DNA of 64,000 nucleotides from Gammaproteobacteria bacterium (GTDB taxonomy: Bacteria > Pseudomonadota > Gammaproteobacteria > Pseudomonadales > Pseudohongiellaceae), in NCBI GenBank assembly GCA_029244985.1, contig JAQWQD010000010.1, forward strand, positions 155,828 to 219,827, read 5' to 3'. The notes under the pieces were generated by a model that ran no database searches, was not told where the DNA came from, and saw only the letters and a list, made by a program, of their open reading frames with translations. The first letter of the stretch is position 1, and each line of letters opens with the position of its first letter. A program made the translations under genes and the position numbers. Of the stretch, positions 1-64,000 are shown piece by piece.

Positions 1-399
1 GCCGAATATTGCTTTTTCGTAGCTGTAAAAGTGTCGGTAACGGGGGGTTAGTTTGTAATAATACCCCCGCTGGGTTTCTGCTTTTTCCGCAAAACAAGGG
101 TCTGCTGCAAAATAAATGTCTAGCAACGGCATTTTATTGAAGCCGACAATTGTTGACGGTTCTGAATCAGCAAGGGCCTTAGCGACCCATTTTGTATAAT
201 TTTGGTAAAGCTTGACGCGGGTCCACGCGTTGACTGGCACCTTAATTAGATTCAAATTTTCTGGAACTTCTCCCTGCCAGCGCAAGACATAGACGTCAAC
301 TTGGTGGCCGCGATTAACACATTCGTTGGCAATTCGAAGAAAGTCTCTCTGTTGGCCTCCGAAGGGAAAGTAGGAATAAATCAAAAAGCTAAACTTCAT
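1..399 (-). CDS. waaG: Lipopolysaccharide core glucosyltransferase I (GT4, WaaG/RfaG-like), N-terminal part; the 3' part of the gene runs off the window start
   Basis: Hand translation of the minus strand from ATG at 399 gives MKFSFLIYSYFPFGGQQRDFLRIANECVNRGHQVDVYV...GFNKMPLLDIYFAADPCFAEK...RYRHFYSYEKAIFG. This closely parallels the WaaG N-terminus (YKYFPFGGLQRDF, GFNKMP..D.YFAAD). It sits next to waaC/waaF. It is not in the ORF track because it is truncated. Confidence 0.8.
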   Translation of the reverse strand, partial: MKFSFLIYSYFPFGGQQRDFLRIANECVNRGHQVDVYVLRWQGEVPENLNLIKVPVNAWTRVKLYQNYTKWVAKALADSEPSTIVGFNKMPLLDIYFAADPCFAEKAETQRGYYYKLTPRYRHFYSYEKAIFG

Positions 400-461
400 T
401 TAAGAATCCGATCCTTTATCCGCTTCGCATAAGTTATTGTATTCTTGCGGATGAGTAAGAA

Positions 462-1523
462 TTATTGATTTTGTATCAGCTTTTCGAACCTCTGCCAAAC
501 TTGTTCTGGTTTATGCGCAGAGAAGCAAGGTGGTGTTACAGCAAATTGTTGGCCCGAAAATTCATCCATAATTCCTGGACCGCTGTAAGTGCATACTTTT
601 TTAACACAGGGGGCACAATTGAAATTGGAATTTAGATGCAGTTGATTCTCACCAAATGTTCCAGAAAGCCCGGGGTTGGTAGAACCGTACAAGGATACTG
701 TGGGTTTTGCTAGAGCTGCGGCTAAATGTCCTAGGCCTGTGTCAACAGCGATTACGCCACTGGAGTTATTAATATGTTGTGCCAGGCTAGAGAGAGATTG
801 CTTATCTAGGACTTTGATCCGCTCATTGTCTTTAGCAATAAACTCTGCCCGTTGCTTCTCTCTATTATCTCCCCAGGGAACTAGTACTTTATATCCGGCC
901 TCTGTAGCGATATGCGCAAGATGGCGCCAATAAGTTTCTGGCCAATGTTTGGTTGCCCATGTAGTCCCATGAAGAAAGAGTAGCTGTTTATTGCTTGTCG
1001 TTTCCTCATTACTATCAATTCGCTTTATATCGATTCCATAATCGATGGAATCTTTATCATAGCGATACTTTAGAGCACGAGAAAAGAGTTCGCGCACTCT
1101 ATCTACGGCATGCTCAGTCCAAGGCACTGAGTAAACTTTATTATAGAAAAGTGTAGCCAAGGGTTCACGGATAGTTCTATTGCTAAGCCCAATAGTTAAA
1201 CCGCGGGACAATCTGCTGATGAAGCCACTCTTGATTAAGCCCTGAGCATCGATTATGAGATCATAGTGAACGTCTTGGAGCGCCCGCTTAAAAGATCTAA
1301 ATTCGTGATTGAAGTAAGACTGGAATAGATTGCGTCGCCAACGACGCATTGCAACTGGTATGACTTTTTCGACCGCCGGGTGCCAAGAAGGGACTTCTGA
1401 AAAACTTTCCTCAACTACCCAATCAAATGCAAGATTTGCATGGGCCCTCTTGGCGTCAGTTACGGCTGGGAGCGTATGGATAATATCCCCTAGCGAAGAT
1501 ACTTTTACAATCAGAACTCGCAA
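462..1523 (-). CDS. waaC: ADP-heptose:LPS heptosyltransferase I
   Basis: The N-terminus MRVLIVKVSSLGDIIHTLPAVTDAKRA...FDWVVEESFSEVPSWHPAVEKVIPVAMRRWRR is near-colinear with E. coli WaaC. GT9 family. Confidence 0.9.
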   Translation of the reverse strand: MRVLIVKVSSLGDIIHTLPAVTDAKRAHANLAFDWVVEESFSEVPSWHPAVEKVIPVAMRRWRRNLFQSYFNHEFRSFKRALQDVHYDLIIDAQGLIKSGFISRLSRGLTIGLSNRTIREPLATLFYNKVYSVPWTEHAVDRVRELFSRALKYRYDKDSIDYGIDIKRIDSNEETTSNKQLLFLHGTTWATKHWPETYWRHLAHIATEAGYKVLVPWGDNREKQRAEFIAKDNERIKVLDKQSLSSLAQHINNSSGVIAVDTGLGHLAAALAKPTVSLYGSTNPGLSGTFGENQLHLNSNFNCAPCVKKVCTYSGPGIMDEFSGQQFAVTPPCFSAHKPEQVWQRFEKLIQNQ

Positions 1524-1542
1524 TGAATTGTCTTCCTATTTA

Positions 1543-2583
1543 CTAGCTTTCCGTGAGAAGTCTTACTGCATCTATAGCGAGCGCAGGTTTCAACTCAGTT
1601 AAGCAGCGGAGATGCCCAAACGGGCATTTTCTCTTAAAACAGGGCCTGCACTCTATGTCCGTTGCCAATAATTTTAACTTATCTGCCAAAGGCGGCGTAA
1701 AGTCAGGTGACGTCGATCCATAAATGCCGACTACTGGTTTTTCCAATGCTGCCGCCACATGCATTAGTCCCGAGTCATTTGATACGACTACAGATGCAAG
1801 TGACATCAAGTCTATGGCTTCAGCCAAACTAGTTCTGCCTGCTAGATTTTTGCATCGATCCAAAAGATTACTATCGATGTCTGCCTGTATGGACTCAGCT
1901 ATTAGTACATCGTTGACAGAGCCAAAAATCCAAACCTGCCAACCCTGTTGCAGAACTGCATTCGTCAGCTCTGCATAGTACTCTGATGGCCATTGTTTTG
2001 CTTCACCAAATTCTGCGCCAGGAGAGATCGCTAATATTTTTAGTTCCTTCGTCAGCTCAAATTTTGACAAGGAAGAATTTACATCTGATTGTTGAGTGCT
2101 AAGTTTGGGTTTAAGTATATTTTCAGGTGGCAGCGAACCACTTGGATTGGCGAGAGCTGCGAAGCGTTGCACCATTAATGGGAAATTCTCATCCTGAGGC
2201 GAGCGGCAATCGTTAAGCAAAATATTGCGCCATTCTCCTCGCCAACCGGTGCGGATTTTTATGTTTGCGTGAAAGGGCACTAATGCTGATTTGAAAGAAA
2301 GTGGCAGGACTATTGCTTGGGTAAAATGTGAATCTCTTAGTGCTTTCCCTAAGCTGAACCTGGCACCTAAATTGAGTTCACCGTGTTCTAGATCAAAATT
2401 TAGTTTGGCATCAACTTCAGGCATTCGATCCAATAAGGGACGTGTCCAACTTGGCGCCATTACAGTAATGCGGTTGTCTGAGTTGTTCTGTTTTATAAGC
2501 CTGTAAAGAGATTGGGACATCACCATGTCTCCAACCCATGATGGCCCAATCACTAAGATATTTTGTTTAGTTTTTCCAACCAT
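1543..2583 (-). CDS. waaF: ADP-heptose:LPS heptosyltransferase II
   Basis: ILVIGPSWVGDMVMSQSLYRLIK and C-terminal SNDSGLMHVAAAL..P.VGIYGSTSP are GT9 heptosyltransferase II signatures. Adjacent to waaC. Confidence 0.9.
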   Translation of the reverse strand: MVGKTKQNILVIGPSWVGDMVMSQSLYRLIKQNNSDNRITVMAPSWTRPLLDRMPEVDAKLNFDLEHGELNLGARFSLGKALRDSHFTQAIVLPLSFKSALVPFHANIKIRTGWRGEWRNILLNDCRSPQDENFPLMVQRFAALANPSGSLPPENILKPKLSTQQSDVNSSLSKFELTKELKILAISPGAEFGEAKQWPSEYYAELTNAVLQQGWQVWIFGSVNDVLIAESIQADIDSNLLDRCKNLAGRTSLAEAIDLMSLASVVVSNDSGLMHVAAALEKPVVGIYGSTSPDFTPPLADKLKLLATDIECRPCFKRKCPFGHLRCLTELKPALAIDAVRLLTES

Positions 2584-2916
2584 AACCAGAACCTGAGACT
2601 ATTACCATGGTCTATGGTTTTCTCAATTAGTTGTTGAGCTTAGCAGTCCCGAATCTATAGAAGTGCTTGTTAGTATTTTGCTGTCTCAGCTGTAACTCGC
2701 AGCACTCCAAGGGCTGTTGTATGGCCTGAAGTTACTTTTTGCATACCCTTCAGTCATAAGCATAACATGCCTTTTTCACAAATCCCCTAGCGCCTTCTAA
2801 AACCTTTTTCATGAAGATGGGGGGCAACCTTTGATAAGCCATATTGCCTTCGGTACTTTTACTTTCCGCGTTTTAAATAACGTTTCCAAGCCTTCATCTG
2901 GGTTCTCCACTTTTCG

Positions 2917-4395
2917 CTAATCAACTAGCTTAATCCATGTACCTTCCTCTGGAGACCCTGTCGGATAATAGCCATTAAGAAGACGAAGTGTTTCTTCGGG
3001 AAAATTGGGGATTTTGCTAGATTGAGCTACTACAGAAAAATCAAAAAACTCGCTTGCCTGCACGTACTTGATTTTCAACTCACTACCAGCGACAACTTCT
3101 CCTTGCTGTATTGATCGGAAAGATCTAATTGCGGCCAAAAGCATTTCGTCGGTTGCCTCAGACTCAGCACCTTCACCAATTTCGCCGCGAAATGTAAACG
3201 CTCTAGGCCCTAAGTAAATAGTCGCCACTCGCTCCATTTTTCCAGTATCCGGGTTTACTGCCACACCAGTATGACCTAACAATCGAAATTGAGAGAGAAG
3301 CTCAGATTTTTGCAAATTTTCAATGCCCATGTTGTCTCTAATAAAAACACGTGGTTCGATATTTTCCTGCAAACGTTGGGCTTCAATTTTCAAGCTTCCA
3401 ACATTGCCTCCGTTAGCAGTCACCGTTGTAGTCGTCTCTATAACATTCCAGCCATCGGGGAGCACCAGTGTGTAACCTAATAAATCCTGATAATAGCGAT
3501 TGCGCTGATCGGTTCGTTGGGAGGCATTGCTCTGTCCAACGATAAGCCCATCGAGCTCTTCTCTAAAAGCATCATTGTCGGTTTTTGCTACGCCAGTTCC
3601 TTCTAACTGGCCAACTTCAGAGATAGCCTCCTGAAGCCGTCGATCATTCCGTGGGTGTGTTGCAAACAAACCGTGATAACTTCCGCCACCACCAGTAACA
3701 CGCCGGTTAAAGTCTTCCTGATTTTTAAGAACAGTGATAACTTCAATCATTGCTGCAGGATCGTATCCTGCATTCACTAAATATTCCGCTGCTAAACTAT
3801 CAGCCTCTAACTCTTGCTCTCGGCCAAAACCGCTAAGCCCCGTTTGTGCCCAGATAGAGGCGACCTCGCTGATTTGTGAAGCCGCATAGCCGCTACCTGT
3901 TGCTATACCGGCGACCAGCCCACCTGCGACTGCGGCTCCGCGAGCGAGCGCGCCTCTAGCCTGCTGCTGAACTGCATGCCGTGCAGTAATATGGGCGATT
4001 TCGTGGGCAAGTACTGCTGCTAGGTCGGCTTCTGAGTTCATGTAAGTTAACAAGCCGCGATTCACATAAACATAACCTCCGGGTAATGCGAACGCATTAA
4101 TTTCTGGGCTATCTATTACATGGAAATGATATTCAAGATTGGGGCGATGACTAACCATAGCCATCTTATTACCAATTTTTTTTACATAGGCAACGAGTTG
4201 TTCATCTTCAAAAAGCGACATGGAGCTCATTACTTTTTCGTGTTCTTCTAAGCCTATTTCCTTTTCTCGATTTTCTGTCATCAATACTAAGTTGGCTCCA
4301 CCAGTAGCCGGATTGACAGCACAGCCAACAAGAAAAAGTAACAATAATACCGATACGATTAGCGCGACGGAAAAACTATAGTTTATTTTAGTCAT
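2917..4395 (-). CDS. M48-family zinc metalloprotease, lipoprotein, with a roughly 200-aa C-terminal extension of unknown fold
   Basis: Lipobox LLFLVGC near the N-terminus. HEXXH motif LAHEIAHITARH preceded by INAFALPGGYVYVNRGLL, which is typical of M48 peptidases. Last gene of the same-strand block. Confidence 0.8.
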   Translation of the reverse strand: MTKINYSFSVALIVSVLLLLFLVGCAVNPATGGANLVLMTENREKEIGLEEHEKVMSSMSLFEDEQLVAYVKKIGNKMAMVSHRPNLEYHFHVIDSPEINAFALPGGYVYVNRGLLTYMNSEADLAAVLAHEIAHITARHAVQQQARGALARGAAVAGGLVAGIATGSGYAASQISEVASIWAQTGLSGFGREQELEADSLAAEYLVNAGYDPAAMIEVITVLKNQEDFNRRVTGGGGSYHGLFATHPRNDRRLQEAISEVGQLEGTGVAKTDNDAFREELDGLIVGQSNASQRTDQRNRYYQDLLGYTLVLPDGWNVIETTTTVTANGGNVGSLKIEAQRLQENIEPRVFIRDNMGIENLQKSELLSQFRLLGHTGVAVNPDTGKMERVATIYLGPRAFTFRGEIGEGAESEATDEMLLAAIRSFRSIQQGEVVAGSELKIKYVQASEFFDFSVVAQSSKIPNFPEETLRLLNGYYPTGSPEEGTWIKLVD

Positions 4396-4470
4396 CAGTA
4401 AATCCGACCATTAGAAGGACTCAATATTTTTAATAGTGCCAATTATCTTTCTTTAATGCAGCTTGCGTAT

Positions 4471-5190
4471 CTAACTACCATTTACAAAATCTTTGAGTTG
4501 AATTGCTAAACGGCTACACGCATTTGCTTCAACCCGGGCTAGCAGTGGAATTGGTATTACAAGTGCCGGCAGATAGGATTGTCCAGTAGCATCAGCATTT
4601 ATTGTTCCGACATTTTTCAGAGAATCGACATCCCATACGCGCGCATTGAAATTAGCATCGTCTTCCCAAGTGCCAAACCCAAAGCATCCGCCACCGGCCG
4701 GACCAACAGTGCAAGAAATTGAACCGGTACGGCCAGAGGTTTCTGTAAAACCATCAACCCATACGATGTAACGAATTCCGTAGTCATTCATTTTGTTTGC
4801 GACTACATCTTCAGCCATGAGCTGCTCTAAATCACGTGTTCTTAGTGGTGCCGTACGAGGTTCGAACCAAGGAAACATCGAATCGATAAATTCCTGCTCA
4901 GGAACTACGCTTATCGCATTCTCACCGCGTTGCATGCGATCACCAACACACTCAACAAATCCAGAATCAGTTTCGTAATCGCTAGCCTGCCTACGCCCTA
5001 AAATTACAACAGATTCGTCAGTTTCAATTCCGGTTTCACCTTGGCGAAATTCATCCACTGTAGTGCTGGTGCACGCAGCAAGCAGACTCGCAATAAAAAA
5101 TGTTGCACCGACATTTACAATTTGCGTTTTTTTTATAGTGCTCATATTGATGCCTTCTCGAGTACCCCGATCTAGAGGTTTCTTAGCCAT
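4471..5190 (-). CDS. Hypothetical lipoprotein
   Basis: Signal/lipobox ATFFIASLLAAC. No recognisable domain. An alternative start at M16 (nt 5145, GAAGG about 9 nt upstream) would remove the 19-nt overlap with the upstream gene. Confidence 0.6.
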   Translation of the reverse strand: MAKKPLDRGTREGINMSTIKKTQIVNVGATFFIASLLAACTSTTVDEFRQGETGIETDESVVILGRRQASDYETDSGFVECVGDRMQRGENAISVVPEQEFIDSMFPWFEPRTAPLRTRDLEQLMAEDVVANKMNDYGIRYIVWVDGFTETSGRTGSISCTVGPAGGGCFGFGTWEDDANFNARVWDVDSLKNVGTINADATGQSYLPALVIPIPLLARVEANACSRLAIQLKDFVNGS

Positions 5191-5798
5191 TCACTTACTT
5201 CCGGCACTTGAGAAAAGCTCAATGAGAAACTAGAAGCGAGATCTCGTAATGCCACAACGGTAGCTCCATTAATCCCGTCCTGTACTGAGCGAAAAGTTGC
5301 CGTCGGTGTCTTCCCATAGGATGTTAAGACCCAATCCGCAATATAGTCACCTTCGGTTGTAACTAAGCGCATGTTGTATTTTATCCAGACTTCATACACA
5401 TCAAGCTTGGTCTTTGCTGGCAGTGCTAATTGAAATTCCTCAATTACGGGAGCAAACACTGCGTCAACTTTTTGTTCGACGGCGTCTTCCATAGTATCCA
5501 CGTTAACGACCCGATCAAACATCGCGGGAAGCACAGCGTCGAACAATCGAATATGAGATTGGCCGCTCTCTATATTTATTTCTTCGCGCCCGGTTTCGCT
5601 GTACTCCATATATGCGAATTCACGCAGAGCGTCTTCATAAATAACCGCTACGGACATCGGCATTTTGTTTACGTTCGGAGTAGGGAAATTGCCTTCTATG
5701 ACAACATTGCTAGCGCCACAAGCGGAAACTAGCAGGAGTAGTAACGCAGTGCCAAACCTGTATAGGAGAGCTTGTATTGTCATGTTCGGCTGATTCAT
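5172..5798 (-). CDS. Hypothetical lipoprotein
   Basis: Lipobox LLLLLVSAC. I place the start at the ATG at 5798 (MNQPNMTIQ...) because AAGGAA lies 6 nt upstream of it. The ORF-track start at 5849 adds a basic, non-signal-like 17-aa extension. Confidence 0.6.
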   Translation of the reverse strand: MNQPNMTIQALLYRFGTALLLLLVSACGASNVVIEGNFPTPNVNKMPMSVAVIYEDALREFAYMEYSETGREEINIESGQSHIRLFDAVLPAMFDRVVNVDTMEDAVEQKVDAVFAPVIEEFQLALPAKTKLDVYEVWIKYNMRLVTTEGDYIADWVLTSYGKTPTATFRSVQDGINGATVVALRDLASSFSLSFSQVPEVSEWLRNL

Positions 5799-5845
5799 CG
5801 CCATTTCCTTAAAATTCTTATACCGTGTAATTCTAATACGCCAAA

Positions 5846-6856
5846 TCACTGATAATCGTTCAACCCTACAAATGTACCACCATTTCGCTGCGTCATCTCC
5901 CGCATTAGAGTGGAATATCGGTAAACACTTTGCTGAAATCGTCTAGGGCCCGCGAAAATGACAGGAAAACCTATCCCATGAATTCTTACCAGGCGATCAC
6001 CATTCTCATCCTCAACATTAATGCGATCAATGGTTTGAAGAACATTTTGGATCGATCCGCCTGGCTGAAAATCATCCCCGAGCACATAAATACTTATGTT
6101 TTTATCATATTCATAAAACGTGTCTATGGCCCGTGTCACACCTTCTACAGGGCTGCTGTTGCTGTAGGGGTTCCAAGACCTTAAAGTCTGAATAATCTGA
6201 CTGCGTCTACCTGGAGTATCCGGGATCCAGTCTCCGCGGTAAGATTCGAACATGTAGTCACCCATGTCATTCATTACCTGGATTCCTTTTACTTCAGGAT
6301 ATACATCCAAGGTATCTCTAATGACACCAAGCATTTTGTCCCAACTTGGGTTTTGAAACATGCTGCCAGAGGTATCGATTACAAAAATAATGTACTCGCT
6401 GTCGACAGGAACACCGCCAATAGCATTGTTCTCGGGGGCTCGCGTGTTGGCAAGCAAACGTTGCATTTCTTCAGTGAGAGATTGTTGCGCCAGAACCAGG
6501 CGGCCAAATTCATCCGTGGTTTCATCTGACAACTCTTTAGTTGTACTGAATTGACCCTCAATGTCATTCAAGTCACGGCGCAACCTGGCAATACGATCCT
6601 CCATTGCAGAGAGTTGCTCATGCTTGGCATTTAGCTCACGGTTTAAGATCGTAGTTTCTCCCCTAATCTCAAACAGTTGCTCCTGCAGTTCAGCAACCAC
6701 GCCCGCTGGCGTAATGTTTTCTACATATTCCAAGGTAGTTGGTGCCGAAGACTTGGTGATCATTAACAGAATAATCATCGCTCCAAACCCACAGGATGCA
6801 ACATCTAGGAATGAGACTGTAAAGGAATCGGTTTCTCTGTTCTTACGATTTGCCAT
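5846..6856 (-). CDS. ExbD/TolR-like TM anchor + coiled coil + periplasmic vWA (MIDAS) domain protein (paralog 2)
   Basis: N-terminal FTVSFLDVASCGFGAMIILLMI resembles the ExbD/TolR TM helix with its conserved Asp. A heptad-rich segment covers about aa 55-135. The vWA motif IIFVIDTSGSM (DxSxS) is present, with a GGTF near the C-terminus. Confidence 0.7.
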   Translation of the reverse strand: MANRKNRETDSFTVSFLDVASCGFGAMIILLMITKSSAPTTLEYVENITPAGVVAELQEQLFEIRGETTILNRELNAKHEQLSAMEDRIARLRRDLNDIEGQFSTTKELSDETTDEFGRLVLAQQSLTEEMQRLLANTRAPENNAIGGVPVDSEYIIFVIDTSGSMFQNPSWDKMLGVIRDTLDVYPEVKGIQVMNDMGDYMFESYRGDWIPDTPGRRSQIIQTLRSWNPYSNSSPVEGVTRAIDTFYEYDKNISIYVLGDDFQPGGSIQNVLQTIDRINVEDENGDRLVRIHGIGFPVIFAGPRRFQQSVYRYSTLMREMTQRNGGTFVGLNDYQ

Positions 6857-6936
6857 ATTTATTTTTTAACGCAATCGTTGAGTCAATTTACAAACATTAT
6901 TCAGCCCATTTCTGCCAGTACTTATAGTCCTTCCAG

Positions 6937-8040
6937 CTAAGGCCAATCTTTCGAAGGCGTTAAAAAAGAGCCTTTCGTATATTGCGCCAACTGCCAGTAA
7001 ATAGCTGCAGCACTTGGGTCCCCTTCCAATGGCATCAATATGACATTGACCGGAATTGACTGAGGTAATTCTTCAACTGCTTCCTCAAATAATTCCGCCC
7101 GGTCTGCGGGTGTTATCAGAGAACCTCTGGCACCCCGGTCATCAAGGGTAGGTAAGCCGTCGGTAATTAGGAAAATATTATCTGGCCTAGGTGACATATT
7201 TGCTACTGCCCGAAATACCTGGGCCATATTTGTGCCACTGTCCGGCACTATGCCTTTTACGTTATCAATTACCTGATTAAGTTGGTCTCGATCCGCGACC
7301 TCTAACCACCTATCTTCTGTACCAGGCAGCACGGCTTTGTATTCAGTGTTGAAATTCCACATTTGATATTGGCTGGTGATGGGTAACTGGGTACTCACCC
7401 AGTCCACAGTATTGACAACTCGTTGCCATTTTGGCGCATTGCGCTTGCGCTCGTCATCCATATTGCGTGTGCGAATGATATTTACGATAGTGCTATCCAG
7501 CATACTGGCCGAGCTGTCTATGAGCACAAGAATTCTTTGGCCGCCGAGAAATAAGCCAGAGAGATACTGACGATTCCCATCCCCTAGAAATTGACGAACA
7601 CTATTGCCTTCCTGTTCGAAGGCGCTTGCCTGCAATCGCAATAACTCATTTTCCAGAGTCTCTATATCTGAACGAAGTTGAGCCACGTCTTCGACGCTGG
7701 CCATACTGTTGTTTTCAAGTGCAGCGAGTTCCTGCAAGAACGTGTCTATTTGCTCCAAGATCTGGCGCGCAAGACCCTCCGCCGCGACTACCTCAAAATC
7801 GACATCAGAAAGAATATTGCGAACCCGAACCAAACCAAGCTGACCTTCCTGAATTTCTTCTTCCAACAAATTTATTTCTGCAGTCAGGTCTGGGCTGGTT
7901 GCTTCTGGAGAGACGGAGCTAGCATGATCCAAGATTAGAAAAATAAGAATCACAGCGCCAAAGCCACAAAACATGACGTCAAGAAAGGCTAAGCTTAATG
8001 GATTAACTTTGCGTCTGTTTGATTTACTATTACTAGCCAT
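6937..8040 (-). CDS. ExbD/TolR-like TM anchor + coiled coil + periplasmic vWA (MIDAS) domain protein (paralog 1)
   Basis: N-terminal NPLSLAFLDVMFCGFGAVILIFLIL (compare ExbD TPFIDVMLVLLIIFMV). A coiled-coil region follows. vWA motifs are ILVLIDSSASM (DxSxS) and IFLITDGLPT. The start overlaps the upstream stop by 8 nt. Confidence 0.7.
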   Translation of the reverse strand: MASNSKSNRRKVNPLSLAFLDVMFCGFGAVILIFLILDHASSVSPEATSPDLTAEINLLEEEIQEGQLGLVRVRNILSDVDFEVVAAEGLARQILEQIDTFLQELAALENNSMASVEDVAQLRSDIETLENELLRLQASAFEQEGNSVRQFLGDGNRQYLSGLFLGGQRILVLIDSSASMLDSTIVNIIRTRNMDDERKRNAPKWQRVVNTVDWVSTQLPITSQYQMWNFNTEYKAVLPGTEDRWLEVADRDQLNQVIDNVKGIVPDSGTNMAQVFRAVANMSPRPDNIFLITDGLPTLDDRGARGSLITPADRAELFEEAVEELPQSIPVNVILMPLEGDPSAAAIYWQLAQYTKGSFLTPSKDWP

Positions 8041-9391
8041 CGTTAACCTGAATCAGATTTATTTCGTCACCATTGCTTTCGAATTGGATACAGTCACCCA
8101 GCTTCAGTAATTGCTCTCCTGTTACTAGATTATCGTTCAAAAATACTTTCTGCACCAAACTATTGAGGTAAACACCCTCCTCGCGCAGCTCAATTCGACC
8201 CAGAGACTCTGGCAAATTTTCTATGTCCATGACTAGCGTATTTATGTCCAGCGACTTTCCATTCAGTACTGGCTTGTTCTTAATTTCAAGCTTATCAATT
8301 GCAATAGCGCGATTAGCATAAAGTACATGAGTCGGGTTATCGCCTCTGTCGCTATTTATGTTTTCATTTTGCTTAGTCGGTTTAATTCTATCTAATTTTG
8401 CTATCGGCAATCTGCTAACGAGATGAATGCCTCCCTTCGCAGTAACGATGTGAGCTTTGTTCTGATGACAAGCTTCGTTAACTAAATGATTTTTAACTAC
8501 AACGAAATTTTCCGTAGTATCGGTAGACGCTAAAAAGCCAGGAAGGTCTGCGATGGCTTGACTGAATAAGATATCAACATTGCTGCTATCAACTAATGAA
8601 TTAATCTGTTCATTGATTTTTTTGTAATATTCATTGAGATTCCTTATCAGGCTTTCTCTCGGAAGTTTAGCAGTATGTATGGCGCTTTCGCTTTTAAGCT
8701 CCAGCAAGAGTGTTTTTTCTTTCTCGTCCTGCAATAACCACGAAGGTAACTCATTATAGAGCTGTTGCTCAGATTCAGCGTTATGTTGAGGGTTAAAACG
8801 ACACTGCTGAATAAACATGTCCGTTGCAATTTGCATCATTAAATTCATAAAGTTCTGACTGCCAACTCCAGGGATCTGAATAACACCATCGGTCCTGAGA
8901 TGCTCATCAACAAGTGTCAGTTTCGAAAGTACTACCTGATGCAATTGGATATCAGCATAGACAATTTGTTCTCTTTCGGAGGATACCAGTGCTGCTGCTA
9001 ACGCAGAATCAACAACACCAATCGGCGTAAAAGGACACTGTTGTGCAAGGCCTAATAGAATGGCTAACTGTGGTCGAGTAAAGTTACCTGGCACTGCAAA
9101 AATAACGTCTGCATCAATCTCGCCGGCATCGGCCAGGTGCATTAATTGAGCATATGCCAGATCAGCATAGTGTCTAACTTTTTTGCTGTGGGAAATGGGC
9201 TCTAGACTCAGATCGCACCAATACTTGCTAAAGCTGTGGGTTGGTCGCAATCGTGCTTGTCGTTCCGCAGATTCCCCCACCTCGAGTTTGTCATCTGCTG
9301 CCAATGCAAATCCGGGGCTCTCTAAGATGACGCCACTCTCATCACCGACCTTAATCTCACGGTCATTTAGCTCTATTACTTTTAATGACAT
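8033..9391 (-). CDS. Cytoplasmic Hsp70/actin-fold protein with degenerate nucleotide-binding motifs and an FHA-like C-terminal domain (tentative)
   Basis: VIFAVPGNFTRPQLAILLGLAQQCPFTPIGVVDSALAAAL aligns with Hsp70 [33 protein letters not shown]. The phosphate-1 DLGTTNS position reads ELNDREI and the DLGGGTFD position reads DIQLHQVV. The C-terminal LGRIEL....LNDNLVTGEQLLKLGDCIQF resembles an FHA core. No signal peptide or TM segment. Confidence 0.6.
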   Translation of the reverse strand: MSLKVIELNDREIKVGDESGVILESPGFALAADDKLEVGESAERQARLRPTHSFSKYWCDLSLEPISHSKKVRHYADLAYAQLMHLADAGEIDADVIFAVPGNFTRPQLAILLGLAQQCPFTPIGVVDSALAAALVSSEREQIVYADIQLHQVVLSKLTLVDEHLRTDGVIQIPGVGSQNFMNLMMQIATDMFIQQCRFNPQHNAESEQQLYNELPSWLLQDEKEKTLLLELKSESAIHTAKLPRESLIRNLNEYYKKINEQINSLVDSSNVDILFSQAIADLPGFLASTDTTENFVVVKNHLVNEACHQNKAHIVTAKGGIHLVSRLPIAKLDRIKPTKQNENINSDRGDNPTHVLYANRAIAIDKLEIKNKPVLNGKSLDINTLVMDIENLPESLGRIELREEGVYLNSLVQKVFLNDNLVTGEQLLKLGDCIQFESNGDEINLIQVNDG

Positions 9392-9409
9392 GTATTACTT
9401 GCAACCATT

Positions 9410-10222
9410 TTAGCTATTCGCCTTTTCTGGAACTTGCATGTGGCGAATCAATCGTTCATCACAATAGTTTTGACAGTCGAGCACCAATCTATCCTGCTGC
9501 AATTGCAATTGATGCAGAAGAAACATTAAGAAAATACTCACAACCAGAGCTACGAATGTGGAATTAAAGGCAACTCCTAAGCTTTGGGTAACTCCCGCAA
9601 TATCCCCCGCGACGGCCTGATAAGCTTGCCCCAAAGCAGTGCCGATGCCTCGAACAGTGCCCAAAAATCCGATTGAAGGAATTGCCCAAGCAATATAGCG
9701 GACAATAGAAAGTTCCGTTTCCATTCGGTCTGCTTCAGTTTCACATGTATCTTTAATGATCGAGGAAACAGCGTGAATGTTTTGTGTGCTTTGAAATCGA
9801 TGTAACCCTGCCAACAAAGCACGCGGTAGCAGAAATTCCTTTTCTTTAGGCCCAAGCGCCTGAACTGGTCTGGCGTAGTTGCGAGAATCCTCTGGCAAGA
9901 TACTCATGCCATCTTGCAGTTTCACCAGCGTCCTTTCGAGTAAAGCTCGTTGTCGCAAGGTGTGTTGAGTCTTCATGCCGATGATAGTAACGGCCCAAAG
10001 AAAGAAAATTATGCAAAACTCTTGTTCATAATCGCGAACAATTATGAATACGGAACGCTCCGGTACTATGTCTGGATTTTGTTCCTGCATTAATTGCTGC
10101 TGTTCTTGGATTAGCTCTGCATTGGGCCTGATCACCGTCACATAAGTGGCATGCACTATGATAATCACGAAAATCAAAGTACCAATTTGGAAGAGCGCTT
10201 CATACAATGAGCCTTGCTTCAT
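9410..10222 (-). CDS. MotA/TolQ/ExbB-family proton channel protein
   Basis: The C-terminal signature VRYIAWAIPSIGFLGTVRGIGTALGQ...IAGVTQSLGVAFNSTFVALVVSIFLMFLLH matches the MotA_ExbB motif (APLLGLLGTV.GMI..F....GIS.AL.TT..GL..AIP). There are also N-terminal TM helices. Confidence 0.8.
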   Translation of the reverse strand: MKQGSLYEALFQIGTLIFVIIIVHATYVTVIRPNAELIQEQQQLMQEQNPDIVPERSVFIIVRDYEQEFCIIFFLWAVTIIGMKTQHTLRQRALLERTLVKLQDGMSILPEDSRNYARPVQALGPKEKEFLLPRALLAGLHRFQSTQNIHAVSSIIKDTCETEADRMETELSIVRYIAWAIPSIGFLGTVRGIGTALGQAYQAVAGDIAGVTQSLGVAFNSTFVALVVSIFLMFLLHQLQLQQDRLVLDCQNYCDERLIRHMQVPEKANS

Positions 10223-10255
10223 AAACTTTTCCTTTTTTATTCGAGCAACCGGTTG

Positions 10256-10564
10256 TTAGATATCAACCGGAAATGAAACACCCAAGTCCTGGGATATTTG
10301 CTCAGTTGGAATGAAACGAGAGTTTGAGTTTTCTACTTCGCTTTCCTCGCCTCCTTCGTCTGCCCCCAGGATCAATTCATCATTGTCAGCGACGCCCAAT
10401 TCTTCGAGGGTTAATTCTGTATCAATAATCTGCTGTTCAGTTTGAGCTTCCTGTTCCGTGTCAGCGGATTGACTGTCCTGAGCCCCCGCACTTAAGGAAA
10501 GCAGTCCAGCAAATAGCAGAATTGTTTTTTTCACGTAATAGCTCTCTTTAGCTGGTGTACTCAT
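10256..10564 (-). CDS. Small secreted, highly acidic protein
   Basis: Signal peptide KKTILLFAGLLSLSAGAQD, then about 70 aa rich in D/E/Q. It sits 3 nt downstream of the preceding stop and 33 nt upstream of the MotA/ExbB gene. Confidence 0.55.
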   Translation of the reverse strand: MSTPAKESYYVKKTILLFAGLLSLSAGAQDSQSADTEQEAQTEQQIIDTELTLEELGVADNDELILGADEGGEESEVENSNSRFIPTEQISQDLGVSFPVDI

Positions 10565-10567
10565 AGG

Positions 10568-12661
10568 TCACTCCAAATAGCGCGCTACTCGGAAACCTAC
10601 ATCATCGCGCGGCTCTTCCCCAAAATCTCGAAAAGACAACCGCATTTCCGTGACTGCACCGTGCGCCCAGCTGGATCCACGAATAGTATGAAACTGTCCC
10701 AACTCTGGCCCAAGAGGATCAACTTCAATGCCTATCGAACCAACTGCACCATAAAAGTCATGCACCCACTCCGATACGTTTCCTGCCATATCAAAAATTG
10801 CGTACTGATTTGGAGTGAATGATCCAACTGGTGCTGAGGCAAAATAATTGTCATTGTAGTTAAACATGATTTCGCCTAAATAGTTTTGGGCTGTAATATC
10901 GGCAAAGTTACCAGCATTTTCTGGAGGCGGAAGCTCATCACCCCAAGAATATTTTAGTTGATTACCACTGCCATCAGTTCGAGCCGTCCATGCCCATTCT
11001 GCTTCAGTAGGCAGCCTATAACCGGTTGTGTTGGAGTTAAATCCAACTACATCTTCTCCTTCTATTTCATAAAAGAGCGGCAGGCTTTCCTGTTCACTAA
11101 GCCAATTACAATAGCGGGCTGCCTGGGACCAACTGATTTGCACAGCTGGTTGTTCTTCATTATTCAAAGTAACACCTGAGACAGTACCGGACGAATGCTC
11201 TGGATCAAACTGACGATACTCCGTATTTCTTACTTCATGGAAACTAATATAAAAAGGACGATCTAGCTCTATATCACGCAAGTTCTCGTTGGGGCGACGC
11301 CCAGCTTCTCGGCGCGAAGCCCCCATGGTAAATGCGCCAGGATAAAAAAGCTTTAGTTGTTGCCCCGTTGCAGTAGTAATCACCGGTTGAATTTGGTCCA
11401 GTCGGGCCTGCTCTAAAGATTTCAGAGTAACCCTAATCGCCTGATCTAAACCTGGCCTAGAGGTAAACTCGCTAGCGTAAGGCACGAAGCCTTCTTTACG
11501 AATTTCGATCTTTTGACTAGCCGCCATTAACGCAACAGTTTGATTGGCCAAGCCTCTAAATTCGCCGTTAACGTAAAGTTCTGCATCTTCGGGATGGGCA
11601 ATCACACTAACATTGGTCAACTCTGGATCTAGATCAATGCTTAGTTCTCTTTCCTGGTTTGGTTCGGTACGAATTGAAGTTCTACTGGATCGATAACCAT
11701 TCTTCAAAAATGTCAGATCATGATTTTGGCCAGGAGGCAAGGCAACCTCCAACGGAGTGAGGCCCTTGTATTCTCCACCGATGGTTACAGCCGCTGCAGA
11801 AGGGTTGCTGCGGATAAATACCAATCCATCCGCCGGCTCCAGTTCAACCTGAGGTACCGTGAAGTCTTCGCCGGCGATGATATCAAAATCTTCCTGCCAG
11901 GCTTTATGGCCTGCTAGCTTGAGAGTAAGGTCCCGACGACCCTGAATGATCTCGGAATTAACCGGGGTAGTCCCAATCACAACACCATCTAGAAAGACAT
12001 CTGCTCCAGGCGGGGACGTTGACAAACTAACCACTGCCCAGGCCGGTTCCAGACTGGACTGATAACGTTGCTCGACTTCTCTTCCTTCGATATCAATGGT
12101 TTCGCCATAATCAAGATATCGGTCCATAGAAATGGTCATCTGATGCTGTCCAGGCTCAATAGAAATGTCGACTAAAGGAGTAACCCCAATATCTACACCA
12201 TCAATTTGTACTCGGGCACCATTTAATTCCATAGTCGCAATTGAAACAATGCCCGGAAGTCTTCGCATTTCAAAGGGAACAGTTTGTGACTGCTCATTAG
12301 TAACTAAGAGTTGAGTATTTGTTTCATGATAGCCTTCGTTGGTGAGTTTTATTTCGTAGGACCCAGTCCTGATAAGGTACCTTTGCCCTAAACGAACTCT
12401 CAACCCGCCACTAATTTCTATTTGCGCAGTTATTGGATTAACTTCCACAAATACAGATCTCGCAGTTAGAACAAACCAGCCGGCAATGCCTGATAACAAA
12501 ACAAATACACCAACGACAAAGTGTACTGGCTTGGGTTTAAATGTGACTCGCGGCCCTTTTTCATCATGAGGCGTAAAGTCAATCGGAATTATAGGGCTGG
12601 CTGGCCCGATATTCTCACTAATTTCGATGTCGTCCACTTTCGCATCACCTATTTGTGGCAA
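10568..12661 (-). CDS. Single-pass membrane protein with about 5 PEGA repeats and a C-terminal FGE-sulfatase (SUMF1/EgtB/PvdO-fold) domain
   Basis: TM helix VHFVVGVFVLLSGIAGWFVLTA. PEGA-like units include PPGADVFLDGVVIGTTPV, PSAAAVTIGGEYKGLTPLEV and PEDAELYVNGEFRGLANQ. FGE-fold motifs are GAFTMGAS, ISWSQAARYCNWLS, YRLPTEAEWAWTAR, GNVSEWVHD and IRGSSW...VGFRVARY. Confidence 0.8.
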   Translation of the reverse strand: MPQIGDAKVDDIEISENIGPASPIIPIDFTPHDEKGPRVTFKPKPVHFVVGVFVLLSGIAGWFVLTARSVFVEVNPITAQIEISGGLRVRLGQRYLIRTGSYEIKLTNEGYHETNTQLLVTNEQSQTVPFEMRRLPGIVSIATMELNGARVQIDGVDIGVTPLVDISIEPGQHQMTISMDRYLDYGETIDIEGREVEQRYQSSLEPAWAVVSLSTSPPGADVFLDGVVIGTTPVNSEIIQGRRDLTLKLAGHKAWQEDFDIIAGEDFTVPQVELEPADGLVFIRSNPSAAAVTIGGEYKGLTPLEVALPPGQNHDLTFLKNGYRSSRTSIRTEPNQERELSIDLDPELTNVSVIAHPEDAELYVNGEFRGLANQTVALMAASQKIEIRKEGFVPYASEFTSRPGLDQAIRVTLKSLEQARLDQIQPVITTATGQQLKLFYPGAFTMGASRREAGRRPNENLRDIELDRPFYISFHEVRNTEYRQFDPEHSSGTVSGVTLNNEEQPAVQISWSQAARYCNWLSEQESLPLFYEIEGEDVVGFNSNTTGYRLPTEAEWAWTARTDGSGNQLKYSWGDELPPPENAGNFADITAQNYLGEIMFNYNDNYFASAPVGSFTPNQYAIFDMAGNVSEWVHDFYGAVGSIGIEVDPLGPELGQFHTIRGSSWAHGAVTEMRLSFRDFGEEPRDDVGFRVARYLE

Positions 12662-14177
12662 CTACACGTTCAACACATTGAACAAGAACTGAATCTGGCG
12701 TTTGGTTAAACCCAACTACAAATTCTTCACGAACTTCTCTATAGCCTATACGTTTTCCTACAGCAACGTATCTGCCCGGCTTTAAAGATACAATGGTTTG
12801 TTCAAACAATCCTAGATTTCCGATTCTCAAAATAGTCACATCTGTCAGGTTGTCAGAAACCATTTGTATATCAAGAGGCACCTGCGAAGTCTCTAATAAT
12901 AGCTGCAACTTCTGGAGTTGATCGGATATTCGAGCACCAGGATTTTCGATTGCTCTCCCTGTGTAGTAAACGTCTAAGGTTTGTTGGAAAACATCTTGCT
13001 CGTAGAATCTATCAGGAGTTTCGATAGCACTAACCAACAGATCATCGAGTTGCGCCCGCTTACTGGCATAATCACGGCCGTTAATCGCAAACACGAGGTT
13101 TGCGTCTATTACCAAAGCATTGTCATACTCAACCACTGCCGTATGCCATTGCTCTTGGCTTTCAGCTTCTGTGATTCTTAATTGGATTACTGAAATTTCT
13201 ACATTCGCTATTTCATTTTCAGTTTGTGTTATTGCTGCACGTGCTTGTTCTTGATTGATTCCCAAACTCGCGGCTCGCTCAAATTCTGCAATGGCTTGAT
13301 CCGGGTTATCGCTTTCCAAAAAAGCATAGCCTGATGACATTATGAAAGAAAACTCCCGCTGCAAAATTAAACCTGCAACTTCAGAAATTCTCTGTTGAGC
13401 ATCCTGATTATAACTATCTAAGCTGACTATTTGTCGATAAATAACTTGCGCCGCTTCTAATTCATCATCCTCTAGCAGGCTATCTGCCTCCGCTAATAGT
13501 CCAGATACTTCGTCTAGCGCGCGCGCCCTTTCTAAGCCAATTTGCGCAACCTCACTGTCGGGGTCTAAGAGAAGCGCTAGTAAAAACTTGTTTTGAGCCA
13601 CAAACGAGTCTCGTGCATCAAGGGCGCTCTGAGCATCTACCAAGTTTTGATTCAGCACCACGGGAACCATAGCTTGTATCTCAACTAAATCGTCTCGCCC
13701 TTGGGTATAAGATTCAGTTGCTAATTGAAAATCTTGAGTTCGGTAATATTCATCTCCAATACTCGCAACTTCCAACGCGGCGATATATTCTTCCTGTGCC
13801 CATTGCTCTACGTCGAGAAGCTCCAGAATTTCTTGCTGGGTTAAGAGTTCTGCCAGGACGTCTTGTGCTTCTTTCCTTTGTCGCGAACGTTGTGCCTCTT
13901 CGAAAGGAGAAATCATTGACACCGTCTCTGCCGGCAATGGCTGCAACTCCGTGACATCAACTCTGAGCTCTAAGGGTAATTCATATTCAGTGACGAGAGC
14001 TGGCAATACGAAAATAACAAGCAGGGCAGCAAGCAGTAAACCTGCCACACTAACCCAAATCCAAATAGGGGGACTTTTAGACTCTAACGCGGCAGAGGAA
14101 TTGACATAAATCTGGTTCTCAGTAAATCCAGATTGCTGCGACTCTTGCTTGTTCTTTTCGACATCTTTCTCTGACAT
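12645..14177 (-). CDS. Single-pass membrane protein with a long helical/TPR-like periplasmic region and a PEGA-like C-terminal module
   Basis: TM helix IWIWVSVAGLLLAALLVIFVLPAL. Acidic helical repeats follow (DQAIAEFERAASLGINQEQA and similar). The C-terminus reads LKPGRYVAVGKRIGYREVREEFVV. The stop overlaps the next gene's start by 17 nt. Confidence 0.55.
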   Translation of the reverse strand: MSEKDVEKNKQESQQSGFTENQIYVNSSAALESKSPPIWIWVSVAGLLLAALLVIFVLPALVTEYELPLELRVDVTELQPLPAETVSMISPFEEAQRSRQRKEAQDVLAELLTQQEILELLDVEQWAQEEYIAALEVASIGDEYYRTQDFQLATESYTQGRDDLVEIQAMVPVVLNQNLVDAQSALDARDSFVAQNKFLLALLLDPDSEVAQIGLERARALDEVSGLLAEADSLLEDDELEAAQVIYRQIVSLDSYNQDAQQRISEVAGLILQREFSFIMSSGYAFLESDNPDQAIAEFERAASLGINQEQARAAITQTENEIANVEISVIQLRITEAESQEQWHTAVVEYDNALVIDANLVFAINGRDYASKRAQLDDLLVSAIETPDRFYEQDVFQQTLDVYYTGRAIENPGARISDQLQKLQLLLETSQVPLDIQMVSDNLTDVTILRIGNLGLFEQTIVSLKPGRYVAVGKRIGYREVREEFVVGFNQTPDSVLVQCVERVVATNR

Positions 14178-14219
14178 ATCTATTTCTGAAGATGGAACAG
14201 ACCAGTTATTGACGTCTGC

Positions 14220-15404
14220 TTACAGTTGTCCTACTTCCGCCGCATAAAGATCTGCCAAGATTTCACGCCATTGCTCATACTGCTCTTCCACTGACCCGGT
14301 GAGAGTAATTGTACGGTCGTCTAAGTTTATAACTTGAGGTGCCACTTCATTTTCAAGAGACTGGCCGAGTTCTTCAAGCGCTTCCATATGAATTCTTGCT
14401 TCGGCTCGTTTATCGAATCCACTTCTAATCAAATAAGCGCCAGCTCCGACTCCAAACGCCCCGCCAGCTTGTGTTGCATAGTTACTGCCTTGAGTTGCGG
14501 CAGCCAAGCCACCAACAACAGCGACAGCACCAGCAATAAATCGACGCTTAGCAGAGGCCTCTAATTCTCGTAGTGTTATTGTTTCGTGATAACTCTGTTC
14601 ACGCCATGAATCATAAGGCAAACGCATCTGCCGAACATATGTTGCGTAATAATCTTGAACCGTATCAATGAACATAAAATCTCGTTCACGAATATCTCGA
14701 ATTCTTTCGAGCACTGGGTCAGAATCCGCAGGCAACGAGTTAATCTGATAAATCCCATTACGACTGGTTGTTAAGTAGGGATCAAATACATCTGGAGAGA
14801 AACGTCGCGCAAACAATATTTCAGAAATTGTTCGAATCTCAACTACCTCTTCGTCAGTAATATTATTTTTTTTCCAGGCCAATAAATCATTGGCTATATT
14901 GTTGTACAAAATCTGAAAAGGGTCGCTCTGCTGACGCTGAGATGGGTCGTAACTGAACTGGCTAATTTCTTGATCATAAACTTTGGTGTACCAATTTTTG
15001 CCCGTTGAATCTGCAACGTGCACTCGCATGCTCATTGATTCGCCATTCGATTCCAGAATAGTGCCCGTAATGTAAACATCCATTGGACTGGAGTGATTAG
15101 GCATTAAGCGGACGATGCCCCAATTTGCAGAGCGCTGCAGCGTCTCTGCTAATAGATAAGGGGCATAACGTGATTCCGCAACTCTGACCTGATGATTGGT
15201 AAGTTCTTCCTGATCACCATCCAACTCATCCAGCCCCGGATCAAACATTGCCACACCAACATCCAACAGCAAGTCCTCGGGCACGCCCTGGCTGTCTCGA
15301 ACAACCGGTGTGTAAGAAGTTGTTTTGACAGTATGCGTTGCACAGGCGCTTAAAAAAACAGCGGCCGCTAACAAGCCAATTGCATTTTTAGCAAGGAATC
15401 TCAT
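14220..15404 (-). CDS. Hypothetical lipoprotein with a glycine-zipper segment near the C-terminus
   Basis: Lipobox AAAVFLSAC. Gly/Ala zipper FIAGAVAVVGGLAAATQGSNYATQAGGAFGVGAGAYLI. ATGA start/stop overlap with the upstream gene at 15401-15404. Confidence 0.6.
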   Translation of the reverse strand: MRFLAKNAIGLLAAAVFLSACATHTVKTTSYTPVVRDSQGVPEDLLLDVGVAMFDPGLDELDGDQEELTNHQVRVAESRYAPYLLAETLQRSANWGIVRLMPNHSSPMDVYITGTILESNGESMSMRVHVADSTGKNWYTKVYDQEISQFSYDPSQRQQSDPFQILYNNIANDLLAWKKNNITDEEVVEIRTISEILFARRFSPDVFDPYLTTSRNGIYQINSLPADSDPVLERIRDIRERDFMFIDTVQDYYATYVRQMRLPYDSWREQSYHETITLRELEASAKRRFIAGAVAVVGGLAAATQGSNYATQAGGAFGVGAGAYLIRSGFDKRAEARIHMEALEELGQSLENEVAPQVINLDDRTITLTGSVEEQYEQWREILADLYAAEVGQL

Positions 15405-16534
15405 TGCTCTTCACCTTCACTAATACCTGTATAGTTTCTGTACTCATCCCAAAGCGCCTCACGCAATTCCAGGTCAGGCTCACTCATTGCAGCCTCTCTT
15501 AGCTGTCGAGCAACCACATCATCATCTCTCCCACTGGGAATATCTTCCGGTGGTGGAAAAGTTTCAGTCGGTGGCGGTGGAGAGGAAGATGAAGAAGGGC
15601 GCGATGCAGCAACGCCCGAGGGGGCTCCAGCTTCAGCTTCAGGGAGTGTTTGTGGTTGCGTAGAAGTATTACCGCCGCCGGCATCTCCTCCCGGCTGCGC
15701 GCTGCCTGCAGCATTACTTTCATTCTGAGCTTGTTCTCTTTCACTGAGAATGAAGCCATCAAAGGTTTCATAGCCTCGACGTAGTCTTTCGTCCAATACT
15801 TTTGCTCTTTCAACAGAGGTCATTGGTCCAGTGTTTTGAGTTTGCATGGAGCTATTTCCACTTAAAACACTATTTGGCAGCGTATCTAAGCTATAATCCC
15901 CACTGGGGCTCTCTAAAAGCCCTCCACCTGAACCAGAGTTCCCACCTTGACCTGAATTTAGATCTCCAGTAGAAATGTCGCCACTGGCATTGCCAGAGCC
16001 GGAGGTTGGAGCGCTTCTCCGACCTTGCTGTCCTGCCGGATTACCTTGCCCCTGTTGACTTTGCTGTGCTGATTGCTGCCCCCCACCAGATGCCTGACTT
16101 CCAGAATCGCTAGAAGGCACAGAGCTATCACGCGCACCTTGATCCCTAGATTGACTATTCGCCGAACCTCGCCCACTTGTTTGTGGAAAATTCGATGAAG
16201 TCTGCGGCATCGGATTATCCCTATTGGCTTGGGCTTGAGAGCTGCTCTGGGCTCCCTGCGAACGCTGGGAAGAGCTACCGGAGGGCGACGGGTTCGATTG
16301 AGAGCGGCTACTACTGCTCGAAGATGGCATTGACGGCGATGATTGTGACCTCGACCTCGAACTGCTTGATGATGGCATCGATTGCGAGCTTGGTGAGCTC
16401 GGGCTCGAAGAAGAGGGCATAGATGGCATACTCGCAGAGGATGAGCTCTGACTCGAGCTTTGACATGCCAGAAAGCTTAAGCTGATTACGCTTAGCAAAA
16501 CTATCTTAGGCATTATCATATTAAACTTTTTCAT
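15401..16534 (-). CDS. Ser/Gln/Gly-rich, predicted disordered lipoprotein
   Basis: Lipobox ISLSFLAC, then about 200 aa of low complexity (SASMPSMPSSSSPSSPSSQSMPSSSSSRSRSQSSPSMPSSSSSS...). The more ordinary C-terminal third carries VERAKVLDERLRRGYETFDGFIL and a PPPPTETFPPPEDIP stretch. The frame is supported by ATGA coupling to the next gene. Confidence 0.6.
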   Translation of the reverse strand: MKKFNMIMPKIVLLSVISLSFLACQSSSQSSSSASMPSMPSSSSPSSPSSQSMPSSSSSRSRSQSSPSMPSSSSSSRSQSNPSPSGSSSQRSQGAQSSSQAQANRDNPMPQTSSNFPQTSGRGSANSQSRDQGARDSSVPSSDSGSQASGGGQQSAQQSQQGQGNPAGQQGRRSAPTSGSGNASGDISTGDLNSGQGGNSGSGGGLLESPSGDYSLDTLPNSVLSGNSSMQTQNTGPMTSVERAKVLDERLRRGYETFDGFILSEREQAQNESNAAGSAQPGGDAGGGNTSTQPQTLPEAEAGAPSGVAASRPSSSSSPPPPTETFPPPEDIPSGRDDDVVARQLREAAMSEPDLELREALWDEYRNYTGISEGEEQ

Positions 16535-16843
16535 AGATTTAACTTGGATTTGAAGCAGCTGTGAATTGCACTCCCTTTTTCGTGATTTTAGCTACTTTTT
16601 ATCGACATTTTCGATTTATAGGTACATATCAAAACAAATAGTCGAAATTTATAACTCACTGAAAATGTGCAGCTTAATTGTAATCCAGCCCCCTTTACCT
16701 TTGCTTAACAATAGAACAGCTAATCATTGGATGCTACATCTTACATCGTCCTGCCCATATACACGAACCCGTTAGCTATCCCGCAATTCCTTATGGTAGA
16801 TTTCAAGTGCACTGGTCCGGGAGCCGGCGACGCTGTGACGCCA

Positions 16844-16975
16844 CTACTGGTCGACGATCATTTCACGCATTTCTCCCACACGAGTCTCGGCATCTTCTTC
16901 CGAGACTGCACCCTCGGAAACGGCTTGACCGATACTGGCTTCGGCCCGCCTGATGGCCTGGACTTTGCCAGTCAT
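16844..16975 (-). CDS. Possible small acidic helical protein (43 aa), below the ORF-track size cutoff
   Basis: Hand translation gives MTGKVQAIRRAEASIGQAVSEGAVSEEDAETRVGEMREMIVDQ*. GAGGA lies 6 nt upstream of the ATG. It is on the same strand as the flanking operon genes. An in-frame stop lies 8 codons upstream of the ATG. Confidence 0.3.
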   Translation of the reverse strand: MTGKVQAIRRAEASIGQAVSEGAVSEEDAETRVGEMREMIVDQ

Positions 16976-17096
16976 CGACCATCCTCTACCGAAAAACTAT
17001 CCCATAGACATCTTTTCGCAAAAAACCCCAATCAGGATACTTTTGAAATCCCGGAAAACGCTGTTTAAAATAACTATTCACGCTATCTACTGAAAA

Positions 17097-18482
17097 TTAG
17101 TACCAATACCTGTAGCGAAACGCCTGTCCATTAGTACGTTCCAGCTTTCCTTCGACTAGCATAGGTCGAAACGTCGAAGCCCGGACTTCACGGCGTAATT
17201 GGGAAAGCCTATATGCGTTTTCTTCTGTTTCTTCAGATAGAACTTCTATGTTTCTGGGTCTACCGGCCTCAGTAACATCAAGAGAAATATCCGCGTAAGC
17301 GTGACTTAAAGTATTCCGACTCTTCGCATCGCCAGCGCTCATCTTCAAATTGCGAGGATCTTCTGCAAAGGTCGGCAGCAACACTACCTGGCCAAATAGT
17401 TTCTTAATTAGCTCGTCGCCATTTTCTTCAGAAGCTAATAATTCCCATGCCTGCAGATAAAAGTCATCTGCCGTTCGGCGCCGATTAAACATCAAGAACC
17501 AGTCCGCTAAGTGAGTAATCGCTTCAGCCATCGCGTAGACATTATAAGGCTTTGTGGATTGGTAACTTACGATATTTTGCAAGGCAACTACACCGATATT
17601 ATAGCCCTGTGGCAAGATGGACTTGCGCTCATTTAATTGTTGTCGCAATACTTCCTGGCCGTTTCTATATTCGGGACGATCAATTTCCATTGTGTATTGG
17701 GGATAACGCGAGACCTGATACGCAGAGATAGCAAGATTTCGAAGGTAACGGGTGAAGCGCTCATCGTCCCTGCCAAAATGCATCTCTACCATGCGGACAG
17801 CGGTGCTATAGAGCATTTGGGCACTGCTTAAGCGCACTCCCAAAGCAGCACCGTAGCCAATATTAAAAGCTCGCATGTTCCATGATGCTAAACGGTCTAG
17901 CACTGGAATAATGCGAGGATCATTTGTTCCGTAAGCCTTCTGTTGCACAAAAAATAAATAATTGTTGTAGAGATCTGTGTTTTCCCAGTCTCCAAGCGCC
18001 AAATAGCTCTCGACCATTTCCTCAACCATTGGAATTTGATCAAGCGTGTGAAGACCGTTAGAAATGCGATTGATATGAACCGCACGATCAAATGCTTCGA
18101 TCGCCCCTATATGATTTCCTTGTTGCTGTTCGAGACCCCCAATGGAGGCAAGCTGCTCGGTTAAACCGCTGTCCCAAGCACCCCCAAACCCTTCCAAAGA
18201 ATCCACGTTTTCCGAGTATTCGCGAATACTATTCATTCGGTCGATAAAATCAGGATCATCTTCTGGGTCGAACTCTTCAACTTTTAGCGGTAACTCTGGG
18301 AATTGAGGTTCTATACCTGGCTGGATAGGGACTGGAACTTCGATGTAGTGTATGGTCGCCGGCGCTGGCTCTTCTGCAGGCAAAGAGGCAGCATCTTCTC
18401 CCTGGCTATAGAGCTCTTGAGCGCTGATGCTTACAAGCACAGCACAGAGGCGAAGGCTTAATTTGAATGAAATACTGCGCAT
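17097..18482 (-). CDS. Secreted protein: Pro/acidic N-terminal stretch, helical repeat middle, TonB-C-like C-terminal domain (tentative)
   Basis: Signal peptide MRSISFKLSLRLCAVLVSISAQ. Then PAEEPAPATIHYIEVPVPIQPGIEPQFPELP. The C-terminus YADISLDVTEAGRPRNIEVLSE....ASTFRPMLVEGKLERTNGQAFRYRY resembles the TonB_C pattern (G.V.v.f.V...G...n..V..S........A......wrF.P....G.pv). Confidence 0.55.
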   Translation of the reverse strand: MRSISFKLSLRLCAVLVSISAQELYSQGEDAASLPAEEPAPATIHYIEVPVPIQPGIEPQFPELPLKVEEFDPEDDPDFIDRMNSIREYSENVDSLEGFGGAWDSGLTEQLASIGGLEQQQGNHIGAIEAFDRAVHINRISNGLHTLDQIPMVEEMVESYLALGDWENTDLYNNYLFFVQQKAYGTNDPRIIPVLDRLASWNMRAFNIGYGAALGVRLSSAQMLYSTAVRMVEMHFGRDDERFTRYLRNLAISAYQVSRYPQYTMEIDRPEYRNGQEVLRQQLNERKSILPQGYNIGVVALQNIVSYQSTKPYNVYAMAEAITHLADWFLMFNRRRTADDFYLQAWELLASEENGDELIKKLFGQVVLLPTFAEDPRNLKMSAGDAKSRNTLSHAYADISLDVTEAGRPRNIEVLSEETEENAYRLSQLRREVRASTFRPMLVEGKLERTNGQAFRYRYWY

Positions 18483-18714
18483 GATATTTAGCTTGAATCC
18501 GTGATGGATTTTCCTAATTTGTGACGAGATTCGTTCCTGAATACTTGCACCGACGTTAGGAAATGTAATCCTTTTCCCCTACGATAAGTAAAATCAAAGG
18601 ATCAAAGAGCGTAGATGTTATATCACCAGTGAATTTCACGTGTAAACATCCACAAGCCTATTTAAAGCATTTCCTTAAGGCATTAGCAGTAAAAATCGAC
18701 CCAATGGGCTTTTT

Positions 18715-20733
18715 TCATTCAATCGTTTTTTTTGAGAGCAACAAATTACCGTACTGATCTACCCGTGCAGTCCAGCCTGGGGCGACAAAAATCGTTGCAG
18801 CATATTCACTGACTACCGCGGGGCCCTCAAACTCTGTACCTGTCTTCAATTGATCCCGGTTAAAAACTTTCGCAGGCTCTTCCGAACCATAGACCTTAAT
18901 GGGTTCAAACTTATCGTGTTCCCCCTTCGAGCAATTTAGCGGAAGCGTAAGCGCTTTAGCAGCAGCAATAACCTTTGCGCGAATATTGACTATTTCAATG
19001 CCTGTACTCAAATCATAACCATAGCGTTGCTTATGAAGTGCCGCGAAGGCAGTGCGACAAGTTCGCAAATTAACCCATGGGATATTTAACGTGTAAGATT
19101 GTCCACGGTAGCGACAATCAGCAGAATATTTCACCTGAAGTTTCGAGCGTGATAAACCTTCATCTATCAATTCACCGCGCCCTTGCTCCGCCAACTCAAG
19201 AAACTGTTCTTCAATGTTTTGAGTTACTGCTTCTTCTGCGTACAAGCTTACGGTCCTAGTGAATTGCCGTCCGCGATCTGCAACCAGCATTCCTAGGGCT
19301 GACAATACCCCTCCATAAACTGGCACTATCGCTCGCTTCATTTGCATAGCTTCAGCGATTGCACACACGTGCAACCCCCCCGCTCCACCAAAACTTGCAA
19401 GAACAAATTCTGACGGGTCATATCCTCGGTTGACAGAAATGAGCCGAATAGCTTTAGCCATATGCTCGTTAGCAATTGTAACAATCCCCAATGCAGTTTC
19501 TTCGATGGACATGCCCAATACATTGCTCAATGCCTTAATTGCAGACTGAGCCTTCGCTAAATTGAGCGTTAGACTGCCTGCCAGAGCGGAGCTCACTAGC
19601 AATCGACCAAGCACTAAATTTGCGTCTGTAACTGTGGCGACCTCACCACCTTTCGCGTAACAAGCAGGGCCAGGGTCCGCCCCAGCGGATTGGGGCCCAA
19701 CTTTTAGCATGCCGCCACTATCCACAAAAGCAATCGAACCTCCTCCTGCACCAATGGTGTGCATGTCCACCATGGGGACGCCAATTGGGTAGCGTTCTAT
19801 TTGTCCTTCGATCGTCGTGTTTATTTTTCCGTCAATGAGAGCGACATCAGTAGACGTGCCTCCCATGTCAAAGCTGATTAATTTCTCGTTTCCAATTTGT
19901 CGGCCTAAAAATTGAATTGCAGTTAAGCCACCAGCAGGGCCTGACAGTAAGAGATTAACAGCTAAATCTGAGGCCTTATCTGCAGCGATTGTTTCTCCAC
20001 TGGATTGCATAATTTGTAATGAACATCCCCTTAATTGATCTCTCAGTAAGCTCAAATATCTACTTACAATTGGTGCCAGTGAAGCGTTCAACCAAGTCGC
20101 TATTCCCCGCTCGTATTCCTTATAAACTGGCAAGACAGCAGACGACCGACTGATAAAAACCGCTAAATCAGAATTCTTTATAGCTGCTTCAAGCTTTCGT
20201 TCAAAGGCATCATCTATAAATGAGAAGAGAAGGTTAATTGCTACCGCTTGTGGTTGCAGGTTTGCGATTTGTGCCAATAGTCGGGACACGTCTTCTTCAG
20301 TTAATGTATCGACTATCATTCCGTCGGCAGCTATTCGACCGCCGGTTTCCAAACAAAGCTCGGGCGGCACGGGTGGTTGAATGGGTTCAAATTCCAAAGC
20401 GTACAATGCAGGGCGCGCTTGTCTGGCAAGGCGCAACATATCTTTGAAACCATGATTGGTTATAAATACGGTCTTTGCGACCTTGCCCTCCAGAACTGCA
20501 TTGGTGGCCACGGTGCTGCCGTGTATGACATGAAGGTCGCCACTATCAAGCTTCCCTGTCAGCCCTAACCCTCGAATTCCAGCTAGAATTGCACGTTCTG
20601 GGGCCTCTGGAGTTGATAGAGTTTTATAAATTCTAAATGACGCTTCTGTTCCCGCGTCAATGCAGACGAAGTCAGTGAAAGTCCCCCCTGCATCTACGCC
20701 CAAGATTGTCATGTCTCTTGCTGTTTCCATCAC
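18715..20733 (-). CDS. Hydantoinase A/oxoprolinase-family protein (HyuA-like)
   Basis: ILGVDAGGTFTDFV, HGSTVATNAVLE, SFDMGGTSTDVALI and GAGGGSIA are the characteristic ASKHA motifs of the Hydant_A_N/Hydantoinase_A family. Confidence 0.85.
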   Translation of the reverse strand: MMETARDMTILGVDAGGTFTDFVCIDAGTEASFRIYKTLSTPEAPERAILAGIRGLGLTGKLDSGDLHVIHGSTVATNAVLEGKVAKTVFITNHGFKDMLRLARQARPALYALEFEPIQPPVPPELCLETGGRIAADGMIVDTLTEEDVSRLLAQIANLQPQAVAINLLFSFIDDAFERKLEAAIKNSDLAVFISRSSAVLPVYKEYERGIATWLNASLAPIVSRYLSLLRDQLRGCSLQIMQSSGETIAADKASDLAVNLLLSGPAGGLTAIQFLGRQIGNEKLISFDMGGTSTDVALIDGKINTTIEGQIERYPIGVPMVDMHTIGAGGGSIAFVDSGGMLKVGPQSAGADPGPACYAKGGEVATVTDANLVLGRLLVSSALAGSLTLNLAKAQSAIKALSNVLGMSIEETALGIVTIANEHMAKAIRLISVNRGYDPSEFVLASFGGAGGLHVCAIAEAMQMKRAIVPVYGGVLSALGMLVADRGRQFTRTVSLYAEEAVTQNIEEQFLELAEQGRGELIDEGLSRSKLQVKYSADCRYRGQSYTLNIPWVNLRTCRTAFAALHKQRYGYDLSTGIEIVNIRAKVIAAAKALTLPLNCSKGEHDKFEPIKVYGSEEPAKVFNRDQLKTGTEFEGPAVVSEYAATIFVAPGWTARVDQYGNLLLSKKTIE

Positions 20734-20858
20734 TGCTATTACTTAACTCTATGTGTTTACTGCTGAGACTTTCATTCTCGCAGAGGAAAGATTATAACTG
20801 CTGACCTCTCTTTGACTAGCAACGACCAATAATCTTATTGGTCCTACCTGGAACCTAA

Positions 20859-21674
20859 GTGCCAGAATTACCCGAAGTAGAAACGACAAAACGAGGTATC
20901 TCTCCCCACATTGAAAATAGGAGGGTAGAAGAAATTATTGTCCGTCAAAAAAAGTTGCGGTGGGAAGTACCGAATAATCTCTATCGAGATCTTGTTGGAA
21001 AAATAATCTTCACAGTAAAGCGCCGGGGAAAATACCTACTGTTGGCCAGCGACAACGGCACTCTGATAATTCACTTGGGGATGAGTGGCCGTCTCCGTAT
21101 TGTTAATAAAGATCTAATCGCCGCAAAACATGATCATTTAGATGTGGTGTTAGAGAATGGGAAAGCATTGCGCTTTACCGACCCTCGGCGCTTTGGTTGT
21201 GTGCTCTGGGAAGCTTCTGACATTGATTCACACCCTCTTCTCAAGAATTTAGGGCCTGAACCCCTCCATGATGAATTCGAAAGTGACTATTTGTTTAAAG
21301 CGAGTCGTGGCAGGTCTATCGCTATCAAAGCATTTATTATGGATAGCAAGATTGTAGTCGGTGTAGGCAACATTTATGCGAATGAAGCTTTGTTTCTGGC
21401 AGGTATTAACCCAAAACGTCCCGCTGGGAAAATTTCCAATACTAAGTATGACAAGCTTGTCCCGAGCATCAAAAAAATCTTGAGAGAGGCAATTGCGGCC
21501 GGCGGGACAACATTACGAGATTTCACCAATAGTAGCGGTGAACCAGGTTATTTTAAACAATCTCTTAATGTATACGGAAGAGGAGGCGAAAATTGTGTAC
21601 GGTGTGGCAACGGGTTAAAGGAAATTCGACTCGGCCAACGTAGCACGGTCTATTGCACCCAGTGTCAAAATTAA
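20859..21674 (+). CDS. mutM: Formamidopyrimidine-DNA glycosylase
   Basis: (M)PELPEVETTKRG N-terminus with a GTG start. C-terminal zinc finger C.RCG.....LGQRSTVYC.QCQ. Confidence 0.95.
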   Translation: MPELPEVETTKRGISPHIENRRVEEIIVRQKKLRWEVPNNLYRDLVGKIIFTVKRRGKYLLLASDNGTLIIHLGMSGRLRIVNKDLIAAKHDHLDVVLENGKALRFTDPRRFGCVLWEASDIDSHPLLKNLGPEPLHDEFESDYLFKASRGRSIAIKAFIMDSKIVVGVGNIYANEALFLAGINPKRPAGKISNTKYDKLVPSIKKILREAIAAGGTTLRDFTNSSGEPGYFKQSLNVYGRGGENCVRCGNGLKEIRLGQRSTVYCTQCQN

Positions 21675-21681
21675 GAAATTT

Positions 21682-22161
21682 TTATTTAGCATTTATCGCC
21701 GCAGCCACAGCCGGATGAACAAAATTAGAGATGTCACCTCCAAGCAATGCAATTTCTCTAACCAAAGTAGAAGAAATATAAGAGAGGTGTTCAGCAGGAG
21801 CTAGGAACACAGTTTCAATAGAAGGGTCTAGCACTCTGTTCATTGCTACTAGTTGGAACTCATATTCAAAGTCGGCGACAGTTCTTAATCCACGAAGAAT
21901 TATGTTTGCTCCTCGTTGACTAACAAACTCCGTTAATAAGCCTTCAAATGATGTGACTTCCACGTTCTCCAAACCAGCTAATACTTCTTTTGCTAATTCA
22001 ACTCGTTGGTCCGTTGGCAGTGTATTGCCTTTCTGTGTGTTAGTTCCTACAGCCACGATAATTTTGTCAAAGAGGCCTGCGGCCCTCTGGACAAGATCGG
22101 TGTGCCCGTTAGTAATAGGGTTGAAAGTTCCCGGGTATATAGCAATTTTGATACTTTTCAT
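21682..22161 (-). CDS. coaD: Phosphopantetheine adenylyltransferase
   Basis: IAIYPGTFNPITNGHTDLVQRA plus a 159-aa length is the classic CoaD signature. Confidence 0.95.
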   Translation of the reverse strand: MKSIKIAIYPGTFNPITNGHTDLVQRAAGLFDKIIVAVGTNTQKGNTLPTDQRVELAKEVLAGLENVEVTSFEGLLTEFVSQRGANIILRGLRTVADFEYEFQLVAMNRVLDPSIETVFLAPAEHLSYISSTLVREIALLGGDISNFVHPAVAAAINAK

Positions 22162-22217
22162 TTAATTCGTTTCTCTAGTTTGAAACGCATAATAACGAAT
22201 TGATATAGCTTGCTCAA

Positions 22218-23210
22218 TCAGCCGACCAAATAGTTTAACAATTGGGTTTCAAGCCACCTCTCTCGGTATCCAGCGATAAAGCCTACATGGCCTCCTGCGC
22301 TATTAAGCTGCAGTTGAATATTGCTGTTTAATGATTCGGGGCGGGGAACAGATTTGAGCGGAATCAACGGGTCATCTTTGCTTTGAATTAACAAGGTCTG
22401 TGTTTTTATACTAGACAAAAAGTTTAGGCTGCTACATTGTTCATAATAATCTAAAGCGTTGTTAAATCCATTGAGTGGAGATGTCACCAGTTCGTCAAAT
22501 TCCCAAATAGTGCGTACGCGTGAAAAATCACCAAGATTTTCAAGCAAGGATAGCTCTTCAACTTGCTTTCTTTTTCGGAACAATTGCATTTTAGTTTTCA
22601 AATCACTGACCAGGCGTCGAACGAAGTATTTCCCGTATAATTGGCTCATTCCCGAAAGCGTTGCTTTAGAGCATTCGCTCAATGAAAAAGGAGTAGAGAT
22701 TGCAGCCGCTTTGACTACTTTATGATGCCTTTGAATCTCCCCTAACCATTTCAGTAATACGTTTGCCCCCAAGGAATAACCAATACATACGAATCTTTTA
22801 TCGAAATACTTTTCACACAGTTTTGAAAATACCTCGTTCACGTCTGCTGATTCGCCCGAATGGTAAGCCTTAGCCTTTCTATTTATTTCGCCACTACACC
22901 CTCTAAAATTCATCGCCACAGACGAAATATTGTTTTTTGACAGAAGCCGTTGTAACGACAATACATAAGACGATTTTGAGCAACCACAAAGGCCATGGAG
23001 AATAAAAACTGTAATATGGCTTGCCTCATATCTGTTTGGAGCATCGGCTGACCAGTCCAAGTCAATAAAATCTCCATCTTTCAATTCAATTCTTTCTCTT
23101 GATTGCTTCACTACATCAGATGGAGAAAATTTTCTATAAAGGGTTTGAGAATGTCCTCCAGGAAGCCACCATACGGGGTGAAATTTATTTAGCACTGCGC
23201 CATGTGTCAT
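22218..23210 (-). CDS. Alpha/beta-fold hydrolase, YheT-like
   Basis: FHPVWWLPGGHSQTLY, HGLCGCS and nucleophile elbow GYSLGAN. The ORF-track start at 23417 overlaps rsmD by 200 nt and encodes a basic nonsense-like leader. I use the ATG at 23210 (MTHGAV...), which clears the rsmD stop. The ATG at 23252 is an alternative. Confidence 0.75.
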   Translation of the reverse strand: MTHGAVLNKFHPVWWLPGGHSQTLYRKFSPSDVVKQSRERIELKDGDFIDLDWSADAPNRYEASHITVFILHGLCGCSKSSYVLSLQRLLSKNNISSVAMNFRGCSGEINRKAKAYHSGESADVNEVFSKLCEKYFDKRFVCIGYSLGANVLLKWLGEIQRHHKVVKAAAISTPFSLSECSKATLSGMSQLYGKYFVRRLVSDLKTKMQLFRKRKQVEELSLLENLGDFSRVRTIWEFDELVTSPLNGFNNALDYYEQCSSLNFLSSIKTQTLLIQSKDDPLIPLKSVPRPESLNSNIQLQLNSAGGHVGFIAGYRERWLETQLLNYLVG

Positions 23211-23217
23211 TCTTTGT

Positions 23218-23787
23218 TCAATCTCTTCTAACAAAAAGATAGAAGTAAACATTGCCTGCTTTCTTTTCTTTTGCCCGAATCCAGTTTTTAGGAATTTGTA
23301 TTTTAGAAATCGTAATAGAAGATTCCATATACACATAGCAGCCTTTGGCAAGCAAATTCGATTCCTCGAGCGCAGCACAACTCGAAGCCAGTAGTTCTTC
23401 CGTGAAAGGCGGATCAAGAAATACGATATTGAAAGGTGGCATTGCTTTTGCCGTTGCTATCCAATCTAACGCGCTCGCGTGGCAAACTATACCTTGGGGC
23501 AGGTTTAGCAAACCCAGATTTTCTTCTAAGGCCTTAGCAATCCTTCGATCTCTTTCGACGAAAACAACTTTACTCGCCCCGCGCGATAATGCCTCTAGTC
23601 CCAAGACGCCGCTACCAGCAAACAAATCCAAACAACTTGAATTTAGGACTTGATTTTGCAACCAGTTAAATAAAGTTTCTCTAATTCGGTCTCCCGTGGG
23701 GCGAATTGCTTCATTTGCAGGAAACGAGAACTTACGCCGGCGTAAGTGGCCTGAAATTATTCGAACTGAATTAGCAGATTTTTTCAT
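23218..23787 (-). CDS. rsmD: 16S rRNA (guanine966-N2)-methyltransferase
   Basis: MKKSANSVRIISGHLRRRKFSFP...IRPTGDRIRETLFNWL, LDLFAGSGVLGLEALSRGA and VFLDPPF match RsmD. The start is taken at the second ATG (23787), which matches the E. coli MKK... N-terminus. Confidence 0.9.
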   Translation of the reverse strand: MKKSANSVRIISGHLRRRKFSFPANEAIRPTGDRIRETLFNWLQNQVLNSSCLDLFAGSGVLGLEALSRGASKVVFVERDRRIAKALEENLGLLNLPQGIVCHASALDWIATAKAMPPFNIVFLDPPFTEELLASSCAALEESNLLAKGCYVYMESSITISKIQIPKNWIRAKEKKAGNVYFYLFVRRD

Positions 23788-23956
23788 TGCTCGCAATCCA
23801 AGCACAATCTATCTCTTGAATCAAAGAAACAATGCCTCTTCAAACAGCTTGGAACTTCTGCTACCCGTTGCTATCTGTTATCGCATAAAATGAGCAGGTG
23901 TTAGCATAGCCCCCTAAAAGGGTAGCTGTAACTTCAGTAGTGGTTAAAAAATATCT

Positions 23957-24949
23957 ATGTTTGGATTCAGCAAAAAAGAAAAAGATGTGAGCAAGGCCGA
24001 AGCGCACCCGATGCCGGAGAAACCCGCTGAGACTGGGCTTTTGGGTCGACTAAAACAGGGCCTTGCAAGAACCAGGGTCAAGTTGGGTAATGGGCTAGGT
24101 ACGTTGGTGCTTGGAGAAAAAGTGATCGATGCCAATCTATTTGATGAAATAGAAACTCAACTTCTATCTGCAGATATTGGTATTGATGCAAGCAATCAAA
24201 TTATTGGCAATCTAAAATTAAAGCTTGCCCGTAAACAACTTGCAGACCCTGCGATATTAATGATTGCACTTCAGGAAGAACTTGCCGCAATATTGAAACC
24301 TTGTTCTTTGCCATTAGAAGTTGATCTCACAACTAAACCCTTTGTGATTCTGACAGTCGGAGTTAACGGCGTCGGAAAAACTACTACCATTGGTAAGCTT
24401 ACAAAAATATTTCAAAGCCAAGGTTTAAATGTGATGTTGGCTGCTGGAGACACTTTTAGGGCTGCAGCGGTGGAACAATTACAAGCATGGGGAGAGCATA
24501 ATAACGTTCCAGTTATCGCTCAGTCCTCTGGAGCTGACAGTGCATCGGTCATATTCGATGCGTTCCAGTCTGCTAAAGCAAGGCAGGTTGATGTGCTAAT
24601 TGCGGATACTGCGGGAAGGCTCCACACAAAAGACAACTTAATGAATGAGCTTGAAAAGATTGTACGTGTTCTGAAAAAACAAGATGAACGATTACCTGAC
24701 GAAATTTTACTTGTATTGGATGCAACGACTGGCCAGAACGCTTTAAGTCAGGCAGAAAGCTTTCACGCTGCGACTAATTTAACTGGCCTAGTTCTTACTA
24801 AACTCGATGGCACCGCAAAGGGTGGAGTTGTGTTTGCCATTGCAAAAAAAATGCAGTTGCCGATTCGATTCATAGGCATCGGTGAGCAGGTAGATGATTT
24901 AAAGCCCTTTGATGCGACACAATTTGTTTCTGCACTTTTTTCTGAATAG
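23957..24949 (+). CDS. ftsY: Signal recognition particle receptor
   Basis: NG-domain motifs VGVNGVGKTTTIGKL, DTFRAAAVEQL, IADTAGRL and LTKLDGTAKGG. Confidence 0.95.
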   Translation: MFGFSKKEKDVSKAEAHPMPEKPAETGLLGRLKQGLARTRVKLGNGLGTLVLGEKVIDANLFDEIETQLLSADIGIDASNQIIGNLKLKLARKQLADPAILMIALQEELAAILKPCSLPLEVDLTTKPFVILTVGVNGVGKTTTIGKLTKIFQSQGLNVMLAAGDTFRAAAVEQLQAWGEHNNVPVIAQSSGADSASVIFDAFQSAKARQVDVLIADTAGRLHTKDNLMNELEKIVRVLKKQDERLPDEILLVLDATTGQNALSQAESFHAATNLTGLVLTKLDGTAKGGVVFAIAKKMQLPIRFIGIGEQVDDLKPFDATQFVSALFSE

Positions 24950-24970
24950 CAATGTGCGCCAAGATCAAAT

Positions 24971-25654
24971 TTGACTGTGATTAGCTTTGATAAAGTCTCT
25001 AAGCAGTATATCTCTGGCCAATACGCTTTGGCGGGCGTATCTTTTGAAATTGCGAAAGGACAAATGGCTTTTGTCACGGGTCACTCTGGTGCAGGCAAAA
25101 GCACCTTGTTAAAGTTGGTCTTGGCAACAGAAAAATGTTCCTCTGGGAATGTGGTTGTGAATGGCACGGACCTAAATCATATTCGTAGACGTGAAATACC
25201 CTCTTTCCGCCGACGTATTGGCATGGTATTTCAGGATCATCAATTACTAAATGATCGCAGTGTCGCAGATAATGTCGCTCTACCCCTAGACATCAGCGGC
25301 TTCAGTAGAAGAGATGCGCTGCGGCGCGTACGTGCTGCTTTGGACAAGGTGGGCTTACTCAGCAAGGAGAAAAAATTCCCAGCTGCACTTTCTGGCGGGG
25401 AACAGCAAAGAGTTGGGATAGCCCGAGCTGTAGTTAACAGACCAAGCATTATCCTGGCGGATGAGCCAACGGGAAATTTAGACCCGGAGCTTTCTATGGA
25501 AACTATGGAGGTTTTCGAGCAATTCAAAAATGTAGGTGTAAGCCTTCTGATTGCCAGCCATGATATCTCTCTAATTAATCGCATGGAGTACAGGACGCTT
25601 ATTCTAAAAGGGGGCGCACTGATAGGCGACACAGGACTTGGAGAACTTTCTTGA
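24971..25654 (+). CDS. ftsE: Cell-division ABC transporter ATP-binding protein
   Basis: Walker A GHSGAGKSTLLK, signature LSGGEQQRVGIARA, Walker B IILADEPTGNLD. Follows ftsY. Non-ATG (TTG/GTG) start. Confidence 0.95.
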   Translation: MTVISFDKVSKQYISGQYALAGVSFEIAKGQMAFVTGHSGAGKSTLLKLVLATEKCSSGNVVVNGTDLNHIRRREIPSFRRRIGMVFQDHQLLNDRSVADNVALPLDISGFSRRDALRRVRAALDKVGLLSKEKKFPAALSGGEQQRVGIARAVVNRPSIILADEPTGNLDPELSMETMEVFEQFKNVGVSLLIASHDISLINRMEYRTLILKGGALIGDTGLGELS

Positions 25655-26604
25655 GCGACAAGGCTTCGAGTAAAAGACGTCACGAAAATCCATCAAACTT
25701 GATAAAGCTGCTGCGAAATCATCGGAAAGATGCCCTAAAAAGCTTAGCTCGCATGCTTTTCTCACCCCTTTCAAGTAGCATGACCGTAATTGTAATCGCA
25801 GCCGCATTGCTTCTGCCTTCTCTGCTTTTTGCCTTCAACACTAACATCGCAGCACTACTAGGTGAGTTTCAAAATAATGCGCGCATCGTTTTGTACCTTA
25901 CTAGAGGCACAAGTGACACCCAAGCATTAGAAGTTAGTAATAGCTTACTAACTTCTAATGCCATAGATAGCGTGGATTTCATATCAAATGAAGAGGCTTT
26001 ACTAAGCTTCAGCGATGCCGCTGGATTTTCTCAAATTGTGGCAGACTTCGAGGCTAATCCATTGCCAGCGAGTATTGTAATTACCCCTAATCTTGCTGGG
26101 CTAGCGGAACTAGACCAGCTAGCGGCGAGTCTAGACCAAATACCAGAAGTTGAACTGGTTCAAGTTGACAGTTTGTGGTTAAGAAGGCTCGCAGCAATTT
26201 CCGAACTACTCGTACTTGCGGCCCGGGTTTTAGGGCTTATAGTCCTACTGAGCCTTTGTTTTATCATTGGAAATACAGTGCGCTCGCATATTGAAAACCG
26301 CAGAGACGAAATTAAGATCATTAAACTGGTCGGTGGTACCCACAGCTATATAGCCAGGCCTTTTCTCTACATAGGGTTATTCTATGGTTTGCTGGGCGGA
26401 CTTCTTGCCAGCCTGCTGCAGGCACTGATATTCCTGAGCTTCCGTAATCCCTTGAATGAAATCTTCAGTCTTTACGACAGTAGTTTTACCTTGCCGTTGC
26501 TCGCCCCTGCCATGCTAATTACGCTAGCTTTCAGCGGTGCAACAATTGGCTGGCTCGCGGCTATCATCTCTGCATATCGATATGTTAACGCGATAAGTAC
26601 GTAA
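25651..26604 (+). CDS. ftsX: Cell-division ABC transporter permease
   Basis: 4-nt overlap with ftsE. It has one N-terminal TM helix, a periplasmic domain and three C-terminal TM helices, which is the FtsX-like permease architecture. Confidence 0.9.
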   Translation: MSDKASSKRRHENPSNLIKLLRNHRKDALKSLARMLFSPLSSSMTVIVIAAALLLPSLLFAFNTNIAALLGEFQNNARIVLYLTRGTSDTQALEVSNSLLTSNAIDSVDFISNEEALLSFSDAAGFSQIVADFEANPLPASIVITPNLAGLAELDQLAASLDQIPEVELVQVDSLWLRRLAAISELLVLAARVLGLIVLLSLCFIIGNTVRSHIENRRDEIKIIKLVGGTHSYIARPFLYIGLFYGLLGGLLASLLQALIFLSFRNPLNEIFSLYDSSFTLPLLAPAMLITLAFSGATIGWLAAIISAYRYVNAIST

Positions 26605-26907
26605 TCTGGGGCTTTACAATCGTTCTCAATACTGGAAAATGCGCTTCCCACGTTAATATTTCGACTTGAAAAGCGAATTTGGTGCCCCAACCTATGGGGT
26701 AGTGGGTAGAAAGGATTTCTGCAGGCAGTCGAGCCATACTAAGAGCTCAGGGAAAGATTCCCATAGCCCACTAAATCCGGGCTTAAGCATTGACTGATAA
26801 ATGGCGAAATGAGCAACAAAGTGCTAGAATGCAGCCTTATAAAATGCATCAAACTGGTAAAGCGTTAAACAAATCGAGGTTTAGCTAAAGTAGCTATAGA
26901 CAAAGAT

Positions 26908-27768
26908 ATGAGCACTGGAAAGAACTTACAATCTATTGGTCCAACCACTCCGGGTCGCGATTTAACAGCGTACATTTCGTCTGTTAACAGCATTGCCATG
27001 CTGACTCCTGAGCTGGAAAGAGAGCTTGCTAAACAATACTACTACGATGACGATGTCGATGCCGCTCGCCAATTAGTAATGGCTCACTTGCGCTTTGTTG
27101 TGCACATGGCCAAAACTTACTCCGGCTATGGACTCTCTCAAGCTGACCTGATTCAGGAAGGTAATGTTGGATTGATGAAGGCTGTTAAGCGCTTCAATCC
27201 AGAAGTCGGTGTGCGTCTTGTATCTTTTGCAGTCCACTGGATTAAAGCAGAGATGCACGAGTATATTTTACGCAACTGGCGCATAGTAAAAATTGCAACT
27301 ACCAAAGCTCAAAGAAAACTTTTCTTTAATTTACGTAGCTCTAAGAAGCGCCTTGGTTGGTTAAACAATGCTGAAGCAGAAGCGGTTGCCGAAGATCTAG
27401 GTGTAGATGCCAAAGTCGTTCGGCAGATGGAGGGACGTATGAGTTCTTACGACACTTCTTTCGATGCCGAACCAGACAGTGATGATGAAGCAGTTTATCG
27501 CGCTCCAGCTTACTACCTGGAAGACCAAGGTTCTGATATATCAGCTAATATAGAAGATGCTCAGTTGGAGAAAGTTACTAATCACAGCTTAAGTTTAGCA
27601 ATGAATAAGCTTGATGAGCGTAGCCAAGACATTCTTAAAAGCCGATGGTTAGGGGATGAAAAATCAACTCTGCATGATCTGGCTGGAAAGTACGGAGTGT
27701 CGGCTGAACGCATTCGTCAATTAGAAAAGAATGCAATGAACAAGATCAAGGCTCACATGGCAGCATGA
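26908..27768 (+). CDS. rpoH: RNA polymerase sigma-32 (heat shock) factor
   Basis: RpoH box [10 protein letters not shown]. Region 2 [20 protein letters not shown]. Region 4 [16 protein letters not shown]. Conserved ftsYEX-rpoH synteny. Confidence 0.95.
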
Positions 27769-27787
27769 GAATGAATTAAGAACACAG

Positions 27788-27817
27788 AAGCCGCGCAAAG
27801 GTCGCGGCTTTTTTTTG
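27788..27817 (+). terminator. Rho-independent terminator downstream of rpoH
   Basis: GCCGCG (27790-27795) pairs with CGCGGC (27803-27808) across a 7-nt loop and is followed by a 9-T run. Confidence 0.8.
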
Positions 27818-27844
27818 TCAATGAATTACCTACAATGCCTAGTT

Positions 27845-28228
27845 ATGCCAAAACTCTTACTAATACTTGCCGCCGCAAACGGATTTATCGCTGTCAGTCT
27901 CGGCGCTTTTGGTGCCCATAGTCTGGAACCAATGTTAACTGAAGACTTACTGGATACATTTCAAACTGGAGTTGAATATCATATGTATCACTCACTCGCG
28001 CTATTCGGAACAGCAGCGCTGGCAATTCAATTCCCCAAAGAAAAATTACTCAGACTAAGCGGGTTTCTTTTTTTGCTAGGTATACTCTTCTTCTCCGGGA
28101 GCCTATATACACTTGTGCTATCTGAGTTTCGTTGGTTGGGGGCTATAACGCCAGTAGGTGGAGTATTCTTTCTCGCTGCTTGGGCAGGCTTGTTACGCTG
28201 CGCCTTTAAGCTAAAAATTAGCCTTTAA
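27845..28228 (+). CDS. DUF423-family inner-membrane protein (YgdD-like)
   Basis: GFIAVSLGAFGAH...YHMYHSLAL...GSLY are typical DUF423 motifs, with 4 TM helices. The ATG at 27845 is preferred because the ORF-track TTG start lies inside the rpoH terminator T-run. Confidence 0.8.
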   Translation: MPKLLLILAAANGFIAVSLGAFGAHSLEPMLTEDLLDTFQTGVEYHMYHSLALFGTAALAIQFPKEKLLRLSGFLFLLGILFFSGSLYTLVLSEFRWLGAITPVGGVFFLAAWAGLLRCAFKLKISL

Positions 28229-28318
28229 GGTCTTTCCCATGGCTGTCATCAGTAAAGATAATCTGCAAGTGATGAAGCAGTTTTCCAGAATAGTTAAAAA
28301 ACTCGAAAAATATCTACG

Positions 28319-29029
28319 GTGAGCCTTTTGGCTTCGAATTCTTCCGACAACAAATATCGCCGCCCCGTTCGTAGCTACGTTATTCGCTCTGGGCGGCTGA
28401 CAGAGTCTCAGCGCAAAGCTATTGCATCCTATTGGGGTGACTATGTTGTTGAATTTTTACCTCAGCCCTTAGATCTTAATTCTCTGTTTCCACAGATTGC
28501 CCCCGTAACCTTGGAAATTGGCTTTGGAATGGGGTCTTCTTTGTTAACTATGGCGCAGCAAGCGCCCGAAAAAAACTTTCTCGGCATAGAAGTTCACAGA
28601 GCTGGCATCGGCAAAGTACTTCATGAAATAGAAAGCCTGGGGATAAAAAATTTGAAATTGATCTGCCAAGACGCGAAAGAGGTAATCGACGAAAACATAC
28701 TTGATAGCGCCATCGAACGTATTCTTATGCTTTTCCCAGACCCCTGGCCTAAGAAACGTCACAATAAACGGCGCTTGGTCCAACCTGAGTTTATTGAGAA
28801 GCTGTCTACCAAATTGCAACCTGAAGGGCTTCTTCATTTGGCGACTGACTGGCAGCCCTATGCGGAGCATATGATGGAAGTCCTTGAAGCTAACGCTAGC
28901 TTGCAAAACCAAAATGGAGCGGGAAATTATTCGCAAAGCCCTGAAAGACCGCGGACAAAGTTTGAAGCGCGAGGCGAACGCCTCGGGCATGGGGTATGGG
29001 ATCTTTTATATCGTAAATCTGTCGCTTAG
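28319..29029 (+). CDS. trmB: tRNA (guanine46-N7)-methyltransferase
   Basis: LEIGFGMG, FLGIEVH and LFPDPWPKKRHNKRR are TrmB signatures. GTG start. Confidence 0.9.
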   Translation: MSLLASNSSDNKYRRPVRSYVIRSGRLTESQRKAIASYWGDYVVEFLPQPLDLNSLFPQIAPVTLEIGFGMGSSLLTMAQQAPEKNFLGIEVHRAGIGKVLHEIESLGIKNLKLICQDAKEVIDENILDSAIERILMLFPDPWPKKRHNKRRLVQPEFIEKLSTKLQPEGLLHLATDWQPYAEHMMEVLEANASLQNQNGAGNYSQSPERPRTKFEARGERLGHGVWDLLYRKSVA

Positions 29030-29032
29030 TGC

Positions 29033-29767
29033 TTAATCAAACCAGAATCGATGCTCGTGGTCTTTTAACCACTGGATGTAGTCCTCATAATTTGGACAAA
29101 TAGATTCAACTAAGTTCCAGAATCGTCGTGAGTGATCCATGTGAATCAAATGACAGACTTCATGGGTGATCATGTAGTCGATGATGCTATAAGGGGCTAG
29201 CATAATTAACCAGTTGTACTGAATAATTCCTTGAGAGGTGCAGTGGCCCCACTTTGATTTCGTTTTTCTTAGTTTTATTTCAGTGATTTTCTGGTCAACT
29301 CCGATAACTTGGGCCAAGCCTCTGGCTCGAGGCAAAATGTACTCACTGGCTTTGTCAATTAGATATTCTTCTACTTGAATTCTTGCCTTAGCGGCGTTGA
29401 GTTTATGCCCTTGAATAATGAACTTGTCACCATTAACCAGTATTCGCTTTTTACGTCCTTCTCTAAATACAATTGTAAGTTCCCGAGCGCGATAGAAGAT
29501 TGTGGCGCCTTTCTCAATTCTGAGAATTTCCTGTTCCAAGAGTCTTTCTTCGTGCAAGCGTTCCTGAATCCAATCATGATTATTTCCAATGAATTCGTTA
29601 ACTTCAGCTATAGAGGCTCGATTTGGGCAACGTACCACTAATTTTTGCTTTTTGATGTAGAGAGCCATGGTTTTGCGCTTGCTCCGCAACACTTCGCATT
29701 GAAGCGGCTCGCTAATTTTCGTCGTTCCAACGCCAATATTTAAAGGGACAACTTTTGATCTTGCCAT
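29033..29767 (-). CDS. YgjP-like (DUF45/WLM-type) zinc metallohydrolase
   Basis: SKWGHC......YNW.L......IDYMITHEVCHLIHMDHSRRFW is the DUF45 signature. Confidence 0.85.
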   Translation of the reverse strand: MARSKVVPLNIGVGTTKISEPLQCEVLRSKRKTMALYIKKQKLVVRCPNRASIAEVNEFIGNNHDWIQERLHEERLLEQEILRIEKGATIFYRARELTIVFREGRKKRILVNGDKFIIQGHKLNAAKARIQVEEYLIDKASEYILPRARGLAQVIGVDQKITEIKLRKTKSKWGHCTSQGIIQYNWLIMLAPYSIIDYMITHEVCHLIHMDHSRRFWNLVESICPNYEDYIQWLKDHEHRFWFD

Positions 29768-29773
29768 TTTAGC

Positions 29774-30343
29774 TTAATTTTTCCTTGCGATGAGGCTCGC
29801 AATCGCTCTATCAGGAGAGCTTTTTAAGCCTTCAAAATAATTAATTACTTCCCAATCATTAAATACTTCCAGAAGTTCGTTCTTCCTAAGAAGGTAATCT
29901 GGATTGGTTGGTCTCCCGTATTTCGGCTGTTGCACTGTGAATGTCTCGTAAAAGATAAGCCCCGCTTTAGCAATTATTTGTTTTATTTCGGGCATTAATG
30001 GACGATGTAAGTAATTGAATACGAGCACTATATCAAAGCACTGTCCCCGTAACGGGCTTGCATCGACCTGCTCTAAGTCCAATTTCCAACATTTCGCACC
30101 TGCCATGGAATTTTTATTATTTAAATTCTCTTGTTTTAAGCATTTAATAGACTGGACAACGCTTTCTATTGCTACTTCATCCTTGTCTACAAACATCACT
30201 GGGATGCTATTTTGAAGTAAATATAGACCGTTTCTACCTTTGCCGCAGGCTAAATCAAGTACACCATTGCCTCTCATCGAGTTTTTAATCAGAGGCAAAT
30301 TTTTAACCAATAGCTCTGAAGCGCTGGCAATTGAATGTGGCAT
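29774..30343 (-). CDS. Class I SAM-dependent methyltransferase
   Basis: Motif I VLDLACGKGRNGLYL and post-I acidic residue MFVDKD. No further specificity is discernible. Confidence 0.75.
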   Translation of the reverse strand: MPHSIASASELLVKNLPLIKNSMRGNGVLDLACGKGRNGLYLLQNSIPVMFVDKDEVAIESVVQSIKCLKQENLNNKNSMAGAKCWKLDLEQVDASPLRGQCFDIVLVFNYLHRPLMPEIKQIIAKAGLIFYETFTVQQPKYGRPTNPDYLLRKNELLEVFNDWEVINYFEGLKSSPDRAIASLIARKN

Positions 30344-30506
30344 AGATTACCGGATAATAAGCAAAAAGACTGCAGCTAAAGCAATGCGTAAAATAAGTGA
30401 ATCTTTTTCAGTGCACAATATCTTTAGGAGAAATATTTGTCAGTTACTGCACATAAAGCAACATTTATATAAACACCATGATTAATTTCTTAAATTTTTG
30501 CTCTAC

Positions 30507-31247
30507 ATGACAAAGAAACCCCAAGCTAAAGACCACATCTTTGCGGAAAACATGCTGCCGGGAGATTTCATTTTTGATGAAAAAGTTGCTGGCGTCTTCG
30601 AAGATATGATTAACAGATCAGTGCCTGGCTATAACACCATCATCGCCATGATCGGAGTATTAGCAGAGCGTTACTATCAGAAGGATTCAATCATTTACGA
30701 TCTTGGTTGCAGCTTGGGAGGAGTAACCTTCTCAGTATTTGAGCGATTGAAAGATCAAGGGTGTTCAATAGTCGCTATTGATAACTCTATTGCCATGCTA
30801 GAAAGATTGGTTACTAAGCAACAGAAATTCAAAGGAGCACATTACTGCATTGAAAGTCGCTGCGAAAACATTCAGGTAGCACAAATAGAAAATGCCTCTG
30901 TGGTAATTCTAAACTTTACACTGCAGTTCGTCCCACTTGCAGATAGAACGGCACTAATCGAGAGAATTTTCAAGGGCATGAATAGCGGGGGGCTGCTTAT
31001 CATATCAGAAAAAATTATTTCGCCAGATAATCATCTCAACGAGCTGATTATAGAGCTATATCATCAATTCAAAGAGAATATGGGTTACAGCAAGTTAGAA
31101 ATTAGCCAAAAAAGATCCGCTTTAGAAAATGTCCTCATTCCTGAAACTCTAGACTCGCATAGAGCGCGAATTTTACAAACAGGTTTTAGCTCGTTTGAAG
31201 TTTGGTTTCAAAGTTTAAATTTCGCCTCAATGGTCGCAATAAAGTAA
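30507..31247 (+). CDS. cmoA: Carboxy-S-adenosyl-L-methionine synthase
   Basis: FDEKVAGVFEDMINRSVPGYNTIIAMIGVLAERY and YDLGCSLG match CmoA. The ATG at 30507 is preferred over the TTG at 30498. Followed by cmoB. Confidence 0.9.
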   Translation: MTKKPQAKDHIFAENMLPGDFIFDEKVAGVFEDMINRSVPGYNTIIAMIGVLAERYYQKDSIIYDLGCSLGGVTFSVFERLKDQGCSIVAIDNSIAMLERLVTKQQKFKGAHYCIESRCENIQVAQIENASVVILNFTLQFVPLADRTALIERIFKGMNSGGLLIISEKIISPDNHLNELIIELYHQFKENMGYSKLEISQKRSALENVLIPETLDSHRARILQTGFSSFEVWFQSLNFASMVAIK

Positions 31248-31256
31248 TCACTATTT

Positions 31257-32219
31257 ATGGACTACAGCGCCCTCAAAGACCTAATAACCGAAACCAAATT
31301 AGAGCCGCTAACAAGCTTCACTGAGACGGATTATCTCAATCAACTAAAATACGGGGATTTTCCAAGGTGGCGAGAACTATTAGGAAAATTTCCAGCGGTA
31401 AATATTATTTCTGCTCAGCTTGGCGATATCGTCAAGTTTGGGGCCAATAACGATTTAGACCCCGAAAAACTTGCTGTGCTTAAATCTTTGCTGCAAGAAA
31501 TGATTCCATGGCGCAAAGGTCCTTTCAATGTGTGCGGAATCCCTATTGATTCAGAATGGCTTTCCAACCTGAAATGGGCGCGGCTGGCAAAAGAGCTGCC
31601 TTCCTTGGAAGGTAAAAAAATTCTGGATATAGGCTGCGGAAATGCTTACTACGGGTTTCGCATGTTGGATCAAAAACCTGAATTCGTGATCGGAATAGAC
31701 CCTCACCTAGCCTATGTTGCTCAGTTCTGGGCTTTAAAGCATTTCGCACCCCATTTACCGATTTATGTACTGCCCTGCGGATTAGAGCAATTTCCTCGGT
31801 CTCTGCATGGGTTCGATGTTGTTTTTTCGATGGGCGTCATATATCACCGTCGCTCGCCTATTGATCACCTGCAACAGTGCAAGCAATGCCTGACACCTGG
31901 TGGCGAGCTGGTGCTTGAAACTCTTTATGTTGACGGTCCTGCCGGTTATTCACTTACTCCCCAGAAAAAATATGCTCGCATGTCAAATATATGGTTTGTT
32001 CCCAGCATTGGTACATTAGAAACTTGGTTGACTCGATGTGGCTTTAAAAATGTGAGAATAATTAACAAATCAATTACAACAACCAAGGAGCAACGTAAAA
32101 CTGAATGGATGCCATTTGAGTCACTTAAAGACGCTATTGATATAGACGATACTTCAAAAACAATCGAGGGATTGCCAGCACCAAAGAGAATTGTGATTAT
32201 TGCAAATTCGCCCTCATAA
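31257..32219 (+). CDS. cmoB: tRNA U34 carboxymethyltransferase
   Basis: WRKGPF...IDSEW.S..KW.RL and ILDIGCGNAYY match CmoB. cmoAB operon arrangement. Confidence 0.9.
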   Translation: MDYSALKDLITETKLEPLTSFTETDYLNQLKYGDFPRWRELLGKFPAVNIISAQLGDIVKFGANNDLDPEKLAVLKSLLQEMIPWRKGPFNVCGIPIDSEWLSNLKWARLAKELPSLEGKKILDIGCGNAYYGFRMLDQKPEFVIGIDPHLAYVAQFWALKHFAPHLPIYVLPCGLEQFPRSLHGFDVVFSMGVIYHRRSPIDHLQQCKQCLTPGGELVLETLYVDGPAGYSLTPQKKYARMSNIWFVPSIGTLETWLTRCGFKNVRIINKSITTTKEQRKTEWMPFESLKDAIDIDDTSKTIEGLPAPKRIVIIANSPS

Positions 32220-32452
32220 TATTTATTAAAAGGGGTCAAACGTCCTTTAATTAGTCACCAAATAACTATTAGAACTAATTGCAATCGCAGTGACACAATT
32301 TTTTGAATTCACTCTATAGTTTTCGGTTTAAAACAATTTAAAAACCATCAACCTTAATTGAGTTGACGTGCCCCCCTAATTGCGTTAGTTATACTTATAT
32401 AGTTATAGTGTCAGCTATAATTCTATACACTAAAAAATAGCAGAGAAAAAAG

Positions 32453-33421
32453 ATGGCCAGACCTCTTCGAATTGAATTCCCAGACGCCGTTTATCACGTT
32501 TCTAATTACAGCTTGGATAATAAGCGTGTATTTCCTTCGGCTAAATATTACGATGCCTTTCTTGAAGGCTTAGGTGAAACTTGCTCTCGACTAAACGTTG
32601 AAGTTCATGCGTTCTGTTTGCTGCGAGATCAGTATCACTTGGTAGTTAAAACTCCTGAAGCAAACTTATCACGCTTCATGCGCCAGATTGATGGTTTGTA
32701 TACTCAGCAATACCAGCGAATGAAGCGGAGTGAAGGCTCATTGTTTAGGGGTAGGTACAAGGCAGTTTTAGTCCAGCCTGAAAAGTATTTGTTGCCACTT
32801 TCTCGTTACATTCATTCGAAAGTTAAATCCTCAGATTTGAATCACTATCCTTATAGTAGCTATACACACTTTACTCGGAAAGCGCAGCCCGCAAGCTGGT
32901 TTAACCGTAACGACACACTTAAGCAACTTAGGGTTGCTCATGCTAAGCGGGGCGCGACGTACAAAAAATATGTCGCGGCTGGGGTTGATGATGAATTAGC
33001 GCATTTTTATGGAAAGAAAAATCTTTCCTCGGTCATGGGCGATACCAAATTCAAGAAAAGCGCGCAACGCAAAAAATCTTCGACTGCAGTACGAGGGGTA
33101 TCTCGTGGTGCGAATGCTAAATGGAGACCATCATGCAAACAAATTATTTCAGCTGTAGCGAAGCAGTTTAAAGTTTCCGAAGCTAGTATTTACAAAGCTG
33201 CCCGTGGCCCGGGCTCTAAGAATGTCCCTCGCTGGGTCGCGATGTATCTTTGTCAGGAATTGTCGGCGGTTACTCTGCAGTCGATTGCAAAACTGTTTAA
33301 GTTAAAACGTTATGGAACAGTTTCTACTACGGTAGGAAAACTTAAAAATGAGTTTGAGGAGGATCCAGAAATATTAGCCATTGCTGAAAAGCTCACTAGG
33401 CGCTTGAGCAAAGGCAAATAA
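32453..33421 (+). CDS. Y1 (IS200/REP-associated)-transposase-like domain fused to a DnaA-C-type HTH domain; probably an inactive or domesticated derivative
   Basis: The N-terminus MARPLRIEFPDAVYHVSNYS...CLLRDQYHLVVKTPEANLSRFMRQIDGLYTQ...LFRGRYKAVLV...YLLPLSRYIHS follows the Y1 transposase family pattern. The C-terminus VPRWVAMYLCQELSAVTLQSIAKLFKLKRYGTVSTTVGKL resembles DnaA domain IV. Confidence 0.75.
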   Translation: MARPLRIEFPDAVYHVSNYSLDNKRVFPSAKYYDAFLEGLGETCSRLNVEVHAFCLLRDQYHLVVKTPEANLSRFMRQIDGLYTQQYQRMKRSEGSLFRGRYKAVLVQPEKYLLPLSRYIHSKVKSSDLNHYPYSSYTHFTRKAQPASWFNRNDTLKQLRVAHAKRGATYKKYVAAGVDDELAHFYGKKNLSSVMGDTKFKKSAQRKKSSTAVRGVSRGANAKWRPSCKQIISAVAKQFKVSEASIYKAARGPGSKNVPRWVAMYLCQELSAVTLQSIAKLFKLKRYGTVSTTVGKLKNEFEEDPEILAIAEKLTRRLSKGK

Positions 33422-33448
33422 ATAGTCCCTCTAAAAACACTACACAAT

Positions 33449-33486
33449 AAAAAAGCCGGCATCTCAAAAATACCGGCTTTTTTTTG
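33449..33486. terminator. Bidirectional rho-independent terminator between the convergent 32453-33421 gene and rpmG
   Basis: AGCCGG (33454-33459) pairs with CCGGCT (33473-33478). An A-run lies on the left and a 9-T run on the right, so it is usable on both strands. The 13-nt loop is somewhat large. Confidence 0.65.
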
Positions 33487-33498
33487 AATTAGTTCAAA

Positions 33499-33654
33499 CT
33501 ATTTAATCTTGGATTCTTTGTAGACAACATGCTTACGAACTACTGGGTCGTATTTCTTAATTTCCATTTTGTCTGGCGTGGTGCGCTTATTTTTGTCTGT
33601 GGTGTAGTAATGGCCTGTGCCAGCACTCGATACCAATTTAATTTTATCTCTCAT
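33499..33654 (-). CDS. rpmG: 50S ribosomal protein L33
   Basis: Hand translation gives [51 protein letters not shown] (51 aa). It is immediately downstream of rpmB. It is below the ORF-track cutoff. Confidence 0.95.
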
Positions 33655-33674
33655 TGCTTGCTACCTGCCGTCTC

Positions 33675-33911
33675 TTAGACTTGAGCGCCTTTAGCCCGGA
33701 TATCTGCTAGCACAGCGTCAATACCTAATTTGTCGATGATACGCATCCCCTTTGTGGATAGGCGCAATTTTACAAAGCGTTTCTCCGATTCCACCCAAAA
33801 ACGATGAGAATGAATATTTGGCGAAAATCTACGACGCGTCCTATTGTTCGCGTGTGAAACATTATTTCCTGTAACAGGCTTCTTGCCGGTTACCATACAA
33901 ACCCTAGACAT
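33675..33911 (-). CDS. rpmB: 50S ribosomal protein L28
   Basis: [31 protein letters not shown].....[23 protein letters not shown] is canonical L28. Confidence 0.95.
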
Positions 33912-34750
33912 TTTCCTGCCTCGTACTTTCTAATTGCTTAAACCTGGGAGCAATTAACAAAATCTATCCCGGGCGAAAAAAGAGCTGCGTTTTATACCAA
34001 AACACCCCTGAAAAAGCAAGGTACTATCTAAAATGCTCACTTCAAAACATGCTGGATCATTCCACCCCCACCCCGCTATTTACGCCTTGTCCAAGCGCTT
34101 ACGCAAAAGCGTGATCCAACAGCAAATCCACGTTCGCGCCAATAACTATATAACCCAACAAACACATTAATCAAAGCTAATACTAGTTGGAATCTTTTAG
34201 TAATAACGGTATCTGGCTCGGTTCCAACCGGCCAGAAGGGTGGCCGCTAACGGAGATTATTGCCACCCCATTTAGTGCAATATAGCGATTAAAACTTCTC
34301 GGGGGCAGAAAGCAACATTATCAATCGCGCATTTGAATAATTCTTCAAACCCTAAAACCGCGTGCTTAAAATTAAGAAAGGTCACTCTGCAAACATCAAG
34401 ATCGCAATAACAAAAACGAGAATTTACAGAATTCTTGATTTTATCAGATAATGTGAATGCTTACTTACACATAAGGGCTTGTAAATGCTAGCTTCAGCCA
34501 AGTTTATTAATTGCTTTAAAGTATCCTAATTTCGCTGGTATCGTTAAATAAATGCGCTGATTCTCTCGCTTTTAGGTATGAATTTAATCGACAAAAGGTG
34601 CTCTTTTACAAATTACTTTCTTTATGTAATCGCTATTAAAAGCTAGTCTCTTGCATAGAAAGTACCCTAATTTGTCTGCAAATTGATTCAATCTAAGCTT
34701 GCTGCTAGTCTAGCTCTCCCACTAAGAAACCAGATTTTTCAGCGGTTCCC

Positions 34751-35946
34751 ATGTTAAGCCTCACTAACAAACGCATACTTCTTGGTATCACGGGCGGCAT
34801 AGCTGCCTATAAATGTGCCGAGCTAACACGACTTTTTTCAAAAGCGGGCGCCGAGGTAAGAGTGGCGATGACAAAAGCAGCAACCGAATTTATTACGCCA
34901 TTAACTATGCAGGCGCTGTCAGGCAATCGAGTTTCACTAGATTTGCTCGATACTGATGCTGAAGCCGCAATGGGGCATATCGAGTTAGCTCGTTGGGCTG
35001 ACCTAGTTATCATTGCGCCAGCCACCGCCGACTTTATTGCACGAGTCAGTCATGGCCAGGCAGACGATATCCTCACTACTTTAGTCCTTGCAACTGTAGC
35101 GCCAATCGCTATCGCACCAGCAATGAATCAAGTGATGTGGTCAGATTCTGGCACCCAAGAAAACCTTAGCGCACTTTCTGATCGCGGTTACCACATCTTT
35201 GGTCCAGCATCAGGTGAGCAAGCCTGCGGAGATGTTGGCCCCGGTCGAATGCTGGAACCTCAGCAACTGCTGCAACACTGTGGAAATCTCTTTGATGTTG
35301 GTCGGTTTGCTGGTCTAAGATTGCTGATTACCGGCGGTCCAACCCGAGAAGCTATCGACCCGGTTAGGTTCATAAGTAATCACAGTTCCGGAAAAATGGC
35401 ATTTGCCTTAGCACAAGAGGCTGCGGCAGCAGGTGCTCAAGTTATGCTTGTAAGTGGTCCAGTAAATTTAGCGACACCAGATTCTGTATCCAGAATTGAT
35501 GTAGAAAGCGCCGAAGATATGTTAGCCGCCGTTATGGACAACATTAGCGGGACGAATGTATTTATTGGAGTAGCTGCCGTTGCAGACTACCGACCCAAAC
35601 AATTGGCACATGAAAAGATTAAAAAGGGCGATGAGGATTTAACTCTTTCCCTAATTAAGAGCCCAGATATTATTAGTGAAGTCGCGAAGTTGAGTAAAGG
35701 CCCATTTACAGTCGGATTTGCTGCTGAAACAAATTCTATAGTCGAGAATGGCAAAAAAAAACTTCTAAGTAAAAAACTTGACCTCCTTTTCGCGAATAAC
35801 GCGACCGAATCTTTCAATAGCGATTCCATATCATTGACAGCAATTACTTCTGAAAACGAATTCGAAATTGCTACTGCAAACAAAAATGTTGTTGCGCAAG
35901 AAATCTTAAAGCTAATTTCTGAAAGAATAAATTCTAAATCAGCAGA

Positions 35947-35950
<4 letters not shown>
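34751..35950 (+). CDS. coaBC: Bifunctional phosphopantothenoylcysteine decarboxylase / phosphopantothenate-cysteine ligase
   Basis: ILLGITGGIAAYK, PAMN..MW, ITGGPT.E.IDPVR.ISN.SSGKM and ADYRP are Dfp signatures. Confidence 0.95.
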
Positions 35951-38252
<2,302 letters not shown>

Positions 38253-38316
38253 AAATCAGCAATAATGTAAAAGCGTAAAACCTAACCACAAACAGTAAAA
38301 ATGGATACTATTCTCG

Positions 38317-38940
38317 ATGGAAACTAGCGGCAAAACATCACGTAAAGACCAAATCCTTCAGGCTTTGGCTCGCATGCTAGAAACTTGTCCCGGCGGGCGT
38401 ATTACGACTGCAGCCCTCGCGAAAGAGGTGGGTGTATCCGAGGCTGCGCTTTATAGACATTTCCCGAGCAAAGCAAGAATGTTTGAGGGCTTAATAAAAT
38501 TTATCGAAGAGACACTTTTCCAGCGGATTTCTCGTATCTTAATTGAAGAGTCCGGGGCAGAAATTCGTTGCCAAAAAATTCTAACATTGTTGCTAACCTT
38601 TTCTTACAAAAATCCTGGCATGACTCGCTTGCTTACCGGCGACGCATTAACGGGGGAGACTGAACGCCTGCGGGAGCGAATCGCACAGTTCTATAGCCGG
38701 ATCGAAGCACAATTAAAGCAGGTATTGCGAGAAGCGCAGATTCGCGAAAACTTAAAGCCAACCACTTCGCCAGCAGCCCTAGCGAATTTATTGTTAGCTT
38801 CTGCGGAAGGCAGGCTACTGCAATTCGTACGTAGTGAATTTAAACAATCGCCGCTAGAAAATTGGGACACTCAATGGGAGTTCCTAAGTAAAGATCTACT
38901 AGCACCTTTTACAGCAACGACTTCTGCAACTGTTGTTTGA
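38317..38940 (+). CDS. slmA: Nucleoid occlusion factor SlmA (TetR family)
   Basis: [14 protein letters not shown]....[42 protein letters not shown] is near-identical in pattern to SlmA. Conserved position next to pyrE. Confidence 0.85.
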
Positions 38941-39016
38941 TATTCTAATAACTCTTAATTATTTCAAAAAGTCTGAGAATTTTTTACCACTCAAACGTAC
39001 ATACATAGACTTAGCT

Positions 39017-39667
39017 TCAGATTCCAAACTCTTGTCGATACTTTGTAACTGCGACTAAATGTTGTTGCAGAAAATTATCACTCGCTGCTTCGAGAAAATC
39101 GATAATATTTTGTAGGTTAATTATATTTACAACTTTGATCTGATAGTTTTCTTCAATTTCTTGTATAGCCGAAAGCTCTCCAGTTCCTTTTTCCTGTCGA
39201 TCCATTGCTACTGCTACTCCACTTAGCTCGGCCCCATTGGCATGTAAAATTTCCATAGCCTCTTTGATTGCGGTTCCGGCCGTGATGACATCATCAATAA
39301 TCAAAACTCTACCTGCAAGTTCCGCACCGACGATAAGGCCGCCCTCACCATGATCTTTTACTTCCTTTCGATTAAAACAAAAAGGTTTGTCCGCCCCGTG
39401 ATTGTCAGCAAGGGCTATCGATGTAGCTGCAGCTAGGGGAATTCCTTTGTAAGCAGGCCCAAACAAGACATCAAATTGTTGATTGGAATTAGCGATTGCG
39501 GCGGCATAACACTTAGCTAAGAACGCTAACTTGCGACCAGTATTGAAAAGCCCAGCATTAAAAAAATAGGGGCTCACTCTCCCAGACTTTAAAGTAAATT
39601 CGCCGAATCGCAGAATCTTATCTTTAATAACAAATTCTAAAAACTCTGATTGGAAATCTTGCATCAC
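39017..39667 (-). CDS. pyrE: Orotate phosphoribosyltransferase
   Basis: [16 protein letters not shown] and PRPP loop [13 protein letters not shown]. Confidence 0.95.
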
Positions 39668-39681
39668 ATTTCCTAATAAAA

Positions 39682-40416
39682 TTAAACTGCAGTACTCAGT
39701 GCTCCGTGCTGCTTACCAATTAGTGTTTGAATTCCTGCATCTGCGAGACCTATCATTTCCTGCAATTGGCTATAAGAAAAATCGCCGTCTTCACCAGTAC
39801 CTTGAATCTCAATGAACCCTCCAGATTCTGTCATAACAACATTCATGTCAGTTTCAGCGGAAGAGTCTTCAATATAGTCTAGGTCGAGTATCGCTTTGCC
39901 CTGGCGAATTCCTACAGATATCGAGGCGATCATTTGCTTAAATGGAGATTCCATAACCATGCTCTTCGACAGCATATAACTTATCGCGTCATGCAAGGCG
40001 ACACAGCCACCCGTTATTGATGCTGTGCGTGTTCCACCATCAGCCTGAATTACATCACAATCGACCTTGATCGTATGTTCTCCGAGGGCTTTTAAATCAA
40101 CAGCAGCTCGCAGAGAGCGGCCAATTAGGCGCTGAATTTCCAAACTACGGCCAGTTTGCTTGCCACGGGCCGCTTCTCTATCCATCCGAGTGTTGGTGGA
40201 GCGAGGCAGCATGCCATACTCTGCAGTTACCCACCCCCGTCCCGTACCTTTTAAAAATCGAGGGACAGACGTCTCAACGCTGGCGTTACAGAGGACCTTG
40301 GTCGCTCCGAATTCTACTAATACCGAACCTTCCGCGTGCTTGGTATAGCTCCGGGTTATGTTAACGGTCCGCAAATCATTGGCGCTGCGATTACTTGGGC
40401 GAGAAGGCTCTGACAT
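39682..40416 (-). CDS. rph: Ribonuclease PH
   Basis: [40 protein letters not shown] and [18 protein letters not shown]. The start is taken at the ATG at 40416 ([11 protein letters not shown]...). The ORF-track start is 6 codons upstream. Confidence 0.95.
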
Positions 40417-40562
40417 CAGCTTATTATATTCCACAAAAAAAGATGATGCGGATTATCCTTGAAAAGAGTTGCGGTTGCGAGCCCAGTAGTATTTAGATTG
40501 GTAACTGTGTTTAGGCACGTAATAAGTTAGAATGAAGGCTATCCGGATTTGAGCTACAAATT

Positions 40563-41429
40563 ATGACTTTCAGTATGACTGCTTTCTCCAGGCAGCAAAT
40601 AGATAAGGAATGGGGCTCCCTTACTTGGGAAATACGTTCCGTAAATCATCGGTATTTAGAAACCAGTGTCAGGCTTCCAGAATCTTTCCGCGGATTAGAA
40701 AATTCAGTTCGGGAAGCTATCCGCAAAAAATTGAATCGCGGCAAAGTTGAGTGCCAATTGCGATTTCAACCAGCCGAAGCTGGTCAAACAGATTTGCAAA
40801 TAAACAAGGAACTCATCGAAACGCTGGTTCAGGCGAATATTGAAATTCAAAAACTGACCAGCACTGAATCACAACTCAGTTCCGCAGAGATCTTACGCTG
40901 GCCTGGAGTCATTGTAGATCAAAATTTCGATAGTGAAATAATCGCCGCTGAAGCACTAGCTCTTTTTAAAATAGCTCTAGACGAGTTAATTAGCTCACGC
41001 CAAAGAGAAGGAGGTGCACTTAAAGGATTTGTAATCCAGAGAATCGAGGCGATACGAGAAATAGTTTCAAGTATCCGAGAAAAAATGCCTGAAATCATAA
41101 ATGGTCAACGAAAAAACTTGTTAGGCCGGCTGGCTGATCTTAAAGCAGAACTAGAACCGACGCGTCTAGAGCAGGAGATAGCAATACTTGCACAAAAAGC
41201 TGACGTCGACGAAGAGCTGGACCGGCTTGACTCTCACCTAAGCGAAGTTGAAAGAGTTGTTGCATCTGCTGGGCAAAAAGGCCGCCGTCTCGACTTTCTG
41301 ATGCAGGAGCTAAATAGAGAAGCAAATACTCTTTCTTCAAAATCAATTGTTGTAGATACAACCCTTGGTGCTGTCGAGCTGAAAGTGCTGATAGAGCAAA
41401 TGCGTGAACAGATTCAGAACATAGAATGA
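40563..41429 (+). CDS. yicC: YicC-family stress-induced protein
   Basis: SMTAFSR, W.WEIRSVNHRYLE and C-terminal GRRLDFLMQELNREANTL.SKS. Divergent from rph as in other gammaproteobacteria. Confidence 0.9.
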   Translation: MTFSMTAFSRQQIDKEWGSLTWEIRSVNHRYLETSVRLPESFRGLENSVREAIRKKLNRGKVECQLRFQPAEAGQTDLQINKELIETLVQANIEIQKLTSTESQLSSAEILRWPGVIVDQNFDSEIIAAEALALFKIALDELISSRQREGGALKGFVIQRIEAIREIVSSIREKMPEIINGQRKNLLGRLADLKAELEPTRLEQEIAILAQKADVDEELDRLDSHLSEVERVVASAGQKGRRLDFLMQELNREANTLSSKSIVVDTTLGAVELKVLIEQMREQIQNIE

Positions 41430-42043
41430 ATTTAGGAAAACTATTCATAATAACCGCGCCTTCCGGAGCTGGGAAAACTACGCTTGTTCACGCACTAGTA
41501 AGCCAAGATAAAAACCTATGCGTATCAGTTTCGCATACGACTCGGCCTGCTAGAGTGGGTGAAGAAAATGGCATTAATTACCATTTCATCGAAAAATCAG
41601 AATTCACAACGAGGCTATCGGAAGGCGATTTTTTGGAATCGGCAGAGGTCTATGGTTATCATTATGGCACCTCCAAGCTTTGGGTTAGTGAACAACTAAA
41701 TAAAGGGCTCGATGTCATCCTAGAAATTGATTGGCAAGGCGCACAGCAAATTCGCAAGCTCTATCCTGACACTTGTTCAATTTTCATTTTACCCCCTTCC
41801 ATAGAAGCTTTAACGGAGCGATTAACAGAAAGAGCCCAAGACGATAGCGAAACCATCGATAACCGCATGCAGCAAGCCCAAGGGGTGATGGAGCACGTTG
41901 CCGAGGCTAACTTCGTCGTGGTAAATGATGATTTTCAGTCGGCACTTCAAGATATTCGCGCAATAATTAGATCCCAGCGACTGGTAGTCACTTCTCAGCA
42001 AAGTAGTTTGAGCGACCTGCTTAGCAGCCTGGTAAAGGGCTAA
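41426..42043 (+). CDS. gmk: Guanylate kinase
   Basis: APSGAGKTTL, SHTTRP.R.GE..G..YHF and E.A.V.G..YGT. Confidence 0.95.
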   Translation: MNLGKLFIITAPSGAGKTTLVHALVSQDKNLCVSVSHTTRPARVGEENGINYHFIEKSEFTTRLSEGDFLESAEVYGYHYGTSKLWVSEQLNKGLDVILEIDWQGAQQIRKLYPDTCSIFILPPSIEALTERLTERAQDDSETIDNRMQQAQGVMEHVAEANFVVVNDDFQSALQDIRAIIRSQRLVVTSQQSSLSDLLSSLVKG

Positions 42044-42249
42044 TCAGCCCTTTCGCTCGCTTACGCCTGGAAGTGATGCAATTTTGAAAGGAATTCTGTA
42101 GAATCCCGGGTCCTTTCAGATAGGACCCAAGAGGGACTAGTAAGGTCGCAAGCGAGCAAGCTCAATTCACAAAGTCATTATTTTTGCGACTATTTCGCCC
42201 AAACTTATATTAGTTAACAATTACCCAATGGCGTTTTTAAGGTTCGGAT

Positions 42250-42597
42250 ATGGCAAGAATTACGGTAGAAGATTGTTTAGACAAAGTAGACAACCGATTT
42301 GAGTTAGTGATGGTTTCTAGCAAACGAGCCCGTCAGCTTCAAATTGGAGGTAAGGACCCCTTGGTATCAGTAGATAATGACAAGCCAACTGTCATTGCCC
42401 TTCGAGAAATCGCCGATGGTTTTGTTAACGCGGCTATTCTTGCAGAAAAGCCAAGCGTTGAGCTGGATGACGTCGAAGAAGAGCTAGAAGAAGCTGCTGC
42501 CGCTGTCGCCGCGGTTGACAAAAAGGCTGAAATTGAAAAGGCTACTGCTGAAGATTCTGCTGGCGAAAAGGACGAACAGTCTCCATCTGAAAGCTAA
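42250..42597 (+). CDS. rpoZ: RNA polymerase omega subunit
   Basis: [30 protein letters not shown], with an acidic C-terminal tail. Confidence 0.95.
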
Positions 42598-42614
42598 CCT
42601 TAAGGATTCGAGTC

Positions 42615-44795
42615 TTGCAAGTTGCTACTTTAGACAACATCGACTCCCTTGCTGATGGTCTTTCTAACTATCTTGGGAAAGACCAAGTAAACAGCGTACG
42701 CCGTGCTTATTTTTATGCACAGCAGGCCCATGACGGACAGTTTCGTCGAAGCGGCGATCCCTATGTTACGCACCCTCTCGCCGTTGCCTCAATTCTTAGT
42801 GAAATGCATATGGATCATCAGAGCTTGATGGCTGCCATGCTACATGACGTAATTGAAGATACCGGAATTACTAAGACAGCCATTAAATCTCAATTTGGCA
42901 ACACAGTTGCTGACTTGGTCGATGGTGTAAGCAAGCTTAATAAAATCACTTTTAGTTCGCGAGCAGAGGCGCAAGCGGAAAATTTCCAGAAAATGGCCAT
43001 GGCCATGGCTAAAGATCTGCGAGTGATTTTGGTAAAAATTGCTGATCGGCTACATAACATGCGTACCTTGGATGTATTGGCACCAGATAAGCGTCGTCGT
43101 ATCGCACGAGAAACCCTCGACATATATGCACCAATTGCAAACCGTTTAGGTATGAATAATATCAGGGTTGAGTTTGAAGAATTGGGGTTTAGTGCTTTGT
43201 ATCCTATGCGGGCTAATCGAATTAGTGCGGCAGTTAAACGCATCCGTGGAAATCGTAAGGAGATAGTTAGTCAGATTCAGACATCATTAGAGGCGTGTCT
43301 TGAGCGTGAGGAGCTACCTGGCTGGACAACCGGCCGCGAGAAACATCTTTATAGCATTTATGAAAAAATGCGCAGCAAGCGTAAATCTTTTTCCGAGATA
43401 ATGGATGTGTATGCTTTTCGAATTATTGTTGATCGTGTTGACACGTGCTATCGAGTGTTAGGCGCTGTTCACAGCTTGTACAAACCGGTTCCCGGACGCT
43501 TTAAAGACTATATCGCAATCCCTAAAGCAAACGGCTATCAATCATTGCATACGACGCTTTTCGGAATGCATGGTGTCCCCATTGAAATCCAAATTCGCAC
43601 CGAAGAGATGGAAGCGATGGCAAACAATGGCATCTCCTCCCATTGGCTCTATAAGGCCAGTGATGATCTGCCGAGTAACGCACATATACGCGCAAGGGAA
43701 TGGGTGAATGGCTTATTGGAAATGCAAAAACATGCAGGCAACTCACTAGAGTTTATTGAAAACGTAAAGATTGATTTGTTTCCGGATGAAATCTATTTGT
43801 TCACGCCTAAGGGACAAATTTTTGAATTACCAGCTGGTTCAACCGCCGTAGATTTTGCTTATGCTATTCACACAGACGTTGGTAATTCTTGTGTTGCCTG
43901 TCGTATAAGTCGTCGCCTCGCTCCATTAAGCGAACCTTTACAAAGTGGCCAAACCGTGGAGATTATTACTGCGCCTGGCACTCAGCCGAATCCTGCCTGG
44001 CTAAGTTTCGTAGTAACCGGCAAAGCTCGAAGTAATATCCGCCATTATCTGAAGAATCAAAAACACTCCGAATCTGTGGCATTGGGAAGAAGATTGCTTA
44101 ATAAGGCTTTGGCTGGATTCGGAGCCCAGGTCGATTCGGTTCCGAAAGAAAATATCGACGCAGTTTTACAGCAAATCAATTTGAAATCAGTAGAACAATT
44201 ACTGGAAGAAATTGGGCTAGGCAATCGCATGTCTTACATGATCGCTCAAAGGCTCGCTGCACATGGCAATGTCTCTTCTTCTGATGAACAAACCGAGTCG
44301 AGAAACCAGGACACTCTTGCTATTCGAGGCTCTGAAGGCATGGTTATGAATTATGCGAAATGTTGCCATCCCATTCCTGGCGACCCTATTGTTGGCCACA
44401 TTAGTTCCGGGCGTGGCATGGTAATTCATACTGACGATTGTAATAACATCTCAGACATCCGAGACAACCCAGAGAAATGCCTTGAAGTGACTTGGGATAC
44501 AGAAGTTGAGGGAGAGTTTTCTGTCGAACTTCAAGTCGAATTGGAGAATCAGCGAGGCATCATTGCAACACTGGCCACAACCATCACAGGGGCAGAAGCA
44601 AATATTGAGAAAATAAGCACGCTCGAACGAGACGCTCGCTTTAGTATTGTTAATTTGTCGTTAAACGTAAAAAATCGTGTACATCTAGCGAGAGTAATGA
44701 AGCGTGTGCGACTTATCAAACCTGTTAGCCGTGTTACTCGAGTTAAAAGTCGCAAAGTAAAAAAGACTATAAAGCATGCTTTAGGAGCCCATTAA
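42615..44795 (+). CDS. spoT: Bifunctional (p)ppGpp synthetase/hydrolase
   Basis: Intact HD hydrolase motif (HPLAVA...LHDVIEDT), a RelA_SpoT synthetase region (YIA.PK.NGYQSLHT), and TGS and ACT regions. Immediately follows rpoZ. TTG start. Confidence 0.9.
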   Translation: MQVATLDNIDSLADGLSNYLGKDQVNSVRRAYFYAQQAHDGQFRRSGDPYVTHPLAVASILSEMHMDHQSLMAAMLHDVIEDTGITKTAIKSQFGNTVADLVDGVSKLNKITFSSRAEAQAENFQKMAMAMAKDLRVILVKIADRLHNMRTLDVLAPDKRRRIARETLDIYAPIANRLGMNNIRVEFEELGFSALYPMRANRISAAVKRIRGNRKEIVSQIQTSLEACLEREELPGWTTGREKHLYSIYEKMRSKRKSFSEIMDVYAFRIIVDRVDTCYRVLGAVHSLYKPVPGRFKDYIAIPKANGYQSLHTTLFGMHGVPIEIQIRTEEMEAMANNGISSHWLYKASDDLPSNAHIRAREWVNGLLEMQKHAGNSLEFIENVKIDLFPDEIYLFTPKGQIFELPAGSTAVDFAYAIHTDVGNSCVACRISRRLAPLSEPLQSGQTVEIITAPGTQPNPAWLSFVVTGKARSNIRHYLKNQKHSESVALGRRLLNKALAGFGAQVDSVPKENIDAVLQQINLKSVEQLLEEIGLGNRMSYMIAQRLAAHGNVSSSDEQTESRNQDTLAIRGSEGMVMNYAKCCHPIPGDPIVGHISSGRGMVIHTDDCNNISDIRDNPEKCLEVTWDTEVEGEFSVELQVELENQRGIIATLATTITGAEANIEKISTLERDARFSIVNLSLNVKNRVHLARVMKRVRLIKPVSRVTRVKSRKVKKTIKHALGAH

Positions 44796-45178
44796 TGAAA
44801 GAAAAAAAAGCCATTCAAACATCTAATGCTCCGGCAGCAATTGGGCCATACTCACAGGCTATTAAGAGTGGCTCTTTAGTTTTTATCTCTGGTCAAATTC
44901 CTCTAGACCCATCCTCTATGGAGCTAGTCGATAGCAGCATTAGTGAACAGTCCGAGCAGGTTTTTAAAAATTTAAGTGCGGTTGCAAAAGCAGCTGGCGG
45001 GTCACTAAACGATATTGTGAAGCTTACAATTTTTCTTACTGACTTAAATGAGTTTGGTGTTGTAAATGAAATAATGGCCGCGCACTTTAACAAACCGTAT
45101 CCTGCACGAGCAACAATTGAAGTAAGCGCGTTGCCGAAAGGCGCGGCCATCGAGGTAGAGGCGATCTTGTCAACCTAG
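44795..45178 (+). CDS. ridA: RidA/YjgF-family reactive intermediate deaminase
   Basis: APAAIGPYSQAIK.G.LVF.SGQIPLDP and PARATIEV..LPKGA.IE. TAATG overlap with spoT. Confidence 0.9.
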   Translation: MKEKKAIQTSNAPAAIGPYSQAIKSGSLVFISGQIPLDPSSMELVDSSISEQSEQVFKNLSAVAKAAGGSLNDIVKLTIFLTDLNEFGVVNEIMAAHFNKPYPARATIEVSALPKGAAIEVEAILST

Positions 45179-45340
45179 ATTGTTTATTTAATTCTTTGTT
45201 GTGCTTATTATTTAAGCTAGTCTCGGGTAAGAAAAGTATCTCCTTTTAAATATTTTCATTTCTAGCGGAGCTTAATAAAAGTCCATATACTCTGCTATAG
45301 GCCTTTTCGTTTTCAGACCTCCTTCACTTTTATCCTGACT

Positions 45341-47428
45341 ATGACCGATCCTTCTCTGGACAAAATTCCTATAACACAATTAAAAGGGGTTGGTCCCGCT
45401 CTAGAAAAAAAGTTTAATCTGATAGGTATCTACAATGTTCAAGATCTTTTGTTCCATCTGCCTTTTCGTTATGAGGATCGAACTCACGTTCATCAAATCG
45501 AAAATATTGAAGTAGGTGATCATGTGCAGCTTCAAGGCGAAGTCCTTTCCAGTAACATTCAATTTGGACGTCGCAGAAGCCTGCAATGTATATTGCAAGA
45601 CAAAACTGGCTTTATCAGCCTGCGGTTTTTTCATTTTAGTGCGGCACAGAAAAAATCTCTCTCCCCCGGCCAATTGATTCGATGCTATGGGGAGGCAAAG
45701 CGTGGCAGATCCGGGTTGGAGATCTATCACCCGGAATATAAAATTATGCCAGATTTTAATTCCATTCCTGTTGCAGAATCATTAACTCCAGTTTATCCAA
45801 CCACAGAAGGGTTGCAGCAAACCAGGTTACGAAACGTGATTTATCAAGCCTTGTCTTTGATGGAACATTCCCCTGCTGTTCAAGATTATTTACCAACTGC
45901 TATGGTTAAAAATCTGGCACTAGATAATCTTACTGATGCAGTCAAATTTCTGCATAAGCCACCAATCGAGGCGCCTTCAAGCTGGACTAGCTCAGGGGTT
46001 AATCCCGGCAAGAAACGTTTAGCATTTGAGGAGTTACTGGCACATCGCTTATGTATGCGGCGATTTCGGAATGTATCCGATGAACAAAAAGCGCCTACGC
46101 TAAAAGCCAAAGATGAGCTGTTATCCACCTTTCTCAAAAGTTTGCCCTTTACGCTGACTAACGCTCAACAAAAGACCTACCGAGAGATTTCAAATGACCT
46201 AAATGGCGCCTGTCCAATGTTACGCTTACTACAAGGAGATGTTGGGTCGGGTAAAACCGTAGTCGCTGCTCTAACAGCTCTACATGCAATCAGTTGTGGT
46301 TATCAAGTTGCCTTAATGGCTCCCACAGAAATTCTTGCTGAGCAGCACTTAACTAATTTTGGACAGTGGTTTACTCCATTAGGAATTAATGTTGGCTGGT
46401 TAAGTGGAAAAACCAAAGGCGCATCTAGAACACAGCAGTTACTTGAATTGACGAATGGTGAATGTCAGCTACTTATAGGAACGCACGCTTTGTTTCAAGA
46501 TGAAGTAGTTTATAAGAAGTTAGGACTAATCATTATTGATGAACAACATCGATTTGGTGTTCATCAACGCCTAGCGCTTCGAGACAAAGCTTCCGCTGGT
46601 GCGGTTAATCCGCATCAGTTAGTGATGACTGCAACACCGATACCTCGTACTTTGGCAATGAGCGCCTACGCCGACCTTGATAGTTCGGTAATTAATGAGT
46701 TGCCACCTGGACGGACACCAGTGAACACCGCGATTATTTCAAGTACCAAGCGTGAAGAGGTTATCAAGCGGATAAAAATGGCGTGCGGGAAAGGGAATCA
46801 AGCCTACTGGGTGTGCACCCTTATTGAGGAATCTGATGCGCTTCAATGTGAAGCTGCGGAAGCTACTACAGAAAAGTTGCACCGCTTGTTGCCTCTCATT
46901 AGCGTTGGCCTTATACATGGAAGAATGAAGCCGAAAGAAAAAGTGGCAGTAATGGCCAAATTTAAACTTGGTGAAATTCAATTATTGGTAGCAACAACTG
47001 TCATTGAAGTGGGCGTCGATGTACCAAATGCAAGCTTAATGGTAATCGAAAACCCGGAACGATTGGGGCTGGCGCAGCTACATCAATTACGAGGTCGCAT
47101 TGGACGCGGCAGTATTCAAAGTCACTGCATTCTCTTATATCAAACTCCGCTGTCCAATGCGGGCAAACAGAGACTGTCCGTTATGCGGGATAGCACCGAT
47201 GGGTTTTATATTGCAGAAAAAGATTTGGAACTTAGAGGGCCAGGCCAAGTGCTCGGAACGCAGCAGACAGGGCTAATGAGCTTTCGCGTCGCGGACATAG
47301 CACGGGACGCACCTCTGCTGGATATCGTCAAAGACGCGTCAGAAACTATTCTACAAAACCATGAGGAAATAGTGGAACCCCTTATATCGCGCTGGCTGGG
47401 GGAGCGAGAACATTATGCGAATGTATAA
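45341..47428 (+). CDS. recG: ATP-dependent DNA helicase RecG
   Basis: F.LT..Q, Walker A GDVGSGKT, DEQHRFGV, MTATPIPRTL and QLHQLRGR.GRG. Confidence 0.95.
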   Translation: MTDPSLDKIPITQLKGVGPALEKKFNLIGIYNVQDLLFHLPFRYEDRTHVHQIENIEVGDHVQLQGEVLSSNIQFGRRRSLQCILQDKTGFISLRFFHFSAAQKKSLSPGQLIRCYGEAKRGRSGLEIYHPEYKIMPDFNSIPVAESLTPVYPTTEGLQQTRLRNVIYQALSLMEHSPAVQDYLPTAMVKNLALDNLTDAVKFLHKPPIEAPSSWTSSGVNPGKKRLAFEELLAHRLCMRRFRNVSDEQKAPTLKAKDELLSTFLKSLPFTLTNAQQKTYREISNDLNGACPMLRLLQGDVGSGKTVVAALTALHAISCGYQVALMAPTEILAEQHLTNFGQWFTPLGINVGWLSGKTKGASRTQQLLELTNGECQLLIGTHALFQDEVVYKKLGLIIIDEQHRFGVHQRLALRDKASAGAVNPHQLVMTATPIPRTLAMSAYADLDSSVINELPPGRTPVNTAIISSTKREEVIKRIKMACGKGNQAYWVCTLIEESDALQCEAAEATTEKLHRLLPLISVGLIHGRMKPKEKVAVMAKFKLGEIQLLVATTVIEVGVDVPNASLMVIENPERLGLAQLHQLRGRIGRGSIQSHCILLYQTPLSNAGKQRLSVMRDSTDGFYIAEKDLELRGPGQVLGTQQTGLMSFRVADIARDAPLLDIVKDASETILQNHEEIVEPLISRWLGEREHYANV

Positions 47429-47713
47429 GGCATCTAACGCCATCGAAACCCTAGATAAATTCTCAAAATGGCCAGCCTACGATTTTTATCTACAGGTGGT
47501 GTAATTTATGCCCACAGGAAAAAATGAAATGGTAAAACAAATTGTCGATTTTCGGATTGAGATAGATACAGTATCATCTGATTTTCTTAGTTAAAGAAGT
47601 ATCGCAGCTCGACTTTATTGGAAAAGGAAAATTCAATTTAGGATTTCTACTTATCCCAAAATCTTTTATGCTACAGTTTAAAACCAGATAGTGGCTTCCC
47701 TGTAGTAGCAATC

Positions 47714-48628
47714 ATGAAATATTTTAGACCAATTTGGTCAAAGTTTATTAATCATTTCCGAGCTCAATTTCCTGAGTTCTATGAGAAGCTGCCAGCACTT
47801 ATAGACCTGACTAGACTGAATCGGCCGGTTGGCATATATCTATTACTATGGCCAACAATTACTGCGCTGTGGATCGCATCAGAAGAATTTCCAAGTTTTT
47901 CTCTCTTAATAATCTTTGTGCTTGGGACAGCAGTAATGCGTTCTGCTGGCTGTTGTGTCAATGACTTTGCCGATTACAATATTGATGGAAAAGTACTAAG
48001 AACTGAGAAACGGCCTATTCCAAGAGGAGCGCTAAAGCGCCAAGACGCATTTTTATGCTTTTTTGTGTTATCCGCCATAGGTTTTTTATTAGTACTTCTA
48101 ACTAATTGGGAAACTGTGCTGCTATCATTTGGAGCAGTCGCACTTATCGCGATTTATCCATTTATGAAACGCTATTCGAATTTGCCACAACTGGTCTTGG
48201 GTTTGGCATTCTCTTGGGGCATTCTTATGGCATTTACCGCAAAAATAAACGAAATCCCACAAGCTGCTTACTTATTGTTTATTGCAAATGCCTTATGGAC
48301 GATTGCCTATGACACACAATACGCAATGGTAGATCGAGAATTTGATGTAAGAATAGGAGTTAAGTCTACTGCTATATTATTTGGTGACGCAGACCGCTTA
48401 ATTATTGGCGTGCTACAAGGTATGTTCATCATTACATTGTGGCTGGCCGCCAGGCAGTTTCAAATGGGAACCGTATTTTATGCATCATTGGGCGTGGCAT
48501 CTTTATTGCTAATTTACCAACAATATCTGATTCGTCATCGATTGCCAGGACCTTGCTTCAAGGCTTTTATCAATAATAACTGGGTTGGTGCTGTTATTTT
48601 TACCGGGACCTTTCTAAATTACTTGTGA
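47714..48628 (+). CDS. ubiA: 4-hydroxybenzoate polyprenyltransferase
   Basis: NDFADYNIDGKV.RT..RPIP.G and YDT.YAM.DR..D..IG.KSTAILFG are UbiA signatures. Confidence 0.9.
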   Translation: MKYFRPIWSKFINHFRAQFPEFYEKLPALIDLTRLNRPVGIYLLLWPTITALWIASEEFPSFSLLIIFVLGTAVMRSAGCCVNDFADYNIDGKVLRTEKRPIPRGALKRQDAFLCFFVLSAIGFLLVLLTNWETVLLSFGAVALIAIYPFMKRYSNLPQLVLGLAFSWGILMAFTAKINEIPQAAYLLFIANALWTIAYDTQYAMVDREFDVRIGVKSTAILFGDADRLIIGVLQGMFIITLWLAARQFQMGTVFYASLGVASLLLIYQQYLIRHRLPGPCFKAFINNNWVGAVIFTGTFLNYL

Positions 48629-48757
48629 ATTAACAACTGGAGTTAATTAAGAATTTCTGAGCGGTACTAGATTAATCACAAAAGGTTTCAGCGAGAGTCT
48701 TGCTTGGTTTTGAGTGACGAGTTAAGAGTCTCTCGGTAAAACCTGCTTCCTGTCAGG

Positions 48758-49951
48758 TTACCCGCCTGTAAACGCTTGAATCCCTGTTTGGGTTCGTCCA
48801 AGTATCAATGCATGGATATCTTGAGTGCCTTCATAGGTATTCACCACTTCAAGATTCTGCGAATGTCGCATAATCGGAAACTCATCTGAAATACCGTTAC
48901 CCCCCAGCATATCTCTTGACTCCCTGGCTGCGTCTAACGCTTTTAAGCAAGAATTACGTTTAAGCAGAGAAATCAACGCTGGTGCAAGTTTGCCCTCATC
49001 TTTCAGACGAGAGGCTTGCAAGCAACCCTGCAATCCAAGAGAAATATCCGTTTGCATTTGAGCCAGTTTTTTCTGGATGAGCTGATTTGCCGCAAGTGGT
49101 CGGCCAAATTGTTTGCGATCGAGCGTATATTGCAATGCAGTATGCCAACAAGTTTCTGCAGCACCAAGCGAACCCCAGGCTATGCCAAGGCGAGCCGAGT
49201 TTAGACAACTGAAAGGTCCGTTAAGGCCTTTTGCTAGGGGCAGTCTGTTGGCTTCCGGAACAAATACATCATCCATTACAATTTCACCAGTAATCGATGC
49301 CCGTAGCGCTAATTTACCTTCAATTTTCGGCGCACTTAGCCCTTCCATTCCTTTTTCGAGAATAAAACCACAAATGACACCATCGTCGCTCTTTGCCCAA
49401 ACTATGAAAACATCAGAGATCGGCGAATTACTGATCCAATTCTTTGCGCCTGAAACGCTGTAGCCTCCGGCAACGGATTTAGCGCGAGTGTTCATGCTAC
49501 CGGGATCTGAACCATGATCAGGCTCTGTGAGCCCAAAACATCCAATGAACTCACCAGATGCAAGCTTGGGTAAGTATTTTTGTTTCTGCTCATCAGTTCC
49601 AAATGTGTTAATTGGATGCATAACCAGGCTAGACTGTACCGACATCATTGAGCGGTAGCCGGAATCAATGGCTTCAATTTCTCGGGCAATTAGCCCATAA
49701 CAAACATAGTTCATGCCTGCACAACCATAGCCTTCAATCATGGGTCCGAGTAAACCCAATTCACCCATCTCCCTAAAAATTGCTGGATCTGTTTGCTCAT
49801 TGCGATAAGCTTCACGAACACGTGGTAACAACTTATTTTGAGCATACTGTTTAGCAGTATCTCTCACCATGCGCTCCTCTTCGCTCAACTGCTCTTCTAA
49901 AAGAAAAGGATCTTGCCAATTAAATGGCACATCGTCCGCTCTGACAGACAT
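48758..49951 (-). CDS. gcdH: Glutaryl-CoA dehydrogenase (acyl-CoA dehydrogenase family)
   Basis: [34 protein letters not shown] and C-terminal YEGT.DIH.LILGR..TG..AF are typical of GcdH. Confidence 0.85.
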
Positions 49952-50121
49952 AAGTGTCTCCTAAATACATCCAAATTCTGGTCGTTGCTATGCACATCAC
50001 TCTTAATGCTTTGCCTGCATAAGAGGGCGCGTCATTCTAGCAAATAAACAGCCCATTCTCTAAGGGTCGAATCCAACTAAACTCAAGCACCAGATCCGTA
50101 TTTTTAATAGAATAGGCCGCC

Positions 50122-52335
50122 ATGGACGTATCACACATTCTTGACTCTCTTAACGACGAACAGCGCAATGCCGTTGCGAGCCCGGCGAAAAGTCTTCTAG
50201 TGCTGGCTGGCGCTGGAAGTGGCAAAACGAGAGTGTTAGTCCATCGCATTGCCTGGTTAATTGAGGCGGAGCATGTTTCTCCTTTTGCAGTGCTCGCGGT
50301 CACTTTTACTAACAAAGCAGCAAGGGAAATGCGAGGGAGAATCGAAGAGCTATTGGGCCACTCTTATAGCGGAATGTGGGTGGGGACGTTTCATGGCCTA
50401 GCCCATCGGCTCTTGCGTTCTCACTGGCAGGAAGCAGGCCTAATTGAAGATTTCCATATTCTTGATGCTGATGATCAATTCCGGTTAATTAAACGGATAA
50501 TCCGATCACTACGAATTGATGAAGAGAAGTGGCATGCAAAACAATGTCAGTGGTACATCAATAGCCAAAAAGACGAAGGCTTGCGGGCTATCAATATCGA
50601 GCACTTCGAGGACGATTACACGAAAACCATGCTGGAGGTATATAAAGCCTACGAGGCAGCCTGCGAACGTGGCGGAATGATCGACTTCGGCGAGATTCTC
50701 CTGCGAGCTCATGAACTTTGGCTTAAAAAGCCCCAAATCCTGGCCCATTACCAGAATCGCTTTCAATTCATTTTAGTTGATGAGTTTCAGGACACTAATT
50801 CAATTCAATACGCTTGGCTCAGGGTGCTTGCGGGAAGCAAAAACCAGCTGATGGTAGTTGGTGATGATGACCAATCTATTTATGGCTGGCGCGGCGCTAA
50901 AATAGAAAATATTCAGAAGTTCAATGTAGACTTTCCAGATACTGACACTATCCGCCTTGAACAAAATTATCGATCAACCTCGACCATTCTTAATGCCGCC
51001 AACAATCTAATTGCTAATAACCAAGGCAGGCTAGGTAAGCATTTGTGGACCGATGGCGCTGAAGGCGAGCCCATTAGTTTATACGAAGCCTTTAATGAAC
51101 AGGATGAAGCACGTTTCATTGTAGACCGCCTACAAGATTGGTTTAATCATGGCAATCGCCGTGCTGAATCTGCTGTCCTCTACCGCTCGAATGCTCAGTC
51201 CAGAGAACTGGAAGATGCATTACTGCGGGTGGGAATGCCTTATCGAATTTATGGTGGCCACCGATTCTATGAGCGTCTCGAAATTAAGAACGCACTTTCG
51301 TATTTAAGATTACTAATCAATAGAGATGATGACACGGCCGTGGAGCGCGTCATCAATGTGCCAACCAGAGGAATTGGTGGAAGGACTATCGATACTGTTC
51401 GGGCCGTCGCAAGAGAACAAGGTTGCTCCCTCTGGCAGGCGTGCGAAAAATGTATCAATGAGTCCATTTTAACATCTCGCGCCGCAAATGCCGTTCTCGC
51501 TTTTATGGAGTTAATCGATAAGATTGACGCAGAATGTGCCACTATGGAGCTTCATGAAAAAGCTGAACAGGTAATTGCTCAAAGCGGCCTTGTGCAGCAT
51601 CATGAAAAAGAGGGTGGGGAGAAAGCAAGAAGTCGCATTGAAAACTTAGAAGAATTGGTTAACGCTTGTGGAAACTTTGATGATGCAGATATCGAAGTCG
51701 AAGAAGGTGAGGGCCTGGATCTAACTTCAAAAGTATTTTTAACAGCTTTTCTTGATCAGGCGTCCCTAGACGCAGGGGACACTCAAGCGGATGAATCTGA
51801 TGACGCTGTGCAATTAATGACGTTACACTCCGCCAAAGGACTAGAATTTCAACTAGTTTTTCTTGCTGGCATGGAAGAAGGTCTTTTTCCTCACAAGATG
51901 TCTATGGAAAATTTAGCGGGTTTAGAGGAAGAACGACGCCTTTGCTATGTGGGTATTACTCGTGCAAAAAGTAAATTATATTTTAGCCACGCCGAGTCGA
52001 GACGACTCCATGGTGACGTTGCCTTATGCAGGCCTTCTCGCTTTATAAAAGAGGTGCCGAAAGAGCTTATTGAAGAGATTCGGCTAAAAACCACAATAAG
52101 TCGTTTAAGTAGTCAGCGCCCCAAAGCCGGCTTAAGTATGGGTATCAAAGCCGACATTGAAGTGCCAAACACGGATATATCATTAGGTCAGCGTGTAGCC
52201 CATGGGAAATTCGGTGAAGGGGTCATATTAAACTACGAAGGCCAAGGCTCTAATGCTAGAGTGCAAGTAAACTTCGACGCAGTAGGCAGCAAATGGTTAG
52301 TGCTGTCTTATGCCAAGCTGGAAGTCCTTGGATAA
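50122..52335 (+). CDS. uvrD: DNA helicase II
   Basis: LN..Q..AV, AGAGSGKT, VDEFQDTN, TLHSAKGLEF and the UvrD-type C-terminus GQRV.H.KFGEG.I.N.EG.G...R.QV.F...G.KWL...YAKLE. Confidence 0.9.
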   Translation: MDVSHILDSLNDEQRNAVASPAKSLLVLAGAGSGKTRVLVHRIAWLIEAEHVSPFAVLAVTFTNKAAREMRGRIEELLGHSYSGMWVGTFHGLAHRLLRSHWQEAGLIEDFHILDADDQFRLIKRIIRSLRIDEEKWHAKQCQWYINSQKDEGLRAINIEHFEDDYTKTMLEVYKAYEAACERGGMIDFGEILLRAHELWLKKPQILAHYQNRFQFILVDEFQDTNSIQYAWLRVLAGSKNQLMVVGDDDQSIYGWRGAKIENIQKFNVDFPDTDTIRLEQNYRSTSTILNAANNLIANNQGRLGKHLWTDGAEGEPISLYEAFNEQDEARFIVDRLQDWFNHGNRRAESAVLYRSNAQSRELEDALLRVGMPYRIYGGHRFYERLEIKNALSYLRLLINRDDDTAVERVINVPTRGIGGRTIDTVRAVAREQGCSLWQACEKCINESILTSRAANAVLAFMELIDKIDAECATMELHEKAEQVIAQSGLVQHHEKEGGEKARSRIENLEELVNACGNFDDADIEVEEGEGLDLTSKVFLTAFLDQASLDAGDTQADESDDAVQLMTLHSAKGLEFQLVFLAGMEEGLFPHKMSMENLAGLEEERRLCYVGITRAKSKLYFSHAESRRLHGDVALCRPSRFIKEVPKELIEEIRLKTTISRLSSQRPKAGLSMGIKADIEVPNTDISLGQRVAHGKFGEGVILNYEGQGSNARVQVNFDAVGSKWLVLSYAKLEVLG

Positions 52336-52359
52336 ATTTATTGTTTAGAAGAGCCAGAA

Positions 52360-53496
52360 ATGAACATAATAACAACTAGATTTTTTCAAAAAAATAGCCG
52401 ACATTTTATATCAGTTTGTCTAATAATAATCTTCGCGAGTTGCAGTGATCAAGAACCAGCTGGCAGCCCCGATGCCCAAGCAACAACTGAACAAACCATT
52501 TATGAGTGGAAGATGATTACTTCCTGGCCTAAAAATTTACCTGCCCTTGGTACTTCGCCTGAATATTTTGCAGACATAGTGGAAACTATGAGTAATGGGC
52601 GCATGAAAATTCGCGTTTATGGTGCCAACGAATTAGTAGGTGGTTTAGAAGTTTTTGATGCCGTATCCCAAGGTGTTGCCGAAATTGGTCATTCAGGCGC
52701 TTATTACTGGCAAGGAAAGATACCTGGCACTCCTTTCTTCTCTTCAATTCCTTTTGGTTTAACAAGTTACGAACAAGATGCTTGGCTACGGTATGGTGGG
52801 GGCAATGAGCTATGGAAAGAGCTCTATGCACCTTTCAATTTAATTCCAGCACGTGGTGGTAATTCGGGCGTACAGATGTTTGGCTGGTTCAACAAAGAAA
52901 TAAACTCGCTTGAAGACCTGCAGGGACTAAAAATGCGAATCCCTAGCCTTGGCGGCGAGGTTTTTAGGAGAGCTGGTGGTTTGCCAGTAACCATGCAGGT
53001 CAGCGAAGTCTTTACCGCACTACAAACTGGCGCGCTGGATGCAACCGAGTTTGTTAGCCCTTATAACGACCTCGCTGCAGGCTATCACACCGTAGCTGAC
53101 TACTATTACTACCCTGGGTGGCATGAGCCTGGCTCTACTCTCGAAGCAATTTTCAATAAAGAGCGATTCGAAGCGTTGCCGGAAGATCTCCAGGCTATCT
53201 TGATCACTGGAACAGAGATGATGAACCAATTGTTATTGGACGAGCTAACCGCGAAAAACAATGAGGCTCTTAGGGTTTTGGTTGAAGATCATGGGGTACA
53301 ACTCAGACGCCTGCCGGACGATGTTCTAATTGAGCTCAGGACCATTTCTGATGAAGTTGTAGAAGAAATGGCACAGGCCGACGAAGCTACCGCAAAAGTC
53401 TACGCTTCATGGAAAACCTTCAAAGAAGGCGTGATGAATTACAACAGTATTGCCGAAGAAGCATTTATCGAAGCGCGCAAGCTATCGAGCAACTGA
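52360..53496 (+). CDS. TRAP transporter substrate-binding protein (DctP-type)
   Basis: Lipobox/signal IIIFASC. W.M.TSWPK.LP.LG......A..V...S.GR..I.V....ELV is typical of the COG4663-type TRAP periplasmic component. Confidence 0.85.
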   Translation: MNIITTRFFQKNSRHFISVCLIIIFASCSDQEPAGSPDAQATTEQTIYEWKMITSWPKNLPALGTSPEYFADIVETMSNGRMKIRVYGANELVGGLEVFDAVSQGVAEIGHSGAYYWQGKIPGTPFFSSIPFGLTSYEQDAWLRYGGGNELWKELYAPFNLIPARGGNSGVQMFGWFNKEINSLEDLQGLKMRIPSLGGEVFRRAGGLPVTMQVSEVFTALQTGALDATEFVSPYNDLAAGYHTVADYYYYPGWHEPGSTLEAIFNKERFEALPEDLQAILITGTEMMNQLLLDELTAKNNEALRVLVEDHGVQLRRLPDDVLIELRTISDEVVEEMAQADEATAKVYASWKTFKEGVMNYNSIAEEAFIEARKLSSN

Positions 53497-53517
53497 ACGG
53501 CTTAAGTTCCTTTGGTA

Positions 53518-54897
53518 TTAGTTCAGAATCGAAGGTAGCCATGTCACAAGCCCTGGTTGAAATGCCAATACCAAAAGCAATAGTAACTGAATCGCAACAA
53601 AAGGAAGCACACCTTTATAAATTTCACTGGTCGCCACAGATTCTGGCGCAACGCTTCGTAAATAAAACAGTGAAAAGCCAAAAGGCGGGGTAAGAAATGA
53701 AGTTTGCAGATTAATTGCAATCATTATCCCGAGCCAAATCGGATCCAGTCCCATGGTTAAAAGCACGGGGCCTACCAAGGGCACGACCATAAATGTAATT
53801 TCAATAAAATCTAAAATAAAGCCCAATAAGAAAATAAGTAACATTACAATAACTGTTGCGGTCACAACTCCTCCAGGCAGGCCAAACAACAGGCTTTCAA
53901 TCAATTCTTCGCCACCAAAACCACGGAATACTGATGAGAAAATAGTTGCCCCAACAAGGATTAGGTAAACCATAGAGGTAATGCGCGTGGTCTCAAGTGC
54001 AACTTCATGAACAATATTAAGTCTCAGTTTCCCTCTACTCAGAGCCAATAGCATTGCCCCTAATGCGCCAACACTGGCTGCTTCTGTTGGGGTCGCCATT
54101 CCTAACAGAATAGATCCGAGCACGGCAACCATTAAAAGCACTGGTGGTAATAGCCCTTTAAACAATGCCTTCAGCAATTCGAAGGCTGAAATGTCTGCGG
54201 CAACTTCTTTAACAGATGGCGCGTCATCTGGTCTTACTATGGCGACTACAAATACATAAAAACCATAAGAAATTACTAGTAATAACCCTGGAATTATTGC
54301 CCCTGCAAACAAATCTCCAATGGAAACGAAATCTGGTGCAAAAACACCAGCATTTAATTGCGATTGCTGATAAGCGTTGGAGATTACTTCGCCCAGCAGC
54401 ACTAGGCAGATTGAAGGCGGTATAATTTGACCCAAAGTTCCGGTGGCACATAGAGTCCCGCAAGCCAGAGAAGGGCGATAACCCGCTTTGAGCATGGAGG
54501 GTAAAGAGAGAATCCCCATTGTCACGACGGTCGCACCAACAATACCGGTGCTGGCTGCCAGCAACATGCCTACAAGAATAACTGCAATTCCTAGGCCCCC
54601 TGGAAGCCTGCCGAAAACCAATTCCATGTTCTTAAGTAAATCTTCTGCGATACGTGATTTTTCTAACATCGAACCCATAAACACAAATAGGGGTACTGCA
54701 AATAGGTTTGGGTTTACCAATATTCCAAATACCCGATTCGGTATTAGCGAGATAAACGCTGAATCGAATACACCTGCAAATGCACCGATGGCACCAAATA
54801 GCAGTGACACACCTGACAAAGTTAGCGCGACTGGATAGCCAACCATAAGAAACGCACAGATTATGGCGAAGAGAAGAAGTGGCAACAGTTCTAACAC
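53518..54897 (-). CDS. TRAP transporter large permease (DctM-type)
   Basis: 459-aa polytopic protein. FGRLPGGLGIAVI, ATGIVGATVV.MG and PP.G..LFYL are DctM-family motifs. Confidence 0.9.
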   Translation of the reverse strand: MLELLPLLLFAIICAFLMVGYPVALTLSGVSLLFGAIGAFAGVFDSAFISLIPNRVFGILVNPNLFAVPLFVFMGSMLEKSRIAEDLLKNMELVFGRLPGGLGIAVILVGMLLAASTGIVGATVVTMGILSLPSMLKAGYRPSLACGTLCATGTLGQIIPPSICLVLLGEVISNAYQQSQLNAGVFAPDFVSIGDLFAGAIIPGLLLVISYGFYVFVVAIVRPDDAPSVKEVAADISAFELLKALFKGLLPPVLLMVAVLGSILLGMATPTEAASVGALGAMLLALSRGKLRLNIVHEVALETTRITSMVYLILVGATIFSSVFRGFGGEELIESLLFGLPGGVVTATVIVMLLIFLLGFILDFIEITFMVVPLVGPVLLTMGLDPIWLGIMIAINLQTSFLTPPFGFSLFYLRSVAPESVATSEIYKGVLPFVAIQLLLLLVLAFQPGLVTWLPSILN

Positions 54898-54899
54898 AG

Positions 54900-55400
54900 C
54901 TAACCTTTTTTGAATTTTTTAAACGATTTTAAAAATTCGGCGATACCTTGAATTGCTATCAAAATTGGTATGGCAAGAATGGTTGATTTTAAAAGATATA
55001 CAAAGGGTAAACCGCTGGACTCAGCTGAGCCTTCTCGGATACGCCAAGAGACACCAACATAGTCATGGCTGGACCAGATAATAAAGCCAGATGTAAGCAT
55101 TAAGAAGACAATACACCCAAACATATCCACCATTGCTTGGCCTTTGTTACTGAGTCGATTGTAAAAAACATCTACCCGAACATGGCCTTGTTCTTTCAAC
55201 GTGTAGGCCACACCAACAGTAAAAATAATCGCATTGATATACATAACTGATTCTTGCAGGGCGATCGAGCCAATCTGAAACGCATAACGCAGCAATACAA
55301 TGACTACCATTACTATTACCATTACAAGAGCCATCCAAGACCCCAGCCGCCCCAGCCTTTCGGTCCAGTAATCAATAATTTTAATAATACGATCTAGCAT
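54900..55400 (-). CDS. TRAP transporter small permease (DctQ-type)
   Basis: 166 aa with 4 TM helices and a HVRVDVFY motif. It ends 2 nt upstream of the DctM start. Confidence 0.85.
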   Translation of the reverse strand: MLDRIIKIIDYWTERLGRLGSWMALVMVIVMVVIVLLRYAFQIGSIALQESVMYINAIIFTVGVAYTLKEQGHVRVDVFYNRLSNKGQAMVDMFGCIVFLMLTSGFIIWSSHDYVGVSWRIREGSAESSGLPFVYLLKSTILAIPILIAIQGIAEFLKSFKKFKKG

Positions 55401-55407
55401 TTCTTGA

Positions 55408-55827
55408 TTATCCCATAGCCCAGGCCCGCAGGAGCTGATAAGTCAACATTAGAAGCGCACTGCTTAGTGCTACGAATGCAGCACCAGCGAGCCAATAAGC
55501 GCCGCGCCGAAATGAGTTAGAGAGTCTCTTACGCCAAGGTGAAGCCTTATCAACTTTATCTGGTATTCGTTGAAACAGGCTCAACAAACTAAACAAAGCC
55601 AGGGACCAGCAGAGCAATAATAAACTGGGGATTAGCCAAACATTGCCGTCAATCCAAGGGTTGTGAAACAAGCTTATGACAAAAACGCCGAAGCTAGTAA
55701 TCCCCAGAAAAGTAATCAGCACCCGAAATCGATGCAAAATAGTAGCAATTCGCTGGAGGCGCTCTATCATAACGTTTCTCAAATTAGCCGGTTCTTTCGA
55801 GTCTAGCCCAAGCTTAACCTTTACCAA
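55408..55827 (-). CDS. Hypothetical membrane protein (3 TM helices)
   Basis: Hydrophobic segments LITFLGITSFGVFVISLF, LIPSLLLLCWSLALFSLLSLF and YWLAGAAFVALSSALLML. It is directly upstream of dctQ. The start is uncertain (M20 at 55770 is possible). Confidence 0.5.
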   Translation of the reverse strand: MVKVKLGLDSKEPANLRNVMIERLQRIATILHRFRVLITFLGITSFGVFVISLFHNPWIDGNVWLIPSLLLLCWSLALFSLLSLFQRIPDKVDKASPWRKRLSNSFRRGAYWLAGAAFVALSSALLMLTYQLLRAWAMG

Positions 55828-55847
55828 GGCTCATAGACTAATCAGGT

Positions 55848-56351
55848 TTGTCGTTGCAAAATTCGCAAAAAACAGAATTGCCCTTTTTAGCTGGTCTCGG
55901 CAGTTCTGGCGAGCCAGTCTTCGAAAGCCTGGAGGTCGAAATTCTGCTGGATAACCCAGACCTCGTTCGATTGATGAAGTCCCCCCTACTAACGCGTAGC
56001 CTAGCTGCTGGAGATACCTTGAAGGTCTTAAACCCCGAGACCGCTGAGTACGAAATCATATCGCGGAGCGGAAATTTATGTATTAGGGTATTTGACGCAA
56101 CAGAAAAACTGGAAATGGAACAAAACCTGACTTCAAATTTGGAAAAACTCGGTGGAAGTCTAGATTTACAAACCGAAAGAGCGTTAGTTTACAGTATTCA
56201 TGTTTCAATTGGATTTCAAACTATTGAAAAGCTCTTTAATGATGCCTGTGGCGATAATCCTGACACTGTTTGGTACTATGGCAATGTCTATGACCCTGAA
56301 GACGGTATTACACCCTTGGAATGGTGGCTAGATTTTGATCCACAAAAATAA
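55848..56351 (+). CDS. Hypothetical soluble protein (possibly DUF4265-like)
   Basis: Long ORF with coding-like composition. The pattern LDNPDLV....LAAGDTLKV...........SGNLCIRVF weakly recalls DUF4265. The TTG start is uncertain; the first ATG is 42 codons in. Confidence 0.45.
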   Translation: MSLQNSQKTELPFLAGLGSSGEPVFESLEVEILLDNPDLVRLMKSPLLTRSLAAGDTLKVLNPETAEYEIISRSGNLCIRVFDATEKLEMEQNLTSNLEKLGGSLDLQTERALVYSIHVSIGFQTIEKLFNDACGDNPDTVWYYGNVYDPEDGITPLEWWLDFDPQK

Positions 56352-56389
56352 TTTTTTATAATAATTGATTATCAGAGAAGTATCCCTGC

Positions 56390-57172
56390 ATGTTAACCAT
56401 TGTTTCCCCTGCTAAATCTTTGGATTATTCAAGTCCAGTTAAAACCAAAAAACATACTGAGCCAACTTTTTTAAATGAGGCTGAGCAGCTTATTGGTAAG
56501 TTACGAACCCTCAAGCCGGCAGACTTGTCTTCGCTAATGAATATTAGTGATGCCTTGGCACAAGAAAATTTTCACCGTTATGAGAGTTGGGAGCGACCTT
56601 TTAATTTAAAAAATGCTAGGCAAGCTATCTACGCTTTCAAAGGTGATGTATACCTTGGGCTTAAAGCAGAAGAGTTCGGTGCGGCTGACTTAAATTTTGC
56701 CCAAAAGCATCTGCGCATTCTATCTGGGCTTTATGGGTTGCTACGCCCCCTGGATCTGATGCAAGCCTATCGCTTGGAAATGGGGCGGCAGTTTGGTGTA
56801 AACGGCTCTAAAAACCTTTATGAATTTTGGGGATCAAAGATCACCAAAGCCCTTGATATTGAGCTTGATAATCAAGCCTATAAACGGAAAGTGTTGATCA
56901 ACCTCGCCAGTAATGAGTACTTTAGCTCAGTGAAATCCCAAACTCTCGATGCGGAAATAATTACTCCGCAATTTAGAGACTGGGCTAGAGGTGAATTTCG
57001 TGTTCTAAGTTTCTTTGCAAAAAAAGCAAGAGGTGAAATGGCTGCTTTCATCATAAAAGAGAGAATTAATTCACCGTGCAAGCTTAAAGAATTCAATATT
57101 GATGGCTATAGGTTCAGCAAGGAAGAATCGAGTGACACGAAGTTAGTCTTTAAGCGCAAACGAGCGGCGTAG
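56390..57172 (+). CDS. yaaA: Peroxide stress protein YaaA (UPF0246/DUF328)
   Basis: MLTIVSPAKSLD, A.YAFKGDVY.GL, LRILSGLYG.LRPLD.....RLEM and FFAKKARG.M are YaaA signatures. Confidence 0.9.
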   Translation: MLTIVSPAKSLDYSSPVKTKKHTEPTFLNEAEQLIGKLRTLKPADLSSLMNISDALAQENFHRYESWERPFNLKNARQAIYAFKGDVYLGLKAEEFGAADLNFAQKHLRILSGLYGLLRPLDLMQAYRLEMGRQFGVNGSKNLYEFWGSKITKALDIELDNQAYKRKVLINLASNEYFSSVKSQTLDAEIITPQFRDWARGEFRVLSFFAKKARGEMAAFIIKERINSPCKLKEFNIDGYRFSKEESSDTKLVFKRKRAA

Positions 57173-57179
57173 TTGATTC

Positions 57180-57785
57180 GTGCAATTAAGTAGTGCGCTC
57201 CCATTCAGCCAGGCCAGTGAAAACAATAAGCTTCCAATTCTTGAAATCCTGCGGCCCCATTTGACCGAAGTTCAGTCAGTGCTAGAAATCGGCAGCGGAA
57301 CAGGACAACATGGGGAGTTTTTTGTAGATCAGTTCCCAGCGCTTCATTGGAACTGTTCCGACATTCCCTCCAATATAAGCCTTACTAATCAGAGGGTTAC
57401 AGCTCGAGGCTTAGCAAACTTTCCTGAAGCTATTGCTCTCGATGTGAATGAGCCAATCTGGAATTGTGGTGTGCATGATTGCGTGTTTAGTGCAAACAGT
57501 TTGCACATTATGTCAGCAAATTCTGTGACTAGCTTCTTTCAAGGCCTCTATCAGTGTTTGACTAAAAATGGCTTGTTGTTCCTTTATGGGCCATTTAAGT
57601 ATGGTGGCGAATTCACTACAGAAAGTAATGCTCATTTCGATGATTGGTTGAAGCAGAAAGACCCACTCAGTGGAATTCGAGATTTCGAAACTATTATGAA
57701 ATTAGCTACGGATGCCGGATTACTGTTTGTAGAAGATAATCCCATGCCAGCAAACAACCAGCTTCTATTATTCAAGTTGCTTTAA
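57180..57785 (+). CDS. DUF938-family SAM-dependent methyltransferase
   Basis: S..A..N..PIL..L, VLEIGSGTGQH..FF...FP.L.W..SD and YGPF..GG.FT..SN..FD..L match the DUF938 pattern. GTG start. Confidence 0.8.
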   Translation: MQLSSALPFSQASENNKLPILEILRPHLTEVQSVLEIGSGTGQHGEFFVDQFPALHWNCSDIPSNISLTNQRVTARGLANFPEAIALDVNEPIWNCGVHDCVFSANSLHIMSANSVTSFFQGLYQCLTKNGLLFLYGPFKYGGEFTTESNAHFDDWLKQKDPLSGIRDFETIMKLATDAGLLFVEDNPMPANNQLLLFKLL

Positions 57786-58330
57786 GCGGGCGGCTCTACG
57801 AGCAAAATATGCATATTCTCAAACGTAGGCCTCTCCCATTCTGGGTATTTCGCTCCCAACGTCTCATATACCGGCTTTCTGATTGATTCATCTGCTACGT
57901 AGCTGACAGTTTGGTCAAAAAGTTGATCGCCTATCTTCAGCCTTACCCTAGGGTCTCGAACTATATTGCGGTTCCAGGATCGCATCTCAGGGTAGGTGCC
58001 TCCCGTGTAATAGGCCGACAGCAAGTACAGTTCGCCATTATAGCTCGCACAATAAACAGTCACCGAATGGGGCATCAGGTAAGGGGTTTTGGTTTGAAGA
58101 TGAATCTCCCCATAATCATCTGTGAAAGACCAGTCATTTACAGGCTCCGTGGCTAACTCACCAGTTAACCAAAGTCCTGGTCGTTGATCTTTAGGTTCGA
58201 GCCCAAAAAAGCGCAAGACGCTAAAGCTAACGACGACCATGACAACAATACTAACGACTGAATATTTAATGAGCCTGTTCATTGTAGGGTCTCCTTTGTG
58301 GCTGATCATATGGCTTCGCGCTAACTTCAA
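57782..58330 (-). CDS. Hypothetical membrane-anchored protein
   Basis: N-terminal TM helix YSVVSIVVMVVVSFSVL (likely start at M17, nt 58282), followed by a beta-rich domain. No secure family assignment. Confidence 0.5.
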   Translation of the reverse strand: MKLARSHMISHKGDPTMNRLIKYSVVSIVVMVVVSFSVLRFFGLEPKDQRPGLWLTGELATEPVNDWSFTDDYGEIHLQTKTPYLMPHSVTVYCASYNGELYLLSAYYTGGTYPEMRSWNRNIVRDPRVRLKIGDQLFDQTVSYVADESIRKPVYETLGAKYPEWERPTFENMHILLVEPPA

Positions 58331-58371
58331 ATCTGAAAGTGCCTTTTCTTATTCCAAGCGCCCATATTCGA

Positions 58372-59547
58372 TCAAGCCTGTTTTTTGAATGGTAATAAAG
58401 ATTCAGCTTCTGCTCGATAACGGTCGATGTGGCCGCGCTCATCGATTAAGAAATTTTTTATAGCCTCAGAAAAACTTTTATTCGCAATCCAGTGATTCGA
58501 GTAAGTATACATCGGCTCAAAGCCTCTTTGAATTTTGTGTTCTCCTTGAGCGCCGGAATCGAATGATTTCAATTTATTTCGAATAGCATATTCCTGACCC
58601 TGGTAGTAGCAGGTCTCAAAATGTAGAAATTGATAATCCCTTCTACTACCCCAGTAACGCCCAAAAAGTTTTTCTTCATTCTTAAAAAACAAGGCAGCAG
58701 CAATATCTTGACCCTCTTGCACCGCGTTAATTAATAACAGTTGCTCTGGCATAGAAATAGCAATGGCTTCAAAAAAATCCCTTTCTAGGTATGCCTCCAT
58801 ACCCCTCATTAAATAAGTAGACTGGTAAAATAAATAAAAATCTGCCCATTGTTGTTCTGAAATTTCTGCACCCTCTGTAATGCGAAAGGAGATCCCTTGC
58901 TCAATGACATGTTTGCGTTCTTTGCGAATCGATTTCCTTTTACGGGAATTAAACGTACTAAGAAAATCATCGAAGTCAGTATAGTTCCTGTTATGCCAAT
59001 GAAACTGAGTTCCTATTCTTGCTTGTACTCCTAGCTTCAATAATTCCTCATGTTCTTTTTGCGTTGGGAAAAGCACATGCCATGAAGAGGCGCCAATAGC
59101 TTCTGCTTTCTCTTTTATCATTTCTATAATTATTCGAATGATTTCTTGGCGATCAAGGTCTGGCTCGATAAAAAGCCTGTTACCAACAGAAGGGGTGAAG
59201 GGAGAGGCTGTTACGAATTTAGGGTAGTAGTTTAGCCCGTGGCTCTGGTAAGCATTTGCCCACGACCAGTCAAATACATATTCACCCCATGAATTGGTCT
59301 TCAGGTATAGAACCATTACAGCTACAGTTTTAACTGTATCGCCATCCGAACCCCGGTTCTCGGATTTTTGCCTTAAGCAAACATGTTGTGGTTTCCAGCC
59401 CGTTTTGAAGGTAGTGCATGCAGTTGACTCTAGCCCATACAGAAACTCATAACGCATGAAAGGGTTTTTGGTGCCGGCAAGCCTATTCCAATCCTTGTCT
59501 CCAATCTCAGCAATGGAGTCGACAAAAACTAATTCTAACTCTGGCAT
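58372..59547 (-). CDS. DUF482/GNAT-fold (FemAB-like) acyltransferase family protein
   Basis: W..L.....PF..YEFL..LE.S.C....TGW.P.H, YYPK.V...PFTP..G.R and GRYWG.....FLHFE.CYYQ..E.AI match the COG3146/DUF482 family. Confidence 0.8.
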   Translation of the reverse strand: MPELELVFVDSIAEIGDKDWNRLAGTKNPFMRYEFLYGLESTACTTFKTGWKPQHVCLRQKSENRGSDGDTVKTVAVMVLYLKTNSWGEYVFDWSWANAYQSHGLNYYPKFVTASPFTPSVGNRLFIEPDLDRQEIIRIIIEMIKEKAEAIGASSWHVLFPTQKEHEELLKLGVQARIGTQFHWHNRNYTDFDDFLSTFNSRKRKSIRKERKHVIEQGISFRITEGAEISEQQWADFYLFYQSTYLMRGMEAYLERDFFEAIAISMPEQLLLINAVQEGQDIAAALFFKNEEKLFGRYWGSRRDYQFLHFETCYYQGQEYAIRNKLKSFDSGAQGEHKIQRGFEPMYTYSNHWIANKSFSEAIKNFLIDERGHIDRYRAEAESLLPFKKQA

Positions 59548-59617
59548 TCGATTTCTATTGGCCTGGGTTTGCTAAATTCAGTAGCATGGTATCTACAATC
59601 AATGTTACAGGTGTCAA

Positions 59618-60475
59618 ATGAATTCACCTAATCTGATTCGACGTATGGCAGATAACCAACAATCGCTTCGTAAATCTGAAGCGAAAGTAGCTACTTATGT
59701 TCTTGCTCATGCTAATGATGTCATAAAAATGCGGATAGTCGATTTAGCAGCACAGTCGGAAGTAAGTGAACCTACAGTCATTAGATTCTGCCGTGCAATT
59801 GGCTTCGATGGTTTTCAGTCTTTTAAGTTACAACTAGCACAGCAACTTGGATTAGGTTCTGTTTATACTCAGTTCGCGGTGGATGATAACGATACCGTTG
59901 CTGATCTTGGCAACAAAGTGTTCGATACTACGATAGGGTCCTTGCTTACTGTTAGAGACGAACTAAACCCTGAAGTATTAGAACAGGCTATCAACACTAT
60001 CAGTAATGCGCGTCGGGTTGAGTTTTATGGCTTTGGCGCATCTGGGTCTGTGGCTGCCGATGCCCAACACAAATTTTTTAGATTACAACTTTCTACGGCT
60101 GCCTATACAGATCCTCATATTCAGCATATGTCTGCAATTTCCTTAAGTACCGAGGATGTAGTAGTGGCAATTTCGCAATCAGGAGAAACTCAAGCCTTGC
60201 TGCAAAGCGTAAACCTTGCACGCGAAGCAGGTGCTACGGTAATTGGGGTAGCACCTCAAAACACTTCGATTTCACACCAGTGCAGCATTCCCATCTATGT
60301 AAATATGGAAGAAGATCTACAGTCCTTTACGCCGGTGTCGTCTCGTATAGCACATTTGGTGGTTATTGATGTGCTGGCAACAGGAGTTGCCAGACACCGT
60401 AAACCTTTATTGAAGGAGCATTTAAAACGCTTGGAAAAAAGCCAACGAGCATTGCGTACGCCTGGCGCCGAGTAG
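59618..60475 (+). CDS. RpiR/HexR-family transcriptional regulator (HTH_6 + SIS domain)
   Basis: LRKSE.KVA.YVL......I.M.I.DLA....VSEPTV.RFCRA.G.DGFQ.FKL.LAQ, then a SIS domain (FYGFGASG.VA.DAQHKF). HexR-like, but the specific ortholog cannot be proven by eye. Confidence 0.85.
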   Translation: MNSPNLIRRMADNQQSLRKSEAKVATYVLAHANDVIKMRIVDLAAQSEVSEPTVIRFCRAIGFDGFQSFKLQLAQQLGLGSVYTQFAVDDNDTVADLGNKVFDTTIGSLLTVRDELNPEVLEQAINTISNARRVEFYGFGASGSVAADAQHKFFRLQLSTAAYTDPHIQHMSAISLSTEDVVVAISQSGETQALLQSVNLAREAGATVIGVAPQNTSISHQCSIPIYVNMEEDLQSFTPVSSRIAHLVVIDVLATGVARHRKPLLKEHLKRLEKSQRALRTPGAE

Positions 60476-60715
60476 GTCATTATATGCTCGGCAGTCATTA
60501 ATAACTCTCAGGCCATTCGTGAAAAGTTCTAATCCAAATTCCTAAAGTCCCAAAAACTAAGAAACTATACAGAGAGAATTTTTTTCTAAAAAATAGCATA
60601 AACTCCCATAAAACCGCTGTGACAAGCGCGTAAACTAAAAAGTGGTACACTGACAAACTTTCAATGACATGGTTGCTTACTCAGATTTTCCGCAACTACT
60701 TTAGGAGATATTTTT

Positions 60716-61009
60716 ATGATTCTCGTTAATTTACAGCTAAAGATTAAACCAGAAGTTCACAAAGAATTTCTAGAATGGTTCCACTCTATTCTACCCGACA
60801 CTCGCTCATATCAAGGCTGTTCAGGATTATACTGTTGTTCATTAGAAGGAGACGCTGATGCAATTGAAGTCGTAAGTAAGTGGGAGAGCAAGTCTCATTA
60901 TGATGATTATTTGAATTGGAGGGATGAGTCAGGAGACTTAGTTACTTTAGGCGATTTTCTGGCCGCCGATCCAGTCTTTAGGTTTCTCTCTGTGAATCTT
61001 GAACTTTAG
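60716..61009 (+). CDS. ABM-domain (antibiotic biosynthesis monooxygenase-like) protein
   Basis: 97 aa. The alternating beta-alpha pattern with ...GC......E.....I..V.KWES...YD.Y..WR is typical of ABM/quinol monooxygenase-like proteins. AGGAGA lies 7 nt upstream of the ATG. Confidence 0.65.
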   Translation: MILVNLQLKIKPEVHKEFLEWFHSILPDTRSYQGCSGLYCCSLEGDADAIEVVSKWESKSHYDDYLNWRDESGDLVTLGDFLAADPVFRFLSVNLEL

Positions 61010-61155
61010 ATTTTGCTTTGACTCTAGATTACAGTGGCGCGAGACATCAGTGACTTAATCTAAGTCGTCTAGCGCCTATTTGCCATTTTCTTTATCGCTT
61101 TTGTAATGGGCCCTATTCCAAAGTAAAGTAGTGGAATAAGGCATTAGAAGCAAAA

Positions 61156-61485
61156 TTATGTATTGTCTTTAATCAAACTTGTTTCCATATGATAAATCTG
61201 CCCATCACGCCAGAGCTGTACTATAGAGACTTGTCCACCAAAGAATTGTCCAGCAATTCTCTCACGAGTTACTGCACATTCATCATTTTCGTATATGATT
61301 CTGAATTCAGACGATACCGTTTCTTCATCGAGAACCATTGCAGTAAGCTCTTCCTCGACTTCTACTCCCCTTAAGGTTCTGTCCTCATGAAGCATTATCA
61401 TTACTGCGTCTTCCGTAAACATGGCTTTCACGCCATCTAAGTCCTTGGCATCCCACGCTACCTGCAATTTTTCCATATTAGTCAT
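61156..61485 (-). CDS. NTF2/SnoaL-like fold protein
   Basis: 109 aa. AWDAKDLDGVKAMFTEDAVM and ....IVQLWRDGQIY resemble SnoaL-like cone-fold proteins. Confidence 0.55.
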   Translation of the reverse strand: MTNMEKLQVAWDAKDLDGVKAMFTEDAVMIMLHEDRTLRGVEVEEELTAMVLDEETVSSEFRIIYENDECAVTRERIAGQFFGGQVSIVQLWRDGQIYHMETSLIKDNT

Positions 61486-61750
61486 AATTCCACCTTCTTT
61501 ATTGGGTTTGCATTGATATTGGAATCTAGCAAGTAAACTATGTTTGAAGCTAATTCAATACCATTAACTTTGCTTAGATACAGTCTTTTTATTCCACCGT
61601 GACAGAGTAGTGGAGATAGGTCGTTCTTCTGTTAACTCTATTCATGCTACTCATTATTTAAAATTCTCGGTAAAGATTACCACGAATCAATTGCACTTTT
61701 ATTTTAGGAACAAGGTTCCGTTTTTGAATAAAGAAGTTTCGAAGATCGTG

Positions 61751-62176
61751 TTAGGTGAAAAGTATTGCTAGGAAAAGACAAATTGTTATTGAAGATATAT
61801 TGATAACTGCCCTGATAAAGAAACCGAACTTGCTGTAACTAATATTTAAAGATTTTGAGATGCTCATAAAGACTCCCATCATGACAAACCAAATTGTCAG
61901 GAAGTTCTGCCAACCTAACCCCAATAACCCGATTGCTAAATCATGGAGTGCACCACTTGCCGCAAAAGTAACAATCGACGAAATTGATTTAGGTAGATAT
62001 CTATTAAGTGGTGAGTAGATATATTTAGACAGATAGAAACCCCAAATTGGGTTCCAGTACTTCCAAAACAAAACATTGCTTTCCGCACCAAATGAGTTTT
62101 CAAGATTTTTTAATAGTGACCCCTTGGCACCAAGGGGTACCCCATTTCTTTTTAAGACATATTCAGATAATGTCAT
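61751..62176 (-). CDS. Small polytopic membrane protein, MBOAT_2-like (tentative)
   Basis: FWKYWNPIWGFYLSKYIYSPL........IVTFAASGALHDL recalls the C-terminal His-containing core of MBOAT-type acyltransferases. At only 141 aa it may be a fragment or a stand-alone module. Confidence 0.45.
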   Translation of the reverse strand: MTLSEYVLKRNGVPLGAKGSLLKNLENSFGAESNVLFWKYWNPIWGFYLSKYIYSPLNRYLPKSISSIVTFAASGALHDLAIGLLGLGWQNFLTIWFVMMGVFMSISKSLNISYSKFGFFIRAVINISSITICLFLAILFT

Positions 62177-62202
62177 GCTTCAATTTAATTCTGCACTCAA
62201 AC

Positions 62203-64000
62203 TTACTCGACAGTGACCGACTTGGCTAGGTTTCGGGGATGGTCTACATCAGTGCCCTTTGTAATCGCCACGTGATAAGACAAGAGCTGTAACGGTACGG
62301 TAAAGACGATTGGGGCCAGGATTTCAGGACAATTTGGGACATTTATCACTTTGGAGCTTTTATCGCTTTCAAAGCTAATACTTTCATGGGCAAATACATA
62401 TAGCTTCCCACCCCGTGCACTTACCTCAGAGAGGTTTGCTCTAAGCTTTCCCAGCAAATCATTGTTAGGGGCAACAGCAATAACAGGCATTTTGCTGTCC
62501 ACCAAAGCCAAGGGGCCGTGTTTAAGCTCTCCGGCAGGATAGGCTTCGGCATGAATATAAGAAATTTCTTTGAGCTTTAATGCACCTTCTTTTGCTACTG
62601 GGTATTGAATACCTCTACCCAGAAAAAGACTATGGCTCTTGTTAGAAAATTGCTTGGCAATTTTCTTGATTTCTTTGTTAAGGTTCAGTGCCTTATCAAT
62701 TAAAGTTGGAAGTTTGCCTAATTCCTTAACAAGCTTAGCTTCGTGGCTTGGCTTAAGCCCAGTTCTGCGAGCTAATACAATGGCCAATATTAAAAGAAGA
62801 GCGAGCTGGGTGGTAAATGCTTTAGTTGAGGCAACACCAATTTCTCGGCCGGCCATAGTGAGTAAACAAAAATTCGATTCTCTAACTAGGGAGCTAGTGG
62901 CGACGTTACAGATAGCAAGATTAGCTACATATTGTTTCTTCTTAGCATAGCGCAACGCAGCTAAAGTATCAGCAGTTTCACCTGACTGAGAAATTGTGAC
63001 AAATAGGGTGCCAGGTTGAACGATTATATTACGATATCTATAGTCACTTGCTATATCGACTGCACAAGGAATTTTAGCAATCGTCTCTAACCAATATTTA
63101 GCTATCTGACCGGCATGAAAGCTTGTACCGCAGGCAACTATTTGCACATTCTTAACATTATCAAATATTTCGCCTGCATTTACACCAAATGCCTGCTCCA
63201 AAACTTTAGTTTTGCTTACACGGCCATCTAAAGTGTCTTTAATCACTTTTCCCTGCTCGTAAATTTCCTTGAGCATAAAATGTTTATACTCGCCCTTCTC
63301 TGCGTCTTTAGTACGAGACTTTACAGTTGTAACTGAGCGTGAAACTTTTTCACCGTCATGCCAAATTTCTATATTATCTAGGGTAACTTTAGCGACGTCT
63401 CCTTCTTCAAGATAAATAAATCTGTCAGTAACCTGACCTAGAGCCAACGGGTCGGATGCAACAAAGTTCTCTCCAATACCGATACCAATCACCAAGGGCG
63501 AACCGCTTCGCGCAACAACGATTTGGTCTGGGAGAGTTTTATCAATGACGCACAGACCATAGGCGCCCTCGAGTTTTCTAACGGTTTTTCTGGTGGCATC
63601 TACCAAACTTACTTTGCCGCCTTTGCGCTCTTTATGAATTAAATGAGCAACCGTTTCGCTGTCCGTTTCTGTTTTAAAGCTGTAGCCGTCTTTTTTTAAT
63701 ATAGCTCTAAGTCTTTGATAGTTCTCTATAATACCGTTATGGGCAATGAATAATTCTTTTGCTGAACTGTGAGGATGGGCATTCGCGACCGTTGGTTTGC
63801 CATGAGTGGCCCAACGAGTATGTGCGATGCCTAGATTGCCTCTCAGCTTTGCTTTAGTCATAGACTTAACAAGCTTCTCAACTTTTCCAACAGTTTTTAA
63901 ATCACTCAGTTTCTCACTATTGCTATTTAGCAAAGCGATACCCGCCGAATCGTAGCCGCGATATTCAAGACGCTTTAGACCTTCAAGCAAAATGTCTGAC
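62203..64000 (-). CDS. glmS: Glutamine-fructose-6-phosphate aminotransferase (N-terminus, about 15 codons, lies beyond the window end)
   Basis: LEGLKRLEYRGYDSAGIA, GIAHTRWATHG.P...NAHPH, two SIS domains and the C-terminus HPRNLAKSVTVE. The reading frame stays open to nt 64000. Confidence 0.95.
   Translation of the reverse strand, partial: SDILLEGLKRLEYRGYDSAGIALLNSNSEKLSDLKTVGKVEKLVKSMTKAKLRGNLGIAHTRWATHGKPTVANAHPHSSAKELFIAHNGIIENYQRLRAILKKDGYSFKTETDSETVAHLIHKERKGGKVSLVDATRKTVRKLEGAYGLCVIDKTLPDQIVVARSGSPLVIGIGIGENFVASDPLALGQVTDRFIYLEEGDVAKVTLDNIEIWHDGEKVSRSVTTVKSRTKDAEKGEYKHFMLKEIYEQGKVIKDTLDGRVSKTKVLEQAFGVNAGEIFDNVKNVQIVACGTSFHAGQIAKYWLETIAKIPCAVDIASDYRYRNIIVQPGTLFVTISQSGETADTLAALRYAKKKQYVANLAICNVATSSLVRESNFCLLTMAGREIGVASTKAFTTQLALLLILAIVLARRTGLKPSHEAKLVKELGKLPTLIDKALNLNKEIKKIAKQFSNKSHSLFLGRGIQYPVAKEGALKLKEISYIHAEAYPAGELKHGPLALVDSKMPVIAVAPNNDLLGKLRANLSEVSARGGKLYVFAHESISFESDKSSKVINVPNCPEILAPIVFTVPLQLLSYHVAITKGTDVDHPRNLAKSVTVE

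Follow-up and report, generated by a model that had tools for sequence, protein, structure and literature searches.

An arrangement in which a MotA/TolQ-like gene is accompanied by a vWA pair with an ExbD-like transpore helix, and tolR and exbD are lacking, was reported in 2025 from sequence and AlphaFold 3 models, the latter placing this 'transpore-helix vWA' class inside a TolQ-like pentamer (PMC12204202). The family description given there fits the products of genes I and J of the locus presented here; its section on new motor-driven force transducers and the legend of Fig. 4 make no mention of the other ten genes, and in a search of the text neither Hsp70 nor sulfatase occurs and FHA appears only within FhaC. 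A sequence-only reading of the locus had proposed an undescribed system, and this stands insofar as no named system (Ton, Tol-Pal, Mot, Agl/Glt, Zorya, T9SS, Bat) fits, but not for the trio of G, I and J, which had been flagged from sequence alone in the 2025 paper. As that reading had also noted, components of Ton, Tol-Pal, Mot, Zorya, GldLM and MoxR were absent from the cluster in profile searches. What is new is the pairing, in some lineages, of a kinase on D with a canonical FHA domain in H, together with the near-universal small protein F.

The window, a stretch of 64,000 nt from a gammaproteobacterium of the OM182/Pseudohongiellaceae lineage, holds the co-oriented run of 13 genes (A to M, Table 1) that had been recognised at the outset. 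The ATGA overlap at 15401-15404 is seen directly in the sequence, while the 17-nt D/E overlap, which holds only with a TTG start for E, the 8-nt H/I overlap and the gaps of 3, 18, 33 and 42 nt derive from the ORF coordinates. The plus-strand ORFs within the interval are short and antisense, with a maximum of 100-113 aa. Upstream, the minus-strand run continues to a hydantoinase-like gene (18715-20733), which we place outside the system; B is preceded by a conserved non-coding element and a weak promoter-like site.

Table 1. Features of the gene run at window positions 2917-18482, in transcription order.
Gene	Position	Strand	Predicted product or feature
A	17097-18482	minus	secreted, TonB-C-like C-terminal domain
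	16745-17086	minus	insertion between A and B, not a component
	16844-16975	minus	43-aa ORF, within insertion
B	15401-16534	minus	lipoprotein, Ser-rich linker
C	14220-15404	minus	lipoprotein, glycine-zipper
D	12645-14177	minus	bitopic inner-membrane TPR protein
E	10568-12661	minus	bitopic inner-membrane PEGA/FGE-sulfatase protein
F	10256-10564	minus	small exported protein
G	9410-10222	minus	MotA/TolQ/ExbB-family channel subunit
H	8033-9391	minus	cytoplasmic Hsp70-fold plus degenerate FHA
I	6937-8040	minus	ExbD/TolR-like helix, coiled coil, vWA
J	5846-6856	minus	paralogue of I, same architecture
K	5172-5849	minus	lipoprotein
L	4471-5190	minus	lipoprotein with four invariant Cys
M	2917-4395	minus	lipoprotein M48 zinc protease

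Co-conservation across genomes was the check that the sequence-only reading had set for itself, and the same genes were found in the same order in distant loci. The order (A) B C D E F G (H) I J (K L M), with the accessory genes in brackets, recurs in about 89 of them at GC contents of 27-73%, an arrangement far beyond chance which indicates one system and not a chance neighbourhood. Gene I, adjoining J, was present in 67/67 distant loci, G in 44/44, E in 36/38, D in 30/33, C in 22/28 and B in 17/23, and the 3′ accessories K and L in 26/62 and 17/54. One could still suppose that several unrelated envelope operons are no more than neighbours in this lineage, given the wider spacing that separates A from B (562 nt), I from J (80 nt) and L from M (75 nt), the element and promoter-like site upstream of B, and the lack of A, K, L and M in many distant loci. 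However, the B-J order is kept over that whole GC range with near-complete co-occurrence, while the hydantoinase-like, RfaF and RfaC flanks are lost outside close relatives, and we regard this as the least probable of the readings weighed here; for B to J it is largely refuted.

Synteny of the flanks extends across Pseudohongiellaceae, where G, I and J share 67-99% identity and are at least as conserved as the adjoining RfaC and RfaF. Neither 72,556 plasmids nor 50,697 phage records yielded a homologue of the cluster. These observations bear out the earlier view of a lineage-core locus rather than a recent island, and support vertical inheritance. They also count against the idea of a Zorya-type anti-phage or conflict system, in which a MotA-like membrane sensor would work with effectors. 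Such an idea could draw on a weak match of G to ZorA (6e-05), on the STAND/AAA_16, Fic or restriction-modification genes that adjoin some distant loci, and on the kinase/FHA pairs common in conflict systems (PMC7159879). Yet the same survey does not mention MotA, the cluster holds no ZorB, ZorC, ZorD, nuclease or other effector, the chromosomal context is fixed across the family, and the core proteins are very highly conserved, which makes a defence role very improbable.

G matches MotA_ExbB (PF01618, 9.3e-17), has four predicted transmembrane helices and keeps the family's signature Thr residues (GFLGTVRGI, AFNSTF); across 27-48 distant orthologues there is no variation in the TM3/TM4 motifs GF.GTVRGI and AFNST. 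Its matches to the NCBIfam TolQ, ExbB and MotA models all fall far under the cut-offs and its profile finds TolQ as the sole match among solved structures (0.003); G is very distant from every solved motor. Profile searches detected no separate ExbD, TolR or MotB in the cluster, where the usual ExbD/TolR partner of G is replaced by I and J, two proteins with a von Willebrand A (vWA) domain, which is of adhesion type. In I, a conserved Asp (LAFLDVMFCGFGAV) sits in an ExbD/TolR-like transpore helix, which is followed by a coiled coil and, in the periplasm, by a vWA domain (VWA_2, 6.9e-06) whose MIDAS metal-binding site (DSSAS...GT...DG) is intact; the motifs of I are kept across 68 distant orthologues, DxSxS and DG in most of them. 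J, a paralogue with 20% identity to I, carries the transpore motif SFLDVASCGFGA, a coiled coil confirmed through profile matches and the MIDAS site DTSGS...SSP...GDD, and belongs to a family of 1115 clusters at 50% identity (E<=1e-3). Among 103 cluster representatives, conservation is 93-100% at its residues D18, D161, S163, S165 and D261 and 95-100% at the MIDAS residues DxSxS...D, and FLD..C.FGA is kept in both I and J (Asp 93% conserved). Conservation is strongest in the motor and MIDAS residues, and that of the MIDAS in I and J argues for functional, ligand-binding heads.

Domains and predicted topology together suggest a trans-envelope machine energised by ion flow. We lean, though without great assurance, towards A to M being one conserved machine of this kind, with the vWA proteins I and J as its rotor and with upkeep of the outer membrane or periplasm as its likely role. 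The channel G would be a pentamer, as presumed from its relatives, with an I-J heterodimer as central partner in place of ExbD, TolR or MotB. Each of the two proteins would consist of a short cytoplasmic tail, a transpore helix with a proton-binding Asp, a coiled-coil stalk of ~100 residues (~15 nm) and the periplasmic vWA head. Proton flow via G would turn or pull the I-J stalk as in a 5:2-type motor, and if the heads grip an acidic ligand, force would be exerted at cell-wall or outer-membrane level. The PEGA spacer and lectin-like FGE domain of E, the TPR protein D and the outer-membrane lipoprotein C could form a periplasm-spanning frame that resists the motor, with A contributing a TonB-C-type contact, B, K and L as further lipoproteins, M as a BepA-like protease accessory, and H as a regulator or scaffold at the cytoplasmic face.

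A candidate for the ligand is F, in which an N-terminal hydrophobic helix is joined through an acidic linker of variable sequence to a near-invariant end (...VSFPVDI-COOH), the minimal versions being reduced to the helix and ~13 residues. The motif [FY]xP[ST]E.[IV]..D..V.FP.DI-stop immediately precedes G in 43/47 distant loci; in locus L081, where G is apart from I and J, F lies directly upstream of I and J, and an F-like end was also found in L086. F is a near-universal core component with an almost invariant C-terminus (...FPVDI). A vWA MIDAS can bind a free C-terminal carboxylate, as factor B does with complement C3b, and EEVD-COOH is a ligand of TPR carboxylate clamps. Gene adjacency and this chemistry are what tie F to the vWA heads, and our best guess is that these would hold the free ...FPVDI-COOH end of tethered F. 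In the minimal versions, should the helix stay uncleaved as an anchor, the tail would be unable to reach a vWA head 15 nm off; alternatively, D may clamp the C-terminus of F.

Profile and structure searches of the products agreed with nearly all of the domains first guessed from the sequence. In D, a short cytoplasmic tail and one transmembrane helix precede periplasmic TPR repeats (2.6e-11 against solved structures, including Hop, PP5 and FKBP-type TPRs) and a PEGA-like end. E has a transmembrane helix, PEGA repeats (1.8e-48, four scored stretches) and a C-type-lectin-like FGE-sulfatase domain (1.3e-39), which is non-catalytic, the catalytic Cys being replaced (W-AHG vs MCHRS). C, a core component, has the lipobox FLSAC and a Gly/Ala-rich glycine-zipper segment (residues 289-330; weak C19orf12 glycine-zipper match, 0.005) and is 66-99% identical within Pseudohongiellaceae; its sequence matched no solved structure and its model (pLDDT 42) gave no usable fold. 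The nearest solved relatives of E are human FGE (7.6e-18) and PvdO and PorK/GldK (~3e-14), and its best NCBIfam match is GldK/PorK (4.7e-28). This brings to mind secretion or surface transport as in T9SS/gliding GldKLMN or Agl-Glt, in which cargo or adhesins at the outer membrane would be moved by a 5:2 motor driving a periplasm-spanning arm against the FGE-fold partner, all the more since a motor with a long periplasmic stalk, lipoproteins and vWA domains resembles gliding machinery (the Myxococcus adhesin CglB has a vWA domain, PMC9946355). However, the GldK match stops at 98.6 bits where the cut-off is 350, true FGE gives the higher score, E is held by a transmembrane helix and not by lipid, and no GldL, GldM, GldN, SprA, AglQ/AglS-type TolR or beta-barrel protein occurs in the cluster. 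The labelled carriers among the matches are MAGs of OM182/Pseudohongiellaceae, the SAR86 cluster and Woeseia, marine clades that are free-living and not known to glide, and we hold a transport role to be quite unlikely.

H had been taken for a pseudo-Hsp70 with an FHA-like end. The fold is borne out by the structure model (pLDDT 87), for which Foldseek returned Hsp70, DnaK and Hsp110 nucleotide-binding domains (E ~1e-15, target-normalised TM-score 0.68-0.71), an Hsp70/actin-type fold without the canonical glycine-rich phosphate loops. The FHA homology comes via orthologues, 16/42 of which scored with Pfam FHA (best 1.3e-12); the FHA region of the L090 orthologue (1e-10) aligns to residues 395-447 of the window protein, whose own FHA domain is degenerate and misses the S..H residues. 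H is accessory, in ~70% of loci (31/44). In L111, L155, L156, L160 and L164, D is fused to an N-terminal Ser/Thr kinase (~750-780 aa), and a kinase fused to or adjoining D was counted by hand in 5/6 loci with the canonical FHA motif SRxH vs 1/18 with a degenerate one (Fisher p ~8e-4, the loci not being phylogenetically independent); L160 has the kinase and no H. In other lineages the kinase and a phosphothreonine-competent FHA may form a phospho-switch, which would have been lost in the window.

This pairing speaks for an envelope sensor or signalling device, in which periplasmic TPR, lectin-like FGE and vWA domains would sense the state of the wall or outer membrane, H and, where present, the kinase would carry a cytoplasmic output, and the channel would drive probing or resetting instead of mechanical work on a substrate. 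Bacterial Ser/Thr kinases commonly have TM-PEGA-FGE as their sensor architecture, FGE-like domains of kinases are among the solved matches of E (5nxl, 7spq), and H is cytoplasmic with a protein-binding FHA module. On the other hand, most loci, the window included, have no kinase, 13/44 miss H, profile searches found no conserved transcription factor or second-messenger enzyme in the cluster, and the motor and MIDAS residues are the most conserved; signalling is an unlikely candidate. For the ion-driven machine that we prefer, the most likely output would be maintenance or remodelling of the outer membrane or periplasm, rather than motility, secretion or phage defence.

Five components carry lipoboxes, and neither an outer-membrane beta-barrel nor a peptidoglycan-binding domain was detected in the cluster. 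A, K, L and M are accessory. A has a signal peptide, a helical/TPR-like region (weak TPR_12 match) and a C-terminal domain whose profile finds TonB C-terminal domain structures (8rd6, 1xx3, 2gsk, 1u07 and others, E 1e-4 to 5e-3), the ten best matches all being TonB. Its gene lies upstream of B in 6/23 distant loci (a count limited by flank length), downstream of J in 7/40 (strand not tallied), and it follows K on the opposite strand in L098, L100, L111 and L164. In B, the lipobox LSFLAC and a long Ser-rich disordered linker precede a helical C-terminal motif, DDD[IV]VARQLREAA..E.DP.LR.KLW.EYRKY, kept in distant loci; its profile matches fall in the last ~40-100 residues. K (lipobox LLVSAC) had no match in Pfam, NCBIfam or solved structures, and L (SLLAAC), with four Cys invariant in the alignment and a GPGGGGCFGFG motif, no family or solved-structure match; since both lipoboxes lie after an internal Met, the annotated starts are probably too far upstream, the true start of K probably being an internal Met. 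M matches Peptidase_M48 (8e-39), and its protease domain is closest to the beta-barrel assembly-enhancing protease BepA (NCBIfam M48_BAM_BepA, 2.6e-40, 138.6 bits where the cut-off is 570, residues 28-263 only). The outer-membrane output proposed above leans on M, which no more than 9/40 distant loci have, and on the adjoining LPS-core genes, a linkage limited to close relatives.

The 43-aa ORF, once listed as a possible operon product, sits in a ~341-nt strain-level insertion. This is missing from the closest genomes, L015 (a 96% relative) and L001, in which the sequence resuming at window position 16744 follows the stop of A within ~10 nt. The insertion has no second copy in the rest of the window, and it occupies the identical A-B site in other environmental contigs.

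The 13 substantial minus-strand ORFs and the 43-aa ORF of the cluster were all found at the positions that the sequence-only reading had given them. The junction between the lipoprotein genes B and C reads caATGAga, which agrees with the ATGA overlap reported there, and the 17-nt overlap between D (TPR protein) and E (PEGA and FGE domains), the 8-nt overlap between H (Hsp70 fold and FHA) and I (vWA protein) and the gaps of 3, 18, 33 and 42 nt are derivable from the gene coordinates. Short antisense ORFs occur on the plus strand of the same interval. The base composition resembles that of the rest of the window, as had been said (43-47% GC in the cluster and 40-46% elsewhere), and the GC skew is negative across the whole cluster, as expected with minus-strand genes. 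From the protein sequences we read lipoboxes in B, C, the further lipoproteins K and L and the protease M, export signals at the N-termini of F (small exported protein) and A (TonB-C-like), a bitopic topology with short cytoplasmic tails for D and E, and no hydrophobic segment in H. Most components lack a Pfam family: searches of the products with Pfam, NCBIfam and PADLOC gave no match for A, B, C, F, H, K and L, and the PADLOC matches were generic or weak throughout. There was no Rfam match over positions 1-24000 of the window, and a promoter and terminator scan was uninformative, promoter-like sites being rarer than in shuffled sequence. In public databases the cluster proteins carry the names 'hypothetical protein' or 'VWA domain-containing protein'.

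Coordinates of features in the window and in homologous loci (Lnnn) from other genomes or metagenomes
Source	Feature	Coordinates	Remark
Window	Cluster A to M	2917-18482	minus strand
Window	J (vWA protein)	5846-6856	minus strand
Window	G (channel protein)	9410-10222	minus strand
Window	Weak promoter-like site	16614-16585	
Window	Non-coding element of ~95 nt	16652-16744	~120-210 nt upstream of B start codon
Window	Insertion of ~341 nt between A and B	16745-17086	single-copy in window
Window	43-aa ORF	16844-16975	carried by the insertion
Window	Hydantoinase/oxoprolinase A-type gene	18715-20733	same strand, upstream of cluster
L111	Pkinase-TM-TPR fusion, D orthologue	1548-3887	
L156	Pkinase-TM-TPR fusion, D orthologue	1548-3890	
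L164	Pkinase-TM-TPR fusion, D orthologue	1780-4041	
L160	Pkinase-TM-TPR fusion, D orthologue	213-2558	
L155	Pkinase-TM-TPR fusion, D orthologue	2154-4403	
L090	Kinase gene	3406-4197	just upstream, not fused
L137	Kinase gene	1664-2416	just upstream, not fused
L088	4HBT thioesterase-domain protein, 221 aa	12272-12937	in M48 position

When we scanned one genome per species with an alignment of H, the best matches (94-96% identity) came from the OM182/Pseudohongiellaceae group, and all 80 loci retained the whole cluster together with the hydantoinase-like gene and RfaF/RfaC. Since the flanks were kept along with the cluster, this first scan was unable to tell genes of the system from their neighbours, and distant loci were needed. 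It does show vertical inheritance. Across the family, the channel protein G and the vWA paralogues I and J show 67-99% identity and are at least as conserved as the adjacent LPS-core enzymes. No homologue of J was found in 72,556 plasmids or in 50,697 phage records. An exhaustive search with J recovered 1115 clusters at 50% identity with E<=1e-3, of which 289 had E<=1e-30. We then took the genomic contexts of ten mutually distant J representatives and of 80 metagenomic loci, the latter with a query alignment led by an outlier sequence to keep close relatives from dominating, and ran family-orthologue profiles on all ORFs of the distant loci; about 170 loci were sampled in total.

The order [A] B C D E F G [H] I J [K L M], with bracketed genes variable, recurred in loci of 27-73% GC, so the co-conservation that the sequence-only reading had suggested checking by gene neighbourhood is borne out. 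Counting only loci with enough flanking sequence, B was present in 17/23, C in 22/28, D in 30/33 and E in 36/38 on the upstream side; G was present in 44/44 loci with enough upstream sequence, H was found in 31/44, and I and J were neighbours in 67/67. On the downstream side the numbers fell to 26/62 for K, 17/54 for L and 9/40 for M. A was upstream of B in 6 of 23 loci, an underestimate given that it lies at the edge of the 10-kb flank, and downstream of J in 7 of 40 (strand ignored). The hydantoinase-like gene was retained in none of the distant loci and RfaF/RfaC in two closer relatives only. Taken with the recurrent order, this places the boundaries of the system at A and M, with C, D, E, F, G, I and J as the core and the remaining genes as a variable shell. 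The metagenome-assembled genomes that carry it are labelled as OM182/Pseudohongiellaceae, Woeseia and the SAR86 cluster (the last may be a mislabel), which we take to be abundant marine groups; the taxonomy of the J cluster members says little past 'Gammaproteobacteria' and Woeseia.

The place of F in the core was established by its end. A profile search found F in 20 of 38 loci only, an undercount due to its variable middle. However, a small ORF with the C-terminal end [FY]xP[ST]E.[IV]..D..V.FP.DI, followed directly by the stop, lies immediately upstream of G in 43 of 47 distant loci, and its shortest versions consist of a hydrophobic helix and about 13 residues ending in SFPVDI. In L081, where G is apart from I and J, an F-like ORF precedes I and J directly, and in L086 an F-like end occurs within a divergent operon containing D. 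F is thus a core part of the system. That this C-terminus is free, invariant and has Asp at position -2 suggests that the carboxylate itself is what is recognised, with the metal-binding (MIDAS) sites of I and J, or the TPR protein D, as candidate binders. The TPR domains of Hop, PP5 and FKBP-type proteins clamp the EEVD-COOH end of their ligands, and all three are among the solved structures matched by the D profile. The lipoprotein B likewise has a conserved C-terminal helix, DDD[IV]VARQLREAA..E.DP.LR.KLW.EYRKY, past a disordered linker.

The motor is formed by G, I and J. G belongs to the MotA_ExbB family (PF01618, 9.3e-17), and all NCBIfam equivalog models for TolQ, ExbB and MotA scored far below their cut-offs (TolQ, 32.5 against 221 bits and 16.8 against 403 bits; MotA, 16.3 against 340 bits). 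Among solved structures TolQ was the sole match to the G profile, a weak one (0.003). The last two helices of G carry the motifs GF.GTVRGI and AFNST, which are invariant among orthologues and whose Thr residues coincide with the pore Thr positions of ExbB and TolQ. We also noted that G has an additional N-terminal hydrophobic helix relative to TolQ, the alignment to which begins at residue 71 of G, and that the loop between helices 1 and 2 has invariant P33, A35, D64 and E66 (RP.A ... D.EQE). This loop would be periplasmic if the N-terminus is cytoplasmic, and is a candidate docking site.

I and J are different vWA genes in tandem, paralogues with 20% identity to each other, and both proteins are built alike: behind a short tail come a hydrophobic helix, some 100 residues of coiled coil and a vWA domain (VWA_2 in I, 6.9e-06). 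The helix motif is FLD..C.FGA, its Asp is retained in both paralogues among 68-80 distant orthologues, and D18 of J is conserved in 93% of 103 cluster representatives. The MIDAS motif D-x-S-x-S...D is 95-100% conserved in the J-type representatives, and most orthologues of I keep the DxSxS and DG motifs. The N-terminal helices of I and J lack an SHLS motif, and none of the 13 products matched an ExbD, TolR or MotB family in Pfam or NCBIfam. The J profile matched only coiled coils among solved structures. Proteins identical or nearly identical to J are called 'Skp family chaperone for outer membrane proteins' in JGI and 'VWA domain-containing protein' in NCBI; the former name is wrong, and probably a coiled-coil artefact.

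These features correspond one by one to a class described computationally in a recent study of periplasmic force transducers (Mol Biol Evol 2025, PMC12204202). As set out in the parts of that paper drawn on here, the class is a second vWA family in which a TolQ-like motor is paired with transpore-helix vWA proteins: a tolQ/motA-like gene lies beside two different vWA genes, tolR and exbD are absent, a helix with the conserved Asp forms the N-terminal part of both vWA proteins, the channel Thr residues are conserved, and AlphaFold 3 predicted that the helices enter the pentamer, where conserved Thr residues would ring the Asp. The example organism is the gammaproteobacterium Idiomarina. By these sequence characters we assign the G-I-J trio to this class. 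Hence the description of the cluster as undescribed holds in part: the three motor genes had been reported, while the same parts of the paper make no mention of A to F, H, K to M or the kinase/FHA variant presented below. Our literature search for earlier descriptions of the cluster found nothing further.

Searching solved structures with the sequences of H and A gave nothing useful, so that profiles and a structure model were needed; with these, the TPR, TonB-C and Hsp70-fold guesses previously made for D, A and H were all recovered. The D profile matched TPR structures at 2.6e-11. In E, Pfam identified PEGA (1.8e-48) and FGE-sulfatase (1.3e-39) domains; among solved structures the nearest relative of its FGE domain is true FGE (7.6e-18), followed by PvdO, kinase-linked FGE domains and PorK (about 1e-14 to 1e-16), and it is devoid of the FGE catalytic Cys. 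We considered E as a GldK/PorK protein and rejected this identification, the GldK model scoring 98.6 against 350 bits and E having a TM helix instead of a lipobox.

The model of H, built with 36 homologues, had a pLDDT of 87, and Foldseek matched it to the nucleotide-binding domains of Hsp70, DnaK and Hsp110 (E about 1e-15, 12-15% identity, target-normalised TM-score 0.68-0.71). PF00012 did not match H. Where the Hsp70 phosphate loops read DLGTTNS and DLGGGTFD, H by our reading has ELNDRE and DIQLHQ; as it has the fold but the glycine-rich loops are missing, we label it "Hsp70-fold" and not Hsp70, and H is probably not a canonical ATPase. In place of an Hsp70 substrate-binding domain it has an FHA-like C-terminus. 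In the window this beta-domain had no Pfam match even at E<=10 and reads GK/ESL/ND at the FHA phosphothreonine positions (GR ... SxxH ... NG). However, 16 of 42 distant orthologues have a Pfam FHA domain, among them the orthologue of L090 (1e-10), which aligns with the window H over its full length. Judged through these orthologues, the C-terminus of H is homologous to FHA.

In other lineages the system includes a kinase/FHA switch, the kinase being either fused to the D orthologue or encoded separately. A kinase was present in 5 of 6 loci where H has the canonical SRxH motif and in 1 of 18 where the motif is degenerate (Fisher p ~8e-4, from a hand count of loci that are not independent). The window itself combines a degenerate FHA with no kinase, while L160 has the kinase and H is missing.

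We compared the cluster with the known ion-driven systems and, in keeping with the sequence-only reading, it fits neither Ton, Tol-Pal, Mot, Zorya, GldLM nor MoxR/Bat, as it lacks the defining features of each. It resembles Ton and Tol-Pal in its PF01618 channel, an Asp helix presumably in the pore, a periplasm-spanning element that would deliver force, a TonB-C-like domain (A), a TPR protein as with CpoB, and a likely outer-membrane role. However, unlike Ton it has no separate ExbD, no anchored SHLS TonB with a Pro-rich linker and no TonB-dependent receptor, and unlike Tol-Pal it shows no family match to TolR, TolA, TolB or Pal; the force-bearing element would instead be the vWA heterodimer, itself the plug. 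In contrast to MotAB/PomAB, there is no MotB and no match to an OmpA-like peptidoglycan-binding domain. The likeness to GldLM lies in a 5:2-type motor with a plug protein whose long arm would reach through the periplasm to a non-catalytic FGE-fold partner close to the outer membrane, whereas sequence kinship to GldL, GldM and GldN and the translocon of the T9SS (GldKLMN/PorKLMN) are lacking, and E, unlike GldK/PorK, is anchored in the inner membrane, has PEGA repeats and is not closer to PorK than to true FGE.

The Agl-Glt core of Myxococcus and some gammaproteobacteria (aglRQS with gltD, E, G and C; PMC3169522), in which AglQ and AglS are TolR-like and GltG is membrane-anchored, also combines a TolQ-like motor with TPR proteins, a TonB-like-domain protein and lipoproteins. 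In a domain-level comparison to that definition, as the earlier reading had advised, the defining core genes are missing: the cluster is without the TolR-like AglQ/AglS and without GltG, and its vWA pair, PEGA-FGE protein, F and H have no Glt counterpart. With Zorya it shares a MotA-family channel outside flagella, but the long ZorA tail, a ZorB with its peptidoglycan-binding domain and the ZorC/D/E effectors are all missing, and the cluster is inherited vertically and not on mobile elements. PADLOC gave a generic ZorA match for G (270 aa; 6e-05, residues 152-259) and no further Zor matches, and a survey of conflict systems (PMC7159879) does not mention MotA. Finally, no AAA+ or MoxR match occurs within the cluster, as opposed to the Bat/MoxR-vWA operons.

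The interpretation originally offered, an envelope machine energised by ion flow, is largely right as regards parts, residues and co-occurrence, and the contacts, movement and output that complete it are what we infer. G would form the ion channel and an I-J heterodimer its plug, carrying the proton-binding Asp; ion flow would turn or pull the I-J coiled-coil stalk, and the vWA heads would grip an acidic ligand, our first guess being the C-terminus of F. The force would bear on a frame of E, D and outer-membrane lipoproteins that spans the periplasm. A, K, L and the BepA-like M would be lineage-specific additions, and H a cytoplasmic regulator or scaffold that may hold I and J by their short tails, by analogy with the actin-fold PilM on PilN. 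For the output we favour maintenance of the outer membrane or periplasm, the weakest step of the scheme. Tentatively, and with slightly less than even confidence, we propose that the cluster represents an additional class of 5:2 ion-driven envelope machine, with a function of its own, beside the flagellar stator, Ton, Tol-Pal, Agl-Glt, GldLM and Zorya, in which the seven core genes would supply a rotating heterodimeric vWA 'hand' plug pulling a tethered F by its invariant free C-terminus (...FPVDI-COOH), with cytoplasmic switching in some lineages through a Ser/Thr kinase and the Hsp70-fold/FHA protein, for an outer-membrane or periplasmic task covered by no known system.

To our knowledge, MotA/ExbB-type ion-driven motors are the sole known energy route to the outer membrane in Gram-negatives, and work on each class described so far (Ton, Tol-Pal, flagellar stators, gliding/T9SS, Zorya) grew into a field of its own. 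The present cluster is widespread, as the number of J clusters and the GC range of its loci attest, and strongly conserved, and what had been a three-gene computational note is now extended to a defined parts list with specific residues to mutate.

Among the shell proteins, the last ~130 residues of A gave TonB C-terminal domains as all ten best profile matches (E 1e-4 to 5e-3) and no Pfam match at E<=10, and its N-terminus is a segment resembling a signal peptide, in which both His and the SHLS motif are missing. In four loci (L098, L100, L111 and L164) A is encoded on the other strand, just past K, so it is mobile within the cluster and still linked to it. Profiles of C, K and L had no match to solved structures, and the model of C, with homologues at >=81% identity only, reached a pLDDT of 42. 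M is a Peptidase_M48 (8e-39) whose best NCBIfam model is BepA; we rejected it as a BepA equivalog, the score being 138.6 against a cut-off of 570 bits, the match being confined to the protease domain (residues 28-263), short of the C-terminal TPR domain expected of BepA, and M being a lipoprotein. L088 (71% GC), which keeps A to L, has a 4HBT thioesterase-domain protein in the position of M, which recalls the YbgC that heads tol-pal operons and may be a coincidence.

The 43-aa ORF, listed before as a possible component, must be set aside, as it lies in an insertion missing from the closest genomes. In L015 (96%) and L001, both without the insertion, the A stop is followed by TTTTCAGTAG and then by sequence corresponding to the window from 16744. 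Further environmental contigs have the ORF in the corresponding position, which together with its absence from the closest genomes indicates a population-level indel. The adjoining non-coding element of ~95 nt is retained at 76-85% identity in relatives in which the intergenic DNA around it can no longer be aligned, and may act as a promoter or regulatory element inside the cluster, serving B and the genes after it; a weak promoter-like site lies at 16614-16585. Upstream of the cluster, the hydantoinase-like gene had caprolactamase alpha as its best NCBIfam model (481 against a cut-off of 1000 bits), and it adjoins the cluster within Pseudohongiellaceae only.

Follow-up and report, generated by a model that had tools for sequence, protein, structure and literature searches.

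A putative 5:2-class motor of the TPH-vWA kind in a conserved gammaproteobacterial envelope gene cluster

The 5:2 motor family is known for three types of periplasmic output: MotB-type peptidoglycan anchors, ExbD/TolR together with TonB/TolA, and GldM/PorM arms. The closest described system to the locus reported here is the "TPH-vWA" family, published with AF3 models by Williams-Jones et al. (MBE 2025; PMC12204202). Its vWA proteins are tethered by a transmembrane (TM) helix and occur in heterologous pairs, in tight synteny with a tolQ-like gene, whereas tolR, exbD and motB are absent. The TPH helix has a conserved Asp and the pentamer has conserved threonines. In the AF3 complexes, the Thr ring of the TolQ-like pentamer encloses the Asp pair; the published support for the complex is AF3 prediction only. 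The reference organism is Idiomarina loihiensis and the range is Proteobacteria and Verrucomicrobia.

We analysed a 64,000-nucleotide stretch of gammaproteobacterial contig JAQWQD010000010.1, hereafter the window. Judged by the published feature descriptions, not by alignment to the I. loihiensis reference sequences, its vwaA/vwaB locus is a new member of the already described TPH-vWA kind. The initial annotation had proposed a vWA-headed stalk as a new output module. That idea was already in print and the locus is not a new design, because the 2025 paper (PMC12204202) describes a TPH-vWA pair beside a tolQ-like gene. Idiomarina names were absent from cluster look-ups of the vWA family. The range found here, Gammaproteobacteria together with Opitutae and Puniceicoccaceae, matches the published one. 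Two elements go beyond PMC12204202. The first is an intervening protein, like an Hsp70 nucleotide-binding domain (NBD), with a degenerate FHA domain. The second is a set of conserved partners: a PEGA/FGE-sulfatase protein, lipoproteins and an M48 peptidase, with Ser/Thr kinases in other lineages. The text of PMC12204202 does not mention an Hsp70-like/FHA gene, a PEGA/FGE-sulfatase protein, an M48 peptidase or kinases.

The paired vWA proteins

Briefly, each vWA protein consists of a short, basic N-tail, an Asp-bearing TM helix, a helical stalk, a flexible linker and a vWA domain. The features are as follows.

6937..8040, minus strand: vwaA, 367 aa (ORF, Pfam, AF2, Foldseek, heptad test, codon check)
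7918-8001, minus strand: vwaA TM helix, aa 14-41, preceded by a basic N-tail
7978-7980, minus strand: vwaA D21 codon (codon check)
7615-7905, minus strand: vwaA helical heptad-periodic stalk, aa 46-142; a linker separates stalk and vWA domain
6940-7545, minus strand: vwaA vWA domain, aa 166-367
7504-7518, minus strand: vwaA MIDAS D175/S177/S179, in LIDSSASM (aa 173-180)
7231-7233, minus strand: vwaA MIDAS T270
7159-7161, minus strand: vwaA MIDAS D294, within ITDG
5846..6856, minus strand: vwaB, 336 aa, paralog of vwaA (hhalign, coordinates checked)
6755-6823, minus strand: vwaB TM helix, aa 12-34
6803-6805, minus strand: vwaB D18 codon (codon check)
6437-6739, minus strand: vwaB heptad-periodic region, aa 40-140
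5849-6409, minus strand: vwaB vWA domain, aa 150-336
6362-6376, minus strand: vwaB MIDAS D161/S163/S165, in VIDTSGSM (aa 159-166)
6155-6157, minus strand: vwaB MIDAS S234
6074-6076, minus strand: vwaB MIDAS D261

The initial annotation had proposed this architecture for both products, and their paralogy, and our analysis confirms both. The two ORFs lie where it had placed them and begin with the N-termini that it quoted. BLASTP aligned the 367-aa and 336-aa products with E 8e-7 at 18% identity. Comparison of the two families by hhalign gave a probability of 99.9% (E 2e-31) over 318 columns, which run from the TM helix through the helical region into the vWA domain. In Verrucomicrobia, the A and B types each have their own orthologs (A to A, E 1e-62; A to B, E 7e-11).

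The vWA assignment was assessed by sequence and by structure. Pfam VWA_2 matched vwaA at the gathering threshold (E 7e-6) and vwaB with E 0.057 only. The AF2 model of vwaA has pLDDT >95 across aa 166-367. Using Foldseek, this domain was matched to the solved vWA domains of ITIH1, BatB, PilB, LapA (vWFA) and CMG2, with E 6e-6 to 1e-3. As the initial annotation had noted, the DxSxS motif is intact in both paralogs, and it is conserved in homologs. The TDG that it saw in one paralog is the ITDG containing D294 of vwaA. The MIDAS is complete in both proteins, with DxSxS, a T or S, and a D. Among 105 vwaA representatives (28-57% identity), D175 is kept in 99/105, S177 in 105/105, S179 in 100/105, T270 in 90/104 and D294 in 105/105. 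For vwaB, D161, S163, S165, S234 and D261 are each present in 78/78 sequences.

Between helix and vWA domain, a heptad-rich stretch of about 100 aa had been suggested. Periodicity in the two paralogs agrees with this (z 4.4 and 3.1 against shuffles), and the helical region has weak coiled-coil matches in the PDB.

The channel subunit and the neighbouring genes

The two paralogs had been placed beside one MotA/ExbB gene. There is a single such gene in the window, as stated; it is not adjacent to the pair, since a gene for a 452-aa protein, p452, intervenes.

9410..10222, minus strand: MotA/ExbB/TolQ-like subunit, 270 aa, proposed pentamer (Pfam PF01618)
9656-9658, minus strand: codon of MotA-like pore threonine T189
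9557-9559, minus strand: codon of MotA-like pore threonine T222
8033..9391, minus strand: p452, 452 aa, cytoplasmic (AF2, Foldseek, hhalign)
p452 aa 1-330: Hsp70 NBD-like fold (Foldseek)
p452 aa 355-447: C-terminal beta-rich domain, an FHA homolog without the canonical GR and SxxH residues

The 270-aa product matched Pfam MotA_ExbB (PF01618) with E 9e-17 (61.4 bits against a cutoff of 22.9). It fell below the TolQ, ExbB and MotA equivalog cutoffs. Hence, it represents a distinct subfamily. A phmmer alignment to E. coli TolQ (8odt) placed T189 on TolQ T145 and T222 on T178. All family members (77/77) retain both threonines, as do four distant loci (L081-L084). These loci, one from a Puniceicoccaceae genome and the others from three metagenomic lineages, contain the same core.

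The p452 product has no Pfam match, no PDB sequence match even by profile, and no TM segment. Its AF2 model (pLDDT 85.6) was matched by Foldseek to the NBDs of DnaK, Ssz1 and BiP (E 5e-17 to 3e-14, target TM-score ~0.7). Invariant residues of the p452 family are E7, N9, D10 and K56, with D147 almost invariant; Gly-rich phosphate loops cannot be recognised in the sequence. Pfam at E<=10 detected no FHA domain at the C-terminus of the window protein. We assign this region as an FHA homolog because of a relative in L084. This syntenic 512-aa protein aligns with p452 in hhalign (probability 99.5%, E 4.5e-23) and its C-terminus is a Pfam FHA domain (E 7e-12). The earlier reading had overlooked this conserved Hsp70-like/FHA gene, which separates the MotA-like gene from the vWA pair.

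From Gammaproteobacteria to a Verrucomicrobium, the genes keep the order MotA-like, p452, vwaA, vwaB. The MotA-like and p452 genes occur in 73/73 loci with sufficient upstream sequence and vwaB was found in 76/76. Both paralogs are present in 80/80 loci and in L081-L084. The Verrucomicrobial protein at the p452 position (499 aa) has no detectable similarity to the p452 family in hhalign (probability 0.3%), though it starts with an Hsp70-like 'GIDLS'.

The other genes of the cluster are listed below.

15401..16534, minus strand: putative lipoprotein, 377 aa, with a long Ser/Gln/Gly-rich low-complexity region (ORF); probably the first gene of the operon
14220..15404, minus strand: putative lipoprotein, 394 aa, N-terminus ending ...FLSAC, with a C-terminal Gly-rich hydrophobic segment
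12645..14177, minus strand: bitopic protein, 510 aa, TM helix aa 44-62, weak TPR signals
10568..12661, minus strand: conserved partner, 697 aa, with a 47-aa cytoplasmic N-terminus, one TM helix (aa 48-66), five PEGA domains and an FGE-sulfatase domain (SUMF1/GldK-like)
10256..10564, minus strand: small acidic product, 102 aa, export-signal-like N-terminus, between the PEGA/FGE and MotA-like genes
5172..5849, minus strand: putative lipoprotein, 225 aa, directly after vwaB (4-nt overlap)
4471..5190, minus strand: putative lipoprotein, 239 aa (ORF)
2917..4395, minus strand: 492-aa M48 metallopeptidase lipoprotein, at the cluster's distal end (Pfam Peptidase_M48, E 8e-39)

We infer an operon because stop and start codons overlap and synteny is kept; for example, the stop of the 377-aa gene overlaps the start of the next gene by 4 nt. 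Promoter and terminator sites were no more numerous than in shuffled sequence. The 697-aa partner matched Pfam PEGA (E 1.8e-48) and FGE-sulfatase (E 1.3e-39); its match to NCBIfam GldK (E 4.7e-28) has 98.6 bits and is below the cutoff of 350. The gene was found in 66/67 loci with sufficient upstream sequence and in L081, L082 and L084. Genes for the 225-aa and 239-aa lipoproteins occur in 75/76 loci with sufficient downstream sequence and in 73/80 loci, respectively. Counts out of 80 loci were 68 for the 510-aa gene (L081 homolog, E 2e-15), 67 for M48, 65 for the 394-aa lipoprotein, 50 for the 377-aa lipoprotein and 32 for the 102-aa gene. L082 and L083 likewise have M48 genes close to the core, and L081 has a small gene at the position of the 102-aa gene.

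More than 593 species-level genomes carry the system, and thousands of metagenomic proteins also belong to it, many of them from marine samples. All components are annotated merely as 'hypothetical' or 'VWA domain-containing'. Cultured genera with the system include Microbulbifer, Congregibacter, Kineobactrum and Halioxenophilus. Hence, it should be experimentally tractable.

The proposed axle and its alternatives

Most likely, vwaA and vwaB are the central axle of a putative proton-driven 5:2 motor. We read them in this way because their Asp-bearing helices adjoin a MotA/TolQ-like gene that lacks an ExbD/TolR/MotB partner. Using phmmer with E. coli ExbD and TolR, we found no such partner gene in the window or in 79/80 related loci. 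The single exception (1/80) is an unrelated ORF that lies beyond the cluster, about 9.6 kb downstream from the vWA pair. There is no ExbD Pfam annotation in L081-L084 and no other candidate axle gene within the cluster.

Conservation of the TM Asp, which the initial annotation had compared with the essential residue of ExbD and TolR, was then assessed. D21 is present in 94/94 vwaA representatives and D18 in the same 78/78 vwaB sequences. Such conservation goes well beyond what chance would give. Both paralogs of L081-L084 also have the Asp. In each protein it lies about 8-10 residues in from the last residue of the cytoplasmic tail to bear a charge. The proposed N-in topology agrees with the positive-inside rule, the N-tail having 3.4-3.6 K+R and the 15 aa after the helix 1.1-1.7. 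The hydrophobic helices (vwaA aa 12-37; vwaB aa 1-40) contain no His, and the SHLS motif of TonB/TolA is absent.

The helices had also been said to closely mimic those of ExbD and TolR. This found no sequence-level support from Pfam, PDB profile searches or hhalign, tests that have little statistical power with a helix of about 25 residues. The initial annotation had itself listed the lack of a profile-level relationship among its refuting outcomes. Pfam ExbD (PF02472) did not match the N-terminal 60-62 aa of either paralog at E<=10, or whole vwaA and vwaB at E<=0.1. A 33-sequence N-terminal profile retrieved no ExbD, TolR or MotB from all PDB chains at E<=10; its only matches, to NDUFB4 (E 0.6), are due to chance. 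Against E. coli ExbD, TolR and MotB, hhalign gave probabilities <2% (<1% for ExbD/TolR), and only MotB aligned, not significantly, with the Asp in register. The same comparison with the ExbD-like ORF of L049 was negative. Because so few residues give little power, these tests are not decisive against kinship with ExbD/TolR.

We consider it probable that the products of the operon form an ion-driven motor in the '5:2' class of MotAB/ExbBD/TolQR, with a vwaA-vwaB heterodimer in place of the ExbD/TolR/MotB dimer. This reading rests on context and conservation, because similarity between the helices and ExbD/TolR is undetectable at profile level. The heterodimeric centre suggested earlier fits the pairing of both paralog types as far as Verrucomicrobia. 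In such a motor, five MotA-like subunits would surround the two Asp-bearing helices and proton flow via the Asp/Thr sites would drive relative rotation. The coiled-coil stalk would hold two vWA heads out into the periplasm, beyond a flexible linker. There, the MIDAS metal may bind an acidic residue of a partner, so that force is transmitted or resisted. Candidate partners are the PEGA/FGE-sulfatase protein, the acidic 102-aa protein and the lipoproteins. The cytoplasmic Hsp70-NBD-like/FHA protein may dock on the cytoplasmic face of the motor as a regulator. Where Ser/Thr kinases adjoin, a p452-type regulator could be controlled by phospho-threonine; in this window the FHA binding residues are degenerate.

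Either as moving output or as fixed anchor, the vWA heads could have a role. If fixed, MIDAS-latched heads would take the role of the peptidoglycan domain of MotB in the same 5:2 assembly, and the MotA-like pentamer would rotate and work on p452. MotA has a charged cytoplasmic loop that contacts FliG. The loop of the MotA-like protein (residues 85-175) resembles it in having many invariant charged residues, and in all lineages examined the MotA-like and axle genes have a gene for a cytoplasmic protein between them. PEGA domains, found in the 697-aa partner, are described as peptidoglycan-associating (PMC7159879), which also favours an anchor. However, contact between p452 and the motor is conjecture. 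Because most partner genes encode exported or envelope proteins, we favour periplasmic output and think a fixed anchor unlikely.

An arrangement with vwaA and vwaB outside the pore also seems improbable. They would then form a bitopic heterodimeric periplasmic sensor or scaffold, in the style of PilN/PilO with a PilM-like actin-fold protein or of the PpkA vWA domain. Its contact with the MotA-like protein would be lateral only, and that protein would work by itself or together with some unrecognised partner. The genes here resemble pilM-N-O-P in their order: one for an actin/Hsp70-fold protein is followed by two for bitopic coiled-coil paralogs and then by lipoprotein genes. Distant loci combine kinase, FHA, vWA and FGE-sulfatase domains, and PpkA has a periplasmic vWA sensor domain that signals through an FHA protein (PMC3224232). 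A helix without profile similarity to ExbD/TolR is also consistent with a sensor. Conversely, the buried Asp is invariant in both helices across phyla, the pore threonines are invariant and there is no rival axle candidate. We know of no MotA/ExbB/TolQ homolog that works without a dimeric Asp-bearing partner.

The same lack of statistical support for helix similarity would be expected if the helices were plain membrane anchors, with their ExbD-like look due to chance. This is very unlikely. The motif FLD...CGFGA is invariant across two paralog families that are otherwise only ~18% identical, and ordinary anchors lack such conservation. A Zorya-like or other anti-phage module was dropped as highly implausible after a PADLOC search, which gave a weak ZorA2 match to the generic MotA/ExbB region of the MotA-like protein (E 6e-5) but no ZorB, ZorC, ZorD or other defence match, in a stable chromosomal operon whose partners are all envelope proteins and whose order, unlike that of defence islands, is fixed in at least 80 species-level genomes from several families.

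Returning to the motor reading, its wider setting can be outlined tentatively. Possibly, the MotA-like gene and vWA pair are the engine of an envelope machine of about 12 genes. It would be coupled inside to p452, kinase-controlled in some lineages, and in the periplasm to the GldK-like PEGA/FGE-sulfatase protein, several lipoproteins and the M48 protease. The process served may be remodelling or sensing of the envelope, or else adhesion or surface transport. If this wider reading holds, a new PMF-powered and phospho-regulated system that serves envelope sensing, adhesion or surface transport would be common among marine Gammaproteobacteria and Verrucomicrobia. The motor itself, if correctly modelled, would add a fourth periplasmic output type to the 5:2 family. 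Its axle would be built of two different subunits and tipped with two metal-dependent protein-binding heads. The Hsp70-like/FHA partner and neighbouring kinases would offer a handle on regulation and on the working side of the membrane.

Comparison with known systems

Several systems share single components with this locus. In Zorya, ZorA has a long C-terminal tail and is accompanied by ZorB, with a PG-binding domain, and by ZorC/D or ZorE; the MotA-like protein has only 270 aa, and no ZorB, ZorC or ZorD match was found here. The BatA/BatB aerotolerance vWA proteins differ in that Pfam matches to the MoxR AAA+ ATPase and DUF58 are absent from the operon proteins, and BatB matches vwaA only as a generic vWA fold. 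TagR probably carries an FGE-sulfatase-type domain. The PpkA-Fha1-TagR threonine-phosphorylation pathway of the P. aeruginosa H1-T6SS shares the vocabulary of vWA, FHA and kinase domains, and in L082 and L084 the core is flanked by Ser/Thr kinases. PpkA has its sensor domain in the periplasm, an FHA protein in the cytoplasm reads the signal and TagR, as co-receptor, binds the periplasmic domain that this kinase carries (PMC3224232, PMC6082577). By contrast, our locus has no T6SS, no kinase in the operon of the window and a degenerate FHA domain.

The remaining comparisons are with motors. Like GldL-GldM/PorL-PorM, the motor of type IX secretion and gliding, the predicted complex has a dimeric partner with a long periplasmic arm directed toward outer-membrane-associated partners, and a companion from the FGE-sulfatase family, to which GldK, GldJ and PorK belong, is conserved. 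However, GldM/PorM have no sequence relation to vwaA/vwaB. The FGE-sulfatase protein here differs from GldK in its inner-membrane anchor, its PEGA repeats and its score well below the GldK cutoff. With MotA-MotB/PomA-PomB the locus shares a 5:2-type channel subunit and an Asp-bearing single-helix partner. Unlike MotB/PomB, the C-terminus of vwaA/vwaB is a vWA domain, not OmpA-like and peptidoglycan-binding, and no plug helix was found. Unlike flagellar stators, the operon has no flagellar genes.

ExbB-ExbD/TolQ-TolR share a MotA/ExbB/TolQ channel with two pore threonines and an N-in partner with one helix and an Asp near its cytoplasmic end. Conversely, vwaA and vwaB lack the ExbD/TolR periplasmic domain and any Pfam ExbD match. 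ExbD/TolR form a homodimer; here, a heterodimer of diverged paralogs with a coiled coil and vWA/MIDAS heads is predicted. The operon also differs from Ton/Tol systems in having no TonB- or TolA-like transducer. Likeness is greatest to the TPH-vWA/TolQ-like motor (PMC12204202). Both lack tolR/exbD/motB and the SHLS His, and both combine an N-terminal TM helix with a C-terminal vWA domain, in a heterologous pair syntenic with a tolQ/motA-like gene, with an Asp in the transpore helix and a Thr ring.

Paired membrane-tethered vWA proteins

Co-directional genes occupy the minus strand of the window from approximately 16534 down to 2917. Stop and start codons overlap at 8033/8040, 5846/5849, 5172/5190, 12645/12661 and 15401/15404. 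Two neighbouring genes in this run each encode a transmembrane (TM) helix, a stalk and a vWA domain with a MIDAS motif.

6937-8040 (-): vwaA, 367 aa; N-terminus MASNSKSNRRKVNPLSLAFLDVMFCGFGAVILIFLIL
5846-6856 (-): vwaB, 336 aa; N-terminus MANRKNRETDSFTVSFLDVASCGFGAMIILLMI

Codons for D21 of vwaA, D18 of vwaB and the MIDAS residues were verified on the window DNA, as were the domain boundaries. Both ORFs are present as the initial annotation described them. The two proteins share 18% identity (BLASTP, E 8e-7). Despite this, hhalign matched the vwaA family to the vwaB family with a probability of 99.9% (E 2e-31) over 318 columns, covering helix, stalk and vWA domain. Hence, vwaA and vwaB are old paralogs. 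The Pfam VWA_2 match is at the gathering threshold for vwaA (E 7e-6) and marginal for vwaB (E 0.057). We modelled vwaA with AF2, using 45 diverse homologs as input (mean pLDDT 85.6). The model contains helices at aa 14-41, 50-110 and 116-141, a low-confidence linker (aa 142-165) and a globular domain (aa 166-367; pLDDT >95). Foldseek matched this domain to solved vWA domains (E 6e-6 to 1e-3), including those of ITIH1, Bacteroides BatB, PilB pilin, LapA vWFA and CMG2. The paralogs and vWA domains recognised in the initial annotation are confirmed. The region between helix and vWA domain has heptad periodicity (z 4.4 for vwaA and 3.1 for vwaB, against shuffles), and its profile matched only coiled-coil proteins in the PDB. 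In both families, K+R is 3.4-3.6 in the N-terminal tail compared to 1.1-1.7 in the 15 residues past the helix. By the positive-inside rule, this bias indicates N-in topology. The vWA heads should therefore be periplasmic, as originally proposed.

Searched exhaustively, the 50%-identity representatives yielded 1290 relatives at E<=1e-3. Conservation was assessed using 105 full-length representatives with 28-57% identity. The membrane aspartate, D21, is present in 94/94 non-gap sequences. Around the MIDAS, S177 and D294 are invariant (105/105 each), followed by S179 (100/105), D175 (99/105) and T270 (90/104). For vwaB, sequences from related genomes keep D18, D161, S163, S165, S234 and D261 in 78 of 78 cases each. 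The initial annotation had proposed checking the TM aspartate and the MIDAS in orthologs, and both are conserved in the two families. The helices of vwaA and vwaB also have a motif in common, F-[LM]-D-x-x-x-C-G-F-G-A, with a basic cluster ahead of it. The form F[LM]DCICCGFGAV is retained in all distant copies, from a Puniceicoccaceae locus (L081, Verrucomicrobia) and three metagenomic lineages (L082-L084). Conservation of the motif is far above that expected of a plain membrane anchor.

The MotA-like subunit and a predicted motor

9410-10222 (-): MotA-like product, 270 aa

This product matches Pfam MotA_ExbB (E 9e-17) and scores far under the NCBIfam equivalog cutoffs for TolQ, ExbB and MotA. 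Hence, it belongs to a separate subfamily. Aligned to E. coli TolQ chains, T189 and T222 correspond to TolQ T145 and T178. Both residues are invariant in 77/77 relatives and in four distant lineages. The gene is the only one of its kind in the window, where vwaA and vwaB are the sole members of their families. Using E. coli ExbD and TolR as phmmer queries, we found no ExbD/TolR homolog among all window ORFs. The same search of 80 related loci matched a single ORF, approximately 9.6 kb downstream of the vWA pair. We know of no MotA/ExbB/TolQ-type subunit that works without a dimeric, Asp-bearing single-helix partner; MotAB, ExbBD, TolQR, GldLM and ZorAB all conform. This leaves vwaA and vwaB as the only candidates, and they carry exactly such a helix.

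The analysis shows the components, how they are conserved and linked, and that a conventional partner is absent, whereas the complex, its stoichiometry, its energisation and its ligand are inferred. Five MotA-like subunits would surround the vwaA and vwaB helices, an arrangement we consider fairly probable. Protons passing the Asp/Thr sites would drive relative rotation, with two MIDAS heads held in the periplasm at the end of the coiled-coil stalk. These heads may be either the moving output or a fixed anchor. If an anchor, work would be done on the cytoplasmic side.

Conserved neighbours of the motor genes

When one genome was scanned for each GTDB species, at least 593 genomes were found to encode a relative. 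The best 80 loci belong to Pseudohongiellaceae, Halieaceae, Microbulbiferaceae, Cellvibrionaceae and relatives, some of them in cultured strains; cultured carriers include Microbulbifer agarilyticus, Congregibacter variabilis and Halioxenophilus aromaticivorans. One, from a Pseudomonadales MAG, shares 99% identity with the window. Gene order in the best 80 loci is fixed: S-rich lipoprotein, lipoprotein, TPR-like bitopic protein, PEGA/FGE-sulfatase protein, small acidic protein, MotA-like, 452-aa protein, vwaA, vwaB, two lipoproteins and M48 peptidase. Counting only loci whose contig extends far enough, the MotA-like and 452-aa genes are each present in 73/73, vwaB in 76/76 and the PEGA/FGE-sulfatase gene in 66/67. 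Among the more distant representatives are Opitutae and Puniceicoccaceae (Verrucomicrobia) as well as Steroidobacteraceae. A core of MotA_ExbB, a 475-512-aa protein, vwaA and vwaB recurs in L081 and L082-L084, usually with the PEGA/FGE-sulfatase gene upstream and an M48 gene near. In L081, vwaA (E 1e-62) and vwaB (E 1e-36) each have an ortholog of their own. Together with the motif kept in distant copies, this indicates that the duplication is ancient and both copies were retained. Such retention is as would be expected for an obligate heterodimer.

8033-9391 (-): p452, 452 aa, between the MotA-like gene and the vWA pair; annotated 'hypothetical'

No Pfam match, PDB sequence match (profile search included) or TM segment was found for p452. 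In an AF2 model (pLDDT 85.6), aa 1-330 resemble Hsp70 nucleotide-binding domains (Foldseek E 5e-17 to 3e-14; target TM-score ~0.7) and aa 355-447 form a beta-rich domain. Syntenic proteins in three distant lineages are homologs of p452. The L084 example, of 512 aa, aligns end to end (hhalign probability 99.5%, E 4.5e-23) and has a genuine FHA domain at its C-terminus (Pfam E 7e-12). p452 itself lacks the GR and SxxH residues canonical for FHA. Modelling and alignment indicate that p452 has an Hsp70 nucleotide-binding-domain-like fold and a degenerate C-terminal FHA domain. At the same position in L081 (8474-9973) is a 499-aa protein whose start, MKYLGIDLSD, looks Hsp70-like. No similarity between this protein and the p452 family was detected (hhalign probability 0.3%), and it may represent displacement or extreme divergence.

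Kinase genes adjoin the core in two metagenomic lineages, one of which also has a stand-alone FHA gene.

L082 1333-3540: Ser/Thr protein kinase gene
L084 834-3410 and 12023-15964: Ser/Thr protein kinase genes
L082 13770-14195: stand-alone FHA gene

One kinase is fused to an FGE-sulfatase domain, and in both lineages kinase genes adjoin the PEGA/FGE-sulfatase gene. This hints at phospho-threonine control, apparently lost in the window version. Together, these partners suggest that a cytoplasmic Hsp70-fold/FHA protein is coupled to the motor or mediates its regulation.

Four other genes of the cluster are listed below.

10568-12661 (-): PEGA/FGE-sulfatase protein, inner-membrane anchored; five PEGA domains plus an FGE-sulfatase domain
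10256-10564 (-): small product of 102 aa, very acidic, rich in D/E/Q, with a signal-like N-terminus; just upstream of the MotA-like gene
15401-16534 (-): putative lipoprotein, 377 aa, mostly Ser/Gln/Gly/Pro low complexity, with a short conserved acidic C-terminal region
2917-4395 (-): M48 metallopeptidase gene, at or near the cluster end; in 67/80 related loci

The FGE-sulfatase domain belongs to the family of GldK, GldJ and PorK. The PEGA/FGE-sulfatase gene accompanies the motor genes almost universally, in L081 also. Its product is a plausible partner for the vWA heads in the periplasm and a candidate ligand or scaffold. The acidic 102-aa product is the kind of partner that a MIDAS site would bind, and it is a candidate ligand, as are the lipoproteins. 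Retention of M48, with genes near the core in L082 (11936-12946) and L083 (12982-13779), suggests that a system component undergoes proteolytic processing or quality control. The gene of the 377-aa lipoprotein is probably first in the operon. A sigma-70-like site lies by it at 16614-16585; in this region such sites are no commoner than expected by chance. Immediately upstream of the cluster, 17097-18482 (-) encodes a product of 461 aa whose N-terminus is signal-like and which gives weak TPR signals. One distant locus, L083, has a TonB_C-domain gene (13940-14554) approximately 6 kb downstream of the vWA pair.

Relationship to known systems

The initial annotation likened both helices to ExbD/TolR and proposed a new output module for this motor family. 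Its interpretation is supported in part: it is correct on architecture, conservation and context, homology to ExbD/TolR is unproven, the complex is a prediction, and an earlier publication precedes its claim to novelty. Neither vwaA nor vwaB matched Pfam ExbD. Their N-terminal profile did not match ExbD, TolR or MotB, in a test that so short a helix does not let decide. With the same limit of helix length, hhalign probabilities were <2%, and the Asp was in register with MotB only. The proteins are not ExbD/TolR family members. Their likeness to ExbD/TolR/MotB is one of mechanism and topology, and homology is not demonstrable.

The same motor idea was already published by Williams-Jones et al. 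(Mol Biol Evol 2025; PMC12204202). Their TPH-vWA genes are "predominantly found in heterologous pairs", "predominantly throughout Proteobacteria and Verrucomicrobia", and AF3 models place the Asp pair within the Thr ring. Each defining feature of the family that could be tested is present in the window genes. The original proposal is thus an independent rediscovery of a published, purely computational prediction, and a literature search found no further work on this motor. The domain vocabulary also recalls, as a lead only, the PpkA (periplasmic vWA)-Fha1-TagR pathway of the P. aeruginosa T6SS (PMC3224232, PMC6082577). The text of PMC12204202 mentions neither the 452-aa Hsp70-fold/FHA gene nor the PEGA/FGE-sulfatase partner, Ser/Thr kinases or stand-alone FHA gene. 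The motor prediction was already known, yet the system is abundant and wholly uncharacterised; what is new here is its conserved Hsp70-like/FHA and FGE-sulfatase partners, which provide testable handles on it.
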